Positions 1 to 64,000 of a DNA stretch of 64,000 nt are shown here, piece after piece (within the stretch, counting starts at the first letter, position 1; each line of letters opens with the position of its first letter). This DNA comes from Bilabrum cf. latius. Its lineage: Eukaryota. A program made the translations under genes and the position numbers. The stretch lies in NCBI GenBank assembly GCA_965178125.1, contig OZ237775.1:186001-250000 (forward strand). The letters run 5' to 3'. The notes beneath the pieces were generated by a model that worked only from the letters and a program-made list of their open reading frames with translations, was not told the DNA's origin and did no database searches.

Positions 1-467
1 GCGGGGGCGATGCTGGGGAGCGAGGCACCGAGGACGCAGCAGCTGCTCGCCTCTCCCCGGCCGCTGTCGGAGCAGCGAGATTCCAGGGAGCGATAGAGTC
101 TTCTAGAGACCTGATCGCTATGATAGGCTCCGAGTCGGGAGGCTGTTTATTGCAATGCAAGCCTGTGGACGTTGCAACGGAGGAGCGGAGCACTGTGGTG
201 TTGGCCATGGCACGGCTTCCACTGGCTCGATGCAGCTCGATGGAGTGCATGCGGTCGGATTGATCGGCGGTAAATGCTGCCTGGATCAATCTCATTGTAT
301 CCATGCATTGAATCGAGCGGGAAGTATTTTGCTTGTCTGATCCGAGTTGCCTCTTGACACATTTGAACATTATTCGAAGATGCGAGCGGCATGTGTAGCC
401 GTACTGGCTGCATGTGTGTCATGTATATGGTCCTTACTCGGCTTATAGTCTGCGAGCTTGTCCACAG

Positions 468-3400
468 GCGAGCTTAAGGTACGGGGGACGTTTGCGGCTG
501 AGACTGCGCTGTTCACAGCAGAAGACCCCAACTACAGCTTCAAAGCGCAGGATGTGAGCCGAGTCTCAACCAAATACATACTGATTGCAGCGACACAATC
601 GCCAATTTTTGCTATGTTGCCCGCTGTGGGTTGAACTGCTCGCAGGTATCGGCAGCCCATGGGTACTCTGAGGCATACGCTACAAAGCTGTGGAAAGCGG
701 CGTCTAGTAGTGATATCGGCCAAGCGTGGGAAGGCATAGTTGACACTTGGACAGCGGGTGTACTGCGCGGCATGGGCTTCCAGACAGCGGTGCAGCCTCG
801 CGGCGGGGTCGTGGCTCTGCTGCGTGGCCCAGGGGGTGGCGCAGACACGGACTCTATCGTACTGAGCGCATTCGAGCCTCGTGCGTGCTGGTCTCTTGGA
901 CGAGGCAGCAACAGCACGCACCACGGTGGGCCGGCTGCATCCCTCGTGGACTACGCGTGGAGCGGCAACGGCAGGACTGTCTGCTCGCTGCGGCATTAGT
1001 ACGGTTCAAGCACAGCCGCTGCTGGCGGCGATGCTTCTCACCCGCCAATCATCCGCTGCACGCAAAATACGGCGGGACTCTTCGTCCTGCTCGCCTCCCT
1101 GCAGCGCATTGCAGCGTCCCCATGGCGGGCCAAAGACGTTGTGGTGGCTATCCTGCCGCCCCCAGGTCACTCGTCACACCTCGCGCCGCGGTGCGGGGCT
1201 GCCGGCAGAGGCGTACGCGGCGAGAGCAGACGCGCGCATCTACCCCTCACTCGTCACACCGCTGACCCGTCGCTTCTCCTTCGTCGTCGCGCCCGACAGC
1301 TCGCCTCGCTGCTGTCGGTCTCCGCACCCCCCCCTGCTGCTGCTGCTGCTGCATCGCGCGGGGGCGATAACCGGAACAAGCCCGGGCCGCACCTGCCTCC
1401 CTCGATGAGGCTATCCGCGGCACCCACGTCCGGGGTGGCGCTCGCTTGGCCTTGGGGCGGCGCCGCGCGCGGCATGGCGGTGGTTCCGCAGGGCCTGGGC
1501 AGCGGATCGGCCTCGGCCGACATGGACCTGTTGCACAAGCTGGTGCAGGACATCGCCGAGCCTGCTGTGCCCAGGGCCAGGGCAGTCGGTGCGGGGAGGG
1601 GCGTGGGCGGTGGACTGGCGGGGGTGGGAGGTGGGGCTGGTCGCGGGAGTGATTTCGCCAAGAAGGGCAAGGGTAAGGGCAAGGGAGGCCGCGCGCGGAT
1701 TGGGTACGGGCGCGGGGCCACGCCTGCCCCGGGCACGGTGGTCGCTGGATCGGATCATGGATCGGATCATGGGTAGGGGGCTGCTCGGTCAATGATGACG
1801 AGTGCGGGCGCCCTTGTGCTGGACTGCGGCAGGTGCCAGGTGCCTGCAGGTCGAGCAGGCGAGAGAGGAGGGAAGGAGGGGTCGGGTGAAGACAGCGTCC
1901 AGAGACAGTGGAGGCAGGGCATGGTGGTGTCAGTCGGTGACCTGAGTACCGCAGGGGGTGGTCAAAGCGGGGATGGGACTGCGCTACAGGCTTGGATGGA
2001 GGGCGGGTGTATCCGGATGTGTGGCGGAAGAACAACAGCAGCAGCAGCAGCAGAGACAGGGACAGGGACAGGGGCTGGGACCGGGGCGGTGGGAGAGGGC
2101 GTAGAGGCGGGCTGGAATCAAACGGAGGTATTCTCCGATCTAGAGGCGGAGGCAGATCCACGCGCGTTGGCAAGCCCTCAGGAAGCAGCACATACTCGCA
2201 GCAGAGGTATCGGTCGAGAGCTAGAGCAACACGGAGAAGTCTCAATGACGACAACGACGACGACGACGACTGCACCCGGTGGACTGGCAGTGGGGCTCTG
2301 GGCTCTTGTATCCTCCCTTCGGCATGCGTGGCTAGGCGCCGCGCAATGGTCCGGGCTGGTTCCGCACGCGGCCAGCTGGCAGCTGCGGACCAGCGCCGAG
2401 GGTTTGCAGGCCAGTTGGGTGCATGGTGACCCGGGTCAGCTTGGCCACACATCGGCGGCTGCGTTCGCGTCAGGACGCATCCAGTGCCCCGTAGGTAGCG
2501 GGAGGCACCGCATGCCCTCCGTTTTGGATAATTGGGCTCCCGGGTTCGAGCCCCGTAGCGCCCCGCCCCTGGATCTCGATCGCATCGCCACGGTGCAGTG
2601 CGACCAATTCCGCAGAACAGCCGCGGAGGGTGCTCACCTGCACAGACAGGCCGACAGGGGCATGGGTCTTCTTCCTGCGGTGTCAAGGAATATCCCAGCA
2701 GGGAGGTGGGACGGGGGCAGCAGTGCCATGCACCCGCTCCTCGCCAGCGACGCTGCCGCCGCTGTGATCGCGCCCTTCCTCACGCATGGCGTGGATCTCG
2801 TCGGGATCGCCGCCGATGGTGTGACGAGTAGTATTACCCGCGGCGACCGGGCGGGCACCACAGGCAATCGGCTATCCCTGGAGCTGCGCTGCTCTCCCCT
2901 TGCGACCAACTCGACCGGAGCAGTTGCTCCGTGCTCGCCCATGGATGCCGATCTCGCGTACATCGCGGGGGAGTCCGGCAAGCAGCAGGTGCGGGCTGTG
3001 GGCCGCACCGTCGTGCAGTACTTTCGCATGCTGAACGGGCTGGAGGAGCGGCCCCACGCCGGGCAGCCCTTCTACCTACTGTCTGGGCCCAGTCGGTTCG
3101 TGGGTCAAAGCGAGGTGGTGCTGTTGGTGGCGGTGGCAGTGGTGCCTCTGCTGCTGGCGGCGCTGCTTCATGCAGGGCGTGCATCCAAGGGCAGGGCCGG
3201 GTAGGGGTGCGGCAATGGGCTGCACCTTGGGCGCGCCGTGTGTGTCGGTCTGCTGCCCCTGCTGCTTGTGGCGTGGTGCATGCATCGCATTGCGGTGCGG
3301 TACGTGCCCCAGGAACTTGGAGTTGCAACCGGGATGGCAGCGGGGCGACTGCATTCATCATCGTTGGTTGGGAGCGTCGCTGGCCCTGGCATGGGCGAGG

Positions 3401-6117
3401 GCGAGGGCGAGGGTGGTCTTCATATGTACGACCCTATCGGCGAGAATGACCACGATGGGGAGGAGCGCAAGGAGGAGGAAGAAGGAGCGAGGAGCGCGTT
3501 GTTTGTCTCCACTGCCACCCTGCCGTTCAGTGGAATCTCACCTGGCATCGCATGGACCGAGCATACAGCCAGCGCCAGCACCAGCACCGCGATGGATGGA
3601 GGTGCACCCGCAGCCATGGGGCCCGGCGTGCTGTCCCTCTTGGTGGAGACGGGGGGGGCCGCTGCAGCGGCTGGCCTGGCTTCGCTGCGAAGCGCGTCTG
3701 CCATGCTAGGCGAATTACTGCGAGTACTCGTGTCCGGCAGGGCGGTTGCAACCTCGAGAATGGGGATGGGCGCGGTGATGCGGCTGGCAGGGGCCGGGTG
3801 CGACCTCGGGTCCGGTGAGCCGGTTGCAACCCAGTTGCGACCGGCTGTCGCTGGCATGCTGGGCCGCGATTGGAGGCGGCTCTGCCGGCTCGCTAGCACA
3901 GCTGGTGTGACGAGCGTCGATTCCACCGGTGTGACGAGTGGGTGGCTTGCCCTGGTTGAGACGCTCTCGGCCCGGGCCATTCTGGCTCAGGATCCGCTGC
4001 TCCCGCCGGTTGCAACCGCGGGAGGTGCGCTTGTCGCGTGGGTGGCGTGGGCGGCGGATGGGGTGGCATGGCTCGCCGGGGGCGCGGACCCGGTGCATGC
4101 CCCTCGAAATGTATCGGTTGAGCTGCTGTTTGGCGCTAGCCTGGTGTCCTGCTCTGCCGTCTGCCTCCTGGTTGCAACCGCGGTGCTGCAGCCGGGGCTG
4201 GCGGTGGCGGCCGACCTGAGCTGGGCTTGGGTGGTGCAGTCCTCTGCGCGGAGCAGGGAGCTGAGGCTGTCGCGTGAGGCATTAGATCGGATCGATCGGA
4301 GCACATGGAAGGGAGGCGCGGGAGGGGACTAGAGCGGAGCACAGGCCCAGACCCCCCGTACGCTGCTCCGGCAGATCTTGTGGGAGATCATGCCCGACCC
4401 TCGGCTGGCCGACGTGCTCCTTCACCGCCGAGCAGCTGCTTTGATCCGATCCGTGGAGTCGGTTGCGTTCGCCAGAGACCGTTTGGGTGCCGTGGCAGGC
4501 GCGGATCACCGGCCGCTCATGGTCCCTCCCGGGGTGCGGCAAGCGGCGCGAGATGCACTGGACCGGGGTTTTGCTCCCCCCCGGCATGGCGCATAGGGTG
4601 CCAAGGACACGGCATCGTCCGAGACAATCGATGCAGCGAGCAAAACAGGGGGAAGGGATGACCCACACGGGTCTCAGACGGGTGCATCAGCCGCAACTCG
4701 CCGCAGGGATGCCGCGACAGCACCAGAGCCGGTCCATGAAGCAGTCCCACTCTCCGGCTAGGATGCACTGTATGACGAGGGCCGTGCCCTGGTAGAGGAG
4801 GGCATCGCTGAGGGGTTTGCGGGTGCGATCGACCCTGATACATTCGATGAGTGGAGGCTTGAGCTGCCATCGAGACTGGATCTCGGGAATGGGCTGGAGG
4901 ACGAGGAGGAGGAGGAGGTGGCGGGGCTGACCAACGCTGGTGGTGCTGGTAGAGTCGGCAAGGGCGGTGGGAAGCTTGTCGGGCAATGGGGTGTGACGAG
5001 TGCAGCGGGTGCCGTGGCTCTGGGCCTGGAAGAGCGTGAGCGGGCTGTGGGCGGGTGGGTGTGGAGTTTGCTGCATCTCGGGGCGGAGGAGGCACCTGCG
5101 AGATAGTGTGCTGGGCGAGACCAAGCGAGCGAAGAAGATGCGGAAGCAAAGGCGATCAAGGAGGGGCGAGACGGTGAGAGTGGATCACAGAAGGACTCCG
5201 GCTCGGACGGGGAGAGGCAAGGCAAAGGGCCCTGGAGCGGTCTGCGCTCGTCACATCTCACTGGGATGGCCAACTCCAGGGTGATGAGTGCACTGGCTCT
5301 CCCTCAGCCGATCGGAGCAGAAGCGGGGAATGCCTCCGCAGTGACGTCAGCGGACCTTGCGGCCTGGTCGCAAGCGGGCGCGATGCAGCGGATTCTCGGG
5401 AAGGCGCAGCCAGGGAACAAATCGAATGCAGGGAACAGTGGACGTGCAGGGGTCAGCGGAACCAGCGGAACGGCTGCACCGGCCTCCGTCACCGCGCTGT
5501 GGCAAGCGGCTGTGGTTCTGCTTTGTGCCCTCCTGGGGACCAACACTCTCCTGCACCTGCCGATCGGAGTCGTGTGGGTGCCCTGGATCGCACTCGTCAC
5601 AGCGGTAGGGACGCTGGCTGTGTACGGCGGCTGCGGCTGCCGCTGCTGCGGCTGCTGCCGACGACCGGGGCTTGGCCGGCAGGCTCACCACGGCCCGGGG
5701 ATCCACCGTGTGACGAGTGTGCTGCGTGTGCTTGCGGCAGGGCTCTGTGCATCCCCAGTGACCGCCGTGCTACTGGTGGGCGCGGCCACCGGGCTGCTCC
5801 ACGCCCTGGATGCTGCCGCTGGCAGCGGGTGCGGGGTCGGGGCGGCGGGGGACTCCGTGGTGCCTGCTGCCTCCCGAGAGTCCGCGCTTGCTCCGATCCT
5901 GTGCCTCGCTTCAAAGATGAGTGTCGGTGACGGCATGTGGAGCGGTGTGACGAGTGTGCTTGAGGGGATCGGTGCGCTCTCCCAGCGGGCCTCTAGTGCG
6001 GCATCGGGCGAATCGGGCGAGGAGGCCTTGCTGATGGCTCCGTGGAGGGTAGTCTGCTGGGGGCTCCTGCCTCTTCTAGTGGGAGCGGCGCAAGTTGTTC
6101 TGATTGCAGTTGTGTGA
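468..6117 (+). CDS. GPAA1: GPI transamidase subunit GPAA1/Gaa1-like, greatly expanded (~1,850 aa); 5'-most exon unresolved
   Basis: ORF pieces 631, 1141, 1792, 3238, 4378, 4918 and 5266 share one frame, separated only by TAG (997, 1774, 3202, 4330, 4594, 4759, 5104); ends TGA 6115-6117. Gaa1 motifs: 'GTFAAETAL' (cf. TYFSENAL), 'LLRGPGGGADTDSIVLSA', 'PWRAKDVVV', 'NMDLL'-like 'DMDLL', 'GRTVVQYFRMLNGLEERPHAGQPFYLL', then multiple TM segments. Inferred exon 468-553 and intron 554-645 (GTGAGC...CTCGCAG). Confidence 0.8.
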
Positions 6118-6609
6118 TTGTGACGAGCATCTCGGCTCGGAAGTGGGTTTGGGTGGGAAACAGGATCGGGCAGGTGTCAATCTAGACGAGATGAGCACCA
6201 GGTGCTGCTCTGCTTTCAAATGGCTCTCCTACACCCTTGATACCTGTAGCAGCCGTGCTTCTAGATTAATCGCACGGCTTAAGTTCCGAAATTTGCGCTA
6301 ATCAAGCAGAGTTCTGCTCGGATTACCCCTTTCAATGGGGGTAGGTTCTGGGGTGGATATTTCCGTGACTGGGCACGGCATGTGACGACGACAAGCTGGC
6401 CCCACGCACAAAAATTGGGAGATGCCAGCTCAAACCCTCAAATACTTCGTCGCAGGCAATTTAATAGCCCTTATAGTCAGAAGGGGGCTAAACACTTACA
6501 ATATTTCATTTCGAACGTTCGATCACTTGGTGTTGGTGACTTGTTCGGGACCCTGCGCTGCATACAGCCCGGGACTCGCCGATCCAGCAAACGATTGAGC
6601 TCCTAGTCA

Positions 6610-9600
6610 ATGGAGCGCGGGTTGGCACACGCCTTTATAGTTACAGCTGTTATTCTCTAGTTGAGTACATGCAGTCTAGCTAGCAACGCAAATTTATTGC
6701 GGCCGGTGCTGCAGCGCCTCTGGCTGTCTACTTCGCGAGCCTCCGCGTCCAGCATTTGGAAAACTGCTCGTGGCTGGAGTCAAGGACAATCAGCACTATT
6801 ACCATGCGGTGCTGATCCACCAGGGGGTGCCGATTCTACTGCAGTCCCACCAGTTTCGTGGCCTGGAATCCAGTGCGTGTCGGGCAGTGGCGGAAACTGG
6901 TCGCTCCACGCCATCGATCTGGAAGGGTTTTAGCTGGCCGGCAGCTTGCCAGATGATAGCAGCCTTTGGTTTTCGTTGGGAGATGCGAACGTTCGCATGA
7001 TTTCGATGCAGGATAGCCCAGACCTTACGGGATCCGTGCCAGCTGCGATTTGCTAGCTCGCGTCCAGTCCTCGCGTGCTCGCCTTGGCTCGAAACGGCTT
7101 GGAAGGGGCTCTGCCAGAGTGCCTGGGCCGGGACTTATCAAGCCTTGCTGTGCTAGATCTCTCAAGTAACCGCCTTACCGGGCCCGTTGCGCTGCTCGGT
7201 GCCATTGCGCCCATGGCAAACCTCAAGGTGCTGCGGCTGCAGGGCAACCTCATCAGGGGCCCGTTGTTCCCCGCTGCGACCAACACCCCGGCGCTGAGGC
7301 AGCTCCTCGCTCACGACAACTACCTGACGGGACCGGTCCCTCCCCTCCCGCCGAACCTGGAGGAACTTTCGCTGCACGGCAACTTGCTTGCGGGCCCCCT
7401 CCCCGCCCTGCCAGAGAGCCGGTAGGGCGGGGGTGCCGTCAGCCTGCAGGTTGCAACCGTGACAGCGGGCAACCGATTCGCGTGCGACGCTTGCTACGGC
7501 GCTGCGTCCCCCGAGGATTGTTCCCTGGCCAGCGAAGGTTCGCCCATCCCCGAGGGCTGGGCGCGGGCGGACCCATTCGCGGCAAGGTACTGCGGCGCCT
7601 CGGGAGCCTCTGACGTCACTGAAGAGGCGAAGCGGGATGCTGCGGCATCCACTGACCCGGCTAGCGTCGGTCTTGTTCCCTGGCGATCCGCACGAACGTT
7701 CGGTTCCAGCGCCACGTGGGGGGTGTCGGCGCTTGTGCTGCTTGGCGTGTGGCTGGTGGCTGGGGCCCTTCGGCTGTGGGCGTGCGGGTGGACCAGGCTG
7801 AGGCTGGGAAACAGCCTGGACACATTTTCGGCCCTGCTGGTGCTGGCGCAGGGCCTAGATGTCGGTGTGGGCACTCTGGGGTAGGGTGCATCGCGCGGTG
7901 GTGCGGGCGCTCCATCGGGGGCGAGAGCGGGCAGTGGCGGCGGCGGCGGCCGGGTCGTGTCGAACCCTTTGGGCGACGTGGCCGGCCGCAGGCACACTCT
8001 CAAGAAGCAGGCATCAGTGATCGTCAGGCATAGCGATAGTGCCCTTGGGCAGCTCGAGGCAGATGCTCTAGAGGGGGGTGCGGTGGAGCTCTCTGCCTCG
8101 AGGCGGAGGCTGTCCGTGTCAAGGGCGGTGGAGCTCGAGGAGGAGATCGAGTCGGCGGGGTGCATCGCACGGTGCTGCGTGCCCTGCCTCGCTCTGTCGC
8201 ACTTTGGAGGGTCATGCTGCTACAGAATCTCACCCGGGTGCCACTACATCGTGTGCTGCGGGTGCTGCACGGGTGCAGACGATCAGCGGAAATAGCAGCT
8301 GCAGGATCTGAGGAAGGGTAGGAGGCTTGACCTGCCCTCCCCCAGGTCATCACCGGGATCTAGCCCGGGCTCGAGTCCTGGATCCAGTCCTGATTTTGGG
8401 CCCGCTGTGGGGGGCTGGCCGGCTGGTGCACCGCTTGGCGCAACGCCGGTGCTGGACGGGCAGGGGCCGGGGCTGGGCAGGGCCAGTGCCAGTCCCGGTG
8501 CTGGTCATAGTGCCAGTGCCGGGGGTGGGGCCGGTGCTGTCGCTGCCCCTGTGGAGGGCAATGCGGATAACGACATCGACGACGATGACGACGACAAGAT
8601 CGGAGCGGAGGACGCGAGGCACCTCCCGCCCGCCTCCCAGCTGGCAGTGCCTAAGGAAGGCCCCAAGCAAGGCGCGAAGACAGTGGCCAGCAGGCTGACG
8701 CTGGCCCTGCAGCGTTCCTCGGACTCCGAGGCACAGCAGAGGCGCGAGACCTTGTCGCTGATGGGGCAGGGCAGGCACGCGCAGGAGCAGGCAGAGAGAA
8801 AGAGAGCGGAGAGGAGGCTTGAGAAGAGCAAACAGGACCTGGACGGACTGTCCGGAGTGCTGCTGCAGGCTTCAAGGGCCGGTGCAGTGGCCCTTTCGGC
8901 ACAAGATCCCGCAGCAGCGAGGATCGTCCTGCTGGAGCTCTTCGCGGTACTGACCATGGTGCTTGCGGCTCTCATGGTGTACCTCGTGTTCATGCCGGCA
9001 CTGTTCGGGCTGCAGTCTGCGGCGGGGTCGGAGGGGCCGTGGACCACGTTCCACCACTCCACCACAGTGGTGCAGGTCCCGACCAATCTCATCAATCGCT
9101 GGGGAGCGTGGGGCTACAACGCCAGCTAGGTTACCCTGCCGGAAGATGGCGGCTCAAGGTCGTACGGCCGCCCCCTTTTGAACGAGGCCGGGCCTGAGGA
9201 CGAGGATGCCTAGCTCGGATTCGGCGGCGAGTGGGTGATCTGGCAGGCTACGGTGGCGGTGACTGTGGGCCTGTGGCTGTTTTGCTACATTTTGTGCATG
9301 CAGGCCCATGCTACCAGGCAGGGAGTGCTTGCTGGGCTGAGTCGAGTCCGGTACATGGTGTCACTCGGTGACAAGGGTCCTGCCGGGAGGCTGGTGCTGA
9401 GCAGCTCTCTAGGGGAGGGGGACAGGGTGCATGCAGTCAGAGTACTCCGAGGACCGCCCTTCGTGGAGATTGGGGCACCGTTCGGCAGGAAGCACGCAAG
9501 AGGGGTGGTCAAAGTGGAAGAGGGGCTCAGGAGAGGCAGCGGGGGGTCAACTGAAGCCGACGCCAAGGGACCCCCACGGCGGGGGGTACCCCCGGGGAAG

Positions 9601-11989
9601 GGACCCCCAGGTAGGGGACCGCCAAGCGCTCGACATCACGTCAGTGACCCTGGGGCCAGGACCCAGCCGCACAGGAGCGGATCGTCGTCCCAGTCGCCGT
9701 ACCGCGGGCATTCCACGATGCCGGCTGCCACTCCGGTCAGGCCCTCCGGCCGCCGTTCCACCGACGGTGATGACGAAGACGAGGAGTAGGACTGGTACGG
9801 TGCCCACGGGGGCAAACGAAGGTTCTACGGCCGCGATTCGCGCGAAGCAGCCCAGGCAGCCCTTGGACAAAGCGACGAGTGCAGCTGCGACTTGATCGCA
9901 ATGCGCCTGTCTTCCGTCCTAGCGCTCGCTGCAGGGGTGCTCTTGCCTGCCGCTCTATGTGCCTTGATTGCTGCCACCACGCAGATTCCGGGCACCTCCT
10001 GGGTCTCGCTGACAGGCTCAGAGGCCCAGGCGCAGCGTTTCCTCGCGGGCACAGTGTACATCCCGCTCATGGTTGCCGCTGTGCTGCCTGCCATGTCCAA
10101 GACAGTGTCCAGGCAGCACCAAGTCGCGGTTCTCGGCGGGATGATGCTCATGCTATTCGTGATAGGGCCGGTGCTCGCCACTGTGCTGCTGGACTCGCAC
10201 TGCCTGGGGGGCTACCTGTCCCTGTGGGCAATCGATGACAGGACGCAGGTGCAGTTCGGTGGCATCGGTGCAATGAGTGGGCTGGGGGAGGGACTAGGGC
10301 TTGGCTCACTGACCAACGGCACAGGGGCGCTGGCACCCTTCGCAAGTGGCGGATTTGACGGCGAGCTGTATAAGCGAGGCGTGTGCGCCCGGCAGGTGGT
10401 AGCCATCTTCGGGCCGGTGCTGGCTCAAGGACTCATTGCCAGCGGGGTGCTGTACACGCTGGTGGTGTACCTGGATGCAGAGGCCATCGGGAGCTCTGCC
10501 CTCGCTGCCTGCCGAGACGTGAGACAGGCCAGCACCCAGCACCAAGCGGGCTCGGGCTCGGGCGCGAGGGTTGGGGAGCACCAGCCGGGGGAGAATGCTG
10601 CGGTGTCCTCGATGGCACCGTGTTTGGCCACCTGCTCCTGCTGCGCATCGCCCTTGGATCTTCCAGTGACTGGTGCCTGTGTGTGCTCGGCTGGTCCGGC
10701 GCACGACTGTGTGTGTTGCTCGTGCGGGGCGAGCGGTGAGCAGGCAGACTTGGCGGGCGCGCGGTGCTGCGCGGGCCTTTGCTTCATGCGGTGCGGTCGG
10801 CTGGGCGGCAGGCTGATCGGCGACGAGACGGCGAGGCTGTCTCGTGCCAGAGGAGTGGCGGCCTGCACCGCCGCCAGGATGATGATCTCGAGATCTCCGC
10901 TGATCGGGCTGGGCATGGTGCTATGCCTTGCCGTGATCGGAGCCGGCGTCGGGCTAGCGACCTAGGCGGTGACGCTGGCCCTTGGGGTTGCCATGGCCGT
11001 CATGGGCTTCGTGGGGCTGGTTTCTCTCTCCTCACAGGCGGCCCGCGCAGACGCCGAGGAACACAAGCGGCTGGTGCAGATGGCGGCGAGCAAGCGGGCG
11101 AGGCCGGGGAGGGGGGGGGGGCGCGTCCATGACGAGGAACAGCCCGGGTGCATTGCGCGGCGGTGCAGCCACCTCCCCCCTGATGCTGGCCCGTCAGATC
11201 GACCTTGCGCAGCACGCTGCCACTGTGATCAGCCTGCTCCTGGTGGCCGGGATCTGGATGCCGCTGGACGGTTGGGTCACGGGAGCTGCCGGGCTGCTCC
11301 TCCTCTCTCGACTGGTGCAGCAGCTGGAGTACTTTAGCCACCTCCGGGCGGTGTCCACCTCGACGGATCCGTGCGACGGATCGGTGGAGCTTGCAGGCCT
11401 GCTTGCTTGTGGTCTCGTCTGTTTCCACTCTCTGACCATTTGGGCCGTGTGGGACGTGGGTGGGAGCGAGCAGGCGGTTGTAACCACAGCGCTGATCCCG
11501 TTGGTTGGCCTGGGCGTTGTGTGCATGCTGTGGGCCACCGGGTGGACGGGCTCCTTCGTGGGCGCGTGGCACGAGCTGGTCAGGGAACAAGTGGTGGCCA
11601 AACAGGGGCTCTGGGCGGTGGCCCCGGCCCGCGCCGAGGCGTTGCAGGGCATTGCAGTGTGGCTAGCGGATAGGGGAGGAGATGGGCCCACGGACCCGGA
11701 ATCGATGCGGGAGCTGCTGGGGTGTGAGACGGCGTCTGGTCCGAACGCCAGCGAAGTCAGGAGGGTGACACTTTGGAGGAGGCTGGTAGCGGCTGTGGGC
11801 ATGACTGAGAGGAGCGTGGGCGGGTTTGTCGACACAAAGGAGGGGGTGGCGGGGGGCGGGCTGCGGGATTGGCGGCCCTTGTACGCGGGGGCTGGATGGG
11901 GCGCCAGGTTCTGGAGGCTGATGCTGGCGAGCGCTGTGGGCGGAGGGGAGGGGGGGTTGAGGGCGGGTGCAGGCGGGGGCGGGGGCTGA
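6610..11989 (+). CDS. Signal peptide + leucine-rich-repeat ectodomain + multi-pass membrane protein (~1,790 aa); one frameshift near 11110-11180
   Basis: ATG 6610 'MERGLAHAFIVTAVIL', LRR N-cap 'WPGIQC', LRRs 'LAVLDLSSNRLTGPV', 'LRLQGNLIRGPL', 'LSLHGNLLAGPLP', many hydrophobic helices. One frame through 10 TAGs (6658, 6931, 7054, 7423, 7882, 8293, 9127, 9211, 9787, 10963). The TM-rich tail continues in the +1 frame to TGA 11987-11989. Confidence 0.7.
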
Positions 11990-12267
11990 TCCAAGACTGG
12001 ATGTATGGGTGGATTCGACCGCCGGGTGGTACATCTCTTTGACGTTTCAACTGTTGTTAGTACTCGCTCGAAATATGGTGCAATGGTTCGTCAAGGCGGG
12101 AAGGTAGGCCGGTCGGGAGCGAACGAACGAACGAACGAACGAATCGGGAGCCCGCGGGCCGCGGATACTGGTGATCTGATTTACGAGGTACGGTGTGGTT
12201 TCAGACATGTCCAATTGGCGATCAAGCTGCATCTTGCCGCGAGTCGCCAAGTACAAAGGCATCAGAG

Positions 12268-15200
12268 ATGGGAAACGCTATTTCATTAGGTGCCGAAACG
12301 GCTTAGCTCGAAGAAGGCTTCAAAGTATCCGAGGCTGCAGCGTATTTCGGATCATCCGCACACCAGGTAGGCAGGATTGCCTAGTATGGCGCAACCAAGG
12401 GACGAATCCCGAGAACGATCGGTTAGCTGCTACAAGTGACATCGAATGCGATTGGGGTGGCTGCTGCGGTAGATGCAGGGGTGGCATCGCTTCGCAACTT
12501 CGCAGACTTGCGGGCTGGAACGCAGGATCGGATGCAATCGATAATGACTGTTTTACCTGCCGATGCATTATGCATAAACGCGATGCATGCTTCTGCTATA
12601 ATTCATCAATAGGTAAGCCTGCATTCTGCTCTGCTCTCCTCCGTTAAGTGTCGCGCAATGGGAGCCGCCTACTCTTTTCACCACAGGCTTTCTCCAGGTG
12701 TGCGCAGGCGAACAGCGCGCATGATGCGGCTGGCTCACCACCAGAAAGGGCCGAAGTGGCTATCAGACAATGCACTAAAGTCTCGAAGGATCTTCTAGCG
12801 GTGGCAGTGGCCGGTCCGTGCGAGGGAGACGCGTGGACAGCAGCCGTCACCGAAGCGGCAGCCTCAACAAAGGCATTGTCGAAGTCGGTCATAGCCCTTG
12901 CTGCGCGAATTTACGCCGCAGATTCTTGCGAAGAACTGGTGCAGCAATTCATGCAAAACCATACTGAATACGACGCGGAGCTCCGGAACATGGCCACCGC
13001 GGCAGGGCTCGCGCCCCGCGATACGCTGTGCGATGCCAAATCAGACGCCCTGAGCGCCAGCAACGACTTGCCCGCGCTCAAGGCATGGGCACAAGACCTC
13101 GCCGCCATCGCATGGCGAGCCAGACTAGAGTGGGCCGCGCGCGCCCCCGCCGTGGGGCAGGGCCTCTTGGGAGCTCGACTTGTCTCTGCCCTGGAGGCCT
13201 CCCCGCTCCTGTGCCCGGGGGCGTCCATGATATGTGCCATGCTGCCGCTGCTGCAGCACAGGAGCGAAGCCGTGAAGCTCTCTATCCCTCACTTGCTGCT
13301 CGCCTGCTCCCTCCTCGCTGACCTCGCGAAAGAGGTCCCCTCACTGCGGCAGGCGGCCGAGAGCATCGCGAGGGAGGAAGGGGAGCAGGTGCTTGTGAAC
13401 GCCCGCCGGAAAACGAGCAGGCACGCAATGCAGGGTCTCAAGGGCAAGCTTCCAAATATCCTGCAGATGCCGGGCGACAAGCACATCGCAGACGCCGGCA
13501 GCAGCAGCAATGCTAGGGGCGCGATTGCAGTGCTGCGGGCCATCCGCTCCGTGATTCAGGGAACTTCTTCCGTCCTTGGCGCGCTGTGCACGGGACCGGA
13601 AATAGAGGAAGAGGAAGAGGGGTGGATGGGGGCATGGCTCGCATCCGGGATGTTCGATGGCGGCCTGCAGGGTACCCCTTGCAGCACCAGGGGTCCGGAG
13701 GGGACAGGGGACCTGAGGGCAGCCCGGGAGTTCGTGGCAGCCGCGGCGGCACAGGGGGGCCAGGCCGGGGAACAGATGACCAAGGCACGGGACGAGGCAC
13801 TGCAGGCACGACTGGATGCTTCTCGACAGGAGGTCAGCGCCAGACGCCTGGCGAACACGTCCTGCGGCCAGCTGCTGCATTTTCTCCCCAAGGGCCTCGC
13901 CAATGCCGCCAAGCTGGCCGCCCAGTCCTGTGGGCTGGATGGCGCGCACGTTCCAGCGGAACTCCCGCCTTCTTGGGGCGCTGGTGGAGCTGCCAGCGGT
14001 GCAGGTGCAGGGCACGGTGGTGCAGTGTCAAGCGGGGGTGGGCTGGATCCGAACGACGCAGCCGTCAGCACCGTGCCCTCTCTCAGTTTTCTGGTGCAGT
14101 GCATGGCGGATCAAACGGACCCTGCCAGCGCCAGGAAGATCCAGGAGGCGGCGCTTCCCACCTGCATCCCTGATAAAGGCCGCTCAGAGGATTGCAACGC
14201 TTTCATCGCAAGCTTGTTCAAGGAAAAGGCTGGGAAGGCTTCGTCACCAACCGGTCCCAACAATGCCAGAGGGCTGGGCATCGACCCGTCCACGTGGCCT
14301 GGCAGCAGCAAGACAGGTATCCAGCTCGCCAGGTGGGCTCGCCTGGCGCTGACCGAGCGCAGTCGTCCCAAGGGCAAGCCAAAAGGCATCGAGGTCGCGT
14401 TCCTGGCGGCCTTTCTGCGGCACAGCGGAATGTGGGAGGAAGTGTCGGCCCAGGTGCGCCGAGCCAGGGCACAGGCGGGTGAGGCCGGCCTTGCCTCGCT
14501 CAAACTGCAAGACGCAATGCCCCCGCCCGCCGAAGAGGGTCCGATCTGTAATGCCATGATCGTACTGACCAACTTCCTAAGCTCCAACAAACCCAAGAAA
14601 ACGGACGGTGAAGCTGGTGCCACCCAGGGCGGAGCGCAAGGCGGCCCCGCAGCCGGGGGAAATGCCGCGGCGCCGTAGGCAGCAGCAGGAGTGCCACCCC
14701 CGCCCCCGCCCGCGGGAGCGGGAGCAGGAGCAGCAACCGGTGCAGCGGCCGCTGGTGGTGACGGCGCTGATGGTGGTGATGGCAGGGCTGGAGATGGGGC
14801 AGCAACCGGTGCAGGGGAAGGCGGTGCTTAGAAGGCCGCCCCCCGCGGGGCAGCCTTCCGCTCCCGCAAGCAAATGTCCACGGTACACCCAACGTCGATG
14901 CTGGACCGCGAGAGGAATGCACGCGGTGCCCTACTGCTCTGGGCATTCTGCGGGGCGGGGGCCTCCCCGATCAAGCATGAAGGTCTGGCGAGGGCGAGTC
15001 GTGCCTCCGCTGCTGCGCACGCGCACAGCGATGCCCCCAGCGAGACGTTCGGTCTCGAGTTTGCGTACACCACTTCGATTAAGAAGGACTTGAGTGGGGT
15101 GGTGGGTCTAGCCAAGCAGGACGCGGGTGCTAGTGACAGGCAAGCGAGCGGAAGCATGAGGGAGGAAGAGAAGCACTCCAAGAAAATGTGCTTCGCGTTC

Positions 15201-18200
15201 GCGGACCGGCACCCAGACACGCGCGCGGAAGGCCTAGGACCGGTGCTCACTGCCCTTCGAATTCTCATGGGCGAGACGCACACCCTGGACCTCGGGGCGC
15301 TCGCAGGGTCGCTGCACAGGAGGAGGCAGCGAGCGGCGGATCGAGTCATTGGGCTGCGTGGGATAGAGGCACTTCTGGCTGGAGTGAGCGGCTGCCCCAC
15401 CTTTTCGTTCCTGGGCGCTGTGTCGGTGGAGGGCGCTGCATCGTAGCTCCTGTCCCGAGACGTGCTGTGGGCCGTGCCAGACTGCTTCAGGACGCGGTCC
15501 GCCTACGATCGCAGGGTGGGTGTCCCGGTCGAGAGCGGGGCAGGGAATCCCTTGTTCCCTGGAAAGAGACAGGCACTGCACCTGGAGGCAGGGCTGAAGG
15601 GGGCGCCAGCAGATCTCGTGCGGCAGGTGAGGCTGCATGGCGGCAGGCTGCTGGGGCGGCTGGTGCAGCTCACCAAGTAGGTGGGCAAACAGGGCCGCGC
15701 CAACGTGCCGCTTCTGCTTGCCGCCGGCTCCTGCATTGCACTGCAGTGGCGTCCAACCCGGGACGACTGCAGACTACTCGCAGCGATCGAGGCCGAGCCG
15801 GCACTGAGGTCGATCAGCAATCTCAAGGTGCAGCTGGACAGCCTTATGGAGATCGCGTCCACTGCAATGCAGGCCCTCTTGGGACAGGAGATCGGCCAGC
15901 ACTGCTTCCCAGACGGTAGCCAGTTCGATCAGATGACGCTGCAGGAGCAGCTGCCAGCCATCGCTTGTGCCGTCAGGGCCGGAGACATGCCAGCCAGGGA
16001 GCTGGCTGCCCTGCTGCTTGCCGCTGCAGGTGTGAGCAGATCCATGCTGTCTGTGCTTGGGCCTGAAGACGAGCGAGGCATGCCATCGCTGAAGAAGGAG
16101 CTCCTTGATGGCTCGGCCTCGCTGGACAAGCTAGCCGAGTCCATGGGCCCGCAGGGTATGCTTTCCCAGCTCGCTGTCGCCGTGCACACATCCAGGCTAC
16201 ACTTGGATCCTGCGGTTGCGGGCGATAGCTCAGCGGGGGATGCCGCAGCCACCGCGGCAGCCGCTGGTGCCAGTGATGGTGCCGCTGACTCTGCTGCAAG
16301 TGCCACCGCCAGTGGCGGAGCGGAGGGTGGCAGCAGCAGTGCAGCGGCGGCCAGCGCTGCCGGAGGGTCGATCGACAGCGAGGACCTAGCCGTGGATCGA
16401 TGGTTCGCCCCGAACACGCCACAATAGACAGTGGCCAAACTGGATGATCCAGCCCTGGATCTGAAAGTGCTGCCAAGCGCGCTGGCACCAGAGCCAGCCC
16501 TGGATCTCGCCTGCCACGAGATCGAGGGCAGGGCAGGCGGCCACGACCGTCTCGCACTCGCCGCCGTCCAAACTCTCCATGACCTCGTGCGCACTACTTT
16601 GCTCGCGGGAGACGTGGCGCAGTCTGTGGGCGAGTTCACCATGCCCAAGGCAGCCGCATGGATCGCCGGGGGCGCCTCCCCCGCATCCTCCGCGCCCGTC
16701 ACCATGGACTCGGGAGCCAACAATCGTGACATGGAGGTTACCTTTGCGCACGGTCTTCCGCAGCTGCCCGGCATCTGTTTGCCCGCCATCGATCACGACG
16801 TGCGGAATGCCGCGAAGCAAAGCGCGCGAGCTCTTGCGGCCGACCTGCGGGAAATCGCGAATGCTTTCAGGAGGTCCTCGGGATCACCCGCAGCTGGCGC
16901 CGGATCCACCGGTGCGGGCAGCATCATGCGGACCGAGACGAGCTGGCGCAACGCACGGCTGCGGGTGACCCTGCGATCCGCGCTTGCGCTCACCAATGCG
17001 CCGGACCATTGGGACGGTCTGTTCAGCTGCCCGGGAGCGGGCCAGCAGCGGGCTCTCAGCGACGACTAGCTGGGCGCCTCATCAGCGCCGCCCTCTGCAG
17101 AACCCGCGGTGCTCAAGGCTCTCGCCACTGAGAACGGGGTGCAGACTCTCTTGGAGCTGATGATGAACGCTCCATATTCGCTGCAAGCTGCCATCCACAC
17201 TCTGATTCGTCGGGTGCTTCCCACTGTGCCAATTCTGGTGGCATCGAGAGCTTGCCTTGCGGCGGTAAACCACGCCATCCCGCACGCAACGATGATGCTC
17301 AAGCAGGCCTGCATGCCACCGGGACAAGGTGCAGTGCATGGCGGCGGGGCCCCGCCCGAGTGCCTGCAGACTCTGCTGCGAGCGATCGCCGCGATTGGGG
17401 CCCTTCCCGCTTCTGGGTGTCCCACGGCCAACATGCGGCATCCCATTGTGGGCGTCATGCCCAAGCACCAAATCGCGCTTCGAATCCAAACGATGCAGCT
17501 CGGGTGCTTCCGTTCTGTTCCTGTGGGTCCGTTCGCCGGTGCGTGGGCCCACCACCTGTCCTCCCTTGCCGTGGAGACTCTCCGCAGTCTGATGCAGGGC
17601 ACTCACGGCCCGCACGCCGATGACTGGGCCAACAGCACAATGGACTGCGTGCGAAGCGGGATCCTTGGCGATCCCACAGCTCCTTCCAGCGACTGGGAAG
17701 CGGCAAAAGTCGCCAACAGCTGGAATGGTACCGTGCACGCGCTGGTGGGGCTGGAGGGGCGCGGGTCGGATGCACTGGCCCTCCGCGGCACCTCGTACGA
17801 GCTGGCCGTGCTCGCGGAGGCCGCTGCTTCTGCGTGGACCTTTGGCGGAGGACGGAGCGCGCTGGCTCCTGGCCAGTCCTACCGGCACGCAGTTCCAGGC
17901 AGCGGCTGGAGTCGGAACGAGTCGGATCCAATCATGAGTCAGGACCTTCACGCCGTTCTGTTCGCGGAGAGGAGGGAAGGCGCTGTGCTGGCATGGGACC
18001 CGGGGACCGCGAGCACAGTGTGCATGGAAGTGCCCGAGCGTGCGGGGGGCGGCGAGACCGAGTTCGGGAGCCGGGTAAACACGCAGGGCAGGTGTAACCT
18101 ACCAGGGGCAGATGCGTGGGACACAGAGTGCGCTTGGGCGAGCGGGCCTTTTGCGGCGGCGAGCAGCCGGTCAGCGGATGCCGGTACCGTTGGGGCGGCG

Positions 18201-21200
18201 TGTGTCGCTCCAAGCGGGCACGTACTGCCGTTCGCTCAGCTGCGGCACGGCCACAGCGTGGGGTATGCTTCGACCATGCCGCCCACCACTCTGGACGGGG
18301 GACTGTCGCAGCGGCTGGGATCTTTGCGCGCGATTCCGACCCACGAGCTTCGTTCAATCTCTGCGGTGTCACCATTCTGCGACGCTGCCGTGCCACCGTC
18401 GAGGGGGGGCACGTTCTATGGCCTGTACAAGACTTTGATCAAGGCGCATAGCAGCACGGATTGGAGGGAACAGGCAGGTCCCAGGGAGGCCGCAGCTCGC
18501 GTGATGCGGTCCGGGCTGAGGCGACGCGCCTTGCAGGGCTTGGTGCACATGCTCAGGAGCAGGGAGCAGCTCGCCCTAGTGGCTGCAGGCACCGACAAGC
18601 TGCTCCGCACCATCGTGGACATCTCGCTCGAACCAATGAAGTATAGCAGGTTCAGAGATCCGGAGCAGCTGGGTCTGCAGTGCGATGCACTCACCGCGCT
18701 GCTGCTGCCGCAGGATGTGATGGCTGTCGCGAGGAGGATCGTTGTCAGCAAGGACGCGGTGCAGGGAGGGATGGGCCGGCTCGATGCCATCCTGGGTGGG
18801 GCGGGAGGAGACGATGACAGCTCTGGCGATGCGGATGGTACCGCCACGGGTGGGAGCAGAGGTGGCGCAGGCTCAGGTGCTGGGTCTGACCTGCGGCCAG
18901 CAATGATGCGTAGGGAGCCATCTGTGGACCTGCCCTCCACTCTGGGGTCCAATGTGTCCTAGGAAGACTACCAACACGCGCGAAGCCTGCACAGCGTGAT
19001 GCACAGGAGGATGGACGTGTGCGCCATGGCGTATCTGCTAGCAGATCGCGATGAGGACGATGCAAGGCAACTGCTGAGTCAGCATCGCCGTGATGCCGAC
19101 ATCTACGATCTTGCTGACAAGAAGGTGAAGGAGCAGCAAGAAGCCGCTGCCGCTGCCGCTGCTGCTGCTGCCGGTGGAGCCGCGGATGAAGAAGGTGCAG
19201 ACGGCACCGATGGAACAGACGAAGCAGACTCCAGCAGTCTCCCTGGGCTCCTTGCCGAAGCAAGAAGGGCGCGGGAGCTGTGCAGGTCCAAGCCATTGAT
19301 TCCTGCTGGTGTTCATGCGGTGCCAAAGCAGAGCAACTCTGCGGAGCAGCCGTCTAGCTCAGCTGGTTCCAGCCCGGGGGTCGCAGGGGGGTCCAGCAAG
19401 TTTGCCGCATTGTTTCGGAGACACAGCTCGTAGATTGCCGATGGGGCCCAAGACCACCAGCTGGAGGCAGACCTGAAGGATGCGTCAGAGTCTGCGAAGG
19501 CAAAGCGGTTGCTGGCCAGCGGGGCGCACACGGGCGTGCTACCCAACACGGCCAGAGCGCTTGTGGGTCAGCAGCCGGCCGCTGTGGCGCTGCCAGTCGA
19601 CTGCTCCGGTCCAGTCGTTGCTAGCCCGGGGTTGATCCGCGGCTGCACGGTGGTAGTGGCGGGATGTCACGGCGGACACCATGCCGCACCGTTGGGCGAC
19701 AAGGCCCTGTATCTAGCCTGCACCGGCGGGCCCATGTCGGTCGCTGCACTGACGGGGATGGGGGTCATTGGGTACGTGACGGAGGGCGGCAGGGCAGTAG
19801 GGTCTGCCGGGACTGGCAGGGTGCGGATCACGGTGCCGGCGGGGGGTGATTTGGGCGGAACTATCGAAGTGGCTGTGCCGCTGGGTCGGCTGGGACTGCT
19901 GACTGCGCCGTACGGAATCAAGACAATGGGCACGACCCAAGATGCGGTAAGCACCTAGGTGCTAGAGTCGCTGGAGAAAGCGGACAACGGGCTGGCGTCG
20001 CTGGCTGCAAGGCGGGCGCTCTGCACGGTGCTGGCTGGCTGGCCCGCCAACGTGCCGTTTGCTCCAGGAGCGCTGGGCGGGTCTTCCAAGCTGATCGAGG
20101 TGGCTAAACTGGTGGCAGCGTCGGAGGGCGTATTTAGCCAGGGCGCCACCGGACTTGGGATCCAGAGCGTCACACAGCAGATGGCGCAGGAGATGGCCAA
20201 GTCGGCGTCCTCCTTCTCCTACGTGCCCGCTAAGCGTTCAAGCCACGTACCGACCAAGCGGGCCGCATCAGGCGCCGGGAGTTCGTCAGCTGGTGGGACA
20301 TATGGTGGACATTAGCCCACAGACCAGGACGAGGGTGAGGTCAAGGGGTAGTCTGCCCTGGTTGACTCGATCGCTGGGGCTCTAGCTCGATGCATTTTGG
20401 AGGACGAGACGCCGCCCGGCTGGAAGGGCCTGACTTGGAAGTGTGGCAAGTGCAGCGTCAGCAATGTCGGCTCGAATAAGGTGTGCGATTTGTGCAAGGT
20501 GGGCGATAGGCCTGCACTGGCAGCCCGCGATGATCCATTGGCTCCGCTACTACTGGACGAGACAGCCAGGCACGTAAAAGAGGCCACGCGGTCCGTCGCC
20601 AACGCAAAGACTCTGCTCGGCGCGCGCATAGGGGCGGGCACCGCTGCGTTCGAGAGCCAGCACCCTGTGCCCATCGACCAGGCCGTGGTGCACATCGCGG
20701 TGGAGGGGGCCTCCTCGCTATTCGTCGAGTTTGACGTGACGTGCGAGTCTCCAGGGGGATCGAGGGACACCCGAGTGGAATTCTTCGCGGATAAAGAGCT
20801 AACGTGCCTCGTGGCCGTGCGAGCAGGACCCAAGGCGGAGTTCTGCAAGCCGTTCGTGGCCCCTTGTTCCGAGCTATTTGCGCGCACAGTGCACCCGGGT
20901 GGGGAGTGTGACGAGCCGTGGCATGGGTGGTCCTGCACGGCGCGCGGCCTCAACGGCGTGCGCTGGTCTGGAGAGAGGCAGGTGTCGATGATGCCTTCGA
21001 TCGAGTGGGGCACGTGGCTCGTGGACCAGCTCTCCTCCAAGGCGCTGACTCCGACCTTGCTGCGGTCCGGTGCCCTTCACAACGATCTCGTGCTGGCACC
21101 CCTGTGTCAGTATGCTGGCGCGGCGCAGGTTCCGTTCGCTGCCGATGCTCGCAGGTGCCTCATGCGGCTGGTCAGCTGCCCCCAGTACTTCAGCAGGGCA

Positions 21201-23408
21201 AACCCACCGGATCTTGCTCCCATCCTTCGGTTGCGGGATGCCATTCAGGATGACTTATTGAAGCGCGCGGCTGACAGCCCACTGTTCCTCGCCCCCGGTG
21301 TGCAGGAAATGTGCGAGCTCGTGTCGGCCGCAGACATGGCTCAGCAGTACGTGAAGGGAGACATGAACCAGACATGCGTGCTGGACCTGGCTGCTAGAGC
21401 AAAGGGTGCACCCCTCGCCGATCAGGGCACTGAGTGGAATCCAAGGAAACCCGGTCTTGGAGCCAATCCGCCCTTGAACCCGCGGTTTGGAGTCCCGTCC
21501 GACTTCAAGTAGATCACCCCGCTGCAGGCCATGTCGCTCCTGCGAGAAGCGCTGAAAGGCGTGGCAGCAGGCGCAGATGCGGAGCAGTCAGGACCCAGGG
21601 CAGCCCGAATCCCCGACCCGTGGGTCGTGGCAGCATCGCGGCTGGCTCGAAACGCCGGAGAGTTTGAAGAGCTATCCATGCGGGAGCTGGTGCAAGCGCA
21701 CATGGTGCTGAGCGACTGGCCGCTGGACAAGGACAAGGTGCTTGTGGAGCTGCTCCACGAAAAGGCCAAGAAGGCCAAGAAGGACCCGCTCGACCCGGAA
21801 TTCAAGGTGCACGAACTGTCGGTAGCTGCGGAAGACCGGATTGACTTCGGGGGTATTTTCGGGACGGTGCTCAGCGACGAGTCCCTGAGGCTGCGAAGCG
21901 CGCTTATGATCCTTATCAACCGCGCAATCCAGCGGTGTCTCCCGCAGATCGACCTGCGGAGTAAGCTGGGGGAGGCCGCTGTGGGCGACCTCCTGCAGTC
22001 CATGCGACACCTTGTGTTCCATTGCACTGTGAGGCCTCTCGTAGAGAATGCCATGAACGAAGCAGCTACTGTCGAGGGGGATGAGCTGAAGGTAGAGATC
22101 GACGCCGACGATGCAAAGCGAAGCGTATAGGCTGGTATCGTGTCTCCATCCGGGTCTAGGTGCTGCTTCGCTCAGCTGATGAAGAAGCTCGAAGGTGTGC
22201 CTGCAGCCAGGCTACGGTGCCCCATGGACGGCGACAACAAGCTCTTTAAGGTAGAGTACACGGGCGAGGACGGGGTCGACGAGGGCGGTCTGTTCAGAGA
22301 CCTTCTTGCAAACGTGGTGGAGGACCTTTTCAGCCCGACCCCTGGCATTGCTCTATTCCAGCCGACGCCGGCATACAGGTCGAGACTGGAGGGGAGCGCT
22401 GCCAAAGGGGTTGGCCTAGAGGAGGCCTACGTGCCGATCAAGTCTTCACTGGATGAACGAGAGCGCTCACTCATGCGGTTCCTTGGAGTGCTAATGGGCG
22501 TCTCTATGAGGCACAGCCTTTGCCTCGGCGTGGAGCTCGCGCCCATCGTTTGGAAAGGTATCGTGGGCGAGACACCTTCTGCTGCAGATGTCATTGACAT
22601 GGATCCGATCGCATGCAGTAATCTGCGGCTGATTGCTTCATGGAAGCCGGATGCTGATGGCTCGAATAACGACGGCGATGGCGATGGTGCTGCTTCAGGA
22701 GGGGCTGCTTCAGGAGGGGCTGCTGCTCGTGGCCAGGGGTAGGCGCGGGCATTCGAGGCGCAACTCAACGGCGCTGTGTATTTTGTGGATCCCGTTGATT
22801 CTCGCGTGCCTCTGGTCCCAGGGGGCAGCCGGATTCGTGTCACTCTGGAGAACCGGAAGCAGTACATCAATGCCGTGATCAAGAGAAGAGTGTCGCAGTG
22901 CGCCGACACCGTGTCTGCGATTCGGGCTGGAATGTCCGTGGTTGTACCAGACCAGGCCACAGTGCTCTGTGGCTGGAGCACGTTGCGCACTATGGTCGCT
23001 GGGTCAAACGAGATCAGTATCGACGACATCCGTGAGCACGCTTAGTTCCTCCACGCCATCCAACGAGAGCACGATCTTTAGCGTTGGTTGTTCGAGGTCC
23101 TTGAAGAGATGACCCAGCGGCAGCGGAGGGACTTCTTGAAGTTTGCTTGGGGGCGCACTAAGCTTCCAGCCAACGACGCCGGCTGGTATGGACCGAATGG
23201 GGAGGCTATCCGGTTTAAGGTGCTGATGCGGCGAAGGGTGGACCCGCGAACTGACCGGCTGATTGTATTCGGCGATCAACACTTTGTACTTGCTCACACG
23301 TGCTTCTTCATGCTGGAGATGCCCAAGTATACGACCAAGGAGAACCTCAGGAAAAAACTGCTTGAGTCCATGGCAGAAGGTCTCGCTGGTGGAATGCAGA
23401 TGGCATAA
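12268..23408 (+). CDS. Giant HECT-domain E3 ubiquitin ligase (~3,690 aa) with RanBP2-type zinc finger and possible N-myristoylation
   Basis: Exon 1 12268-12612 (MGNAIS...), intron 12613-12686 (GTAAGC...CCACAG), exon 2 12687-23408. All listed ORF pieces 12648...23088 are in one frame, broken only by TAG (20 counted in total). ZnF 'WKCGKCSVSNVGSNKVCDLCK'; HECT 'YTGEDGVDEGGLFRD', 'FLKFAWGRTKLP', catalytic 'AHTCFFMLEMPKY'; TAA at the expected HECT C-terminus. Confidence 0.9.
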
Positions 23409-23611
23409 TTGTGACTTAATTCGTGATACGAATGTATACCCGTATATTTCTTAGCTTACGGCAATCCGGATGCAGAAACGATCAAAAATTGCTTAAGCTC
23501 AAGGTATTATTAGAAAAGTGAAACCGCCTCGTCTAATCCAGCAGTCAAAAATCCGGATGAGTTGGATGGCTTCGAGTACCGCGCCTGCGTCAGTGCGGGG
23601 TACACGAGCCG

Positions 23612-26600
23612 TCACTATGGGTCAGAAATGAGGTCCTGCAAGCCACCGCCTAGACCAAGTCCGGTAGAGCCGGGCGATGTTCTGCGCCGTCCCGAGCGTC
23701 CAGCCACGCGGGCCGATCTCCGGGTCACCCTTCCGCGACTCGCTGCGGATTTACCAGCCAGGGTCTACCTTGTTGGTTTACTAGCACTGGAGCTGCCCAG
23801 GTCGCCTTGCTCCTCTCCGGCACTGAGTGCTCCCATCAGCGCCAAAGGGGCTCGCCTCGGGCTCGGGGGCTGGCGATTACCGGCTTGGTTGTCATCAGAG
23901 TCGGACCCCGAGTCAGACTCTGACCCGGACTCACCAGAGCTGTCGGGGTGAGTGTGCGGCTTCTTGCCTTGTCCGGCACGCTCATTCCCGGTCTAGGAGG
24001 CTACAGATCCCGTTGTAGCGCCTGTTTCATTCCTACTTGATGACGCGAGAGAGACCGGAGCTGGTGCCTTTGCAGCGCCACGGAAAAGGTTCCGGAACGG
24101 GATGTCATCGGCTGCATCATCTCCGAGGGGCGAGGGGGCGTGCAAATCATCAACACTAGAGGACAGATGGCTGCCGATCTGGAGGCCGCTCTCTCCCGCT
24201 CGAGAGCCTCGCAGGGCCGAGGAGCTCCCGCTCCTAGTTGAACTGGAAACGCCAGTGCCAGAGACAGCCCCAGTGCCAACAGCTGCCATCTGTGCTGGTG
24301 CAACAGCCCTCGTTCCCAGCGCTTCACCGCTACCGCCAGAGCCGATGGCACCGGCCTTTGACGGATCATTTGCACCTGCGTGCTAAACCACCCCGGGTGT
24401 TGATTCGTTAGCAAAATGAACCCTACCCTTGCCGCCCGGGCTCTTGTCAGACGCAGCGGCTCCACTCCCGCTGTCGACCTGCTTTCTAACTGCCTTGCCA
24501 TACACCTGCGAATCGATGCCTCTCGGCGGGAAATCAAACCTCGTCCGACTGGCCATCGCGTCCAGCTCCTGGAGCGCGCTGTTGAGCTCCAGCACATCGT
24601 CGGTTGAGGCACTGGCACTATGGTCATGGTCCTAGCTCAGGCTTAGGCTCTGGCTCATGCTCTCGATGGGACCCGAGTAGGCAGACAGCAAGCCAGACCT
24701 CCTCCTCCTCTTTCTGTCTTTGCTGGCTTGCTTCTTCTTCGACTTGCCGCTGCCACCGTCGCTATCGTCAGTACTACTGTCGCTATCGCTGTCGCTGTCA
24801 CTGTCACTGTCGCTGCTGCTGTCACTGTCGCTGTCCTGCATCTAGGCTATTGGTGACGCGCCAGAGCTAGCCTGGGCGGGACCAGGCAATGTCGAGCCGG
24901 AAGCCACCGAGGGAGCGGTACTATCCGCTGAACTAGAAACACCTACTGTGGAGGGTGTCGGCGCCTGTCCTTTCAAAGCATCGCTTGTGCTCTAGTCAGC
25001 ATCAGCTGCGGGGACGGCGGCAGGGGCAGGCACAGCTCCCGATGCGGCGCTGGAAGTCTGCGCTTCAGTTTCCATTCTGGTCTAGCCTTCAACGGTGCCT
25101 GGAGGACCGGAAGCAGAATGGATAACAGCTGAGCTGTCGTCGGGGCTGGTGCTTCCGCCACCGGTTAAGCTGGTGGTCTTGGTCTTGTTCTAGCTCTTGC
25201 TGTTCTTGACAGCCACAGACTCATTGCTTTCGTTTGGCGATACTTGCAAGCCCTCTTCGTTCGCGCCACACGAGCCCTCCCGGGGTGCAGCTGTACTCTC
25301 CTCGGAGCCGCCGGACCCGTGCTCGGAGACTGACCCGCGGGATTTTCCGCGCCTTCTCCGCCTCCCTTGTTTCAATTGGCTGGCATCTCCGACAGCGGCT
25401 GATGAGCCTGCCGCGGCCGGGCCCGTCGAAGAAATCGAGGCCTGGGCCTGGGGCGGGTCCTGGCCACTGACAGCACCAGGGAAAGAGGAAGACGAAGACG
25501 ATGCCGACTGCCGAAACGCACCCGCTGTTGCTGCCTCACCCAGCTGCTTCGACAAGGCATCCATGGACGCCTGGTTCCTCGCCACAAGTGCCTCGATCGC
25601 GGACATGGAGGCGACCACCTGAGCGTGCCTCGCCTCATCGTGCTTTGATGCGCGCTTGTCTCCTTTCTGCAGCTGCTTGTCCAGCCTGCTGACCTGGGCT
25701 GCGATGCCTTGCAACGAGGCACTGAGCGTTCGCTGCACGGTCGCCATGCCAGCCAGCCTGTCCTCGAGTGGTCGCACCGCGGACTCAACGGCTAGTCTCA
25801 CGCGCTGCTCTACGGCTCGTGCGATGGCCACCTGCAGCCCACCGATGGCGCCTTCGCTCAGCGATGCACTGACCATTCCATGGTGGTGATCTTCTCGTTG
25901 CTGCATCGTCGCGTGCTTTGGTTCCTGCTTCGAGAGTGGCACAAGCTGGCTGGCTCCAGGTGAAGAGTTCGGGCTAGGAAGAGCGGAATCGGAAGTCGCA
26001 GACGGAGCTTCGGAGCGGGGTACGACTGCCCCGGCATCGCGTTTGTTTCTCCTCCTTTTCTTTCCACTGCTGCCGCTGCTATTACTCATGGCAGGGGTGG
26101 TGGCAGTGCCTGAACTTTGACCGGAAGCGCCGGGATCGGACGCTGGGCCAAGGGTCAGAGACTCTTGCTGCTGCCTTGCAACTTGTGAATCGACCACGCC
26201 CGTCTGCCCCGCCGTGCTTGCACCCACGCTATTGCTGGTGGCGCTGTCAACAGCCGCTGGTGCTGCCGCGTGTGCTCCGCGAGACCTCCTCCTGTGCTTC
26301 GATTTTGCATTCGTCTTGCCCTTCAAGGTGCCGTCCCCTTGGGGCGGCACTGGACCAGGGCCTGTGCTCCTGCCTGACTTCGTGGCAGCCTCGGCATCGA
26401 TCTTAGAGCCCTGCGTCGTCTGCTTGGGCGCATCCTTCGCGCTAGTTCTATTGCGCTGCTTGGTTTCACTTCCGCCCCTTTCACCTGCTGCCTGCATGAG
26501 GGTCCTGGCAGCCACGCCGCCTGCACTCGGTACAGACTAGGCAGCGGCAACGCTCGCTCCGTTGCTTGCATTGGCCCCTGTTCGCCTTCGTTTCTTGCGC

Positions 26601-27079
26601 GCAGGCGATTTTTCGACCGGAGCGGTTGCAGGTTTGGATTGCGAAGCTGGTCTTGCAAGGGGCTTCGACGCGCTCGCTCTAGAAGCGGCAACTGGCTTGC
26701 TTCCGGCATTCGCTGCCTCAGAAGAAGAATCTCGAGCTACTGAAATCTAACTCCGTCTACGCTTTCGCCCGTTCTTTGCGCTCCGCTCCCCGGCTATTTT
26801 CGATTTCGGACTACCTTCTGCAGCTCTCACCGCAGGTTGTGCCGATCTATCCACTGGTCGTTTACTCTAGCGACGGCGCTTTTTGGTAGTCAATTTGGCT
26901 CCATTATCCTGTTGTTGCTTGGTCTGGATCGATCTAGTTGCCTTGGGGTCTGATTTGGCGCCTGTGGCTTTTGGTGTTTGTGCTCCGGGCAATTTTGCAC
27001 TCTAGCTAGCTGATTTCTCGGGGGTGTCGCCAACCCGATTTGCACGAATATTCTTGCATATTAACTCCGATATATCCAT
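23612..27079 (-). CDS. Hypothetical Ser/Ala/Lys/Arg-rich disordered protein with central coiled coil (~1,155 aa), probably nuclear
   Basis: ORFs ending at 27002, 25190, 24632, 24383 and 23993 are in one frame (13 TAGs, no TAA/TGA noticed) to TGA 23612-23614. Repeated KKRRR-type basic clusters, (DS)n tract, heptad region 'LQVAIARAVEQRVRLAVESAVRPLEDRL'. The start codon is inferred. Confidence 0.6.
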
Positions 27080-27188
27080 GCGATACTGGAGCTTGGAAAA
27101 TGATGTCAGCTTGGCTCTTTCCCACTTATGCCTGGCATGACGAGTGAGCTGAAAAGGCGCTTCGGCTAGCTGGCAGTCCGACGATACA
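27080..27188. promoter_or_regulatory. Putative bidirectional promoter (109 bp between divergent ATGs)
   Basis: Geometry only: ATG 27079 (-) and ATG 27189 (+); lower GC than the gene bodies. Confidence 0.45.
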
Positions 27189-28041
27189 ATGGCTTCAGCA
27201 GCAGAATCTCGTCCAGGCAAGCCATTTAAACTACCAACATGCGTAGTCAGTTCGGTAAGTGCGGCAACATCCGGATAACGCGGGGCTCCCTGCATGTGCA
27301 CCGTCATATTTTGGTGTGCCTAACCCTCTCTAGCAGAAAGCCGCTGGTCGTGAAGTCAATGTGTCCCTAACAAAGTATGAGGATAGACTATACATAGTTG
27401 CCACGGCCATTGGACGTGTTGGCTCTCTTGTAAGTTGAAGTGTCGTGCAAACGCATGGCAGCACTCGGCGCTCTGCCACGTGAAATTGCAGTCGGTTCAC
27501 AGTGCCTCCATCGCAGTACCATGTAACATCTAGAACAATGATCACGCCCCAAGGTCCGCGAACTGCATTCGACGTTGCTCTGCAGCTTGGAGATCGCTCA
27601 GACGAGCGCGGCGCTCTCATTGCTCGCCGGCTTGGCGAGATGGTTGCAGCGGCCACCGGGCTGCCTCTATTGCTCGCTTTAGGACTACCGCCCATGGATA
27701 CAGAGGAGCTGGAAGCTGCCGGCCGGGATCCTGTCATGGAGCTCGCCGCGGCGCTTTCGTCTGCTGCACTACCCGCAGCATCAAGAGCACCTGCACCAAC
27801 CGCAGCCAGTGCGAGGGCTGGGGATGGGGTGCTGCTCAAAGCAGTCACAGCAGCCGAAACATCATCTCATGCAAGTGCGGGGAGTGCTGCAGTCGAGGCC
27901 AGCGCAGGACCTGCCTCTGCCTCTGTCCCTGCCCCGGTCCCTGCCCCTGTCACTGCTGCTGGAAGTGTGGAGGAGATGGTGGCAGTGGCAGCTGCCATCG
28001 TTGGGGCCGTGGGTCGCAACCTGGGAAAAGTGGCTGTGTGA
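27189..28041 (+). CDS. PSMG3: Proteasome assembly chaperone 3 (PAC3)-like
   Basis: Exons 27189-27254, 27334-27429 and 27517-28041 with GTAAGT donors, all phase 0. The peptide 'VSLTKYEDRLYIVATAIGRVGSL|YHV...FDVALQLGDRSDERGALIARRL...LLLALGL' matches the PAC3 pattern from memory. Ends TGA. Confidence 0.65.
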
Positions 28042-28390
28042 CGAGTGTGATCGTGGCAAAAGTGCATGCTGGCGACCCCTGGGGTGGCCGTGCGATCACG
28101 CTGTGAACACATGCAGCCCCCGCGCCCTGGGGTTGTGGTGTGTGTCTCACGCGTCGACTCAGGAGGCGGATGCTCAACGCTGGCATCTTACGCAGGAACA
28201 TAGTCCAAGCTTGCAAGATCTATGTGATATAAGCAGCCGGCTGGGTAAGCGCTAGCAGTGGCTAGCAGGGGCCGGTGCACCGATAATCGAGCGGTCTACA
28301 TCATCCGGTCACGGGTGCCGTATAAGAGGCCGAACGGACAATGGGGTAAATGATGCACCAGTGGTAGCCAGTCGGGCGCAGGCCAACTGC

Positions 28391-28663
28391 ATCGCAAGTG
28401 ATGCAGACTCAGCGAGGCAGGTAGGTGCCCTCTACTCGTGCTTCAAGAGCCTGCGTGATCGCAAGTGATGCAGACTCAACGAGGCAGGTAGGTGCCCTCT
28501 ACTCGTGCTTCAAGAGCCTGCGTGATCGCAAGTGATGCAGACTCAACGAGGCAGGTAGGTGCCCTCTACTCGTGCTTCAAGAGCCTGCGTGATCGCAAGT
28601 GATGCAGACTCAACGAGGCAGGTAGGTGCCCTCTACTCGTGCTTCAAGAGCCTGCGTGATCGC
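28391..28663. repeat. 67-bp minisatellite, 4 near-identical copies
   Basis: Unit ATCGCAAGTGATGCAGACTCAACGAGGCAGGTAGGTGCCCTCTACTCGTGCTTCAAGAGCCTGCGTG starts at 28391, 28458, 28525 and 28592; one substitution in copy 1; no spacers. Confidence 0.95.
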
Positions 28664-28953
28664 GAGTACACACACAGTGCTAGAGTGGTGGGTCTATGAA
28701 CAGGGTCTGAGGCGATGAAAGCCATGGTGACTTGGCCCACGCAGTTGACTGGATCCGGATGACCTAGTCTATGCCTCGGCGTATGGACTCCGGATCTTGG
28801 CTAAGAACTGCCGCTAGATCTACAACAGCATCGTCATGCTGACGTGGATCGGTCCTGAACGGGATTTGGGTATTGCAACGTGTCTTGTGATCCACAGACA
28901 CACGTTAAGCATTGTCTTCAATGCATCCGAACTCCACTCACAATCCGGGTACA

Positions 28954-31900
28954 TCATCCCGTGTATCCGGCCTCAGCCATCATGTTCCCCAGGATATCCT
29001 CAGCCTCACGCACCTCGTCCTGGTCCTTGGACCCGCCACCATCACGCCTCCCAGAGCTGTCCCTGTTGTCTGCCACTGGGACTCGAACCTGCACTCGGCC
29101 GTCAGATGCACCGCCCCGCCTCGCGATCAATGGGTCCGTCTAAGCCCCTCTACTGGGGTCTTCCTCCTCCTCCGACTCAGTGTCGGTGTCAGTGTCCCCA
29201 CCCTCCTCTCCGCTGGCATCCATGAACATCCTAGCGACTGCGTGCCCCCTCGCATGGGTGCTGCCCCCCCCTGCAGATTCTGCCCCGCGCGCTTCTGCCC
29301 CTCCTTTGCCCTAGTCAGCGCTGACCCCCCCCCCACCACCACGACCATCACTATCGCCATCCTCAACAAACCCAACCGTCCTCGCCCTCTCCTCCCCCTC
29401 CTCACCCCCTCCCAACCCCGCCCCGATCTTGGTCTTGCCGGACGCTGCCCTCTTGGCCATCTTGCCCCCCGCCAGAGTGACCCTGTCCTCAGGCCTGGTA
29501 GTGATCCGCCTCGCCTCTCGAGTGGTCACCCTCTTGCCAGCGATGGAGCACCACCACAGCTGGAACAAACCGCAGCCAAGCAGGATCGAGCCGATTACCA
29601 CGCACCCAGCCACCACCAGCAGTATCACCAGAGTGCGGTCGTACGTGTCCTCGGTAGGACCACCACTCCTAGGGATCGGATCATCCTGCTCCACCCCGAA
29701 CAGCACAGACCTACCCCCCACTCCCTCCAGCAACAGGTCACCCACCAGCCTGACTTCGCCGGCGGCCGCAAAAGCATCCGATCCTCGCTCTATGCTCCCC
29801 GCCCCTGCCCTGGCCCCTGCCACCTAGGCCGCCTCATCCTCGCCGCCCTCCGCCAGTGTGTTCCGCAGCGACAGGCCGGTCACCGGACACGTAGCCGCCA
29901 CCGCCACGTCAATGCTGGGGGTGATCACCGACCGCAGAAAGGCACCTGTCCCCACCATGGCCGGGCTGCCCTGGTCCGCAGGAAGTTCCGCAAGCGTGGC
30001 ATGGCGCCGCGCACTCGCGTCCCAGGTATCACCATCCGCCTCGCTCATCTGCTGCAGCTCGAGTTCGTTTCTCCCCACGACCAGGCCGCCGCGCCGGGCC
30101 TCAGCCGCAGTCACCGAGCTTGACTCGCGGGCTTCCCGCGCCACTCCAGCCATCCGCAATGCAGTGCAGTTGCGACCAACAGCGACCTGCGACAGCGCCC
30201 GCTCCAGTGTGACGAGTGCACGCGCGGCCGTGGGCTGCCCCGCCTCCCCCTCCTGCTCTGTGCCGGCCCTCACCTGGAGCAGCACCTGCAGGCCCCGCTG
30301 GCCGGTGGGCCCATCGGGCCACGCGCCCTCGAGGGTGACCCGCCCCGCGCCTACCCCTGCAACCGCCGCGATCTCCGCCGCCAGCGATGCCTCCAGCGCG
30401 TTCAGAGTGCCAAACGAGGCCAGCAGCAGCCAGGGGTCGCCGCGCATCGCGAAGCGGAACCTCACGTTCGCGTCCGTGGCGGAGCATTGCTGCGAGTTGC
30501 AGGTCCGTCGCAAGGGGGGCCGGGAGAAGGGGTCGCAGCCGAGGCGGGTCACCACCTCCACGCGCGGAGAGTGAAGGTCGTTGCTCGTCGCCGCGCTTTG
30601 GTTCTGTATAGCCAGTGAGCCGATTAAAAACTCCGGGTCGCTCCGCAGCTCCATCCCCTCCCCAGCCAATGCGCCGCGCAGCTGCTCCTGGGAAACCGAC
30701 AGCGCCTCGAGTGCATTCCTGCCCTCGGCCGATAGCGACTCGGAGCTGGAATTCGAGGACCTGTTCCTCGCGCCGAGCACCTGCACCGTGTCCACGACGC
30801 CCCCAAGGACAGGGTCGAACGAAGTCCCCACGCAGAGCACCGCCCGAACCTGGGACCCCCCGCCGCACCCCGCCGTGCACCGAGACCAAGGCCCCGGCCT
30901 CCAGCTGAACACGGACTCGCCCGAGGACCCGCCGATCGGAAGACCCTCGTCCACGGCCTCGCCCCCGTCGTCGCCATCCGACCCACCGGTTGCAACCGCC
31001 CGGTCCACCTGTCGGTTGTCCCACATGCACTCTTCTGCCAGGAATGCAGACCCGGCCAGCAGCTGGGGGCTGATCCGGTTGCAACCGGTGCCCTCGAATC
31101 CAGGCCTGCACTGGCACCGATAGGAAAGGCTCACGTTAAAAGTGTCACTGGGTGCTGCACCGTCATTGCCGCTGCTGCTGCTGCTGCTGTCCACGACAGT
31201 TGCACTCGCCAGGGGGATGCAGACTCCGTGTCCCCCGCATGGCCCTCCCCTGTCCACCCCATCGTCGCTCGTGCAAGGGTTCCCGGCCCGCTCCCAGGCC
31301 AGCTCCCCCTCATTGTTCCCCGGCTCCCACCCCGGGGCACTCTCCCCCTCCAGCGGAACATCGCACGCGGCGCCGCCGAACCCCACGGGACACTCGCACG
31401 CGCCAGTCTCGGAAAAACGGCCTGTCCAGCCCACACCGCCACACCCCGAGCTGGCGTCCATTGCACTTGTCACACCCGATCCACCGGATCTCAGACTCAC
31501 CTGAGGAGTCTGCCCCGGGATGGACACGAAGCCCCCGGAGGCCTGGGAGTCGGGATCACCAGCGGAGACCTCGGGATACGTCATGCTGTCGGGCCAGGGC
31601 ACGTTTGTTCCCTCGCGGACTGCAGCCATCTCCAGCCAGCCCCCCGCCACGCAGGTTGCAACCGCGCGGAGGGCGCTGCTGGCGTTGCGGCTGTCGCAGG
31701 GGAGATACCCCGCGGGACATCCCTGGACGTGCGCGGCGCCGGTTCCGCTATTCCCGGGAATTTCTCTCGCCGTTGCTACCGAGAACTGATTGCCCCCTTG
31801 CAGCGCCGCCAGCAGCCCGCCCCCGTCCCCTGCCGGTAACAGGGTCGCGGCCTGCCCCTGGCCCCCCAGGGGTACCGTCCCCAACATGGGGGCGCACGTT

Positions 31901-32448
31901 CTGTCCGATGGCCGCATGCACCGCAGGCGGATCGCGTCCCCTGGCTGCGCGGGGTCAAGCCCCCACGAGCTCAGGGTATTCCCCCCGTCGCACGCCCCGC
32001 AGGCAAGTGCTCGGTGCGCCCCACGCTCGCACCGGTCGCAGGCAGCGCCACCAGTCGCGGGGTCGCACACGCACCCGTGCTGGCTCGCCGGGAAATCGCC
32101 CCTGGCGGCAATGCCCGGCTCATCGCGACTGCACGAGCCCCTGCCGCTGCAGGCCCACTTCAGCTGCTGCGGGTCCGACAGGGCCAGGGGCAGGCCCGGC
32201 GGCGAGAGGCGCGCGGGGCAGTTCAGCGGCGTCGGCGTCGGGCTCGGGGTTGCAGTCGGGCTCGGGGTCGTGCTAGGCGTCACAGATGGAGTAGGAGTGG
32301 GTGACACGCTCGGAGTTGGGCTCGGGGATACCTGCAGTCGCCTCGCGCCTATCGAATTGTCGCCCAACCCTTGGGTCTATTCCAGTGCGTTGGGTACTCC
32401 AGCGAATGCCAACGCCGCCAAAACAAATACTGTCGGATATGCTTTCAT
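28954..32448 (-). CDS. Type I membrane surface protein with EGF/laminin-EGF-like repeats and a thrombospondin type-1 domain (~1,164 aa)
   Basis: Signal peptide 'MKAYPTVFVLAALAFAG' joined via TAG 32377; 'RRLQ' then PT/S stalk; 'CSGRGSC', 'CECPVGFGGAAC', 'CQCRPGFEGTGC'; TSP1 'WRPGPWSRCTAGCGGGSQVRAVLC'; TM 'LVILLVVAGCVVIGSILLGCGLF' reached via TAG 29824; further TAGs 29311 and 29140; TGA 28954. Confidence 0.8.
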
Positions 32449-32840
32449 CAAGATCTATATAATGTAATGCTGGTGTTCTGCACGACAGGCAATCTTGCTG
32501 CAAGCAGCGATGTACCACCACCGGTGTATCGCAGGTTGCGGTCGCACGAAGCAGTCGACTTGCAGCGAGAAATCGATTCAATATCGCAAATGTAACCAGG
32601 GTCTACGCAATGCAAATCTCCAAAATGGATTTAGAAGCACAGGAGATCCTTGAATCGCCGAGTATTTCGGTGTAAATGCAACCACAACGGTTTCCTACCG
32701 GTTCGCTGTAGAACGTTCGCCAAACAGAAAATAGCAAGCCGAATCGATGCATTCACAACAGCGAAGCAAGCGAATGAATAGGTGTTTATGCCACAGATTA
32801 TTATTCAATGTATATATGCGCTAGAGAATAGCTCAGCCTT

Positions 32841-33560
32841 ATGGAATAGGTAATTTGAGAAATGCTAGGAGGAGGCGGCTAGATTCAGGTGTGTGCTGCT
32901 ATGCAAGGAACGCATCAACGGTAGCTTCGCAGTCCTTGGAATTTGGACCAATTACTCCTTTGTTAGGTCTTGACATAGGCGGCTCGTTAGCGAAACTTGT
33001 CGTGTTTCGGCCCGATGTGGCAGTGAGCAGCAATAATCCGCCCGAGTATCCAGATAGAAACGCGATTGAGTTCTTGGACAGGCTTATCCTTCGCATGCCG
33101 AGGCACCCTGGACACGAACCCAAGCTGCTTCTGCGACGAGACGGCGGTACGTATCACTTCCTCCGGTTCGAGACGCGATGGGTGCCCGACGTAATCCGGG
33201 TTGCCAACGAAGTGGGGTTTGATCCGGAGCTCGGGCCCGTGGTGGCCGCCACGGGAGGGGGCGCCTACAAGTACGCAGATATGCTCCTGGAGGGACTCGG
33301 CGTGCGGTTGCAACCTGTGGACGAGATGCAGGCCACCGTGGAGGGCTACAGGTACTTTGCTGGCCTGGCCGAGCAGCAGGCGTCGGCCAGGGTGGGATGG
33401 GGCAGGGTGGGGAGCCACAGCCACAGCCACAGCCACAGCCATAGTAGCAGTGGCACCAGTGGCAGCAGCAGTGGCACCGCTCAAGCCAAGGAGGGAAGCG
33501 CTGCCTCTCATGCGGCCGATCGTGGCAGTGTCAGAGGCAGAGGCAGAGGCAGAGGCAGTG

Positions 33561-33593
<33 letters not shown>

Positions 33594-34666
33594 GGGGCAC
33601 TGTTGGGCAGGAGGTGCAGGCGGAGGCAGAGGACGACCATGCGGGGTCGGGATCGGACTCGGAATCAGAAATGTACACGTACAGCCTGCAGCAGGACCCC
33701 GCTGGAGAGAAGGTTCCTTTCGACTTCAGCGAAGCGAGGCGAAGCAACCGCGGGGTGCTGGGGGGAGGCGTGGAGGCAGTGAACGGAGGCACCTACACTG
33801 GGCTGGGCAGGGAACCAGCGCTGTTGGTGAGCATGGGCAGCGGGATATCTTTGATCCGGGTGGAGCCTGGGGAAGACGGCAAGCTGGAGCGCGTGAACGG
33901 GTGCAGCATCGGGGGGGGTACCTACTGGGGTCTGGTGCGGCTGCTGACCAACTTCGAGACATTCGACGAATCGATCGAGGCGGCGCAGCGAGGGAACAAC
34001 GAGAAGGTGGCCATGCTGGTGAAGGACATATACGGCGGGTCTTACGCCACGCTTGGGCTGCCTGGGGACATTGTAGCGTGCGATTTCGGCAAGGTGGCAG
34101 TGAGCCCTCTGCCCCATGGGGGGGCTTGGAAGCACCTCCCACGGCGAGCTGCAGAGGAGAGGGGGGGGGAGGAGGAGGAGCGTGAAATTGAGGATCGTGA
34201 GGGTGATGGTCTGGGTGGTAAGGCCGGAAGCGGCAGCGTGTGGGGGCATGGTGCCTCGCGGATCGCGCACGGTGCGAGGCGCCTTGCTGTGAAGGGGAAA
34301 GGGAGTGGGAGTGGGAGTGGGAGTGGGCCGACTCGTGGTGGGAATGAGGATGGTGTGACGAGTGATTCGTCCGAGGAGGAGCCCGTGACGGAGGACGATC
34401 TCGCGAGAGGGGTGCTTGTGCTCGTGCTGAACAACACCGCGCAGGTAGCCTGGCAGACAGCGAAGGAACAGAACGTTCGCCGTGTTCTTTTCGTGGGTTC
34501 GTTTCTTCGCGAGGGGCTGATGATGCGCGTGCTGACCTCTGCTCTCAAGTTCTGGAGCGGGGGCTCGCTGCGGGCTGGCTTCATGCGGCACGAGGGTTAC
34601 TTTGGTGCGATGGGGGCGCTGCTGGAGGCGAGGGAGATGGTGTCACCCGAAAGAGGCAGGAGGTGA
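32841..34666 (+). CDS. PANK: Type II (eukaryotic, fumble-family) pantothenate kinase with low-complexity insertions
   Basis: 'GLDIGGSLAKLV', 'ATGGGAYKY', 'VDEMQATVEG', 'LLVSMGSGIS', 'GCSIGGGTYWGL', 'MLVKDIYGG', 'FMRHEGYFGAMGA'; TGA 34664-34666. A micro first exon ATG GAA TAG (32841-32849) plus intron 32850-32932 is tentative. Confidence 0.9.
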
Positions 34667-34853
34667 TGGTCACTGATCCGAGTATGCAGCGGCGTTGGCA
34701 TTCATCCGGACTTCGGATTGAGGTGGCCGCACCGATTGGCACTGCACTGCACTGTACTGCACTGCAACAGGACAGCACGAACACACCACGCGGGCGGGTC
34801 CAATTTTGACTCGCAGTTTCCCTTGGATCTGCAACATAGCTTTAATAACAACC

Positions 34854-37800
34854 ATGTTATCCCGGATCTCAATCGCAGCCACTGCCGCAGCGATACAGAT
34901 TTGGATCTTCGTGTCGGCGCGTCACGCCGAGGCGTCACTGTTTGCCACCGTACGGCTCGGAGCCAGCTCCCCGGAATTTCCGTGCTCAGCGAGAAGTGCG
35001 TTTTCGTTCCAACCTGTCGGCTCAAAGGCCACCGTCAGCCAGAAGGGCGGCAGCTGCAGTGTTGAACCGGACCTGCCTGGCATGTACACAGTCTCAACGG
35101 GCGGCAATCCTGCTCAAGAAGTCACAATCATGGGGATGAATATTAGTGATGTGCTACCCCATGTCATCAGCAGCTCAACGTTTCCAGCCGGGAGCAGCTT
35201 GGTGGACAGCGACGCACTCCACGACTACTGGGGTTTGCAACAGCCACCAAGTTAGCAGTGCAATGTTGCAGTTGGTGCATCAGGAGGTTTAGAATGGCAG
35301 AGTGTATCGCAGTACGATAGAGCTCACCATGGTCGGCACAGTGAGGATCCACAGGCGCAATCACAGCTGCGCGGGGCTCAAGTAGCCACATCGGGCGCAC
35401 CTGCTACGACGCAGTGCTCATCGCTGCGCAGCACTCGACCCCCCGGCTCCCAGCAAATGAGCTTCTTCAAAGGCCCGGTACTCATCAAACTAAGTGGCTT
35501 GGAACTGGTCGATGCGTCTTCCAATATTTCTGTCCACATAGTGCCGGACCGCCCGTCGCGAGCCGCGGGAGACGACGAGGGCCCGCCCTGCGGCCTCACC
35601 GTTGAGGTGGCGAGTGTGACGAGTGCGCAGGACAAGCTGCAGGTCCGTCTGCTAGCCCGCCAATTCGTAGACGAGCAGGCACGCGTGCTATGGCAGTCTT
35701 CCGTCCCCGCAGGGTCCATGATCCAATCGCCCAGGGGGCGAGCCACGGCCGCAGTCTCAGGAGCACTGAACATCCAGCTGCGCGCGGATGCAAAGAACGC
35801 GAGCCTGCAAGTGACATCCCAGACGAGCAGCGGTGCCAGCTCTGCGTACAGCTACAGCTCCGATCAGATACCTCACGGCCTCGCCTGGCAGACACTGGGG
35901 ATGACCTCTGCGGCCCGCCCCGATCTGCCCCAGATCGTCCTCGGCCGCATGGAGGGAGGGTACGACGGGGGGAGCGCGGTGCTGCTGGGAGCGAGCACAG
36001 CATCGCCTTCAACGAACGTTCGTGTGGGTTCGTCTGGGGAACAAGATGCGGCGCTGGCCCGGCTGGGGTCAATCTCGATCGGGTGGGACATGCCTGCCAA
36101 CTACCTGCCCGGCGTGCTCGCACCGTACACCGACGTGGAGCAGGCCGAACCAAGGGTGGACATGGGGTCATACCACGACGAAAAGACCACCGCGCCTGTC
36201 CCCGCCTCCAGAGGAATGCTTGACGCCACCCTGCCTCCCTTCGAGGCGGATCCATCGGGGAAGAGCGACTCGACACTCGCCATCCAGGCTGCCATCCAGT
36301 TCGCCATGCAGAACGCCATGGCGCTGTGGCTCCCAGCAGGCAACTACACGGTGACCCGGAGCCTCATTGCCTTTGAATACCCGAGGTACACGGCCGGCGG
36401 CGTGGCCGCCTTCAACGGGACGGACAACTACTGTTGGAGCAGGTACAACGCCCTTCACATGAGGGGCCCTTCGGGAGCTCCCAGGCTATCCGCCCATGGG
36501 AGGGCCAGGATCGTCGTCCCACCCAACACGCCCTTCTTCTCCTCTTCTTCACAGGAGCCCCGGACTGAAAGTCCTCGATCGTCCAACGGGCCAGTGCCCT
36601 CGGCCGGTGCCGCGGTGATCAACTTCAACACGATCAACGCGCTGGGCTAGTACCAGACCAACATCGGCATGAACCAGGTGCTGCAGAGCGTGGACATAGT
36701 GGTGGGGCAAGGCAACGATAAGGCCGCCGGCGTGTTTCTTCAGGCGGCGCAGGGCAGCGGCGCCGAGGACGTTGGGGTGGATCTGGGGCCCGACGGGCTG
36801 GTGGGCCTGCTGGGGGGCGCTGGCAGCGGGGGGGCGCACCACGGAATCACCGTGAAAGGGGGCAAGATCGGGTTCGACCTGCGGGAGGCGCAGCCCGCAC
36901 CCACGCTCAGTGGGGCCATAGCCGTGGGATAGCAGTGCGCCTCGCTGCTGTACCTGGGCAAAGGGGCCTTGTCTGTGGTTGGCTTCAACTTCACGATGGC
37001 ACCTGATGCCGCCGGGGCCCAGGCTGTTGGTAGCGCGCTGAGCTACTTTGATGCAAATGCTGGAGACAAGGTGCGACGAGGACCGTTGGGCACGACGGAC
37101 ATGTCTGAGTGTGAAGCGGCGGCATAGGTATCTGGCATCACGGGTCACGTGGCAGGTCATGGTGAGTTGAGAACCGATGAGATTGCCGAAAGCACGGAGG
37201 ACATACAAGCTGGCGGGCTTGGGCTTGGGCGGACCAGCGCCTACTACACCGGTCTCATCGCTCTTGTGGACGGGGTGATTGAGACCCCTGCAGGGGCGGC
37301 GTGCGTGTCCACGGGCCGCCCCATCACGATGGAGAACGTGTGGACCGCGGGGTGCGAGACCATCGCAGAGGGCAGCGCGGCAGATCTTCCCGTCAAGGAG
37401 CAGGCATGGGCAGTGCGCAGGAACCAATCCAGAGCCAATGCGCAGCATGAGGGGAGTGAAGCCGCCAAGTGGGTGGTGCTGAACAGGGTCACCGCAAGCG
37501 TCGATACCCCCCCCACCCAGGGGTACACCTACCCGTCGCCTGTGTACAGCAATGGGTAGAGGACGGTCCCAACGCCAGGCAGCATACCGCAGGAGTCGAA
37601 CACGCATGAGGCACCCGCGGGCAGCAGCCCTCCATCGGACATCATCACTCGTCACACCTGGAGCACGGACTGGCCCTCCGTTGAGTCGCAGGGCGTCATA
37701 TTCGCCGAGGACCGCGGCGCGAAGGGGGACGGATACACGGACGACCACGGCGTGCTGCAGGGGCTGCTCGACGGGCCCGGGAATCCAGTCGTTGCCCTCA

Positions 37801-38921
37801 CTCGAGGCAGGTACATCGTGTCCAAGCCACTCGTCACACCGCCCGGGGCGGCCCTGGTTGGCCTGACGAGGCACCTGACGGTGATCAGCCCGCCGGCCCG
37901 AGGGATGAGCGCGCCCGCGGGGCAGGTGCAGCCCACGGTGGTGCTAGGCGCTACTCCGGGCAGCACGGTGCGCGCACCCGGAGGCACATCGACGGTAGCA
38001 CCGCAACGCGATGCACCCAGCGTGCTCTCCCACCTCACCGTGGAGACCCCCCTGCACCTGACCAACGTGACCGGCATCACCGCCGTGGGCCCCTTCGAGT
38101 CAAGACAGAGCTACACCCACAGGAAGAACGTCTGCGGGTCCGACTGGTCTGCACCTTGCCAGAGGCTCTGGAATGAGACCTTGCGGGCCACCAGCCCTCA
38201 GGTGGTGTTTTCGGGTGGGGCTGCGCAGGGGAGGTGGTGGACGTTTTTCCTTGAGGACTACATCCTCGAGGCGCTGAACGTGGGGCCGGCCAGCAAGGTG
38301 CAGCCCACTGCGGGGCACGGGGGACCGGTGGAAGCAACGTACCGCCACGTACTCATCGAAAACGCCAACGAAGGTTCGCTGCGGTTCTACCAGTTTAACA
38401 CGGAGCACGCACGGTCTGACGCAAACGCCGAGATCAGGAACAGCAGCAACGTGACCATGTACTCCCTGAAAACAGAGGGCAACGCATGCGTGCTGTGGAT
38501 CAGGAACTCAACGGACATAACCATGTTTGGGTCGGGGGGCAACGCAGTTGCCCTGCCACTGAGCGCCAACTACTCGCAGGGGTACACCCAGGGGATTCCG
38601 CCCTCCCTCTACAGGGTGGACGAAGGTTCGTCGAGGGTTCGCCTGGTGGTCCCCACGGACCAGGGGAGAACCAAGGGGGGCAGTCCCTCCGAGTTTCCGG
38701 GGGAGGGGTTCGATCCCAGGACGTGGAGCATGGTGACCTGGAGCGGCAACCTGTCATCGCCCGCTGATGGCACCCACTGGCACGCGGGCTCGGGCGGGGC
38801 GGTCTCGGGTTAGGGCAATCAAGGGCAGATGCACCACGGTGGTGATGTGATGGGCAGCACGGGAGGCGGGTGGCATTTTTCAAAGCCGCTCGACCGACCG
38901 GGGCTGTGGAAATGGGACTGA
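34854..38921 (+). CDS. Secreted beta-helix glycoside hydrolase (GH55/pectate_lyase_3-like, two beta-helix starts; ~1,355 aa)
   Basis: Signal-like N-terminus; 'MLDATLPPFEADPSGKSDSTLAIQAAI...LWLPAGNYTVT' and 'AEDRGAKGDGYTDDHGVLQ...RGRYIVSKPL'; one frame through TAGs 35253, 36648, 36930, 37125, 37557 and 38811; TGA 38919-38921. Confidence 0.7.
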
Positions 38922-39015
38922 AACGCTGCAGGCAGGATCGTGGGGTGCAAACCGGAACACTCGGTGCCTCTACCTCCAGATTTCCGGGCATTATTGGCGC
39001 TGGTAGTCAGGGTTT

Positions 39016-40754
39016 ATGCAGTATTTGCTACCAAGTGTTTCCTTTCTCTTGTATTGTGCGTCGGCGGCACCTCTACACCCCATTAACTCACCCAGGCTGC
39101 CGGCTGATGGGCCTACAGTTTCCATTGATGATTTCGGGGCAATATCCTCCAATTCGTCAGAGGCAGCGGCCCTTTTGAACGCCATGGCCCTAAGATCTGC
39201 ATTATTCAACGTGTCTGGCACCGGTGGAGTTGTGGTGGTGCCGCAAGGTACTTACACAATGATGGGACATGAGCCGGCTGTTGGTATTTCTATGCTTACA
39301 CTGCGCATTGAGGGGACAATAAGTGCCTGGAACAATGCAACACAGTGGCCTAATGATGGCAAGATGTACTATCCGCTGGTTGGTATGGAATAGTGCTCCG
39401 ACATCATTTTCCAGGGCCCAGGGACAATCAATGGCAACGGGTACCTGTGGTGGTGGGCCGAGATTCTGCCGCCTTTTCTAAAGTACCATCGTCCGACACT
39501 CGTCGAAATGTACGGGTGCGAGCGAGTCCGAATCGATCAAGGCCTCACCTCGCTCAACGCGCCGAACTTCCACTTCAACCTCAGGGGCATGCGCGACCTC
39601 GAGATCGACCACGTGACGGTGTACACCGACGTGGAGGGGCAGGCGAGCGGACTGAGGCAGAGAGACGCCTTGCAGGAAATGTCCGCTATAGATCACGGCG
39701 GCAGACTGGTCCCGTGGCACATCGGCCTGGAGGGCGCAGAGCGGGCGCGGCTCGAGGCCCGTGCCCTGGAGCTGCACCCCTTCGGTTTCAACATACCGAC
39801 CTTTCCACTTGTGAGACAGAGAGAGAGCATAGAGTTCCTGCCATTGGCTGCACATGGCAGCTGCCAATATTATAGTGTTGTTGCTCATGGTGGCATTGGC
39901 AGTGGCAGTTGCATTGGATGCGACCATTCCGCCTCACTGCGGCACCTGCCTCTGGATGCCTCTGGAGGAGGGGCTTCCCCGAGCCTCTGGATGCTTTTGC
40001 ATTGCCACGCACACAGTACTGGGAGTGATACATAGCAAGGCTGAAACCCCTATTTATTTCCCCTCTCGCGTCGTTCTCTGCGTCGTTCTCTGCCTCGCAG
40101 AACACGGACGGCTTCGATCTTGCCGGCCAGAACATTTATGTCCACGATTGCAACGTGACCAACTTCGACGACGCCATCGCGGTCAAGCCCACGGATGGGG
40201 CGCCCGGGAACCCCTTCAACCTGACTTGCACTTCGAATCTCACGGCTGAAAACATGCACGTTACATACGGTGTGGGGATGAGCATCGGCTCTGTGCCTCC
40301 CCGCGCAGAGGTCAACTGCGTGGAGAACGTGCTGTTTCGCAACATCACTTTCGATGCGCCTATCAAGGTGGTGTACGTTAAGAGCAACAGGGGGAAGGAA
40401 GGCACCGGGCTGGTTCAGAACATCCGGTACGAGAGCATCCGGTCGAACAACTCGATCTGGTGGCCCGTGTACGTGGGTCCCCAGCAGCAGCTGCAGCCGG
40501 ACGGGGGTGGGGAGGGCTGGTGGCCCGCCACTGTGCCCGAGGTGACCATGCGGAACATTTCCATCTCCGGGATGGAGGCAACTGGGTGCCTGTGGGGCAG
40601 GGCAGGGGCGCTCCGCGGCAACGTGAGCAACCCGCACACGGGGATCGATTTCGATGGAGTGAGCATCCGGGGGTGGAACGCCTCCATGGACTGGGTGTGC
40701 GAGCACACGGAGGGACAGGCTGTGGACACCGTGCCCGTGCCCGGATGCTACTGA
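39016..40754 (+). CDS. Secreted GH28 polygalacturonase-family glycosidase
   Basis: Signal peptide; 'SIDDFGA', 'VVVPQGTY', 'GPGTINGNGYLWW' (reached via TAG 39391); intron 39811-40100 (GTGAGA...CTCGCAG) joins to the catalytic 'NTDGFD', 'NFDDAIAVK' and 'GMSIGS'; TGA end. Confidence 0.85.
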
Positions 40755-40834
40755 TTGTTCGGCTCCCCAGTGACGGATTACCGGAAGCAGTCGAGCAATT
40801 CGCCGCAATTCAAGTCTTCACCACAATTTGAAGC

Positions 40835-43800
40835 ATGGGCCGCGCTGGGCATCAGAATCATATCGTATTGCTTGCTATGATAGGCCTGATGCATTGCCAA
40901 GCTGCACGTGGTTTCTCACCTGCAACTTTCGTCCGGCAGCAGCACCACGAGCTCACCAACGGGCATGCATTCGACCAATACGCTTCAGTCGGTCGAGCAC
41001 TTTTGAATGGCCTCGCTTAGCAACCCCTGTGCAATAACCCGACAGAATCGCTAGGTGCTCCAGTGTCTCATGCGGATTGCTAGCTGCCGTTGCTGGCAAT
41101 CTCGGACCAAATTCACACTCCGCGTGCTTGGCTGGATGATGAGCGCACAAGAGTGTTTTCGATCCCAGTTTCGCATCTTGGAACTAGTAATGACACCGCG
41201 CTTCCTCGCCATGCGGGGTCGACTGACGGTTTGATGTACACGATGAACAGCTGGTTCGATTCTCGCGGCGGAGCCCGTCGCGTTGGAGGCAAGACGGTCT
41301 GGTACGCAAGCAGGATTCGATTCCTCATCGCGATTGATTCAATTCTGGGGGCATCTATCACTGCTGGAAGAACCACCGGAACCTCTCGCCAGTCGATCAA
41401 GGAGCAAGGGGGACCGCCCGGGAACAGCCGCATCGACTGGCCTTGGGGAGGCGACTGGAGGGTGGAGTGCGCTCTGATGCCCGAGCCGCCATCATCGCCA
41501 CCAGGCATGTCCAGCGGCGCGCAGCCCACTCGAGATCAGTTCAGGTCACTGGAATGGACACAAGGGTGGATCGCTTCGGACTACCTGAACCGGTACGTGG
41601 CGGAGCGCAAGCCGTGGGTGTCCCACTCACAGCTAGAGGTGCAATGCCCCGACCTGGCTGCAGGCGAACATGGTGTGACGAGCGTGGTCCCACAGGCCGG
41701 GGCAGCTGATTCTGATGGGAGCCCGAGCCGCCTGAATCGGCTGGGTATGTTCCGCTTCGTGCTGCCTGGCGGCGCCGCGCAGATCGTGTCAGACCCCGCC
41801 ATCGTGCAGGTGCCTGGTTTGGGGTGGTTCGGCAGCACAGGCGCATCGCACGGTGATGTTGGTGCTGATGCTGGCACTAGCCCCGGCCGAGATGAGACAG
41901 ACGGGGCACCCAGCACGAGCAAACCAGGCCCGCCAGCAGCAGCGGATGGAACAACAGCGGAGGGAACAACAGCGGAGGGAACAACAGCGGAGGGAACAAC
42001 AGCGGAGGGAGGCACTGCCCCACCTGCTCCCGAGGCGCAGCAGCCCACTGGAGACCAGCCCGGCCCCGGCCCCGGCTCCAGTCCAAGCCCCAGCTCAGCC
42101 CCTACCCCTGGCAGCGGTGCGGTCCTGCGGCCCTGGTCCAGGGAACACCACGAGGACAAGCGCGGGAGGCGAGCGTCTGATAGTGTGACGAGTGCGAAAC
42201 CCCTGGTGTGCGTTTTGCTGGGCAAGCTCTACGGTCAGGTCGCCCTGATGGATCAATTTTTGGACGCGAGGGACTCTCTGGGAATCGATCTCGCGCTCGT
42301 GTACGCGGCACCAGACCTGTTCCTCACCGACCCGCGGGCGTGGGCGGCGCTCCGTCAGGCCGCCGAGGAGAAATGGCTCCGAGTTGTTCTCTGGCCGCCG
42401 CCCTCGGTGTACGCCTCCATGCTGGCAAGGAAGCAGGCCGTGTTCATCGGCGCGCAGATCCACGCCAACCTAGATGCAGTGCTGAGGATGAGGCATGCCA
42501 CGCACTGGCTGTACAACGGAGACCCTGACGAAAGCATGGTGGTCGCGGGGAACAGTCGCAGCCGCAGCCGCGCTGCTTCGGAACTCTCAACCGCCCCCGC
42601 CCCCCCAGGAAGCGGTGGGCAGCCGGACCCGCCCACGCACCAGGCGGGCTGGTCCTCTTCCCTTAGGCCCCTCCTCGCCTCGTTGCTGCCCAGGGGGGAG
42701 GGGCCCATCGCCAGGTTCGTGCCCAGGAGCGCACTCGTCACATCGCAGCGCGGACCTGCCTCCCGCGCGATGAAGTACCCCCCCGGGACGTGCTTCAGCC
42801 GCATCCAGCGGCAGTGGGAGGAGGATACATGGAGAAAAGGGGCCTATTGCGTGCAGGATAGCGCAGGTGCGGGTACCGCGGCTGGATCGAGCCGGCAGCT
42901 GCAGGGAGTTGTACCTTCTACCGGTGGCAGTGGTAGGGGTGGCAGCGATTTGTCAATTTCTGATGGTGATGGCACGGCACCCGCCCGGCCAAGGTCTAGG
43001 TTAGCCGGTGCCAGGATGACAGGTGTGACGAATGCGGAGGATACAGCCCCATACAGTGCCTTAGACGAGGGCCTGGATAAGATCCGCGGGACGCACCCTT
43101 CTCTAGGCGCTGCTGCCCAGGTGCACACGCGAGTGGATGCAGCGTCAGCACCGGGTCATGACCCTGCCACGCAGGAAGTTCGCCTGCCCTCTGGGGGTGA
43201 TTTCACCGAGAATTCTATATCTCCGATGGGAGAGGAGCAAATCAAGCAGCAGTACTTTGCGTCATACAGTCGGGCGGCATGCGGGCAGGTGTTGGTAGAG
43301 GCGTACGACGTTCTGGTGGATTGCGCAGAGAAGCCATCAGGTGGTGATGGTGGTGGTGCATCAGCAACAGCTCGGGTTCTTCGCGATGGAGATCGCAGAA
43401 AATCCAGTCGCATAGGAATGTCCGCGTCCGAGTCGGCATCACATGCGCAAGCCGCGCCAAACAATGGTGTGCGGCAGCTAGAATCAGGCGATATCGGCAG
43501 CCCTGCTGCCCGCGCTTGCGACGGGGCTTCGTATCCGTTGAGTGATCCGGCCGGCGAGCTGTTCCGCGCAGCTACCCCTGACTCGCCCCCCTGGTCCAGC
43601 GGAAAGGTACCCGTCTCCGGATGGGTCGAATTCACCAAGCCCATCGTGAGGCCGGCGGTCGTGGACGCTGCGGGGGTGCACAGGATGTCTCGCTTCCGAT
43701 GGCAGCCCGACGATGATACGGATGGGATCCAGTGGGCAGGGCTTGCGCAGCAAGGGGCTGCACCCTCCGCCGGTGATGGCTATGAGGCAGCGCTACCGCC

Positions 43801-44278
43801 AGTGCCACTGAGCTGCCGCCTGCCCGCATGTGATGCGAAGATCTACCACATGACAAGGAACCATCTGGGTGGCTGGCGGGGCCAGTGCGGGAGCTTGCAG
43901 ATGCAGGTGTGGGAGGTGAGCTCGCTTCCGAGGGTTATCTGGATGGCAGGGATAGTGGCAACCGGTTTGCTGGTGTTGTTTGGTTTTGCGTGCAGAAGGT
44001 GCATGACCGGCCCCCCTGGCAGGACCAGTCCCGCTGGCTCGGCGTCGCACGAATCGCAGCAGTTCCGGTGCAGCCGCATGACGGCTCTGTGTCGGGAATG
44101 GGGGGGTGGGGGTGCAGTTTGGCGAATGGCGGGACTGCTTTGGGGAGGCCAGTCCCAGGCAGGCAGACTATCCGGATCTAGTCAGGCGGGATGCCATGGT
44201 GCCGGCGAAATGAAAGCGATCTCTGGCGGGCATGCCGTGTAGGCAGGACGGGTGCATGCTGGGGGCAAGGCCGATTGA
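40835..44278 (+). CDS. Membrane-anchored glycosyltransferase-like protein (GT92/DUF23-like; ~1,147 aa)
   Basis: Hydrophobic N-terminus joined via TAGs 41018 and 41081; 'NLDAVLRMRHATHWLYNGDPDE' (DxD-type) and 'TKPIVRPAVVDAAGVH' resemble GT92 motifs; C-terminal TM 'VIWMAGIVATGLLVLFGFA'; TAG 44240 then TGA 44276-44278. Confidence 0.55.
41948..42010 (+). repeat. 15-bp coding tandem repeat (GTTAE)x4
   Basis: GGAACAACAGCGGAG repeated four times inside the GT92-like gene. Confidence 0.9.
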
Positions 44279-44636
44279 TGCATTTGGGGAGTAGGGATCT
44301 GAGCAAACTCTCTGGGGTGCAATTCACAAGACTTTGATGCGTGAGATAATTTGAAACATACTGATGAAGTAGTTTTATTTCGAGGGAGGCACGACACGTG
44401 GACCCAGAGCGCGGACCCATGGATCCGGAATATAATCCAGACTAGGCCAGGCCTTGCTCTCTGCAGATGCATGCGCTCCACATCCCATCTGGTTCGATCC
44501 AACCCCGTCACATTAAATCCTACCTGGTCGAAGCTAAGGCCTGCTCGACACGAGGCCCAACTGGCGTGAAACCATCCAGGCAGGCAGACAGGCAGACACA
44601 TGGTTTGCACCTGTAGAAGGGACAGTTCCCTCAGGC

Positions 44637-47600
44637 TCAGTGAAACAGGGGCGTCCCATCCGCCAGCAGCCAGGGCCGGCCCACATCCCTGCCCTCGAAC
44701 AGGTGCGACCGCACAGCGTCATCGCGGTAGTCCTCGTGCAGGTGGTCGGGCACGTCATCACCCGACTCGAGCAGGCGGCCAGTCATGGGATCCTGGTTGG
44801 CAAGCAGCCGCTCCAGCATCGTGCGCTGCACCTCTGCTTCGGACAGATCCTCTAACCCAACCCACTCGTTGATGTGGGGGTCAGACTCGCGGGCAGCTGC
44901 CGCTGCAGCCACCGCATCCACGCCCCTGAGAGCTTGCAGGCTTCGGCGGCGGAAGACGAGGGCGTTCTCATCCGCGATCGTGCGCACTCGCTGTGCCGTT
45001 GAGAACGGGGGTGCGAACCTGGTCCTGTTGAGGTTCATCGCGACCCACTGCATCAGAGCGCTTCCATCAAAACCGGCCTGGGCATACGTGTCGTCGGCGG
45101 TCATCATGGCTTGCATGACGTCTGCATACGCCTGGGTGGCGGGAAGCCCGCACAGGAAGGGGTACGTCGTCAGGTTGGAGGGAACGAAGGACGTGTTGCG
45201 CTGCGAAGGGGCCCCGTTGCTGTCCCAGATATACCCCTCATACCAGTTGGCCACGAAGAACTCGTCCAGGAACCACGGCACGCTGCGGTCGTAGTAGTCG
45301 TCAAACTCGCCCGTGCCCACGTGGATGCTTCCCACGAACCACTCACGGCAGATCGACCCCGTGTCGGCCACGAATTGCACTAGTTCGTCCGATGCTGCCT
45401 CTCGAGCTGTCCTTGTGACACTTGGCTGCACCCTGCCTAGGGTGCGGATGGTGGGCTGCGTCTTGTAGTGGAACAGTGAGGGGCCCTGCACCAGGTTCTC
45501 ATCGTCGTCATAGCCCGGGGGCCTCATGCTGATGGTGCGCGGGACGTACTCATCGGTCAGCAGGGCAGTGAGCAGGTCTTGCGCTGACACGAACCGGAAC
45601 GCGTCGTACGTGAACACCATGATGCGGGCCGCACACTGGTCACGGGATCCGATGCCCTGGACGCACCTGGAGTCTCCTGGGGACAGCGTAAGCGTCTCTG
45701 GTCCGAACGAGTCGAAGTTGTCCACGTCCTTGGTCCCTTGCAGAAACTAGGTGGCGCAGGATAGCTGCTTATATGAAAGCTTGCACTTGCCAGGAGGGGT
45801 TAGACTACCATCAAGGTCCGACATAAAGTAGTACTCCACTGGCCCGGGAAAATCCAGCAGGTCCTGCCAGCGGTCACCCCAACTGGGAATCAAGTCAAGA
45901 TCCAAGGGCCTGATACCCCAGCTAAGAGTCATAGCAGTGGCATTGCTCGGTGCGTCCGACCCATCGAATCCGTCGATTACCCAAACAAAGCTGCCTGCCG
46001 CGTGGAAGCTCTCCGTCGAGCGGATTTCGTCGCTCGCGATCAAGATCGGGGAGGCCGTCTCGACCTTGTAGGTCTGGTTCGCGAACACGGGGAACTAAAA
46101 GGTGGAGCTGCTCGAGGACTCCCCCGTTGCCACCACGCTGTTGCCGTCCGTGTTGCGGACCGTGACGGTGGCGGCAATCTGAGTGGGTGCCTGCTCCCTG
46201 ATGTCGCGGATGGCGACAGTGACCACGTCGGGGCTCGCAGAGGGCGTCTGCGGTGGAGACACGGGAATGAGATGGGTCGGGAAACGGAGAGTTGAAATGC
46301 ATCGGTGCAACCTACATTTGGGGCGACCGTTGCTAGATGCGAAAGCAAGCTAGTGATGCTGCTCACAATGGATGGCGTTGGGGAGCTACTTGGGCTGCTG
46401 CTCGGAGTCGGGCTGCTGCTCGGGCTGTTGCTGGGCGTGATGCTCGGGCTGGGGCTGTTGCTGGGCGTGGGGCTGTTGCTGGGCGTTGGGCTGTTGCTGG
46501 GCGTAGGGCTGCTGCTGGGCGTTGGGCTGTTGCTCGGCGTTGGGCTGTTGCTGGGCGTTGGGCTGTTGCTCGGGCTGCTGCTCGGGCTGGGGCTGGGCGT
46601 GATGCTCGGGCTGGGGCTGTTGCTGGGCGTGGGGCTGTTGCTGGGCGTGGGGCTGTTGCTGGGCGTGGGGCTGTTGCTGGGCGTGGGGCTGTTGCTCGGG
46701 CTGCTGCTCGTGCTCGGGCTGGGGCTGGGCGTGATGCTCGGGCTGGGGCTGTTGCTGGGCGTGGGGCTGTTGCTGGGCGTAGGGCTGTTGCTGGGCGTAG
46801 GGCTGTTGCTGGGCGTGGGGCTGTTGCTGGGCGTGGGGCTGTTGCTGGGCGTGGGGCTGTTGCTCGGGCTGCTGCTCGTGCTCGGGCTGGGGCTGGGGCT
46901 GGGGCTGGCCGTAGTGCTTGGAGTGGGGGTAGGCAGCACCGGGATGGCCCCGTACTTGACGGGGTCCTGCCTCGGCACAGCTCGGATGCCCGAGCCTGCT
47001 GGGCTGCTGGCGGCCAGTTGCTCCTGCAGGCCTTGCTCGAGGCTGCCGTCCTCGATGGAGTCCGCCAGGGTCTCTGCCGCGTCACTGGCTTCTTGCTGGG
47101 ATGGGAAACCCACAGTTGCGGTCAGCACGAATCCTTCGCCCTCGGAACTCGGCGCGAGCTGCAGCAGGACGTCGTCGGGCTCCACTCCAAGAAGCATCGC
47201 AATAGTGTTTGTGCTGTTCTGGACGTCTCCGCATCCAATGGTAGCCCCACCCGCGTTCAAGTCAATGGCTATGCTGCTGTAGAAGTTGTGCTGCCGGTTG
47301 AAAGCATCTGTTGCATCGGTTGAGACAGCGCTGCTCGACACGCTGTTCGGGGAGCAACCACCACCATCTGCCGAGGTTTCTTCCTCGGTTGTACCGACGT
47401 CCGTAGACTCGCTTGCATCCTCTTGAAATACTACAAAGGCCATGAGGAGTGCTGCGAGTAGCACGCACACAAGCACACCACAACCAATCCACAGGCCACA
47501 AGCACCGCGACACGAGCTCCTTTTCACCGGCTTTTTGGGATCTGCGGTCTCTTCAGGAAGCGCAAACTCGTTCCCATGTTTTTTATGCTAATCATCAGAT

Positions 47601-47692
47601 CCCCTTGACGAGCGAGCTGTCTAGTTTTCCCTTGAAATAGGATTGCTGCCGGCGAAGTTTACGTGCGGTGAGACGGAAGAGGCTTGTTGCAT
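44637..47692 (-). CDS. Type II membrane protein with mucin-like PTPSNS stalk and YfaP/DUF2135-like domain (~978 aa)
   Basis: Exon 1 47692-46367 (TAGs 47621, 47588; TM 'LWIGCGVLVCVLLAALLMAFVVF'), intron 46366-46248 (GTGAGC...CCGCAG), exon 2 46247-44637 (TAGs 46095, 45747). 'MTLSWGIRPLDLDL' and 'DVDNFDSFGPETLTL' resemble the YfaP-type motif pair. Ends TGA. Confidence 0.6.
46375..46910 (-). repeat. 18-bp coding tandem array encoding (PTPSNS)n with higher-order blocks
   Basis: GGGCTGTTGCTGGGCGTG-type units on the + strand, punctuated by recurring 'PSPSITPSPSPS' blocks. Confidence 0.95.
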
Positions 47693-48422
47693 CTGCGATA
47701 TCCAATGGACAATCGCAAGTGTACTGCGCTCTGATTGCAGAACACACTTTAAGGAGTGAATGATATGCCTGGCAGGATTACTCTCACCTCAATTGCACTA
47801 ATGCGCAGGTTGATGTTGAAAGCAACGAACGCAATTAGAAAACTTTACTCTACAAAATAACTTGAAGTAACGCGCGGTTTTGGGGCTTCCGAAATTCTGA
47901 TGATCGGAATCCGATCTGGTTCACCCCTGAGCGCAACCCCACCCAAATGTAGGCCCCTTTCCTGGCTAGAATTGTGAAGGTAACCCCTTGGCGGAGTCTG
48001 AGCTGCGCCGAACACGACCTCATTGGCTGATCAGTGAACACGACGCGTGCCTCCTTTTCGCGCCATGCTACGGCTCGCCTTTCAGTCGTCACCCAGCACC
48101 AGCACCAGCACGCTCGCGGGGAACATCGTGTTTGCCACACTATGTACCTAAGGGCCATGCAGGTCCACTCAAGGATCCTCGAGTTTGTCTCCAAGGGATC
48201 GAGGAGGCCAGCAGCGTAGGCCAAACGGGCGCTCGTTAGGGCAGTTCAGGAGGACTAGATCTATGCCAGCCTGGCTGCTGCTGGGGCAGCTAAAAGTAAC
48301 AACCACGCCATGGCGGTCACTACTGGCAACTCCCCAAGGGGACCTGGGCCTAAACCCCTGCTCCAGCGTCTTCCATCCCGCAGCAACCCTTACAAGTGCT
48401 CGATACGCTTTGTCACATGCAA

Positions 48423-49721
48423 TCACGCGCGGTCACTATGGACGGGATTCACGGCGAACACGTCAATGGAGCCCTGCGCTAGCCCAGAGCCCCTACTTCC
48501 CCCGCTCCCCCGCCCGAACCGCCCCCTTTCACCCCTGCCACCACCCGCGACTGCTGCCGTTCGAAGCGCCTCAATCCCCTCCATCTCATCCATGCCCGTG
48601 CCCCCGCCCATGCCCCCGCCCATCACCCACACACCACCTTCATCCCCCCTTCCCCCTCTCCGGCCAGGGGCCAGCGCCCTCCCGCAGCAGCACAGCCACA
48701 CGCAGAGGTAGGGGCACCTAGCCTCGCACGCCCTGCTCCCCGCCTCCCACAAGGGCCTGCCCTCCCTTCTGCCGCAGAACACGCACGACCAGAACGCCAG
48801 CAGCAGGCATGCCGTCGCGACCCCAAACACGTAAACCGGAAGTAGCGACGCGGCCGGGGCGGGCTCCAGCGTCCTCACTGGCATGGCAAGGTAGGGCCCC
48901 TGGTATGGGTCGTACCAGCACTAGCTGGGGGCGGGGGGGCCCACTGGCCGTTTGCCGGGGCTAGTCGGGTGCATGTACTGTGTGTCAATGCTTTCGATCG
49001 CCACTGAGGATGGCAAGCGGGCATGGGAGCGCCTGGCGTTCGCACGATCGCTGCCGGGTGTGACGTGGTGAGGGCCCGCGAGGGTGGACCTCCTCCTGTC
49101 CAAATGGGCGCCTTCCTTCCAGGCGTGCCTTGCATTCGACGGCTTGTCAGACCGTGCGAGATGGTACTCGGCTGGAGAGCGCGATGGGTGGGACCTGTTT
49201 ATTTTGCCGAGCTGCCGCAGCGCCGCAGGGGAGGCCCGGTGTTCAGTTGTGAATTCCAATTGAGACGGGGGCGGCTCCGGCAGTTCCAGCCCCAGCCGGC
49301 GATAGGCGTACGATATCGCCTCTGGAACGGTAAAGAAGCTTCTATCTCTCTCCGAAAATGCAACCATGCTATTTCGGCTTGCCGTAGTATCGATTTGCAC
49401 AAGAAAACGAGGACCAAAGCAGTCAACGTCAGCTTCGACGCAGTCATCCTCATCGTCACTTCCATCACCCGCATCCTGCGCATCTTCGCCGCAAAGTTCA
49501 ATTTCACACCGACCCTGCTCGATGGAAAAGTCCAACAGCGCACAAGAGTCGGCCGGAAGAAACGTATCCACCTCGTATGCTGTGATAGCGTAATTCGACA
49601 TGTACACCACCGTAATGAACCAAGCTAGCACTACTGTCGCACAAATAAGCTATGCTCTGCCGGGAATATCTTTTACGCAGCACTTAAGGAGCTCCAACAG
49701 GCCGGCACAGCAGCCGCACAT
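48423..49721 (-). CDS. Two-TM membrane protein with Cys-rich extracellular loop (~432 aa)
   Basis: ORFs 48921..49631 and 48423..48884 are in one frame (TAGs 49650, 48921). TM1 'LICATVVLAWFITVVY', loop Cys residues ending 'CWYDP', TM2 'LLPVYVFGVATACLLLAFW'; TGA 48423. Confidence 0.65.
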
Positions 49722-49968
49722 GCTCAGGGTGGACTTTCCGGCAATATCAGATTCGTCAATCAATCGAGAGAGAATTCCATTCGTTTTCCCTATCCCGGGT
49801 ATCTATTGCACTGGTAGGTAAGTTAATCATACAAACTGAACATTGCAGTCGATCGGTTTGAGCCTGGGTAACGTTCTGCACCTGGGACAGTTTCCTCTGG
49901 TATATTGCATTATAGCGTGCTGTTGACTTCGTTGCCGTTGCCCCGGATCCCTCTTTGAAGCACTAGCC

Positions 49969-50754
49969 ATGGCATCCTACGCAGATTCTGGCGAAGGAAA
50001 TCCTTTTGATGGTCTTGAAGGCCCTCGAATGAAGCAGCAACGTCAGGTGCTGAAGAAGATGCTGGACACATGGCTCGCGAGCGTGCCGCTCGAAAGTTTT
50101 CGAAGTGCTCTGCCGACCCTCGCAAAGGGGGCGGGCTCTTCCAGGGTAAGTTTGCGCCCCTCATATCATAGTAGCTGCCCAAGATGCATCGCACGTTTGG
50201 ACCAAAGCCGTCGAGAGTAGGCCAGCATGCACGCATTCTTTGAAAACGCGTTTCTGCTTTTTTGCAAATTGGCGCAGCTGTTGGACTCCCTCTCTGTCGA
50301 CATGATCACTGCGGTGCGCGCTAACATCGAGAGCGAATTTGACGCCATCTGCTCGGAGCTGGGTGTCGCGGAGCGCCTCAACGGGTTGGACCGGCTGGAG
50401 ATCGAGCAGAAAGAATACAAGGAGGCAGACGGCACTCGCGCCCGCCGCGTCAGACCATCCTCATCGGCCCCCTTGGCAGCATTGAAAAAACAGGTACTGG
50501 AAGCGAGACGGGCCGAGCTGGAACAGCTCCGCGCAGCGCGGCAGGAGCTGTCGCAGGGCAACGAGGCGCTGGAGCAGGAGGTGGGCGAGCTGCACGCCAG
50601 GGCAGAGGCGGTGAGGGCTCGCATCGACGAATCCAAGGTCAGGATGCAGGGGGCCGCCGACATCGCGGAGGGGTTTCATGCCGCGTCCAGCAAGGCGGCA
50701 GGAGAGGCCTAGGCCTAGGTGGGTAGTGGCAAAGGGCCGGAGTCCGGCACTTGA
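49969..50754 (+). CDS. NNF1: Kinetochore MIS12-complex subunit Nnf1/PMF1-like
   Basis: Exons 49969-50145 and 50278-50754 (GTAAGT...GCGCAG, phase 0); 'FRSALPTL...NIESEFDAICSELGVAERLNGLDRL' plus a C-terminal coiled coil; two TAGs (50710, 50716) before TGA 50752-50754. Confidence 0.65.
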
Positions 50755-50879
50755 GGTGGCGGGTGAGTCAGTGGCTGGGTGGGGGCCTCTGTCACGTAGC
50801 TAGATCTAGCATCTTAGTCATGTGCTACCATCTGTACTGCGCTGCACTGCACTGCAATGGCCTGGCCTGGCCGACTGCT

Positions 50880-50978
50880 TCAGCATCGGCATCAGCATCG
50901 GCATCAGCATCGGCATCAGCATTGGCATCAGCATCGGCATCGGCATCAGCATCGGCATCGGCATCAGCATCGGCATCA
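50880..50978. repeat. Hexanucleotide microsatellite (GCATCR)n, about 16 units
   Basis: Alternating GCATCG/GCATCA units, directly visible. Confidence 0.9.
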
Positions 50979-51989
50979 AGTGGGCTCATGCTCGGGCTCG
51001 GGGTCGTGCTCGTGCTGCCACGGCCAAGGGAACGCGGCCTGGGTGAGTCAGGGGAGTGGAGGCAGAAGGGGGCCGTGCACATAAATGGGCAACATCGCGG
51101 GGCAGTGGGCCCTTCCACAGCAGATAAGGGGGTGGGGGAGAGGGCACGCATTGCATTCAAAGTTGGTGATTCTCCTGCTGTGCGTGACAGCACCCGGCTG
51201 CGTTGAGTTGCTGGGCTGGCAGTTGGTGAGCTGGCCTTACACTACCAACCCGAAGTAGCAGGTGCCGATACTCTTTGCGTGCCATGTCTGCCGCGGGTAC
51301 GCGTTGGGGTCGCGTTGCTGCCCGTAGACAATGAAGGGGTACTTCGTGCCAAATGTTGCGGTTTCAGCCGGACATGAAGGCACCAGCGGCAACCGCCGCG
51401 TGTGACTATTTTCGGGTCATGCGGTAGCGTTGCTCTTGCTTGGCTCAACGTTGTACGGCAAGTTGTAATCTTTCGCATGCCACATCGATCTTGCGAATCT
51501 CGAAACTAGATCTACTCGGAAGCTAGAAAGCAGGTCAGATCCTGGTCTCTGTGCAATTTTACAACCATTATCCTGTCGATTATTTGGCTACAATGAACAG
51601 CCCCTCCTACAGATGAACAGCCTTGCAAACGATTGTGGAGAGTTCTTAATAGACCTAGGGGCCTATTGCCCTTGTAGTACTAGTAGCGCGTATATTTGCG
51701 ACTGTGTGAGAAATCGGATTTTCGATCGCTTGCATGCAAAAGACTCTTTCAGCATTCTTCCTAGGAACAACCTTTATTTGTTTAGCTGGTTGAACCTGCA
51801 TTTACTATTTTACTCTTTAAATATCGCGGTAAGGATGTACTCTTCAATAATAGTTTGCATGAAAGGTAGTTTTACCATCTGTTTGTGTTTACCGTTCACC
51901 TCATTCTGTGGTATGTCGTGCATCTCGGCAAGATGTGTGGATTTTCCAATCAAAACAAGAATTTCGTAATAGTAAGACTTCGCAGGTCA

Positions 51990-53690
51990 ATGCAACCTGG
52001 ATCATCTTCAGGAGCTGTGCGTATCCCTGTGACGAAGTCTCCGCTCCACAGGCTTAGTGTTGCTGCCCTCAGGACGAGGATCCGCAGCAGGGACCCGCCC
52101 CCGCCTGGAGCAAGGGTGAATCAATTGAAGTGGCTAGCGACCGCATACCAGTCGAGGTTTGTCGATGAAAACAGGGTCAACATCGATGGATCTGACTTCT
52201 TCGTGTCGAGCGAGGATCTGCGGCACATGGCAGCCGCCCTCGGCACCCGCACGGCCGGCTCCAAACACGACGTGATGGAGAGCATCCAGCAAGGAGTGGC
52301 AGATGGATTGCCGGCTGCACCCCGGCCCAATGCGCGCAGGCCGGGACATGCCATGACCAAGTCTGCGATCTGGGGCATGAATCAGACCGAGCTGCGAGCT
52401 GGGCTGCACGCCAAAGTGCCCGGGCTGAATGCTAGGACTACGCAGGTGGCTGTGAAGTGGCTGTACGTGGGCTGCAAGTGCGAGCTTGTGAACGAGAACA
52501 CCGTGAGGTACGGCCGTGAAGAGTATGAGATGAAAGGGGATGACTGGAAGGCGATGGCGAAGGCCTGGCAGGTATCACCGCATGGTACCAAGTTCAAAGT
52601 AATGGAGCAGATCATGGCTGCAATCGAGAAGATGAGGAACCCCACATCACCTCCGGCTCCAGTCCCAGGTCGTCGTCCAGCCCCAGTGCTTCCGCCAGCC
52701 TCAGTGCTTCCCCGGGTACCACGCGACGTGCCAGCACCTAGTCCCGGCCCCAGTCCTGCACCTTCGCACGCGGCCCCTGCTTCTCCCCTCACCCCGCCAA
52801 TCGATGCATCCCCGATCTGGGCCTGGCGCGCCCCCGAGATTAGGGACCGGCTTCGGGGCAAGACCAGGATCGGGCTGACTGGACTCAACAAGCAGGCCCT
52901 GCTCTGGTTGGCGGTTTGCGTGCTGGGAGGGCCAATTACAGAGGAGTACACCGTTGATGTGAGCGGCCAGACGTACAAGCTCAAAGGTGCTGACCTGCGG
53001 GAGATGGCAGTGGTCATGCGTGTGCCCTGCCCATCGAGGGGCAACAAGGCCGATCTAGCGGGTAGGATCAACGCCATGGTCCAGCTCGATCGCCAGACAG
53101 GGCTACCTGCACCCAGCGGTCCAGTGCCAGCACCATCCCAGCCGATGCACCGATCGAGTGCCCCGGACACAGGCGCGGCACTTGTCCACGCCAGCTCTGG
53201 ACTAGCCGGGCCTGTAGAACCAAGCCCACCACCGCCAGCAGCCTCAGCTTCACTTCATATATCTGCATCCCCTGAGTGGAAGCTGACGAGGAACCAGCTC
53301 CAGGCCAGGGTCTTCCGCTGCGTGCCAGCCTGGACTGCAGGGGAGCTGACCAGGCGGTCGCCGGAAAGTATGCGCTGGCGGTCCATCGGCTTCATCTGCA
53401 CTTTCACTGCGACGGACCCCACCGCGATCGTACTGGACGGGGCTCGGTATGCCATGACGGCCGCGGACTGGTCGTCGATGGCGGGGGCCTTCAAGGTGCA
53501 AGAGGACGGAGGCAGCCTTGCGGTGATGGAGAGGGTGCGGGACCGCGTAGATATATTGAAGAGAATGGGCCAGTCGCTCCCAGACGTGCACGCCCAGGCG
53601 CCTGTCGCGGCCTCTGCTGCCGGAGGTGGAGCTCCGCCCGTCCTTCCCCCTGGCCCTGTGCAGGCCCCCGGGCCAGTGGTTTCCATGTGA
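51990..53690 (+). CDS. Uncharacterised protein with four SAP/HeH-like repeat modules, paralog A
   Basis: Open frame without TAG. The module recurs four times (e.g. 'LKGADLREMAVVMRVPCPSRGNKADLAGRI'), with Pro-rich linkers before modules 3 and 4. Ends TGA. The ATG lies just after an acceptor-like TTCGCAG. Confidence 0.7.
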   Translation: MQPGSSSGAVRIPVTKSPLHRLSVAALRTRIRSRDPPPPGARVNQLKWLATAYQSRFVDENRVNIDGSDFFVSSEDLRHMAAALGTRTAGSKHDVMESIQQGVADGLPAAPRPNARRPGHAMTKSAIWGMNQTELRAGLHAKVPGLNARTTQVAVKWLYVGCKCELVNENTVRYGREEYEMKGDDWKAMAKAWQVSPHGTKFKVMEQIMAAIEKMRNPTSPPAPVPGRRPAPVLPPASVLPRVPRDVPAPSPGPSPAPSHAAPASPLTPPIDASPIWAWRAPEIRDRLRGKTRIGLTGLNKQALLWLAVCVLGGPITEEYTVDVSGQTYKLKGADLREMAVVMRVPCPSRGNKADLAGRINAMVQLDRQTGLPAPSGPVPAPSQPMHRSSAPDTGAALVHASSGLAGPVEPSPPPPAASASLHISASPEWKLTRNQLQARVFRCVPAWTAGELTRRSPESMRWRSIGFICTFTATDPTAIVLDGARYAMTAADWSSMAGAFKVQEDGGSLAVMERVRDRVDILKRMGQSLPDVHAQAPVAASAAGGGAPPVLPPGPVQAPGPVVSM

Positions 53691-54353
53691 ACATGATGCA
53701 GATCTACCGATGGGATCATGATGCAGATCCAGTCGAGGGCGAGCGGTGGTGGTGGGTTTCGGCTCGACGGGATGGCAGGGCAGAGCAGGCTCACAATAAT
53801 GCATTGGGCCACCGAGATGCTATAAAAGTGGAGGAAGGATGGCAAGAGCGCCTAGGATATCCGACTTCCCACTGCTTTTGTGTCTCGCTCCCTCCGAGGC
53901 GGTGACGACAATCGAGCAGCGCGTGGGGTAAACTGCATTCGAATGACGTGTCTATCCAAGACGTACTAGTTTTAAAGTCAGACTCTGCCTTATTAGTCCA
54001 GTTTTCGAAGGTCTTGTCCCCGGGCGACTGGTTCAACTGTGCTTTAGTAACGTGTGTATTGGGACTTCACCCGAAACCAGTATTGCAATAGCCAGTCGCC
54101 AATTCCGATTCGCAACGTGTGAGCTGTAAAAGTTGGTCAATTGATAAACTATGCTTGTGACTACTATGATATAATCCAGTTTGTTCCTAGCTGCACCCTC
54201 GAGTCTCCACCCAGTACGCGTATCCACTTTTGACATCTGCCTCGGTTTACCGTTCACCACATTCTCAAATGATTATGGCCGACATTCGGCTACTGTCAGC
54301 AAATTTTACAGTATAATTCCTTGTTATCTTACTCCCCTCAAACATGCAGGAAG

Positions 54354-56021
54354 ATGGCATCTTCAGGTGCTGCGCGTATCCCTGTCACAAAGTCTCCAAT
54401 CCACGGGCTTAGTGTTGCTGCCCTCAGGACGAAGATCCGCAGCAGGGACCCGCCCCCGCCTGGAGCAAGGGTGAATCAATTGAAGTGGCTAGCGACCGCA
54501 TACCAGTCGAGGTTTGTCGATGAATATAGGGTCATCATCGATGGATCTGACTTCTTCGTGTCGAGCGAGGATCTGCGGCACATGGCAGCCGCCCTCGGCA
54601 CCCGCACGGCCGGCTCCAAACACGACGTGATGGAGGGCATCCAGCAAGGAGTGGCAGATGGATTGCCGGCTGCACCCCGGCCCGACGCGCGCAGGCCGGG
54701 ACATGCCATGACCAAGTCTGCGATCTGGGGCATGAATCAGACCGAGCTGCGAGCTGGGCTGCATGCCAAAGTGCCCGGGCTGAATGCTAGGACTACGCAG
54801 GTGGCTGTGAAGTGGCTGTACGTGGGCTGCAAGTGCGAGCTTGTGGACGAGAACACCGTGAGGTACGGCCGTGACGAGTACGAGATGAGCTTGAGCGACT
54901 GGAAGGCGATGGCGAAGGCCTGGCAGGTAAAAGATTATGGTACCAAGTTCAAAGTAATGGTGCGGATCCGGGCTGCAATCGAGGAGATGAGGAGCCCGAC
55001 ATCACCTCCGGCTCCAGCCCCAGTGCTTCCCCCCGCCCCAGCCCCAGCCCCAGCCCCAGCCCCAGCCCCAGCCCCAGCCCCAGCCCCAGCCCCAGCCCCA
55101 GCCCCAGCCCCAGCCCCAGCCCCAGCCCCAGCCCCAGCACAACGCAGAGGGTTTACGGGCCCAAGGAAGCAAAAAGCTCTGAAGCCGATCGAACTTCCTA
55201 TCGCAGAGTGCGTATTCTGGACCATGAAAACCCCAGAGCTGAGGGAGATGCTCCGGGGCAAGGCGATCGGCTTATCCAAGGCCAACCTGCAGGCCTTGCG
55301 CTGGATGGCTGTGTGCTACTCTGGGAGTTCCGTGAACGACGACGGTACGGCGATCGTGGGCGGTCACACGTACAAGCTCACTCGCAAGGATCTGACTGAC
55401 ATGGCAACGGCCATAAAAGTTCCGCGCCCTGGCAGTGGAAGCAAGGCGGACATTGTCGGGATGATCCGCGAGAAGCTCAGGCACGATGCACTCAGGGGCG
55501 GGGCAAGGCCTATGGTCGGCGAAGGTACCCAGGCCAAGGGGGGCGCAGCGACCCAATCCAGCCCCGGACATGCCAAGCCCGAGACCCAGTCCAAGCCCGA
55601 GACCCAGACCAAGCTCGAGACCCAGTCCATGCCCAAGACGAAAGGCCGAAGTACTCCTTCCAAGGGCCGCAGCACTCCCCCAAAAATTCCGGAGGTGCCT
55701 CGCATTTCAATGTGTCCCGAGTTGCAGCTTACCAAGACGCAGCTACTTGGACTGGTGTCTCTATGCATGCCAACAAAGATAGTCGAATCGCTGGCCAAGC
55801 AACCTCTCACGGTAATGCGGTGGCGCGCAATTGGCTACGTTGGTGCGCTCAGTAGAGCGGGCATCCGAGTTCGGGGCCGCCGCTACGAGATGGCGGCCTC
55901 AGACTGGCGAAACATGGCGAAAGCATTCGGTGCAGCGGAGCATCCGGTCACAAAGAGCGTGGTTGATGGGGTATTAGATCACGTGGCTCGTATTAAACGG
56001 TTCGGCGAATCAACCTTGTGA
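54354..56021 (+). CDS. Uncharacterised protein with four SAP/HeH-like repeat modules, paralog B
   Basis: The first ~670 bp are near-identical to paralog A; modules 3-4 are diverged ('LTRKDLTDMATAIKVPRPGSGSKADIVGMI'); (PA)n linker; ends TGA. Confidence 0.7.
   Translation: MASSGAARIPVTKSPIHGLSVAALRTKIRSRDPPPPGARVNQLKWLATAYQSRFVDEYRVIIDGSDFFVSSEDLRHMAAALGTRTAGSKHDVMEGIQQGVADGLPAAPRPDARRPGHAMTKSAIWGMNQTELRAGLHAKVPGLNARTTQVAVKWLYVGCKCELVDENTVRYGRDEYEMSLSDWKAMAKAWQVKDYGTKFKVMVRIRAAIEEMRSPTSPPAPAPVLPPAPAPAPAPAPAPAPAPAPAPAPAPAPAPAPAPAPAQRRGFTGPRKQKALKPIELPIAECVFWTMKTPELREMLRGKAIGLSKANLQALRWMAVCYSGSSVNDDGTAIVGGHTYKLTRKDLTDMATAIKVPRPGSGSKADIVGMIREKLRHDALRGGARPMVGEGTQAKGGAATQSSPGHAKPETQSKPETQTKLETQSMPKTKGRSTPSKGRSTPPKIPEVPRISMCPELQLTKTQLLGLVSLCMPTKIVESLAKQPLTVMRWRAIGYVGALSRAGIRVRGRRYEMAASDWRNMAKAFGAAEHPVTKSVVDGVLDHVARIKRFGESTL
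55036..55138 (+). repeat. (GCCCCA)n microsatellite encoding (PA)n, about 17 units
   Basis: Perfect hexamer run inside paralog B. Confidence 0.95.
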
Positions 56022-56183
56022 TGGGCCGCCGTTCAGCTAGCGCCAGTGGGGTGCTCCCGGTGCCAGGCACTGTTGCTCGTGTCTTCATCGAGGAGAATGT
56101 CTTTTTAATACTACCGGATTTGCCTGCTTGTAAACAATTACTTTTAAGAATCATGCACAGCGTAGAGCTTTTGCGGAGACACT

Positions 56184-58730
56184 TCAAAGAGCCATGGCCG
56201 TGGCATTGGATGCGACCTCCACGGCGCCCCTCGCTGCCACGTCCAGCAGAGAGGGCGAGTACACGGCGAAGGAGAAGAGGCCAGCGGACATGGAGCCCAC
56301 TACGATAAGGGTGATGACCCACCCGAAGGCAACCCTGGCCACCATCCACCAGTTGATCCCGTTGCAGGGGTTCTCCACGAGCCCCACCCCGATGGTGGCG
56401 CCCACCTGGCAGTGGGTCGTGCTAAGGGGCAGCTCCAACCGGGACCCGATGATGATGACAAGTGCGGCTCCGAGTTCCACGAGGAACCCCCTGGAGGGGG
56501 TCAAAGGCACGAGCTCCACGCCGATCGCCTGGATGATGCGCCAGCCCAGGGTGGCCAAACCCACAACGATTCCGAATCCTCCGATCAGAAGCACCCAGGC
56601 GTCCACGGGCGAGCTGGAGGCCACGATCCCCGTCGAGTAGATGGCCACGATGGCGGCGAAAGGTCCCATGGCGTTGGCGCTGTCGTTGGCTCCGTGTGCG
56701 AACGAGTCAAAGGCAGCAGTGAACACCTGCAGGTACACGAAGGTCTGCTCGGTCTTCTTGTCGAACCGCTCGAGGTTCTTGTGCATCTGGGCCACTGTTC
56801 CCTCGGGGTCGTCCTTGAGGCTGCTGTGCACGTCGGCGGAGACACCCTGCGTCAGGACGGTCATAGCCGTGCTGGATGCATTTCGCTCCTGGTCCTGCTG
56901 CTCGCCGGCTGGCCCGACCTTGCTCGTGGTGGTGGCGCCCGTTGGCTTCACGTCGCTTGCCCCGGCTGCGTTCATATCATAGTCATTCGTGGGTGCGCTG
57001 GCCTTGGACTCTGATCCCGGGGCGGGGGCCTCTGTGTCAGCCACCTTGCCGGCGTTGATCTTGCCCCCAGAGGTGGGCAGCACTGCAGTGCTGCGGTTGC
57101 TCACCGCCCCCAGCTCAATGTCGCCCTCTTCTTCACCATCAATGGGCACGCTGCAGGGGCTGCCAGGTGCCTCCATGTCCATGCCCTCCTTGTGTTCCTC
57201 AGAGACCGGACCGTCATCGAGCTCTGCGGACCCTCCGCCGCACCCGCACCAGACGGGCAGTACCTTGGTTCCATCGAGGATGTTCTGCTTCAGCCAGGGA
57301 ACAATGGTGAACTGCAGGGCTACACCCACTACGAGTCCCGATCCGATGGAGCTGACGATGCCGATCCACAGGGGCGTGTCATCCAGCTCGAGCGCGGGCG
57401 TGCCCTTGTACACGATGAAGAAGACGTTGATGGCGACAGTGATGGCGATGATGATGGGCATGAAGGTGAAGGCGCGCTCAAAGGAAAACGCAGACCGCAG
57501 AATGGTGTACCTCAGGGTCCAGTAGGCCCCCGCGGCGAGCACGCCCGAGAGAATGGGAGACAGGAACCAGCTGGCCACCACCATGCCCACCTTTTGCCAG
57601 TTCACGGCGTCCGAGCCACCCGCTGCCAGCGCCATGCCGATGACACCGCCGATGGTAGAGTGCGTGGTTGATACAGGCATCTTGAAGTATGTCGCAATCA
57701 TGAGCCAGACGCCCACGGCGAACAGGACAGAAAACATGCCAATCATGAGGACATCCGGGCGGTCGACGAAGGCGTCCGTGTCGACGATTCCCTTGCGGAT
57801 GGTCTTAGTCACATGAGCTCCTGCGAGCACAATTAAATGACGCAAATATATCGTATCTGTTATGTGCCCGGTGCACTCTTAGCTTATTGTGCAGCAGGGC
57901 CTGGCGCCCCCAAAGACTGCCCAAGCTTCTCCTCGTGCAAAACAATACGCTACGCAATCCACATCATTCCAAGAGACAAATAGAGCATGACTTTGTACAA
58001 ATCGCACCACGATGTGTCCTTTAGCTGGCAGCAAGTGCTGTGAGCCACAGCTTGGGCCGCGCACTGCACCAGCGAGCACTTGCTTCGTCCCACAACCATG
58101 TGCAAACGCAGGCGCAAAATGCAAAGCAGAACAATAAGACCACTGCATATTGCTTCAATATTATCCCACAGAGCAGCGCAAAAACGAACCTTTTGGTCGG
58201 AGGAAGCCCGAGATTCGATGATGCGCTGCCGCACCTTGGGGAGCATCGCCACGAGCAGCTTGCAGTCGGCGGCTCAGTGCCGACTGGACTCACCCATGAG
58301 AAAGGCACCGGCGAACTCAAAAATGCCGGCGATAATCACGGCCTAAAGAAGAGTGACCGACTTAGCTCCGACAGAGCTGCCAAAGCTGTTGGCGGCATCG
58401 TTTGCGCCTGCGAGGGGAAGGCTCGGGGGTGAGGCGAGGACAGCGCGGGTCACAGTCATCGAGCATTCTGGCATGCCGCTGGTCACATTGGCGATTTTCC
58501 AGGGCAATTCAAGCGTACATTCCGATGCAATGGGTACACTTAATAGTAAATGGTTGTGCACGGTAACCTGCGTGCGCCGTCTCCTTGCTTTCGTGTCAAG
58601 ATGCGGTCAATGTGACCTGATGGCAGCATGCACGCCTCTCACCGATGCCGAATGCTGCGAAGAAAGCAAGAAGTCCGCCGATTCCAACAATCCATTCTAA
58701 TGAAGTTGGGTCTGCGCTCAGGACGTCCAT
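56184..58730 (-). CDS. PiT/SLC20 (PHO4-family) sodium-phosphate symporter, 612 aa
   Basis: Exons 58730-58643, 58407-58294 and 57820-56184 (1,839 nt, in frame). Signatures 'GIGANDAANSFGSSVG', 'MPVSTTHSTIGG', 'FAHGANDSANAMGP', 'LPLSTTHCQVG'. One in-frame TAG at 58343-58345. Ends TGA. Confidence 0.95.
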
Positions 58731-59251
58731 GCTGTCTGTCTCTTTGCCTTCCCTGCTGTGTGAAGTGATTCGACACGCGCCCAGCATGGCATCCGGATTC
58801 CACCTGCTTACTTCCGGTATTCTTGCACGAGGTTGTACGAAGATGCGCCCGGTTCCCTGGCCATTCTGATACGTTGAACGCAGACAACGGGGTCCTATTT
58901 GGATAATATAGACGTACCCTGTGTGATATGGTTGCGAAGTATGTCTTCAACCTTGTGCTGCGGCCCATCAGCCGCCCGCAACGTGAACTGCAACTGCAAC
59001 ACAACACAAGCCACTATCGGACTGTGTGTTGAATTATCACGCGAACCACCAGAAAAAGCATCCAATCTGTAGATGTAAACTCTTTGAAATGCTCAGTGGT
59101 TTGCTTGTAAATGTGTGCAGCGACTTCTTTCAGCCTTTCCCTAGACCTCACTTCTCCCCACGGCACACCCAAGCGTTCATGGTCACTGATATGATAGATG
59201 CTACTAGAATAACTCGCATGCATGTTCTTGCTTGCAATCGCACTCAGGCTA

Positions 59252-60527
59252 TCAGCCGAGCTCGTCCTCGGCCGTGGCGGTAGCATCCTCGGTCCCCGCC
59301 TCGATCTCCCCATCCGCCGCCCCGCTGAGGCCCTTTCGCACCAGGAGCAGCAGCCTGGTCCTCCAAGGGCTCAGCTTGGAGATCCGATCGTACTCGGCTA
59401 GCGCATCCACGAACCCCTGCGCGTTGCCCTTCTCCACCGCCTCCACCAGGTCGGCAAAGAGCCTGCCCTCTCGGCTCTCGGCGAACGTGTAGTCCAGGTC
59501 TCCGAATCGATCTAGGGCCTGCTTGGCAGCCACCACGTCGTTAAGAGCCAAGTAGCATATCCCCGCATCAAGGAGGTGTTCCTTGGCCTGGAACTTGAGA
59601 AGGGAGTTGTCCGCCCTCGCTGCTGCCACTGCCTCGTATGCCTCTGCCGACTCCTGGTACCTGCCGGCATTCGCGCCCAACTCTGCCCACTTGAGCTTGC
59701 ACTGGTTGGCGCTGCTCTCCGACCTGTCCCCCTCAAAGTACCCCATCGCCTTCTCGAAGTGGGACATGGCCTCCTCCCAGTTCTCCTCCTTCTCCAGTGC
59801 CTGCGCGAGCTGCTGGTGCATCTGGGCGGCCTGACGGAACTTGCCGTTGGACACCAATCGGGGGATGCACTGTGTCTCCAACACGGCCCCCGCCTTCTTG
59901 GGGTCCACGAACTTGAACATGTCCGCGGCGTTCTTGTACATGGCGCCAGCCGAGACGTCGTCCGAGAGGTTCAGGTACATCTGCGCCGCCTGGGAGTAGG
60001 CCTCACCCGCCTTGCCGTAGGCGCGCGCAGCTTTATACTGGTGCCCTGCCTGCGTGTAGGAATCGCTGGCTTCCGTGTACTTTTCCCTGCGGTGCCAGCA
60101 GCAGAGGCGAACAAGTTCCACAAGCAAATGCCACAGCTTCGAAGCATGCGCAACTACAGCGCATCGCGTGCATACGCAAACTAATTGAGAAAAATTTATA
60201 GTCTTACACAGAGCTAAACATAACGAATCGGTCTCTTGCAGAATTCCCCTGCGCTTGGATAGATGGACGGATTCGCAGCACGGCATAGAGCAGCGACGAT
60301 GCTAAACACGCAACGCGGTGATCAGCAAGGTTCTTATCATATTATACATGCCGGTACTGGTTCGTAACTTCGCGGGACTTCCAAGCGCGCATCCAGCAGA
60401 TAGCAAGCATGGTCGAACGGTCCTGAGACCCTCCAACACTTTCCCTCACTTCTTGCATCAGAGAGTCCCCCTTTGCCTCGAGCGGACTCCCTGTTCCACC
60501 TGATGGTGCACCTTTCACTCCAGCCAT
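59252..60527 (-). CDS. NAPA: Alpha-soluble NSF attachment protein (alpha-SNAP/Sec17), 317 aa
   Basis: Exons 60527-60450, 60248-60208 and 60086-59252 (954 nt, in frame); 'GKFRQAAQMHQQLA', 'SSANQCKLK', 'NSLLKFQAKEHLLDAGICYL', 'FAESREGRL', 'YDRISKLSPWRTRLLL'; ends TGA. Confidence 0.95.
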
Positions 60528-60637
60528 ATCAACGTGGTATGAGAAAATGGGCCGGAACCCTGCTGCAACTTGCTTTGGAATTCAATGCAGTGCACTTTTG
60601 AGAAAAATCTGTAATAATCGTGGACCCCGCAAACCCA

Positions 60638-61979
60638 TCACCGCCCAGCGCCTGCAGCAGCCCCCCCTTTGCTGGCAGCCTTCGCGTCTCTATCCTGGGC
60701 CTATCTTCTGTTCTTGTGCCTGTCGCTCGTCATCTTGAGCGCGGTGCTGCCGGCGGCCTCCTGCAGCCCTTGCAGCGATTTCGCCGCCCCGTACCGCAGC
60801 GCGTGAAACTGCTCCACCGACATGCTGAACGTGTGCAGCGCGCCCTCGGCGGTTGCAACTTCGGCGATCACCCTCGGCTTCATCACGCGGGAGGTGGCGC
60901 TGCTGGCGATGTCCACGTCAAGCCTCCAGCGGAACCGGGCCAGCGTGTCGAGCGTGGACGCGGCGCCGCTTGGCCCGGCCAGTGCCCTCTCCAGCGCTTT
61001 TCGTCGCTTGTTGCAGGCCGATGCCACAGCGGCAGCATAGGCCTTCGGGAACCTGCTCGCTTCCAAGTCGGACTGCACCTTCGAGTACTGCGTGTGACGA
61101 GTGCGCGGCGCGGCCGATGAAGGGACGGGGTGAGCATGAGGGGGCGAGCACGTGTGAGTGAGGGGGCGAGCACGTGTGAGTGAGGGGGCGAGCACGTGTG
61201 AGTGAGGGGGCACGGCAAGCGAGCAATCGGCAATAGCAGAGGATTACCAGTGCATGCCAACATGAAAATCTCCCATGCAAGTCCTAAGCGATTTGATTGA
61301 ATGCCCCTGCTTGCTTGTGCGCGCGGCAACTTGAAGGCCATTCTTTCTTTCTGTCCTCACCAGAGTGTGATCCCGAGTGGCCCTGCGGATGAGCTCGGCT
61401 GTCGCTGCCAGTGCGATCGCTCGCACCCCGCTGGACGAGCGGGTGTCTGGCGCGACCATATCTGATGACTCTGAAGCGGCTGTGGTGGCGCGAGCCAGCT
61501 CGCCCGCCGGGGCACTTGCTCCGACACTCGGTGCTCCGCTCGATCCATCGCCAGCGCCAGAGGCAGCTGCACTACTGCCGCCGCCAGTGCCAGAGAGCGA
61601 CGGCTCAACAAGACCGTCCTCCAAATGAACGTCTTGCGGAAGAGCAACAGCATCCAGAGGTACTCCCGCTTCCAGTGTGTCGCACGTCTCTTTCACGATA
61701 TCCGCTGCTGTCGAGCCGGCCTTGATCGCACGGAAGATTGCACCTGGTGCAGCGGATACTAAAGCAGAAGCAGGAGCAAAGAATGACTCTGCCGCTGCAG
61801 TTTTGGCCAACTTGGGCACTCCTGATTTTTCCTTCCCTTTCTTTCCCTGCGAAAGTAGATCGGAGTGGCACTTGCAGCAATGGAGGGTCCGGTATCAATA
61901 TGCGAAACAATGGCTCACTTTACCACCTTTGCAAACGCCTGTCGGATGAAGTGCACATAAAACTTACTTTGGCTGCCAT
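60638..61979 (-). CDS. COMMD5: COMM-domain protein, most like COMMD5 (Commander complex)
   Basis: Inferred exons 61979-61968, 61846-61361 and 61087-60638 (948 nt). COMM domain 'FRWRLDVDIASSATSRVMKP...EGALHTFSMSVEQFHALRYGAAK'. TAG 60701 then TGA 60638. Confidence 0.75.
61137..61211. repeat. 22-bp intronic tandem repeat, about 3.4 copies
   Basis: TGAGGGGGCGAGCACGTGTGAG x3 plus a partial copy, inside COMMD5 intron 2. Confidence 0.9.
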
Positions 61980-62118
61980 CGTATTTCTCTTTGTGCCGTA
62001 CAGAGCTGTAAACTGGGCAAAATCTAAAAAAATGCTTCATTGAACAGTTGTAGCGTGCAATTCGGTCGTCGTGGTGTGCGTATCTATTTGATACACTCGT
62101 GCCAAGAGCACATTGAAG
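61980..62118. promoter_or_regulatory. Putative bidirectional promoter between COMMD5 and GANAB (139 bp)
   Basis: Geometry only: divergent ATGs at 61979 (-) and 62119 (+); AT-richer spacer. Confidence 0.5.
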
Positions 62119-64000
62119 ATGCGCTCCTCTGTGGGTGTACTGGTTTCTCTGTCATGCCTCTTGGCTGTGTAGGCTGTGGACAGGAGCAAGTTCAAGACTT
62201 GTAAAGATGCCGGATTCTGCCGCCGCCACCGTGATGTGGAAGTGGAGCCTGCTGTGAGACAGTTCTCGGAGCAATTTATCGAATTCGTCAAATTTTGGCT
62301 TTAATTATAGACTGACAATGAACTCGCCAGGGCAGCAGTGCCCTTAGTCGTCATGGACAGCTTCGGTAGTGGTGTTGCGAGTAGCCGGGACACGTGGTAG
62401 CGCACGCTGCGCATAATCTGAACAGCGCTGCTCGGATCGGCTTTATCGTTCGCACCCCTACCTATGTAACACTCCCCTCGAGCATTTCATCGCAGTGGCG
62501 CATCGCGGACGGCGAGCTGGATGTCCGGCCGGAGCAGGCCCGCGCCACTGCTCGCCTCGTCGGCGGGCCTCCGGGAGCCCCGCCTCTGTCGCTGCTGATG
62601 CGCTTCCTGGAATCGGGAGCAGTTCGTACCAAAATTGTGGAGGACGACGGCCGGGAGCCCCGCTGGGAGAATCATGACGTCGTGCTCGAGGCAGCCGCGG
62701 GCTCCAAGGCCGCTGGCGTGAAGCTTGCGACCAACAGTGACCCCAGCGTGGGGGCGGCCGCGGGGACGGGCCAGCGCCTCCCCTCTGAGGGGCACTCGTA
62801 CGTCACGTTCAAGGGAAGGGACGGCCAGGCAAGGCTGGTGATGGTGCGGCACAACCCCTTCCGCGTCGATGTCTTTATGGGCGGCAAGCACCACGCCAGC
62901 GTCAACGGCAGGGGGCATTTCTACCTCGAGCACAGGAGAGAGCGGGATGCGGCTGCGGCAGCCGCTGCAGCCGCCGCCAATGCCGCGGCGCAGCAGGGAG
63001 GCAGCGGCCAGCCGGGCGGTCGCAAGATCCTAGACTGGGGCGAGGATGGCAAGCCCATCTACGCGGACGCCGAGGAGGGCGGGGACAACGCGGTTGCAAC
63101 CTCCTCGGGGAACAGCAACGAGGCACCCGAAAGCGGCAGCGATGCGGCCCCTCCCGCCGTGGCAGAAGAGGGCGACGCCTACTGGGAAGAGTCCTTCAAG
63201 GAACACAGAGACACCAAGCCACACGGGCCCATGAGCGTGGGCGTGGACGTGGCCTTCCCGGGGAGGACCCATCTGTACGGCATCCCGGAGCACGCTGACA
63301 GCTTCGACCTGCGGGGAACCCGAGGCGAAGGTTCGGCGGGTCCCCTTGCCTCCCAGGCCGGCCAGCAGCCCCACACGGAGCCGTACAGGCTGTACAATCT
63401 GGACGTGTTCGAGTACGAGCTCGACAACCCAATGGCACTGTACGGGTCCATTCCGTTCATGGTGGCGCACGGGCCCGGGCACTCAACGGCTATGTTCTGG
63501 CACAACCCCACGGAGACCTTCATCGATATCGAGAAGAACGGGGCCGCGGGAGCTGCGGGCACCTCTGGCCGCCCGGGGGCGGTTCGGGTGGCAGGCAGCT
63601 CCACACACTGGTTGAGCGAGTCGGGCGTGTTCGACCTGACCATCTACACGGCCGGGGAGCCAAAGGCAGTGGTGTCGCACTTCACGGAGATGGTGGGGGC
63701 GCAGGAACTCCCTGCCAAGTTTGCGCTCGGGTACCACCAGTGCCGATGGAACTACAGGGACGAGCCCGACGTCTTCCAAGTGGACGCCAAGTTCGAGGAG
63801 CACGATTTCCCCTACGACGTGCTGTGGCTCGACATCGAACACACGGACGGGAAGCGGTACTTTACCTGGGACAAGGCGATGTTCCCCAACCCGGTCGCGA
63901 TGCAGGAGAAGCTGGCGGCCCGCGGTCGCAAGATGGTGACCATCGTGGACCCCCACATCAAGATCGACACGGGCTACCCCGTGTACCAGGACGCCAAGGA
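62119..64000 (+). CDS. GANAB: Glucosidase II alpha subunit (GH31), 3'-truncated by the window edge
   Basis: Signal peptide 'MRSSVGVLVSLSCLLAV(TAG)A' then the canonical 'VDRSKFKTC...FCRR'; intron 62254-62495; 'LYGIPEHA', 'EPYRLYNLDVFEY', 'GYHQCRWNY', 'DVLWLDIEHTDGKRYFTWD', 'KMVTIVDPHIK'. Confidence 0.95.

What the first reader, a model, noticed from the sequence alone, without database searches (positions are those of the whole stretch)
468..64000. Non-standard nuclear genetic code: UAG is a sense codon (Gln) while UAA and UGA remain stops
Seen: about 75 in-frame TAGs (hand count) in 15 of 19 genes. Reading through them restores single, domain-complete proteins, and I found no in-frame TAA or TGA. 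The 18 complete genes end in TGA (17) or TAA (1). Known: UAA and UAG nearly always share a meaning in nuclear codes; UAG-only reassignment is reported in only a few protists (e.g. the fornicate Iotanema spirale, a rhizarian, a few ciliates). Inference: this GC-rich, intron-containing genome does not look like a ciliate and in style recalls Cafeteria-like heterotrophic stramenopiles, though I cannot establish taxonomy. It may be an independent, undescribed UAG-to-Gln code, which would require a tRNA-Gln(CUA) and an eRF1 that ignores UAG.
Basis: partly seen in the sequence, partly recalled or inferred. Interest (0 to 1): 0.97.

Follow-up and report, generated by a model that had tools for sequence, protein, structure and literature searches.

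The report
UAG-to-glutamine code in Cafeteria-like flagellate
This stretch of a GC-rich protist genome, whose nearest named relative is the marine flagellate Cafeteria, reads the stop codon TAG as glutamine while keeping TGA and TAA as stops, a rare genetic-code change that I could not find reported for this branch of life.

Summary
Reading TAG as sense raises the longest ORF from 1052 to 3586 codons; reading TAA as sense adds nothing. In 18 ORF segments the coding frame holds 87 TAG, 0 TAA and 0 TGA. The two other frames hold 236 TAG, 104 TAA and 625 TGA. Sixteen segments end in TGA and one, the HECT ligase, in TAA.

Contigs from two other studies carry GT..AG-spliced forms of window genes and still show TAG: 27 of 35 sites in one run, with no differing letters. 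This rules out editing, splicing-out and assembly error.

A sister organism about 90% identical has Gln at 6 of 8 of our TAG sites. A more distant metagenome relative also has in-frame TAGs, and 4 of 10 aligned pairs there are Gln. So TAG most likely means Gln.

A pantothenate-kinase tree and the HECT hits place the organism in a clade with Cafeteria, a bicosoecid stramenopile. Ten literature searches found no nuclear UAG reassignment in stramenopiles.

The tRNA-Gln(CUA) and eRF1 could not be examined because no genome is held. This is a known code type in an apparently new lineage.

The parts
502..6117 (+). ORF of 1871 codons with 7 in-frame TAG, ending in TGA. Poorly conserved membrane protein with a weak Gaa1-like match.
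6283..11989 (+). LRR/transmembrane protein gene. Frame a covers 6283-~11089 (11 TAG) and continues in frame b (10973-11989) after a poly-G run at ~11104-11122. Ends in TGA. A homologue in metagenome locus L001 has 8 TAGs of its own.
12648..23408 (+). HECT ubiquitin-ligase ORF of 3586 codons with 16 in-frame TAG, 3 of them inside the HECT domain. Ends TAA-TTG-TGA. One 11,124-nt contig of run X5 ends at 23444 and, if colinear, spans the whole ORF.
23612..27355 (-). Ser/Ala/Lys-rich ORF with no Pfam match. 13 TAG lie in the exon up to 27253. GT..AG introns at 27254-27335 and 27430-27516. The last sense codon is TAG, directly before the TGA stop.
28954..32577 (-). TSP1/EGF-like surface protein ORF of 1207 codons with 5 TAG, ending in TGA. 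A homologue lies beside PanK in locus L002.
32825..34666 (+). Type II pantothenate kinase (Fumble). No TAG in this 613-codon ORF; ends in TGA. Used for the tree and to fetch relatives.
34722..38921 (+). Pectate-lyase-like (RHGA/epimerase) ORF of 1399 codons with 6 TAG, ending in TGA.
39016..40754 (+). GH28 polygalacturonase-like gene in two exons (39016-39810, 40101-40754). The 290-nt GT..AG intron is removed in contigs of X5 and X7. One exonic TAG at 39391.
40832..44278 (+). ORF of 1148 codons with 3 TAG, ending in TGA. No Pfam match.
44637..47788 (-). Repeat-rich gene read as two overlapping frames (44637-47081 with 4 TAG; 46040-47788 with 2 TAG). Exact structure not resolved.
48423..49826 (-). 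ORF of 467 codons with 3 TAG, ending in TGA. No Pfam match.
49927..50754 (+). Nnf1 (kinetochore) domain ORF with 3 TAG, ending in TGA.
51597..56021 (+). Two tandem paralogues (51870-53690 and 54273-56021). Neither has a TAG after the first ATG; both end in TGA.
56184..57878 (-). PHO4 phosphate transporter. No TAG; ends in TGA.
59252..61243 (-). Alpha-SNAP gene (59252-60445; no TAG in the domain part) and a COMM-domain ORF (60638-61243; 1 TAG).
62322..63998 (+). GH31 alpha-glucosidase, cut by the window end. No TAG after the first ATG.

Best explanation
The window is nuclear DNA of a heterotrophic stramenopile whose nearest named relative is Cafeteria (Bicosoecida). In this organism UAG is an ordinary sense codon for glutamine. 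It makes up about 11% of Gln codons in these ORFs. UGA is the main stop and UAA a minor stop. The code is the same as NCBI table 15 and as that of Iotanema spirale.

Shown here: TAG is tolerated in frame at near-background frequency, whereas TAA and TGA are absent from the coding frame. The TAGs persist in spliced transcript-like contigs. Close relatives have Gln codons at those sites, and they have in-frame stop codons of their own at other sites.

Inferred, not shown: a tRNA-Gln with anticodon CUA, one mutation away from tRNA-Gln(CUG), reads UAG but cannot pair with UAA. An eRF1 with weakened recognition of G at the third stop position no longer terminates at UAG.
For: (1) ORF lengths: 1052 aa at most under the standard code, against 3586, 1871, 1814, 1399, 1247, 1207 and 1148 with TAG as sense. 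There is no gain from TAA as sense. Markov simulations reach 679 aa at most in 100 runs.

(2) Frame-specific counts in 18 ORF segments: in frame 87 TAG, 0 TAA, 0 TGA; off frame 122+114 TAG, 42+62 TAA, 330+295 TGA.

(3) Pfam domains span TAGs or lie downstream of them: HECT with 3 TAG inside the domain, GH28, Nnf1, the pectate-lyase-like domain and TSP1.

(4) Independent data: four studies hold the stretch. Contigs of X5 and X7 join 39810>40101 and 27429>27517 (GT..AG), while the X1 contigs keep these introns. Listed X5 pieces cover 27 of 35 TAG sites in 21000-40900, X7 pieces 10 of 35 and X6 pieces 23 of 35. The only differing letters lie at 40187-40210, in X1.

(5) Meaning: four fragments from one 10,294-nt contig of a sister organism (86-91% identical) show Q,Q,Q,E,Q,L,Q,Q at 8 of our 16 HECT TAG sites. 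One fragment ends at a ninth site, and 7 sites are not covered. Against metagenome loci L001/L002 there are 10 true-frame pairs: Q 4, E 2, and S, D, W, A once each. Summed BLOSUM62: Q 51, E 30, K 6.

(6) UAA is a stop. CAA is 23.5% of CAR codons, so about 21-27 in-frame TAA would be expected if UAA were also Gln; 0 are seen. The HECT ORF ends at TAA 34 residues after the Cys of its C-terminal HTCF motif, followed by TTG TGA.

(7) The trait is shared in the lineage. In L001 one ORF grows from 403 to 1428 aa and the PanK ORF from 217 to 365 aa with TAG as sense. L003 (GC 71%, Cafeteria-like) is intact under the standard code.

(8) Placement: in the PanK tree the window, L001 and L002 group at SH-aLRT 99, inside an 8-row clade with the Cafeteria cluster at 100. 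The best named HECT hit is Cafeteria roenbergensis.
Against: No tRNA gene was found in the window or in L001-L003, and no genome is held. The decoding tRNA and eRF1 are therefore unseen.

There is no peptide evidence.

No run is on record as RNA, and the tool labels X5 'RNA? (probably DNA)'. My reading that X5 and X7 hold transcript-derived contigs rests on their spliced joints alone. Contigs also drop rare variants, so partial editing is not excluded.

Two of 8 sister sites (E, L) and 6 of 10 L001/L002 pairs are not Gln. At distant homologues the TAG columns are variable and uninformative.

Zero in-frame TAA and TGA is partly by construction, since the ORFs are delimited by them.

Whether UAG ever terminates is untested. 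One gene ends ...TAG TGA, and the L001 PanK tail has two TAGs.

The taxonomy rests on one gene tree plus best hits.
Confidence: 0.9

Rival explanations
1. UAG has a dual, context-dependent meaning: Gln inside genes, and a stop (or part of a tandem stop) near some transcript ends, as in Condylostoma-type ambiguous codes. This would add to the best explanation, not replace it.
For: Gene 23612-27355(-) ends ...CCA TAG TGA. The PanK tail in L001 has two TAGs shortly after the conserved end. 3' UTRs look short: the contig ends seen are about 36-100 nt after the stops.
Against: In every ORF whose Pfam match reaches its C-terminal end (HECT, PanK, PHO4, SNAP, GH28), the ORF ends at TGA or TAA. No case needs UAG as a stop.
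Confidence: 0.1
2. TAG is a sense codon for another amino acid, with Glu or Leu the likeliest alternatives.
For: The sister has E at one of our TAG sites and L at another. L001 TAGs face E in the window twice, once in a conserved PanK column. In distant HECT homologues E is common in two of the TAG columns.
Against: Gln appears at 6 of 8 sister sites and at 10 of 18 pairs overall. Summed BLOSUM62 is Q 51 against E 30, and L is not among the top five. E is nearly absent from the HECT column at residue 3478, which is dominated by V and I.
Confidence: 0.05
3. Both UAA and UAG are reassigned to Gln (code 6 type), and UAA is rare only because the genome is GC-rich.
For: UAA and UAG nearly always change together (PMC11687900 discussion passage; PMC5304391 background passages). 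TAA is rare overall: 181+188 occurrences in the window.
Against: There are 0 in-frame TAA against 87 TAG, although CAA is 23.5% of CAR codons; about 21-27 TAA would be expected. Adding TAA as sense extends no gene meaningfully. The HECT ORF ends at TAA 34 residues after its C-terminal HTCF motif, and the X5 contig ends about 36 nt later.
Confidence: 0.02
4. The TAGs are not translated as such: they are edited or spliced out of the mRNA, or they are errors or pseudogene lesions in one assembly.
For: None specific. No run is on record as RNA.
Against: The lesions are all TAG, never TAA or TGA. The same letters appear in contigs of three further studies. Spliced contigs keep the TAGs, and only four differing letters were listed, none at a TAG. 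Relatives have in-frame stop codons of their own at other positions. Frame is kept across all TAGs.
Confidence: 0.01

Closest known systems
Iotanema spirale (Fornicata) nuclear code: UAG = Gln, UAA and UGA stops (Panek et al. 2017, PMC5304391; passages read)
   Same: Only UAG is reassigned, and to Gln. UAA is retained as a stop. The predicted mechanism is the same: tRNA-Gln(CUA) plus an altered eRF1.
   Different: An unrelated lineage (an anaerobic metamonad against an aerobic stramenopile). In Iotanema UAA is described as the dominant stop, whereas here UGA dominates (16 of 17 stops). Here genomic DNA with introns is available.
Ciliates with UAG-only reassignment to Gln: Protocruzia tuzeti and two phyllopharyngean lineages (McGowan et al. 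2024, PMC11687900; discussion passages read). NCBI table 15 is recalled, not from a call.
   Same: The same codon table.
   Different: Ciliates are alveolates with macronuclear genomes and a long history of code changes. This genome is 62% GC, has spliceosomal introns of 82-290 nt, and groups with Cafeteria.
Rhizarian exLh (UAG = Leu) and Scotinosphaera (UAG = Ser), as listed in PMC11687900
   Same: UAG is decoupled from UAA in a nuclear code outside the ciliates.
   Different: A different amino acid. Here Leu appears at 1 of 18 aligned pairs and Ser at 1 of 18.
Cafeteria roenbergensis / C. burkhardae (Bicosoecida), the nearest named relative
   Same: A GC-rich genome with introns. The PanK and HECT orthologues are the closest named hits.
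   Different: For Cafeteria the genome paper mentions a non-standard code only for the mitochondrion (PMC6972860, passages read). The Cafeteria-like locus L003 is intact under the standard code. Identity to the window is only about 32-36% in the HECT C-terminal part and about 46% over the PanK alignment.

Membership tests
UAG = Gln nuclear code with UAA and UGA as stops (table 15 / Iotanema type) | In-frame UAG within genuine, expressed coding regions | tested here: met
   87 in-frame TAG in 18 ORF segments. Domains span them. Spliced contigs keep them.
UAG = Gln nuclear code with UAA and UGA as stops (table 15 / Iotanema type) | UAG positions correspond to Gln in homologues | tested here: met
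   6 of 8 sites are Q in a ~90%-identical sister. 4 of 10 pairs are Q with L001/L002. Q has the best summed score. Distant homologues are uninformative.
UAG = Gln nuclear code with UAA and UGA as stops (table 15 / Iotanema type) | UAA and UGA are not used as sense codons and do terminate genes | tested here: met
   0 in-frame TAA or TGA against 104 and 625 off frame. Stops are 16 TGA and 1 TAA. No ORF gain with TAA as sense. The HECT ORF ends at TAA 34 residues after its C-terminal HTCF motif.
UAG = Gln nuclear code with UAA and UGA as stops (table 15 / Iotanema type) | A cognate tRNA-Gln with anticodon CUA | not testable with these tools
   No tRNA in the window or in L001-L003. No whole genome is held.
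UAG = Gln nuclear code with UAA and UGA as stops (table 15 / Iotanema type) | eRF1 N-domain changes that weaken UAG recognition | not testable with these tools
UAG = Gln nuclear code with UAA and UGA as stops (table 15 / Iotanema type) | Peptides with Gln at UAG | not testable with these tools
   Needs proteomics.
UAR = Gln code (table 6 type) | In-frame UAA alongside UAG | tested here: not met
   0 TAA against 87 TAG in frame; about 21-27 expected from CAA usage.
Ambiguous stop/sense codes (Condylostoma or Blastocrithidia type) | The reassigned codon also terminates near transcript ends | tested here: inconclusive
   No ORF with a domain match reaching its end needs a UAG stop. However, one ORF ends TAG-TGA, and the L001 PanK tail holds TAGs.
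Bicosoecida / Cafeteria-related stramenopiles | Phylogenetic placement with named bicosoecids | tested here: met
   Single-gene PanK tree: an 8-row clade with the Cafeteria cluster, SH-aLRT 100 (37 of the 120 listed hits, chosen by me, plus the window, L001 and L002). The best named HECT hit is Cafeteria. No 18S or multigene test was possible, so order-level membership is not established.

The most novel reading that the evidence does not exclude
This is the first nuclear genetic-code change in stramenopiles. An independent UAG-to-Gln reassignment is shared by a whole, so far unnamed clade (the window organism, a ~90% sister, and at least one more distant environmental relative). That clade branches beside standard-code Cafeteria in a GC-rich, UGA-terminating genome. 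This would give a matched pair, changed code against standard code, for dating the change and dissecting how UAG was decoupled from UAA.
Probability: 0.6. Interest if true: 0.85.

Novelty: new member of a known kind. Interest (0 to 1): 0.78.

Why it matters
Nuclear codes in which UAG and UAA differ in meaning are few. Those listed in PMC11687900 are Iotanema, a rhizarian, Scotinosphaera and a few ciliate lineages.

A further, independent case in a free-living, GC-rich stramenopile with a close standard-code relative (Cafeteria) would allow several tests:
- Whether UAG capture follows loss of UAG stops in a UGA-dominated genome.
- Which eRF1 changes recur across independent reassignments.
- How a tRNA-Gln(CUA) arises.

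There is also a practical consequence. Standard-code gene callers cut this lineage's proteins into pieces. The sister HECT gene is on record as four separate 'proteins'. The organism turns up in runs labelled with four different organisms, so its mis-translated fragments probably already sit in other organisms' assemblies and in protein databases.

Tried and rejected
No genome-wide Codetta-like scan, tRNA survey or eRF1 check was possible.
- ARAGORN and Rfam found nothing in the window or in L001-L003.
- The first HECT search was wasted by the length limits and returned only a Pythium protein at 25% identity.
- TAG columns in 150 distant HECT homologues, and in Cafeteria and other named homologues, were variable and did not decide the residue. 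For two Cafeteria cluster members, P0280 and P0278, the script printed no alignment.
- The GH28 TAG faces Ala in PDB homologues at a variable site.
- No RNA holder was listed among the sequencing runs.
- Parts of 21000-40900 without listed cover in X5, X6 or X7 are not interpreted.
- Scans of genome contigs with the PanK alignment, and of viral contigs with the HECT C-terminus, found no relative.
- TAG density is lower in Pfam-matched genes (8 in 3208 codons) than in long, poorly conserved ORFs (57 in 11510), but not significantly so (p = 0.07).
- Ten literature searches found no report of a nuclear UAG reassignment in stramenopiles, bicosoecids, Opalozoa, Bigyra or placidids. Subscription-only papers and supplementary files were not searchable, so a report could exist there.
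- Pyrrolysine- or selenocysteine-like recoding was considered and dropped. The sites align with Gln codons in relatives and number 87 in 64 kb.
Full report
WHAT IS IN THE WINDOW. The window is 62% GC (57-67% in 4-kb steps). Its genes are eukaryotic in kind: a giant HECT ubiquitin ligase, LRR and TSP1/EGF surface proteins, type II pantothenate kinase (PanK), a GH28 gene, a pectate-lyase-like gene, Nnf1, a PHO4 transporter, alpha-SNAP, a COMM-domain protein and a GH31 glucosidase. It holds no tRNA gene and no Rfam family.

THE OBSERVATION. Under the standard code the longest stop-to-stop ORF is 1052 aa. With TAG read as sense, seven ORFs exceed 1100 aa: 3586, 1871, 1814, 1399, 1247, 1207 and 1148. 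TAA as sense gives no gain. TGA as sense gives many mid-sized ORFs, as expected when the commonest stop triplet of GC-rich DNA is removed, but none longer than 1052 aa. In 100 first-order Markov simulations the longest TAG-sense ORF averaged 439 aa and never exceeded 679 aa.

In 18 ORF segments the coding frame holds 87 TAG, 0 TAA and 0 TGA. The +1 and +2 frames hold 122 and 114 TAG, 42 and 62 TAA, and 330 and 295 TGA. TAG is therefore tolerated in frame at close to its background rate, while the other two stops are excluded. Seventy TAGs lie after the first ATG, in 13 of 18 segments. Nnf1 and the COMM ORF add 3 and 1.

A few counted TAGs are not coding. Sites 27320 and 40033 lie in introns. 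Sites 11335 and 11671 lie in a wrong-frame tail after a poly-G run. Stops are TGA in 16 segments and TAA in one, and one segment is cut by the window end.

NOT AN ARTEFACT, AND NOT EDITED OR SPLICED OUT. Runs from four studies, labelled with four different coded organisms, hold the stretch. I laid contigs of four runs on 21000-40900.
- The X1 contigs run straight through three short GT..AG introns.
- X5 and X7 contigs join 39810>40101 (290 nt) and 27429>27517 (87 nt). X7 also joins 27253>27336 (82 nt).
- X5 and X7 therefore hold spliced, transcript-derived sequence, although no run is on record as RNA and the tool guesses X5 to be DNA.
- The listed X5 pieces cover 27 of the 35 in-frame TAG sites of that stretch, X7 pieces 10 of 35 and X6 pieces 23 of 35.
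- The only differing letters reported are four at 40187-40210, in X1.
- One X5 contig of 11,124 nt ends at 23444. If colinear, it starts near 12340 and so spans the whole 3586-codon HECT ORF with its 16 TAGs.
- Contigs can hide minority variants, so partial editing is not excluded.

WHICH AMINO ACID. Distant homologues were of no help. The five TAG columns in the HECT C-terminal part are variable in 150 hits, with Q only about twofold enriched. The GH28 TAG faces Ala in PDB relatives.

Close relatives were decisive. A search for shorter proteins found four fragments (801, 673, 489 and 478 aa) from one 10,294-nt contig. They are 86-91% identical to successive parts of the window's HECT protein, which means a sister organism's gene was cut by a standard-code gene caller. 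Of our 16 TAG sites:
- 8 fall inside these fragments, and the sister has Q,Q,Q,E,Q,L,Q,Q there;
- at a ninth site (residue 2437) a sister fragment ends;
- 7 are not covered.

Sister fragments also end opposite our K1060 (AAG) and E3062 (GAA). The sister thus has in-frame stop-like codons of its own.

A metagenome scan with a PanK alignment gave three loci.
- L001 (GC 60%) has a 1428-codon ORF only if TAG is sense (403 codons otherwise). It has 8 TAGs and is the homologue of the window's LRR/transmembrane gene. Its PanK ORF grows from 217 to 365 codons.
- L002 also has in-frame TAGs in PanK, and it keeps the window's PanK/TSP1-gene neighbourhood.
- L003 (GC 71%) is intact under the standard code.

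In true coding frames the window/L001-L002 alignments give 10 TAG-to-residue pairs: Q 4, E 2, and S, D, W, A once each. Off-frame alignments pair TAG with arbitrary residues. Over all 18 pairs the summed BLOSUM62 score is Q 51, E 30 and K 6. For the window organism Gln is well supported. For the L001 organism it is likely but thinner: its own TAGs face Q 3, E 2, S 1 and A 1.

UAA AND UGA. CAA is 23.5% of CAR codons in these ORFs (558 CAG, 171 CAA). If UAA were also Gln, about 21-27 in-frame TAA would accompany the 87 TAG, and none is seen. This zero is partly by construction. However, reading TAA through extends no gene at its 3' end by more than two codons. It lengthens only the 5' side of the HECT ORF, into what is probably leader sequence. 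The HECT ORF ends ...ATG GCA TAA TTG TGA, 34 residues after the Cys of the HTCF motif. That this Cys is the catalytic one, and that HECT proteins usually end about that far after it, is recalled knowledge. The X5 contig ends about 36 nt later.

WHO IT IS. The nearest named sequences for both PanK and HECT are from Cafeteria roenbergensis / C. burkhardae. In a PanK tree of 40 rows and 381 columns (37 of the 120 listed hits chosen by me, plus the window, L001 and L002), the window, L001 and L002 group at SH-aLRT 99. They sit inside an 8-row clade with the Cafeteria cluster at 100, apart from oomycetes, ochrophytes, plants and animals. This is one gene, and no 18S was available. 'Cafeteria-related stramenopile' is supported, but the order is not fixed.

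For Cafeteria, the genome paper reports about 70% GC and mentions a non-standard code only for the mitochondrion (PMC6972860, passages read).

MECHANISM. Shown: UAG is decoded as a sense codon, most likely Gln, and UGA and UAA stop. Inferred from established knowledge (PMC5304391, passages read): only an anticodon CUA can read UAG without reading UAA, so a tRNA-Gln(CUA), one mutation from tRNA-Gln(CUG), is expected. An eRF1 that no longer recognises UAG is also expected. Neither could be looked for. Whether UAG ever terminates is open: one gene ends TAG-TGA.

COMPARISON AND NOVELTY. The code table itself is known. UAG-only reassignment to Gln is listed for Iotanema spirale, Protocruzia tuzeti and two phyllopharyngean ciliate lineages. 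UAG = Leu is listed for a rhizarian and UAG = Ser for Scotinosphaera (PMC11687900, discussion passages).

None of my ten full-text searches found a nuclear UAG reassignment in stramenopiles, bicosoecids, Bigyra, Opalozoa or placidids. Subscription journals and supplements were not searchable. I therefore rate this a new member of a known kind. It is probably an independent origin, shared by at least three related organisms, next to a standard-code relative.

TOOLS NOT AVAILABLE. These were search of earlier findings (closed), the look-up of encoding contigs (closed, not called), paper supplements (closed, not called) and a whole genome (none held).

Noticed in passing
window 11104-11122: A run of about 11 G sits exactly where the LRR/transmembrane gene changes reading frame, from the 6283 frame to the 10973 frame. 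The L001 homologue reads straight through. This is probably a homopolymer indel in the assembly, or else a real frameshift.
   Followed up: partly
window 23406-23414 and 23612-23617: Tandem ends: the HECT ORF stops TAA-TTG-TGA. The convergent neighbour ends with a TAG codon directly before its TGA stop. The intergenic spacer between them is AT-rich and only about 200 nt long.
   Followed up: partly
window 51870-53690 and 54273-56021: Two tandem paralogues with near-identical N-terminal halves and four internal repeats of a domain with no Pfam match above cut-off (only a sub-threshold SAP_new25 hit). Neither has a TAG after its first ATG.
   Followed up: no
window 44637-47788 (- strand): A long Pro/Ser/Thr repeat (PTPSNS-like units) is open in two overlapping frames (QQPHAQ-like in the other). 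The true frame and gene structure are unresolved.
   Followed up: no
window 40141-40240: Run X1 holds a second contig with 4-6 differing letters over 100 nt of the GH28 second exon. This is a paralogue, an allele or a strain variant. An X5 contig runs on into unrelated AT-rich letters at 40242.
   Followed up: no
L001 1328-5614 (-) and L002 1-1167 (-): Gene order differs among relatives. In L001, PanK lies next to the homologue of window gene 6283-11989. In L002, as in the window, PanK lies head to head with the TSP1/EGF gene homologue.
   Followed up: partly
whole window (runs X1-X8): The same DNA turns up in runs of four studies labelled with four different coded organisms. This fits a small heterotrophic flagellate living in other organisms' cultures or samples. 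A Cafeteria PanK is likewise on record under a Symbiodinium name.
   Followed up: no
window 32825-34666, 56184-57878, 59252-60091, 62598-63998: The four best-conserved genes (PanK, PHO4, SNAP, GH31; 1923 codons together) hold no TAG at all. The wider contrast between Pfam-matched and poorly conserved ORFs is not significant (p = 0.07).
   Followed up: yes

Follow-up and report, generated by a model that had tools for sequence, protein, structure and literature searches.

How does a single 12-bp word, GTGTGACGAGTG (m1 in the following), come to stand in 14 exact copies within 64 kb of the GC-rich genome of a protist, a eukaryote, largely inside long open reading frames (ORFs)? In the window, by which we mean the whole 64-kb stretch of DNA analyzed, every exact copy named in the original prediction was recovered at its position, 10 on the forward and 4 on the reverse strand (table 1). 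The expected number is 0.02 according to 100 dinucleotide shuffles, none of which reached 14 copies, and likewise 0.02 according to 60 order-3 Markov simulations; the enrichment also survives a synonymous-codon background. Compared with order-3 Markov expectations of 0.02, 0.23, 4.9, and 48.8 copies at zero, one, two, and three mismatches, we observed 14, 7, 7, and 48, so that only exact and one-off copies are in excess, those with two or three mismatches being at background level. The near-copies reported earlier proved to be real, seven of them differing from m1 at one position, whereas the copy at 20906 carries two mismatches. A second word, the palindrome GGTTGCAACC (m2), occupies 10 sites compared with 0.1 expected, and both words are over-represented hundreds of times; a third enriched word is again a palindrome, CGAACGTTCG, with four exact copies compared with 0.03 expected. 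A control set of unrelated viral loci (120 loci, 1.08 Mb), each chosen for one m1 copy, contained no second copy; the loci had been retrieved with m1 in a 14-mer form, and their single copies are chance occurrences.

Table 1. Sites of m1 and m2 in the window, with strand, coding context, and covering contigs of the X5 and X6 runs
Word	Positions	Strand	Context	Contig
m1 exact	1168..1179	-	antisense in + ORF 502-6117; + frame reads HSSH	
m1 exact	1248..1259	-	antisense in + ORF 502-6117; + frame reads TRHT; codon score negative	
m1 exact	3929..3940	+	sense, G-V-T-S	
m1 exact	4991..5002	+	sense, G-V-T-S	
m1 exact	5708..5719	+	sense, R-V-T-S	
m1 exact	5945..5956	+	sense, G-V-T-S	
m1 exact	28036..28047	+	GTG-TGA, last codon and stop of PAC3-like ORF 27484-28041	X6
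m1 exact	30207..30218	+	antisense in - ORF 28954-32577 (TSP1/EGF protein), L-V-T	X5, X6
m1 exact	34353..34364	+	sense, G-V-T-S; end of ~90-residue lineage-specific pantothenate kinase loop	X5
m1 exact	35614..35625	+	sense, S-V-T-S	X5
m1 exact	37646..37657	-	antisense in + ORF 34722-38921, T-R-H-T	X5
m1 exact	37828..37839	-	antisense, L-V-T, in pectate-lyase-like beta-helix domain	X5
m1 exact	42183..42194	+	sense, S-V-T-S	X5
m1 exact	61092..61103	+	only copy outside long ORFs; between alpha-SNAP (-) and GH31 (+)	
m1 one mismatch	2819..2830	+	last base A; G-V-T-S	
m1 one mismatch	3905..3916	+	AGT to AGC, synonymous; G-V-T-S	
m1 one mismatch	5591..5602	-	first base C; antisense, L-V-T	
m1 one mismatch	31464..31475	-	ACG to ACA, synonymous; sense in - gene, G-V-T-S	
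m1 one mismatch	41673..41684	+	AGT to AGC; G-V-T-S	
m1 one mismatch	42732..42743	-	first base A; antisense, L-V-T	
m1 one mismatch	43023..43034	+	AGT to AAT; G-V-T-N	
m2	3744..3753	.	V-A-T	
m2	3822..3831	.	V-A-T	
m2	4008..4017	.	V-A-T	
m2	4170..4179	.	V-A-T	
m2	7449..7458	.	in + ORF 6283-11727	
m2	30988..30997	.	V-A-T in - gene	X5
m2	31077..31086	.	G-C-N in - gene	X5
m2	31654..31663	.	V-A-T in - gene	X5
m2	33306..33315	.	R-L-Q-P, conserved N-terminal domain of pantothenate kinase	
m2	63092..63101	.	V-A-T in variable loop of glucosidase II alpha (GH31)	

Both words are discrete units, m1 of 12–13 bp and m2 of 10–12 bp. The flanks of m1 are unrelated, the sole extra conserved base being an upstream G at 15 of 21 sites, and neither target-site duplications nor terminal repeats nor shared flanks were found at the m1 sites. 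None of the 23 rows from Tandem Repeats Finder represents an array containing m1, and the nearest pair among the exact and one-off copies (3905 and 3929) has starts 24 bases apart. A telomere-like or tandem repeat is ruled out by this lack of arrays, and the suggestion of a telomere-like seed finds no support: m1 never occurs in tandem. The distribution along the window is clustered, as had been claimed, with a variance-to-mean ratio of 2.26 in 4-kb bins (permutation p = 0.003); 11 of the 23 GTGACGAG cores lie within 1170–6120, and none within 6121–20907. Exact m1 is absent from two large genes (6283–23408, 16 kb) that are not obviously more constrained, so tolerance alone is insufficient as an explanation. 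Though unrelated as words, m1 and m2 co-cluster (Spearman 0.69, p = 0.003, 16 bins), which indicates a regional factor common to both.

The concern that m1 might be an artifact of assembly, adapters, or polishing can be set aside, its probability being practically nil. All seven exact copies within 27500–47499 are covered by contigs of the X5 and X6 runs, with 0–1 differing letters per contig, and these contigs derive from sequencing runs of two other studies; on this ground the artifact is ruled out. The copies moreover do not interrupt reading frames and favor one frame. Neither of the two refutations foreseen in the original prediction, loss of the enrichment under a codon or Markov background and an artifactual origin, has thus come about. 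Searches of the open-access literature for the m1, m2, and CGAACGTTCG sequences yielded nothing but primers and CpG oligonucleotides, those matching m1 being unrelated primers.

The gene models used here are ORFs combined with codon bias. Long ORFs make up 80% of the window and hold 13 of the 14 exact m1 copies and all 10 m2 sites, and both words are equally common inside and outside ORFs. Relative to the ORFs, m1 is in sense orientation eight times, antisense five times, and outside once; the coding status of the copy at 1168 is uncertain, as the local codon score is negative in all frames. Ordinary promoter or enhancer sites for transcription factors, falling inside ORFs merely because the genome is compact, would agree with the TGACG core of m1, which resembles bZIP half-sites, with very short intergenic spacers (e.g., 56 bp from the stop of pantothenate kinase, PanK, to the next ORF), and with the placement of one copy, at 61092, between divergent genes. 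However, there is no enrichment outside ORFs, whereas promoter transcription-factor sites would be enriched upstream of genes relative to gene bodies; copies occur at all relative positions along ORFs (0.12 to 0.99), a single gene can hold up to six exact copies, and exactness over 12 bp exceeds that of usual single transcription-factor sites. We regard this explanation as very improbable.

Within the genes, all seven sense copies located within a reading frame read Val-Thr-Ser (VTS), and the eighth sense copy, at 28036, reads GTG-TGA. The statement in the original prediction that m1 occurs in different frames is therefore true but understated, and its placement of a copy across the stop codon of PSMG3 fits 28036 as regards the stop codon, whereas the PAC3 match of this ORF is weak and below cut-off (E = 6e-4, 20.4 bits compared with a cut-off of 21.2). 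VTS is encoded as GTG-ACG-AGT (GTGACGAGT) in 7 of 13 cases, compared with a fraction of 0.017 from codon usage; LVT is encoded by CTCGTCACA in four of four (expected fraction 0.007), and VAT by GTTGCAACC in 8 of 11 (expected fraction 0.009). Rare codons are used by the words, AGT accounting for 8.6% of Ser and GTT for 11.8% of Val, and the VTS tripeptide is itself in excess (13 compared with 3.2 expected): m1 and m2 override codon preference and inflate the VTS and VAT tripeptides. A peptide motif is ruled out, since the codon choice is fixed, rare codons are used, and the same m1 DNA is read variously as VTS, LVT, TRHT, HSSH, or V-stop. Occurring in both orientations and in several frames, m1 is a DNA-level signal and not a peptide signal. 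This central claim of the original prediction thus stands; what it had missed are the frame preference, the second, palindromic word, and TAG as a sense codon (see below).

A splice signal is likewise ruled out: reading frames continue across m1, no copy lies in the only confirmed intron (39811–40100, GT..AG), and contigs of the runs in which this intron is seen spliced continue unbroken through all seven of the copies mentioned above. Many short "joints" beside copies match only 20–24 letters on one side; we read these not as splicing but as contigs from other places sharing the word or low-complexity DNA. Quite improbable, in our judgment, is an element acting in the mRNA (e.g., as the site of an RNA-binding protein), with the DNA copies merely following. 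Such an element would account for the sense orientation of 8 of the 13 ORF copies and for the single frame shared by the in-frame sense copies; contigs of runs with a spliced joint also pass through copies, which are thus not removed as introns if the X5–X7 runs are RNA as presumed. These runs, however, are not on record as RNA, this status being a guess; 8 sense to 5 antisense copies is no significant bias; the frame preference is explained by frames that avoid Cys, His, and stop; and the companion word m2, a perfect palindrome, points to double-stranded DNA.

Where homologues allow a comparison, at one m1 and one m2 site, the words stand in codons that were already present and do not add new ones. 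The only m1 copy within a conserved domain, at 37828, shows no gap in its alignment to PDB 5m5z, and the m2 site at 33306 is gapless in comparison with human PanK2 and two relatives of ~50% identity; in place of the RLQP of the window, these two relatives have SLRP and QLVP. Against the remnant of a transposon, MITE, or introner speak the lack of flank conservation and the gapless alignments at these two sites. A subtler form of insertion would add 12 bp, four codons, in frame, either as the trace left by a mobile or templated process or as its cargo, the copies surviving only in stop-free frames and in loops that tolerate four added residues. For this speak that 12 is a multiple of three, that the exactness suggests a recent origin, that VTS and VAT are in excess, and that lineage-specific or variable loops hold several copies (34353 in the PanK loop, and m2 in the GH31 loop); most m1 and m2 copies do sit in protein segments that are variable or of low complexity, and may have been inserted there. 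We nevertheless consider it unlikely, given the gapless words in conserved domains at 37828 and 33306, the absence of duplications, terminal repeats, and shared flanks, and the gene stop codon supplied by the copy at 28036.

The PanK loop with 34353 is missing in human PanK2 and differs, without GVTS, in a relative of 73–78% identity; PanK relatives reach the m1 site within this hypervariable loop only. No close relatives of PHO4 were found, the best matches being 40–62% identical, and a homologue search with the Gaa1-like segment 3205–4332, the richest in copies, gave no match. A longer query with the beta-helix protein returned no solved relative, and in a paralogue comparison the two pectate-lyase-like segments of the window proved too diverged to be informative. 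For alpha-SNAP, one protein of 98% and one of 73% identity were found. A metagenome scan yielded one syntenic 3.5-kb contig (L001; DNA 76–78% identical, 52% GC), which is without m1 or m2 but ends short of the motif sites of the window.

We give about even chances to the explanation that m1 and m2 are genome-signature DNA words of point-substitution origin, kept by a sequence-specific directional force, be it drive or selection; their genome-wide status is an extrapolation from 64 kb. Such words would be written at any place where the surrounding sequence can accommodate them, including protein-coding DNA, in both orientations, with copies presumably arising through point substitution and a directional, sequence-specific force on the DNA maintaining their exactness. 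Each word is probably recognized by a protein, which may be a dimer for the palindrome m2 and a multi-module reader for the asymmetric m1. The force could be selection that favors numerous binding sites, or else a bias in transmission (e.g., gene conversion or repair biased toward the word and against its one-off variants). At the protein level, purifying selection would then filter the positions at which copies survive, which would explain why variable loops, and frames that give small and tolerated residues, are preferred. The ratio of exact to one-off copies (14 to 7) would be expected equally if the copies were created in a recent burst or if they are continuously maintained.

Repair biased by methylation has been proposed for the cyanobacterial HIP1, and very-short-patch repair is known in enterobacteria: a methyltransferase would mark the word, and repair would restore deaminated or mismatched copies, leading to accumulation. 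The central CpG of m1, the palindromic nature of m2 and CGAACGTTCG, shared with most methyltransferase sites, and an enrichment blind to coding status are all in line with this. However, single-mismatch repair would only protect or complete one-off copies, and with 0.23 of these expected per window repair alone cannot yield 14 exact copies; a contiguous specificity of 12 bp is also, to our knowledge, unusual for methyltransferases. The probability of this explanation seems low to us.

More tentatively than the genome-signature explanation itself, we propose that m1 and m2 could be self-propagating nuclear DNA words of 10–12 bp, spread by transmission bias as a counterpart of uptake and HIP sequences. 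A possible route would be gene conversion or repair in favor of the word, for example if a word-binding protein shields its site from breaks, such that the unbound allele is converted; the words would then accumulate even within genes and measurably rewrite protein sequences. If genome-wide, the words would provide a tractable eukaryotic case of a sequence-specific force overriding codon usage and amino-acid choice. Behind this force could stand either a chromatin or repair factor of a new class, having thousands of sites, or a drive by gene conversion.

The eukaryotic nature of the host, part of the originally noted likeness to HIP1 and uptake sequences, is borne out by the GT..AG intron and by the genes for HECT, alpha-SNAP, glucosidase II (GH31), and pantothenate kinase in the window, in which no Rfam matches or tRNAs were found. 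As a separate observation, TAG serves as a sense codon in this genome, which changes the gene models; three TAG positions could be aligned, showing V/V/I and D/R/E in HECT and A/A/N in GH28. Both the words and the TAG reassignment matter for the annotation of this genome.

Dispersed, protein-read words of 8–13 bp comparable to m1 include the MEX motif (12 bp, C. elegans rex), CTCF, the PRDM9 13-mer, the plant telobox, and S. pombe M26, the last of which contains the TGACG core also present in m1. These eukaryotic motifs differ in being degenerate, mostly noncoding, and far less dense than m1, and we know of none that overrides codon choice or reshapes proteins; PRDM9 motifs erode instead of accumulating. 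A search of the open-access literature, by concept and by "highly iterated palindrome" with "nuclear genome," found no nuclear eukaryotic counterpart of such words, as judged by title or abstract among the papers listed. The Rickettsia palindromic elements share with m1 the presence of repeated DNA inside protein-coding genes without breaking them, but are insertions of 100–150 bp with full-length copies, whereas m1 is 12 bp and flankless, and the words are not inserted at the two comparable sites, one of m1 and one of m2. Chi- and KOPS-type words resemble m1 as over-represented, asymmetric, DNA-acting words tolerated in genes; they are 8-mers with a strong skew relative to the direction of replication, and the 10 forward and 4 reverse copies of m1 in a single window allow no judgment of such polarity.

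The uptake sequences of the Pasteurellaceae (USS) and Neisseriaceae (DUS) are, like m1, exact asymmetric words of 9–12 bp in hundreds-fold excess and in both orientations, common in genes, where particular frames and tolerant segments are favored and the matching tripeptides inflated; exact copies of USS outnumber one-off copies by about two to one, as do those of m1. USS and DUS belong to naturally competent bacteria in which an uptake receptor prefers the word, whereas the host of m1 is a eukaryote with introns, so that m1 does not belong to USS or DUS proper; DUS further often form inverted pairs in terminators, which were not seen for m1. For the bacterial drive, biased uptake followed by recombination, we know of no eukaryotic counterpart. 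HIP1 (GCGATCGC, cyanobacteria), which m2 and CGAACGTTCG resemble, is a short palindrome scattered over both coding and noncoding DNA in very high excess and encoded against codon preference; it differs in being 8 bp long, bacterial, and linked to specific methyltransferases, and m1 in being nonpalindromic. With the uptake- and HIP-like class of patterns, m1 and m2 share the excess over composition-matched backgrounds, the dispersal as single copies between unrelated flanks (in either orientation, within genes and outside them), and the override of codon preference with inflated tripeptides. Exact, hyper-abundant words of this kind, indifferent to coding status and able to alter proteins, are a hallmark of a few bacterial systems, in which they reveal either a molecular drive or machinery dedicated to their recognition.

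The 12-mer GTGTGACGAGTG (m1) occurs as 14 exact copies in the 64,000-base window, 10 on the plus and 4 on the minus strand, and these are exactly the copies whose number and coordinates the original prediction had given. A mean of 0.02 copies was obtained both in 100 dinucleotide-preserving shuffles, none of which reached 14, and in 60 order-3 Markov simulations. Sorted by zero, one, two and three mismatches, the sites number 14, 7, 7, and 48 against expectations of 0.02, 0.23, 4.9, and 48.8, so that the excess is limited to exact and one-mismatch copies. No common flanks were found, the flanking sequence being unrelated between copies, and an information profile of the 21 exact and one-mismatch sites shows a single extra conserved base, a G immediately upstream (15 of 21). 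m1 is thus a discrete word of 12–13 bp and not a core within some longer repeat; no tandem arrangement of it was seen, and it is absent from all 23 Tandem Repeats Finder rows of the window. A scan of viral contigs with a 14-mer form of m1 gave 120 loci (1.08 Mb), each selected by one such copy: none holds a second m1, and all together hold two copies of m2, the second word described below. This control shows how unusual 14 copies per 64 kb are.

Seven public sequencing runs from three studies contain a test stretch of the window, and positions 27500–47499 were compared with four runs, X1 and, from studies other than that of X1, X5, X6, and X7. Contigs of the latter three cover all seven exact m1 copies of this stretch, each covering contig with zero or one differing letter and no gaps; among the matches listed (40 of 57), no letter difference falls at an m1 copy, and removal of copies as introns was not seen in the covering contigs. 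An artefact of assembly or adapters, a danger that the original prediction had itself named, is scarcely credible when contigs of X5 and X6, from other studies, carry all seven copies. A clean GT..AG joint skipping 39811–40100 in X5, X6, and X7 indicates that spliced RNA is present in these runs, whose kind is a tool's guess only (X5 is labeled "probably DNA"). X1 additionally yielded short contigs that differ from the window by about 10% (e.g., 26 differences in 239 bases); these could come from a second haplotype, from a paralogue or from another, related organism within the sample.

Genes in this compact eukaryotic window code for pantothenate kinase, a PHO4-type phosphate transporter, alpha-SNAP, glucosidase II alpha (GH31), a HECT ligase, a TSP1/EGF protein, and GH28 and pectate-lyase-like proteins, with weak matches to Gaa1 and PAC3; ORFs together with codon bias served as the basis of the gene models. 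Among the 21 stop-to-stop ORF ends inspected, 19 are TAG with the same frame continuing beyond, and reading through TAG gives ORFs of 3586, 1871, 1814, 1399, 1247, 1207, and 1148 residues. Thirteen long ORFs contain 77 in-frame TAGs and terminate in TGA (12) or TAA (1), and their off-frames are rich in TGA; TAG is thus read as sense here. In alignments, two TAG positions of the HECT ligase match V/V/I and D/R/E, and one of GH28 matches A/A/N. Reassignments of UAG alone are rare. Those described in PMC5304391 include Leu in a rhizarian and Gln in a fornicate. With TAG as sense, the ORFs span about 80% of the window. Long ORFs are separated by very short spacers, and long uninterrupted ORFs outside the sole confirmed intron suggest that introns are few.

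Features of the window and their positions
Feature	Position	Detail
m1 copy	28036	X6 contig
m1 copy	30207	X5 and X6 contigs
m1 copy	34353	X5 contig
m1 copy	35614	X5 contig
m1 copy	37646	X5 contig
m1 copy	37828	X5 contig
m1 copy	42183	X5 contig
CGAACGTTCG, exact	6512–6521, 6986–6995, 7693–7702, 36013–36022	
CGAACGTTCG, half-sites	32712, 34472	
CCAGGGAACAA or complement	5410–5420, 7518–7528, 7673–7683, 11580–11590, 15552–15562, 57294–57304	
In-frame TAG, examples	3202–3204, 17067–17069, 21510–21512, 36648–36650	
Spacers between long ORFs	34666–34722, 32577–32654, 6117–6283	56, 77, and 166 bases
Sole confirmed intron	39811–40100	GT..AG, 290 bases, GH28-like gene
Tandem repeat	28391–28667	67 bp unit, 4.1 copies, 99% identity; immediately downstream of PAC3-like ORF
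Tandem repeat	46392–46903	18-bp unit, about 28 copies, inside ORF 44637–47081; minus strand encodes Gln/Pro/His-rich run (QQPHAQ...)
Divergent X1 contigs	44817–45521, 40187–40210	

Codon choice was assessed over the 10,011 codons of 19 putative coding ORFs. They contain 13 Val-Thr-Ser tripeptides, with 3.2 expected from residue frequencies, and 7 of the 13 use GTG-ACG-AGT, a spelling expected from codon usage at a fraction of 0.017. Among Ser codons AGT is the rarest (8.6%), and the binomial chance of such a result is about 1e-9 by our arithmetic. Leu-Val-Thr uses the reverse complement of m1 in all four of its occurrences (expected fraction 0.007). The enrichment, which the original prediction had staked on Markov and codon backgrounds, persists against both. 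The exact copies read as VTS (7, sense), LVT (2), TRHT (2), HSSH (1), and GTG-TGA, the last being the stop of the PAC3-like ORF 27484–28041. This fixed codon spelling, together with the several readings of one DNA word, bears out the view that m1 is a DNA-level and not a peptide signal. Its frame preference follows from what the alternatives encode: the other sense frames yield a stop or Cys-Asp-Glu, and the disfavored antisense frames His-rich tetrapeptides. Relative to the ORFs, eight copies are sense, five antisense and one outside. ORFs account for 80% of the window and contain 13 of the 14 copies, which are spread along them over relative positions 0.12 to 0.99; the copies show no sign of promoter preference, and ordinary promoter sites are a very improbable explanation.

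When tandem repeats were masked, a k-mer scan ranked m1 first and the palindrome GGTTGCAACC (m2), often found as CGGTTGCAACCG, second. Ten m2 sites were counted where 0.1 would be expected, all ten inside ORFs, and GTT-GCA-ACC is the spelling used by 8 of 11 Val-Ala-Thr tripeptides (expected fraction 0.009). In 4-kb bins both words are clumped, with variance/mean ratios of 2.26 for m1 (permutation P = 0.003) and 2.19 for m2 (P = 0.004), and they cluster together (Spearman 0.69, P = 0.003): the Gaa1-like ORF 502–6117 holds six exact m1 and four m2 copies, and the two large ORFs between 6283 and 23408 hold no exact m1 and one m2. Two weaker words were also found. The palindrome CGAACGTTCG has four exact copies against 0.03 expected and contains GAAnnTTC, which resembles a heat-shock-element dimer; CCAGGGAACAA or its complement occurs about six times, and may be partly protein-driven, since the copy at 57297 belongs to conserved coding sequence of PHO4 that is also present in L001, a metagenome contig from a relative.

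L001 carries alpha-SNAP adjoining PHO4 and is syntenic with the window (L001:1–3506 vs. 57255–60748), with 76–78% DNA identity in genes and a GC content of 52% compared with about 60%; it contains neither m1 nor m2, and ends short of the window's copies. Alpha-SNAP has one protein match at 98% identity and one at 73%, and the protein collections searched contained no close relative of the PHO4. Protein P0121 points to a relative at about 98% identity, and P0122 and L001 to another at about 75–80%.

Two sites allowed substitution and insertion to be told apart. At the m1 copy 37828 the opposite strand encodes Pro-Leu-Val-Thr-Pro, which lies within the N-terminal turn of a beta-helix of pectate-lyase type, and the two repeats of PDB 5m5z align without gaps at the word or close to it. 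The m2 copy 33306, in the conserved N-terminal domain of pantothenate kinase, is read Arg-Leu-Gln-Pro; it is gapless against human PanK2 and two relatives, whose residues at this place are SLRP and QLVP. Both copies thus appear, from these alignments, to have been made by substitution. Most other m1 copies fall in lineage-specific or variable protein segments and may include in-frame micro-insertions: the copy at 34353 sits at the end of a pantothenate kinase loop of about 90 residues that human PanK2 lacks and that in a relative 73–78% identical is different, shorter, and without GVTS. In view of the gapless alignments at the two sites in conserved domains, we consider micro-insertion unlikely as a general account.

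In sum, m1 and m2 are in vast excess, blind to coding status and strand, override codon preference, and reach their highest densities in shared regions. We give even chances to the reading that a sequence-specific force acting on double-stranded DNA favors the exact word, with purifying selection on proteins then setting where copies survive. The palindromic m2 would suggest a dimeric reader or modification enzyme, and the asymmetric m1 a multi-module reader. Selection for numerous binding sites, as in chromatin organization, could supply such a force, and so could a transmission bias, e.g., biased gene conversion or repair; that a true transmission drive spreads the words is a more tentative proposition. 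Methylation-linked repair seems an unlikely source of the words, and an RNA element an improbable one. It should be noted that the 14-to-7 ratio of exact to one-mismatch copies would be equally compatible with one recent burst, dated by our arithmetic to about 0.04 substitutions per site in the past, so that ongoing maintenance remains a proposal.

The pattern is known so far from one 64-kb window only, and open-access literature yielded nothing relevant on the letters of the words or on the concept. Among eukaryotic dispersed motifs, MEX, CTCF, PRDM9 targets, the telobox, and M26 are degenerate and mostly noncoding, whereas m1 and m2 are exact and lie mostly in ORFs; none of the former is known to override codon choice. 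Bacterial uptake sequences and HIP1 behave as the proposed mechanism would, the exact word being favored and protein selection filtering the copies, and the Haemophilus USS has an exact to one-mismatch ratio similar to the two-to-one of m1. Unlike those systems, the host is a eukaryote, and m1 and m2 are therefore not members of them; the likeness noted in the original prediction nevertheless holds descriptively, as the excess, the presence on both strands and the override of codon choice are those of uptake-sequence-like or HIP-like words, with a mechanism that we infer.

Follow-up and report, generated by a model that had tools for sequence, protein, structure and literature searches.

In the code of NCBI table 6, which is used by many ciliates, Dasycladales, and hexamitid diplomonads, both UAA and UAG are read as glutamine (Gln). 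Codes with UAA and UAG as Gln are mentioned in the abstract of PMC5304391. It is rare for UAG to change its meaning while UAA goes on acting as a stop, and the cases given in the abstracts of PMC5304391 and PMC11687900 comprise a single fornicate, a single rhizarian, and a small number of phyllopharyngean ciliates. In the fornicate, Iotanema spirale, the nuclear code is described there with UAG as Gln and with UAA and UGA as stops (Panek et al., 2017; PMC5304391), and UAG is given as putative Gln for two of the phyllopharyngeans, Hartmannula sinica and Trochilia petrani (McGowan et al., 2024; PMC11687900). For lineages of this kind, the same two abstracts propose a tRNA-Gln that reads UAG together with a release factor that ignores it (PMC5304391, PMC11687900). 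Codes that change UAG alone bear on the mechanistic separability of UAG and UAA by eRF1 and tRNAs.

Here, a stretch of 64,000 nucleotides, analysed as a whole and termed the window below, is compared with these systems. UAG has probably been reassigned to Gln in this genome, with UAA and UGA kept as stops, and the TAG in its PiT gene would be an ordinary sense codon; on the sequence comparisons below, we put the probability of this reading at about 0.85. As in the codes of table 6, UAG would stand for Gln, presumably by the same route, through a tRNA-Gln whose anticodon is one step away from CUG/UUG; unlike in those codes, UAA is not a sense codon, with 0 in-frame TAA in the 3586 codons of the window's HECT gene vs. 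22 out of frame. The window resembles I. spirale, as far as that code is set out in PMC5304391, in that the reassignment affects only UAG, with Gln as the inferred residue, and in that UAA continues to act as a terminator (in the HECT gene and in an orthologue on the metagenome contig L001). It differs from I. spirale in its GC content of 55–69% per 2 kb and in having bicosoecid stramenopiles as its nearest named homologues, and TGA is the usual terminator in the frames here, whereas UAA is given as primary in I. spirale (PMC5304391). The likeness to H. sinica and T. petrani, as these are presented in PMC11687900, lies in a UAG-only reassignment to putative Gln inferred from alignments. In contrast to these ciliates, for which UAA is given as the preferred stop, the window has long GC-rich genes interrupted by spliceosomal introns of the GT..AG type, and no feature suggests that the window organism is a ciliate.

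Under the preferred reading, the PiT mRNA would be spliced as predicted with its UAG retained, and the ribosome would insert Gln at the conserved Gln of the family, giving a full PiT protein of 612 residues. By analogy with other lineages in which UAG or UAR is Gln, the codon may be decoded by a tRNA-Gln(CUA) or by an efficient near-cognate tRNA-Gln, and eRF1 may no longer recognise UAG. Within the 64-kb window, no tRNA gene was detected by ARAGORN, and there were no Rfam matches; the eRF1 gene lies outside it.

A PiT/SLC20 gene with one in-frame TAG

The gene is located on the minus strand (58730..56184) and consists of three exons. Exon 1 (58643..58730) starts with the ATG at 58730..58728 and closes with the opening base of a Gly codon that the intron splits. 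Intron 1 (58408..58642; 235 nt) leads to exon 2 (58294..58407; 114 nt). This exon codes for the signature block around the N-terminal GANDxAN, and within it lies the TAG at 58343..58345 (CTA on the plus strand), read here as Gln. Intron 2 (57821..58293; 473 nt) is followed by exon 3 (56184..57820), with 544 full codons, a split first codon, and the second GANDxAN copy. Exon 3 contains zero in-frame TAG, TAA, or TGA up to the terminator, a TGA at 56186..56184. Both introns are of the GT..AG type on the minus strand, with GTGAG at the start and CAG at the end, and exon 2 is preceded by CAG and followed by GTGAGT. The joined frame comprises 612 codons, and its single internal stop triplet is the TAG at codon 51.

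In proteins of the PiT/SLC20 family, the GANDxAN signature occurs twice, once in either half. Both copies are present in the joined translation, GANDAAN across exons 1 and 2 and GANDSAN in exon 3. Against the Pfam profile PHO4 (PF01384), exon 2 matched profile positions 3–38 (E = 5e-11; 42.6 bits, with a cut-off of 33.7), and exon 3 matched positions 42–349 of 350 (E = 4.7e-100; 335.4 bits), so that the gathering score is exceeded and the two exons together cover the profile from end to end. The best homologues share 41–62% identity. By family membership, the gene is predicted to encode a PiT/SLC20/PHO4 phosphate transporter, with transport coupled to Na+ or H+. Since exons 2 and 3 are contiguous in the PHO4 profile, there is no space for an additional intron.

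The original prediction, made from the sequence alone, had placed exon 2 at 58294–58407 with canonical splice sites, had put the TAG at 58343–58345 in frame, and had seen no room for an intron around it. The coordinates, the GT..AG ends, and the translation of the exon were all reproduced, the TAG is in frame in the joined sequence, and the PHO4 match positions of exons 2 and 3 abut. It had also taken a cDNA lacking UAG as evidence against itself; in the joined contigs from X5 and X7, whose library type is guessed, the TAG is there.

These contigs come from a search of public sequencing runs, in which seven runs contained matching sequence, none of them recorded as RNA, and four (X1, X5, X6, and X7) were compared over 56100–58800. 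X5 and X6 belong to study P2, and X7 belongs to study P3. The library type of X5, X6, and X7 is a guess of the search tool (RNA, with X5 also labelled "probably DNA"), and the contigs give no expression levels. X1 covers 56100–58800 in one unspliced piece with zero joints and is probably the source of the assembly. Contigs of X5, X6, and X7 skip 473 and 235 bases, with cuts at 57820/58294 and 58407/58643 that follow GT..AG on the minus strand when the tool's "+1" alternative placement is used. Intron 2 is skipped by contigs in all three of these runs and intron 1 by one contig each in X5 and X7, in which the exon 1/exon 2 joint 58407/58643 is present. Record 5 of X5 spans the whole of exon 2, TAG included, and extends into exon 1, with 0 differences, and record 11 of X7 runs from exon 3 into exon 2 and across the TAG, again with 0 differences. 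The same TAG triplet is present in data from three studies. As the TAG is intact in the joined contigs of X5 and X7, neither splicing nor editing removes it, to the extent that the guessed library type holds.

TAG and the terminators across the window

Across the whole window, TAG serves as a sense codon. When TAG is read as sense, the longest open frame grows from 3156 to 10,758 nt, with another five frames longer than 3400 nt; when either TGA or TAA is read as sense instead, the longest frame stays at 3156 nt in both cases. TGA is the commonest of the three stop triplets in the window. In 14 stop-to-stop frames, some of which include upstream non-coding sequence, 76 TAG were counted among 16,235 codons, and TAG makes up about 0.5% of the codons in the long frames. 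The triplet lies in frame in many unrelated genes. The longest is a HECT ubiquitin-ligase frame on the plus strand (12648..23408; 3586 codons; HECT domain E = 1.8e-46), in which TAG occurs 16 times in frame and TAA and TGA 0 times each, vs. 22 + 13 TAG, 7 + 15 TAA, and 68 + 46 TGA in the two other frames (35, 22, and 114). A pectate-lyase-like frame on the plus strand (34722..38921; 1399 codons) has six in-frame TAG and ends in TGA, a frame for a TSP1/EGF protein has five, and PiT has one. Other long frames, including that of an LRR protein, hold 3–14 TAG.

The other two triplets, TAA and TGA, have kept their role as stops. In the HECT frame the stop is TAA (23406–23408), and 70 of the 122 homologues aligned to the end of the HECT protein finish within 3 residues of it; the TAA thus lies at the natural C-terminus of the family and is a true terminator. 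The L001 orthologue of the pectate-lyase-like gene likewise has a TAA at the homologous C-terminus. UAA is therefore kept as a terminator in both gene ends checked for it (HECT and the L001 orthologue), a small sample, and TGA is the usual terminator in the frames examined. Among the two window gene ends and the L001 end that were compared, no homology-supported C-terminus with TAG as the stop was seen. A minus-strand frame at 23615–27355 ends in TAG and TGA in tandem.

Several other genes of the window, namely an alpha-SNAP-like gene (recognised by eye), Fumble, GH31, and exon 3 of PiT, have no TAG in their conserved parts; for the GH31 fragment, the family was confirmed by an ESM Atlas look-up. 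The only paralogous pair in the window (51597–53687 and 54273–56018) has no TAG in the aligned coding parts.

The amino acid read at TAG

The original prediction had placed the PiT TAG on the conserved Gln of the PiT signature. To read this column, the best 120 homologues of exon 3 were taken, and the 103 with GANDxAN in their first 150 residues were used, while the other 17 were left out as N-terminally truncated or as carrying a variant motif. The residues opposite the TAG among the 103 are Q64, D23, S6, T3, H3, V1, K1, A1, and N1; L, E, Y, and W are absent. The 23 D all come from one group of near-identical segments (seven distinct 45-mers), and a set of 17 representatives with less than 80% identity gives Q13, S3, and D1. 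The 25 segments most similar to exon 2 of the window have Q in 25 of 25 cases. Within the 38 columns of the exon block, the TAG column is the sole one in which Q is the commonest residue, and it holds 64 of the 65 Q of the block; this concentration in a single column argues that the placement of the TAG is no chance coincidence. In 6L85, the solved bacterial PiT of Thermotoga maritima, Q stands opposite the TAG, so that a conserved Gln written as Q in 6L85 is encoded by TAG here. A term search of the main text of the 6L85 paper gave no mention of Gln or glutamine (PMC7413737), and no described role can therefore be cited from that main text for the residue. The placement on a conserved Gln was thus borne out, with Q in 64 of 103 homologues and in 6L85, and with none of L, E, Y, or W and a single K in a column that the original prediction had expected to be dominated by Gln. 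By itself, the PiT column is weak support for Gln, and comparisons with orthologues are now the main basis of the assignment.

The distant homologues of the HECT protein were poor witnesses. The HECT domain has three TAG sites that were set against 150 representatives: the column at 22128 is acidic (D29, E28, and Q2 of 92), that at 23043 is variable (R28, E27, V17, T16, and K13, with Q8 of 149), and that at 23079 is aliphatic (V60, I48, M6, L6, A5, C4, and Q4 of 140), and four PDB alignments agree with these three columns. Taken alone, these columns would not have supported Gln. The N-terminal TAG sites of the HECT frame are covered by just 0–7 distant homologues each. A TAG in a GH28-like frame (38851–40041) faces A and N in two plant polygalacturonases, in a variable column, and there was no PDB match for the pectate-lyase-like frame.

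A close relative of the window organism is represented by split gene predictions in a public protein collection and was compared at the protein level. Its orthologue of the pectate-lyase-like gene is in two pieces (P0288 and P0289), that of the HECT gene is in four (P0293–P0296), and 3037 of 3435 aligned residues (88%) are identical to the window. Opposite 12 TAG codons of the window, the relative has Q at eight and, at one site apiece, E, L, K, and H. In the HECT gene (plus strand), Q is found at the TAGs at 14676, 14829, 15444, 17067, 18960, and 19431, E at 15678, and L at 21510. In the pectate-lyase-like gene (plus strand), the relative has K at 36648, Q at 36930, H at 37125, and Q at 37557. 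One fragment of the relative ends exactly at the window TAG at 19956, a stop position common to both. The stops that end its fragments face the window codons AAG, CAG (or GAA), GAA, TAG, GAG, and TCG; as the stop triplets are not visible from proteins, the end at 19956 alone was used as evidence.

A likelihood model was applied to the 12 sites, with substitution frequencies taken from the same alignments of window and relative. The log10 likelihoods were −9.2 for Gln, −18.9 for Lys, −21.6 for His, −35.8 for Glu, −37.0 for Tyr, −37.3 for Trp, and −43.5 for Leu, a lead for Gln of 9.7 over Lys, 26.6 over Glu, and 34.3 over Leu. In a relative as close as this one, a UAG that meant Glu, Leu, Tyr, Trp, or Lys would be expected to face mainly the synonymous codon one step away (GAG, TTG, TAY, TGG, or AAG, respectively), and no such predominance is seen. 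A transition turns TAG into CAG, which makes CAG its most frequent neighbour by single mutation, so the correspondence of TAG and CAG could partly reflect mutation and not meaning. However, ordinary CAG codons of the window face Q in the close relative in 93 of 103 cases, and by comparison the TAG sites look like Gln codons under somewhat weaker constraint. The original prediction had favoured Gln over Leu, Glu, Tyr, Trp, and pyrrolysine, and it agrees with the eight Q among 12 sites and with the best likelihood for Gln. At the level of protein alignment, the close relative provides what we consider decisive support for the putative Gln reading.

A third organism contributes a metagenome contig, L001. 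A scan of metagenomes with a HECT fragment of the relative gave no match, and a second scan gave L001 (2734 nt; GC 0.54), which carries the counterpart of the pectate-lyase-like gene, an orthologue whose protein is identical to that of the window at 426 of 739 residues (about 58%). In its 774 codons there are eight in-frame TAG and no TAA or TGA before the terminal TAA. Opposite the three reasonably aligned window TAGs, L001 has Q at one (36648), TAG at one (36930), and V at 37557. In the reverse direction, one L001 TAG faces a CAG of the window, and the window residues opposite three L001 TAGs are R, A, and R, two of them in poorly aligned stretches. These three residues and the V at 37557 speak against Gln.

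Four other explanations were weighed against UAG as Gln. UAR is read as Glu in peritrich ciliates and Blastocrithidia (NCBI tables 30/31), and a Glu codon in the window would suit the HECT columns at 22128 (D29 and E28 of 92) and 23043 (E27 beside R28 of 149) and the E of the close relative at 15678. However, E occurs at just one of the 12 close-relative sites, though the synonymous neighbour GAG should dominate there; Glu lies 26.6 log10 units below Gln, there are 0 E among the 103 residues of the PiT column, and we regard this reading as very improbable. Leucine, which is given for UAG in PMC5304391 and PMC11687900 in the rhizarian exLh and some phyllopharyngean ciliates, would fit the aliphatic column at 23079 (V60, I48, M6, and L6 of 140) and the L of the relative at 21510. 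That single L among 12 sites leaves Leu 34.3 log10 units below Gln, the PiT column contains 0 L among 103, and even the aliphatic column shows hardly more L (6) than Q (4), so that Leu appears to be a scarcely credible candidate.

The codon may instead be ambiguous, either a sense codon that also acts as a context-dependent stop or one decoded by a near-cognate mixture (Gln with Lys, Tyr, or Trp) without a dedicated suppressor tRNA; the reading of stop triplets as sense or stop by context occurs in Condylostoma and karyorelicts. The K and H found once each opposite TAG in the close relative speak for such ambiguity, as do the tandem TAG TGA at the end of the frame at 23615–27355 (minus strand), the small number of window gene ends compared with homologues (just two, the PiT TGA and the HECT TAA), and the failure to see a decoder tRNA within the 64-kb window. 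However, a triplet that makes up about 0.5% of the codons of long frames, essential-looking domains included, would be hard to sustain with inefficient or mixed decoding, and none of the homology-supported C-termini (the two window ends and that of L001) ends in TAG; ambiguity is thus considered unlikely. For the PiT gene itself, the TAG could be a defect or a site that is removed, through a pseudogene, a nonsense allele, an assembly error, RNA editing, or alternative splicing. It is the sole TAG in the gene, and most conserved genes of the window have no TAG in their conserved parts. However, the same triplet is found with 0 differences in contigs of four runs from three studies, the joined contigs keep it, and their joints fall at the predicted junctions; the other 561 codons are open with a PHO4 match of E = 4.7e-100, and dozens more in-frame TAGs lie in the neighbouring long genes. 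Contradicted by the joined contigs and by the in-frame TAG across the window, this explanation was rejected, and we assign it a negligible probability.

Lineage and annotation of the genome

The nearest named homologues of PiT and HECT are those of Cafeteria and another bicosoecid, at 37–42% identity. At such low identity, the bicosoecid homologues are a hint of the lineage and not a placement. We know of no nuclear code change in stramenopiles. No report of nuclear UAG reassignment in stramenopiles, bicosoecids, or Cafeteria was found in the open-access literature searched; the code variant, with UAG as Gln and UAA as a stop, is already known, and its occurrence in this lineage appears to be unreported in that literature. 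If the bicosoecid affiliation is true, the window would represent a nuclear code change in stramenopiles.

We tentatively suggest, as a possibility rather below even odds, an unreported clade of GC-rich, intron-poor heterotrophic eukaryotes near the bicosoecids that uses UAG as Gln and UAA and UGA as stops. Equally tentative is its membership, which on the same joint reading might include at least the window organism, the relative with about 88% identity, and the relative with about 58% identity. As TAG is common to orthologous sites, the reassignment would be old. A further independent lineage, represented by no fewer than three members of differing relatedness, would permit dating of the change and would provide comparative material for the evolution of eRF1 and tRNA-Gln.

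A large fraction of the genes of this genome comes out truncated or in pieces when annotated with the standard code. The public orthologues of the close relative are split into two and four pieces, as standard-code annotation would do, and in the case of PiT such annotation would drop the N-terminal signature. TAG as Gln is the right translation setting for this genome, in which the GC content along the window ranges from 0.55 to 0.69 per 2 kb and the genes are long and intron-poor.

Relatives and the reach of the code

In the close relative, whose proteins are about 88% identical to those of the window, the orthologue of the HECT ubiquitin-ligase gene (12648–23408, + strand) is represented in the public protein collection by at least four separate predicted proteins, and that of the pectate-lyase-like gene (34722–38921, + strand) by two. 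One of the breaks between the HECT pieces falls exactly at the site of the window TAG at 19956. The division of these orthologues into pieces, with one break at a TAG, therefore indicates that the genes of the close relative were also fragmented by standard-code gene calling, which suggests that it has the same code as the window, with UAG read as Gln. A more distant relative is represented by the metagenome contig Ga0136560_1013301 (positions 1–2734, GC 0.54), which carries an orthologue of the pectate-lyase-like gene encoding a protein of 58% identity. This gene contains eight in-frame TAG codons and terminates with TAA. The TAG reassignment seems to be clade-wide rather than confined to one species.

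TAG in conserved and repetitive frames

The conserved parts of two further genes are free of TAG, namely a GH31 glucosidase-like gene (62322–63998, + strand), which is incomplete and extends past the window end and whose family was confirmed via the ESM Atlas, and an alpha-SNAP-like gene (59255–60445, − strand), identified by eye only. This absence fits the sparse occurrence of TAG in conserved genes.

Within the HECT domain, the TAG at 23079–23081 (+ strand) lies in a strongly aliphatic column, with V or I in 108 of 140 homologues and Q in four; a Gln encoded by this TAG would be out of the ordinary for that position. A Ser/Ala/Lys-rich frame of 1247 codons (23615–27355, − strand) ends in TAG followed directly by TGA (23615–23620).

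In the frame at 44640–47081 (− strand), a Gln-rich hexapeptide, AQQQPx, is repeated some 40 times and then degenerates to ...PK-TAG-LPN, where AAG, TAG and CTG each occupy CAG positions of the repeat. Two further TAG codons lie in the C-terminal domain that follows.

The PiT message and the tandem paralogues

Contigs joining the exons of the PiT phosphate transporter gene (58730–56184, − strand) end 6–12 bases 5' of its ATG (58736–58742), and in one of them sequencing-adapter sequence is attached at 58736. This may point to a very short 5' untranslated region, although contig ends do not prove a transcript end.

Two tandem paralogous genes (51597–53687 and 54273–56018, + strand) share 90% identity across 212 residues, and their Pfam matches are all sub-threshold, the highest-scoring being SAP_new25 with 18.1 bits (cut-off 26.3). 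At about 55020–55130, within the second gene, lies a long (GGGGCT)n microsatellite whose + strand translation is a Pro-Ala repeat.
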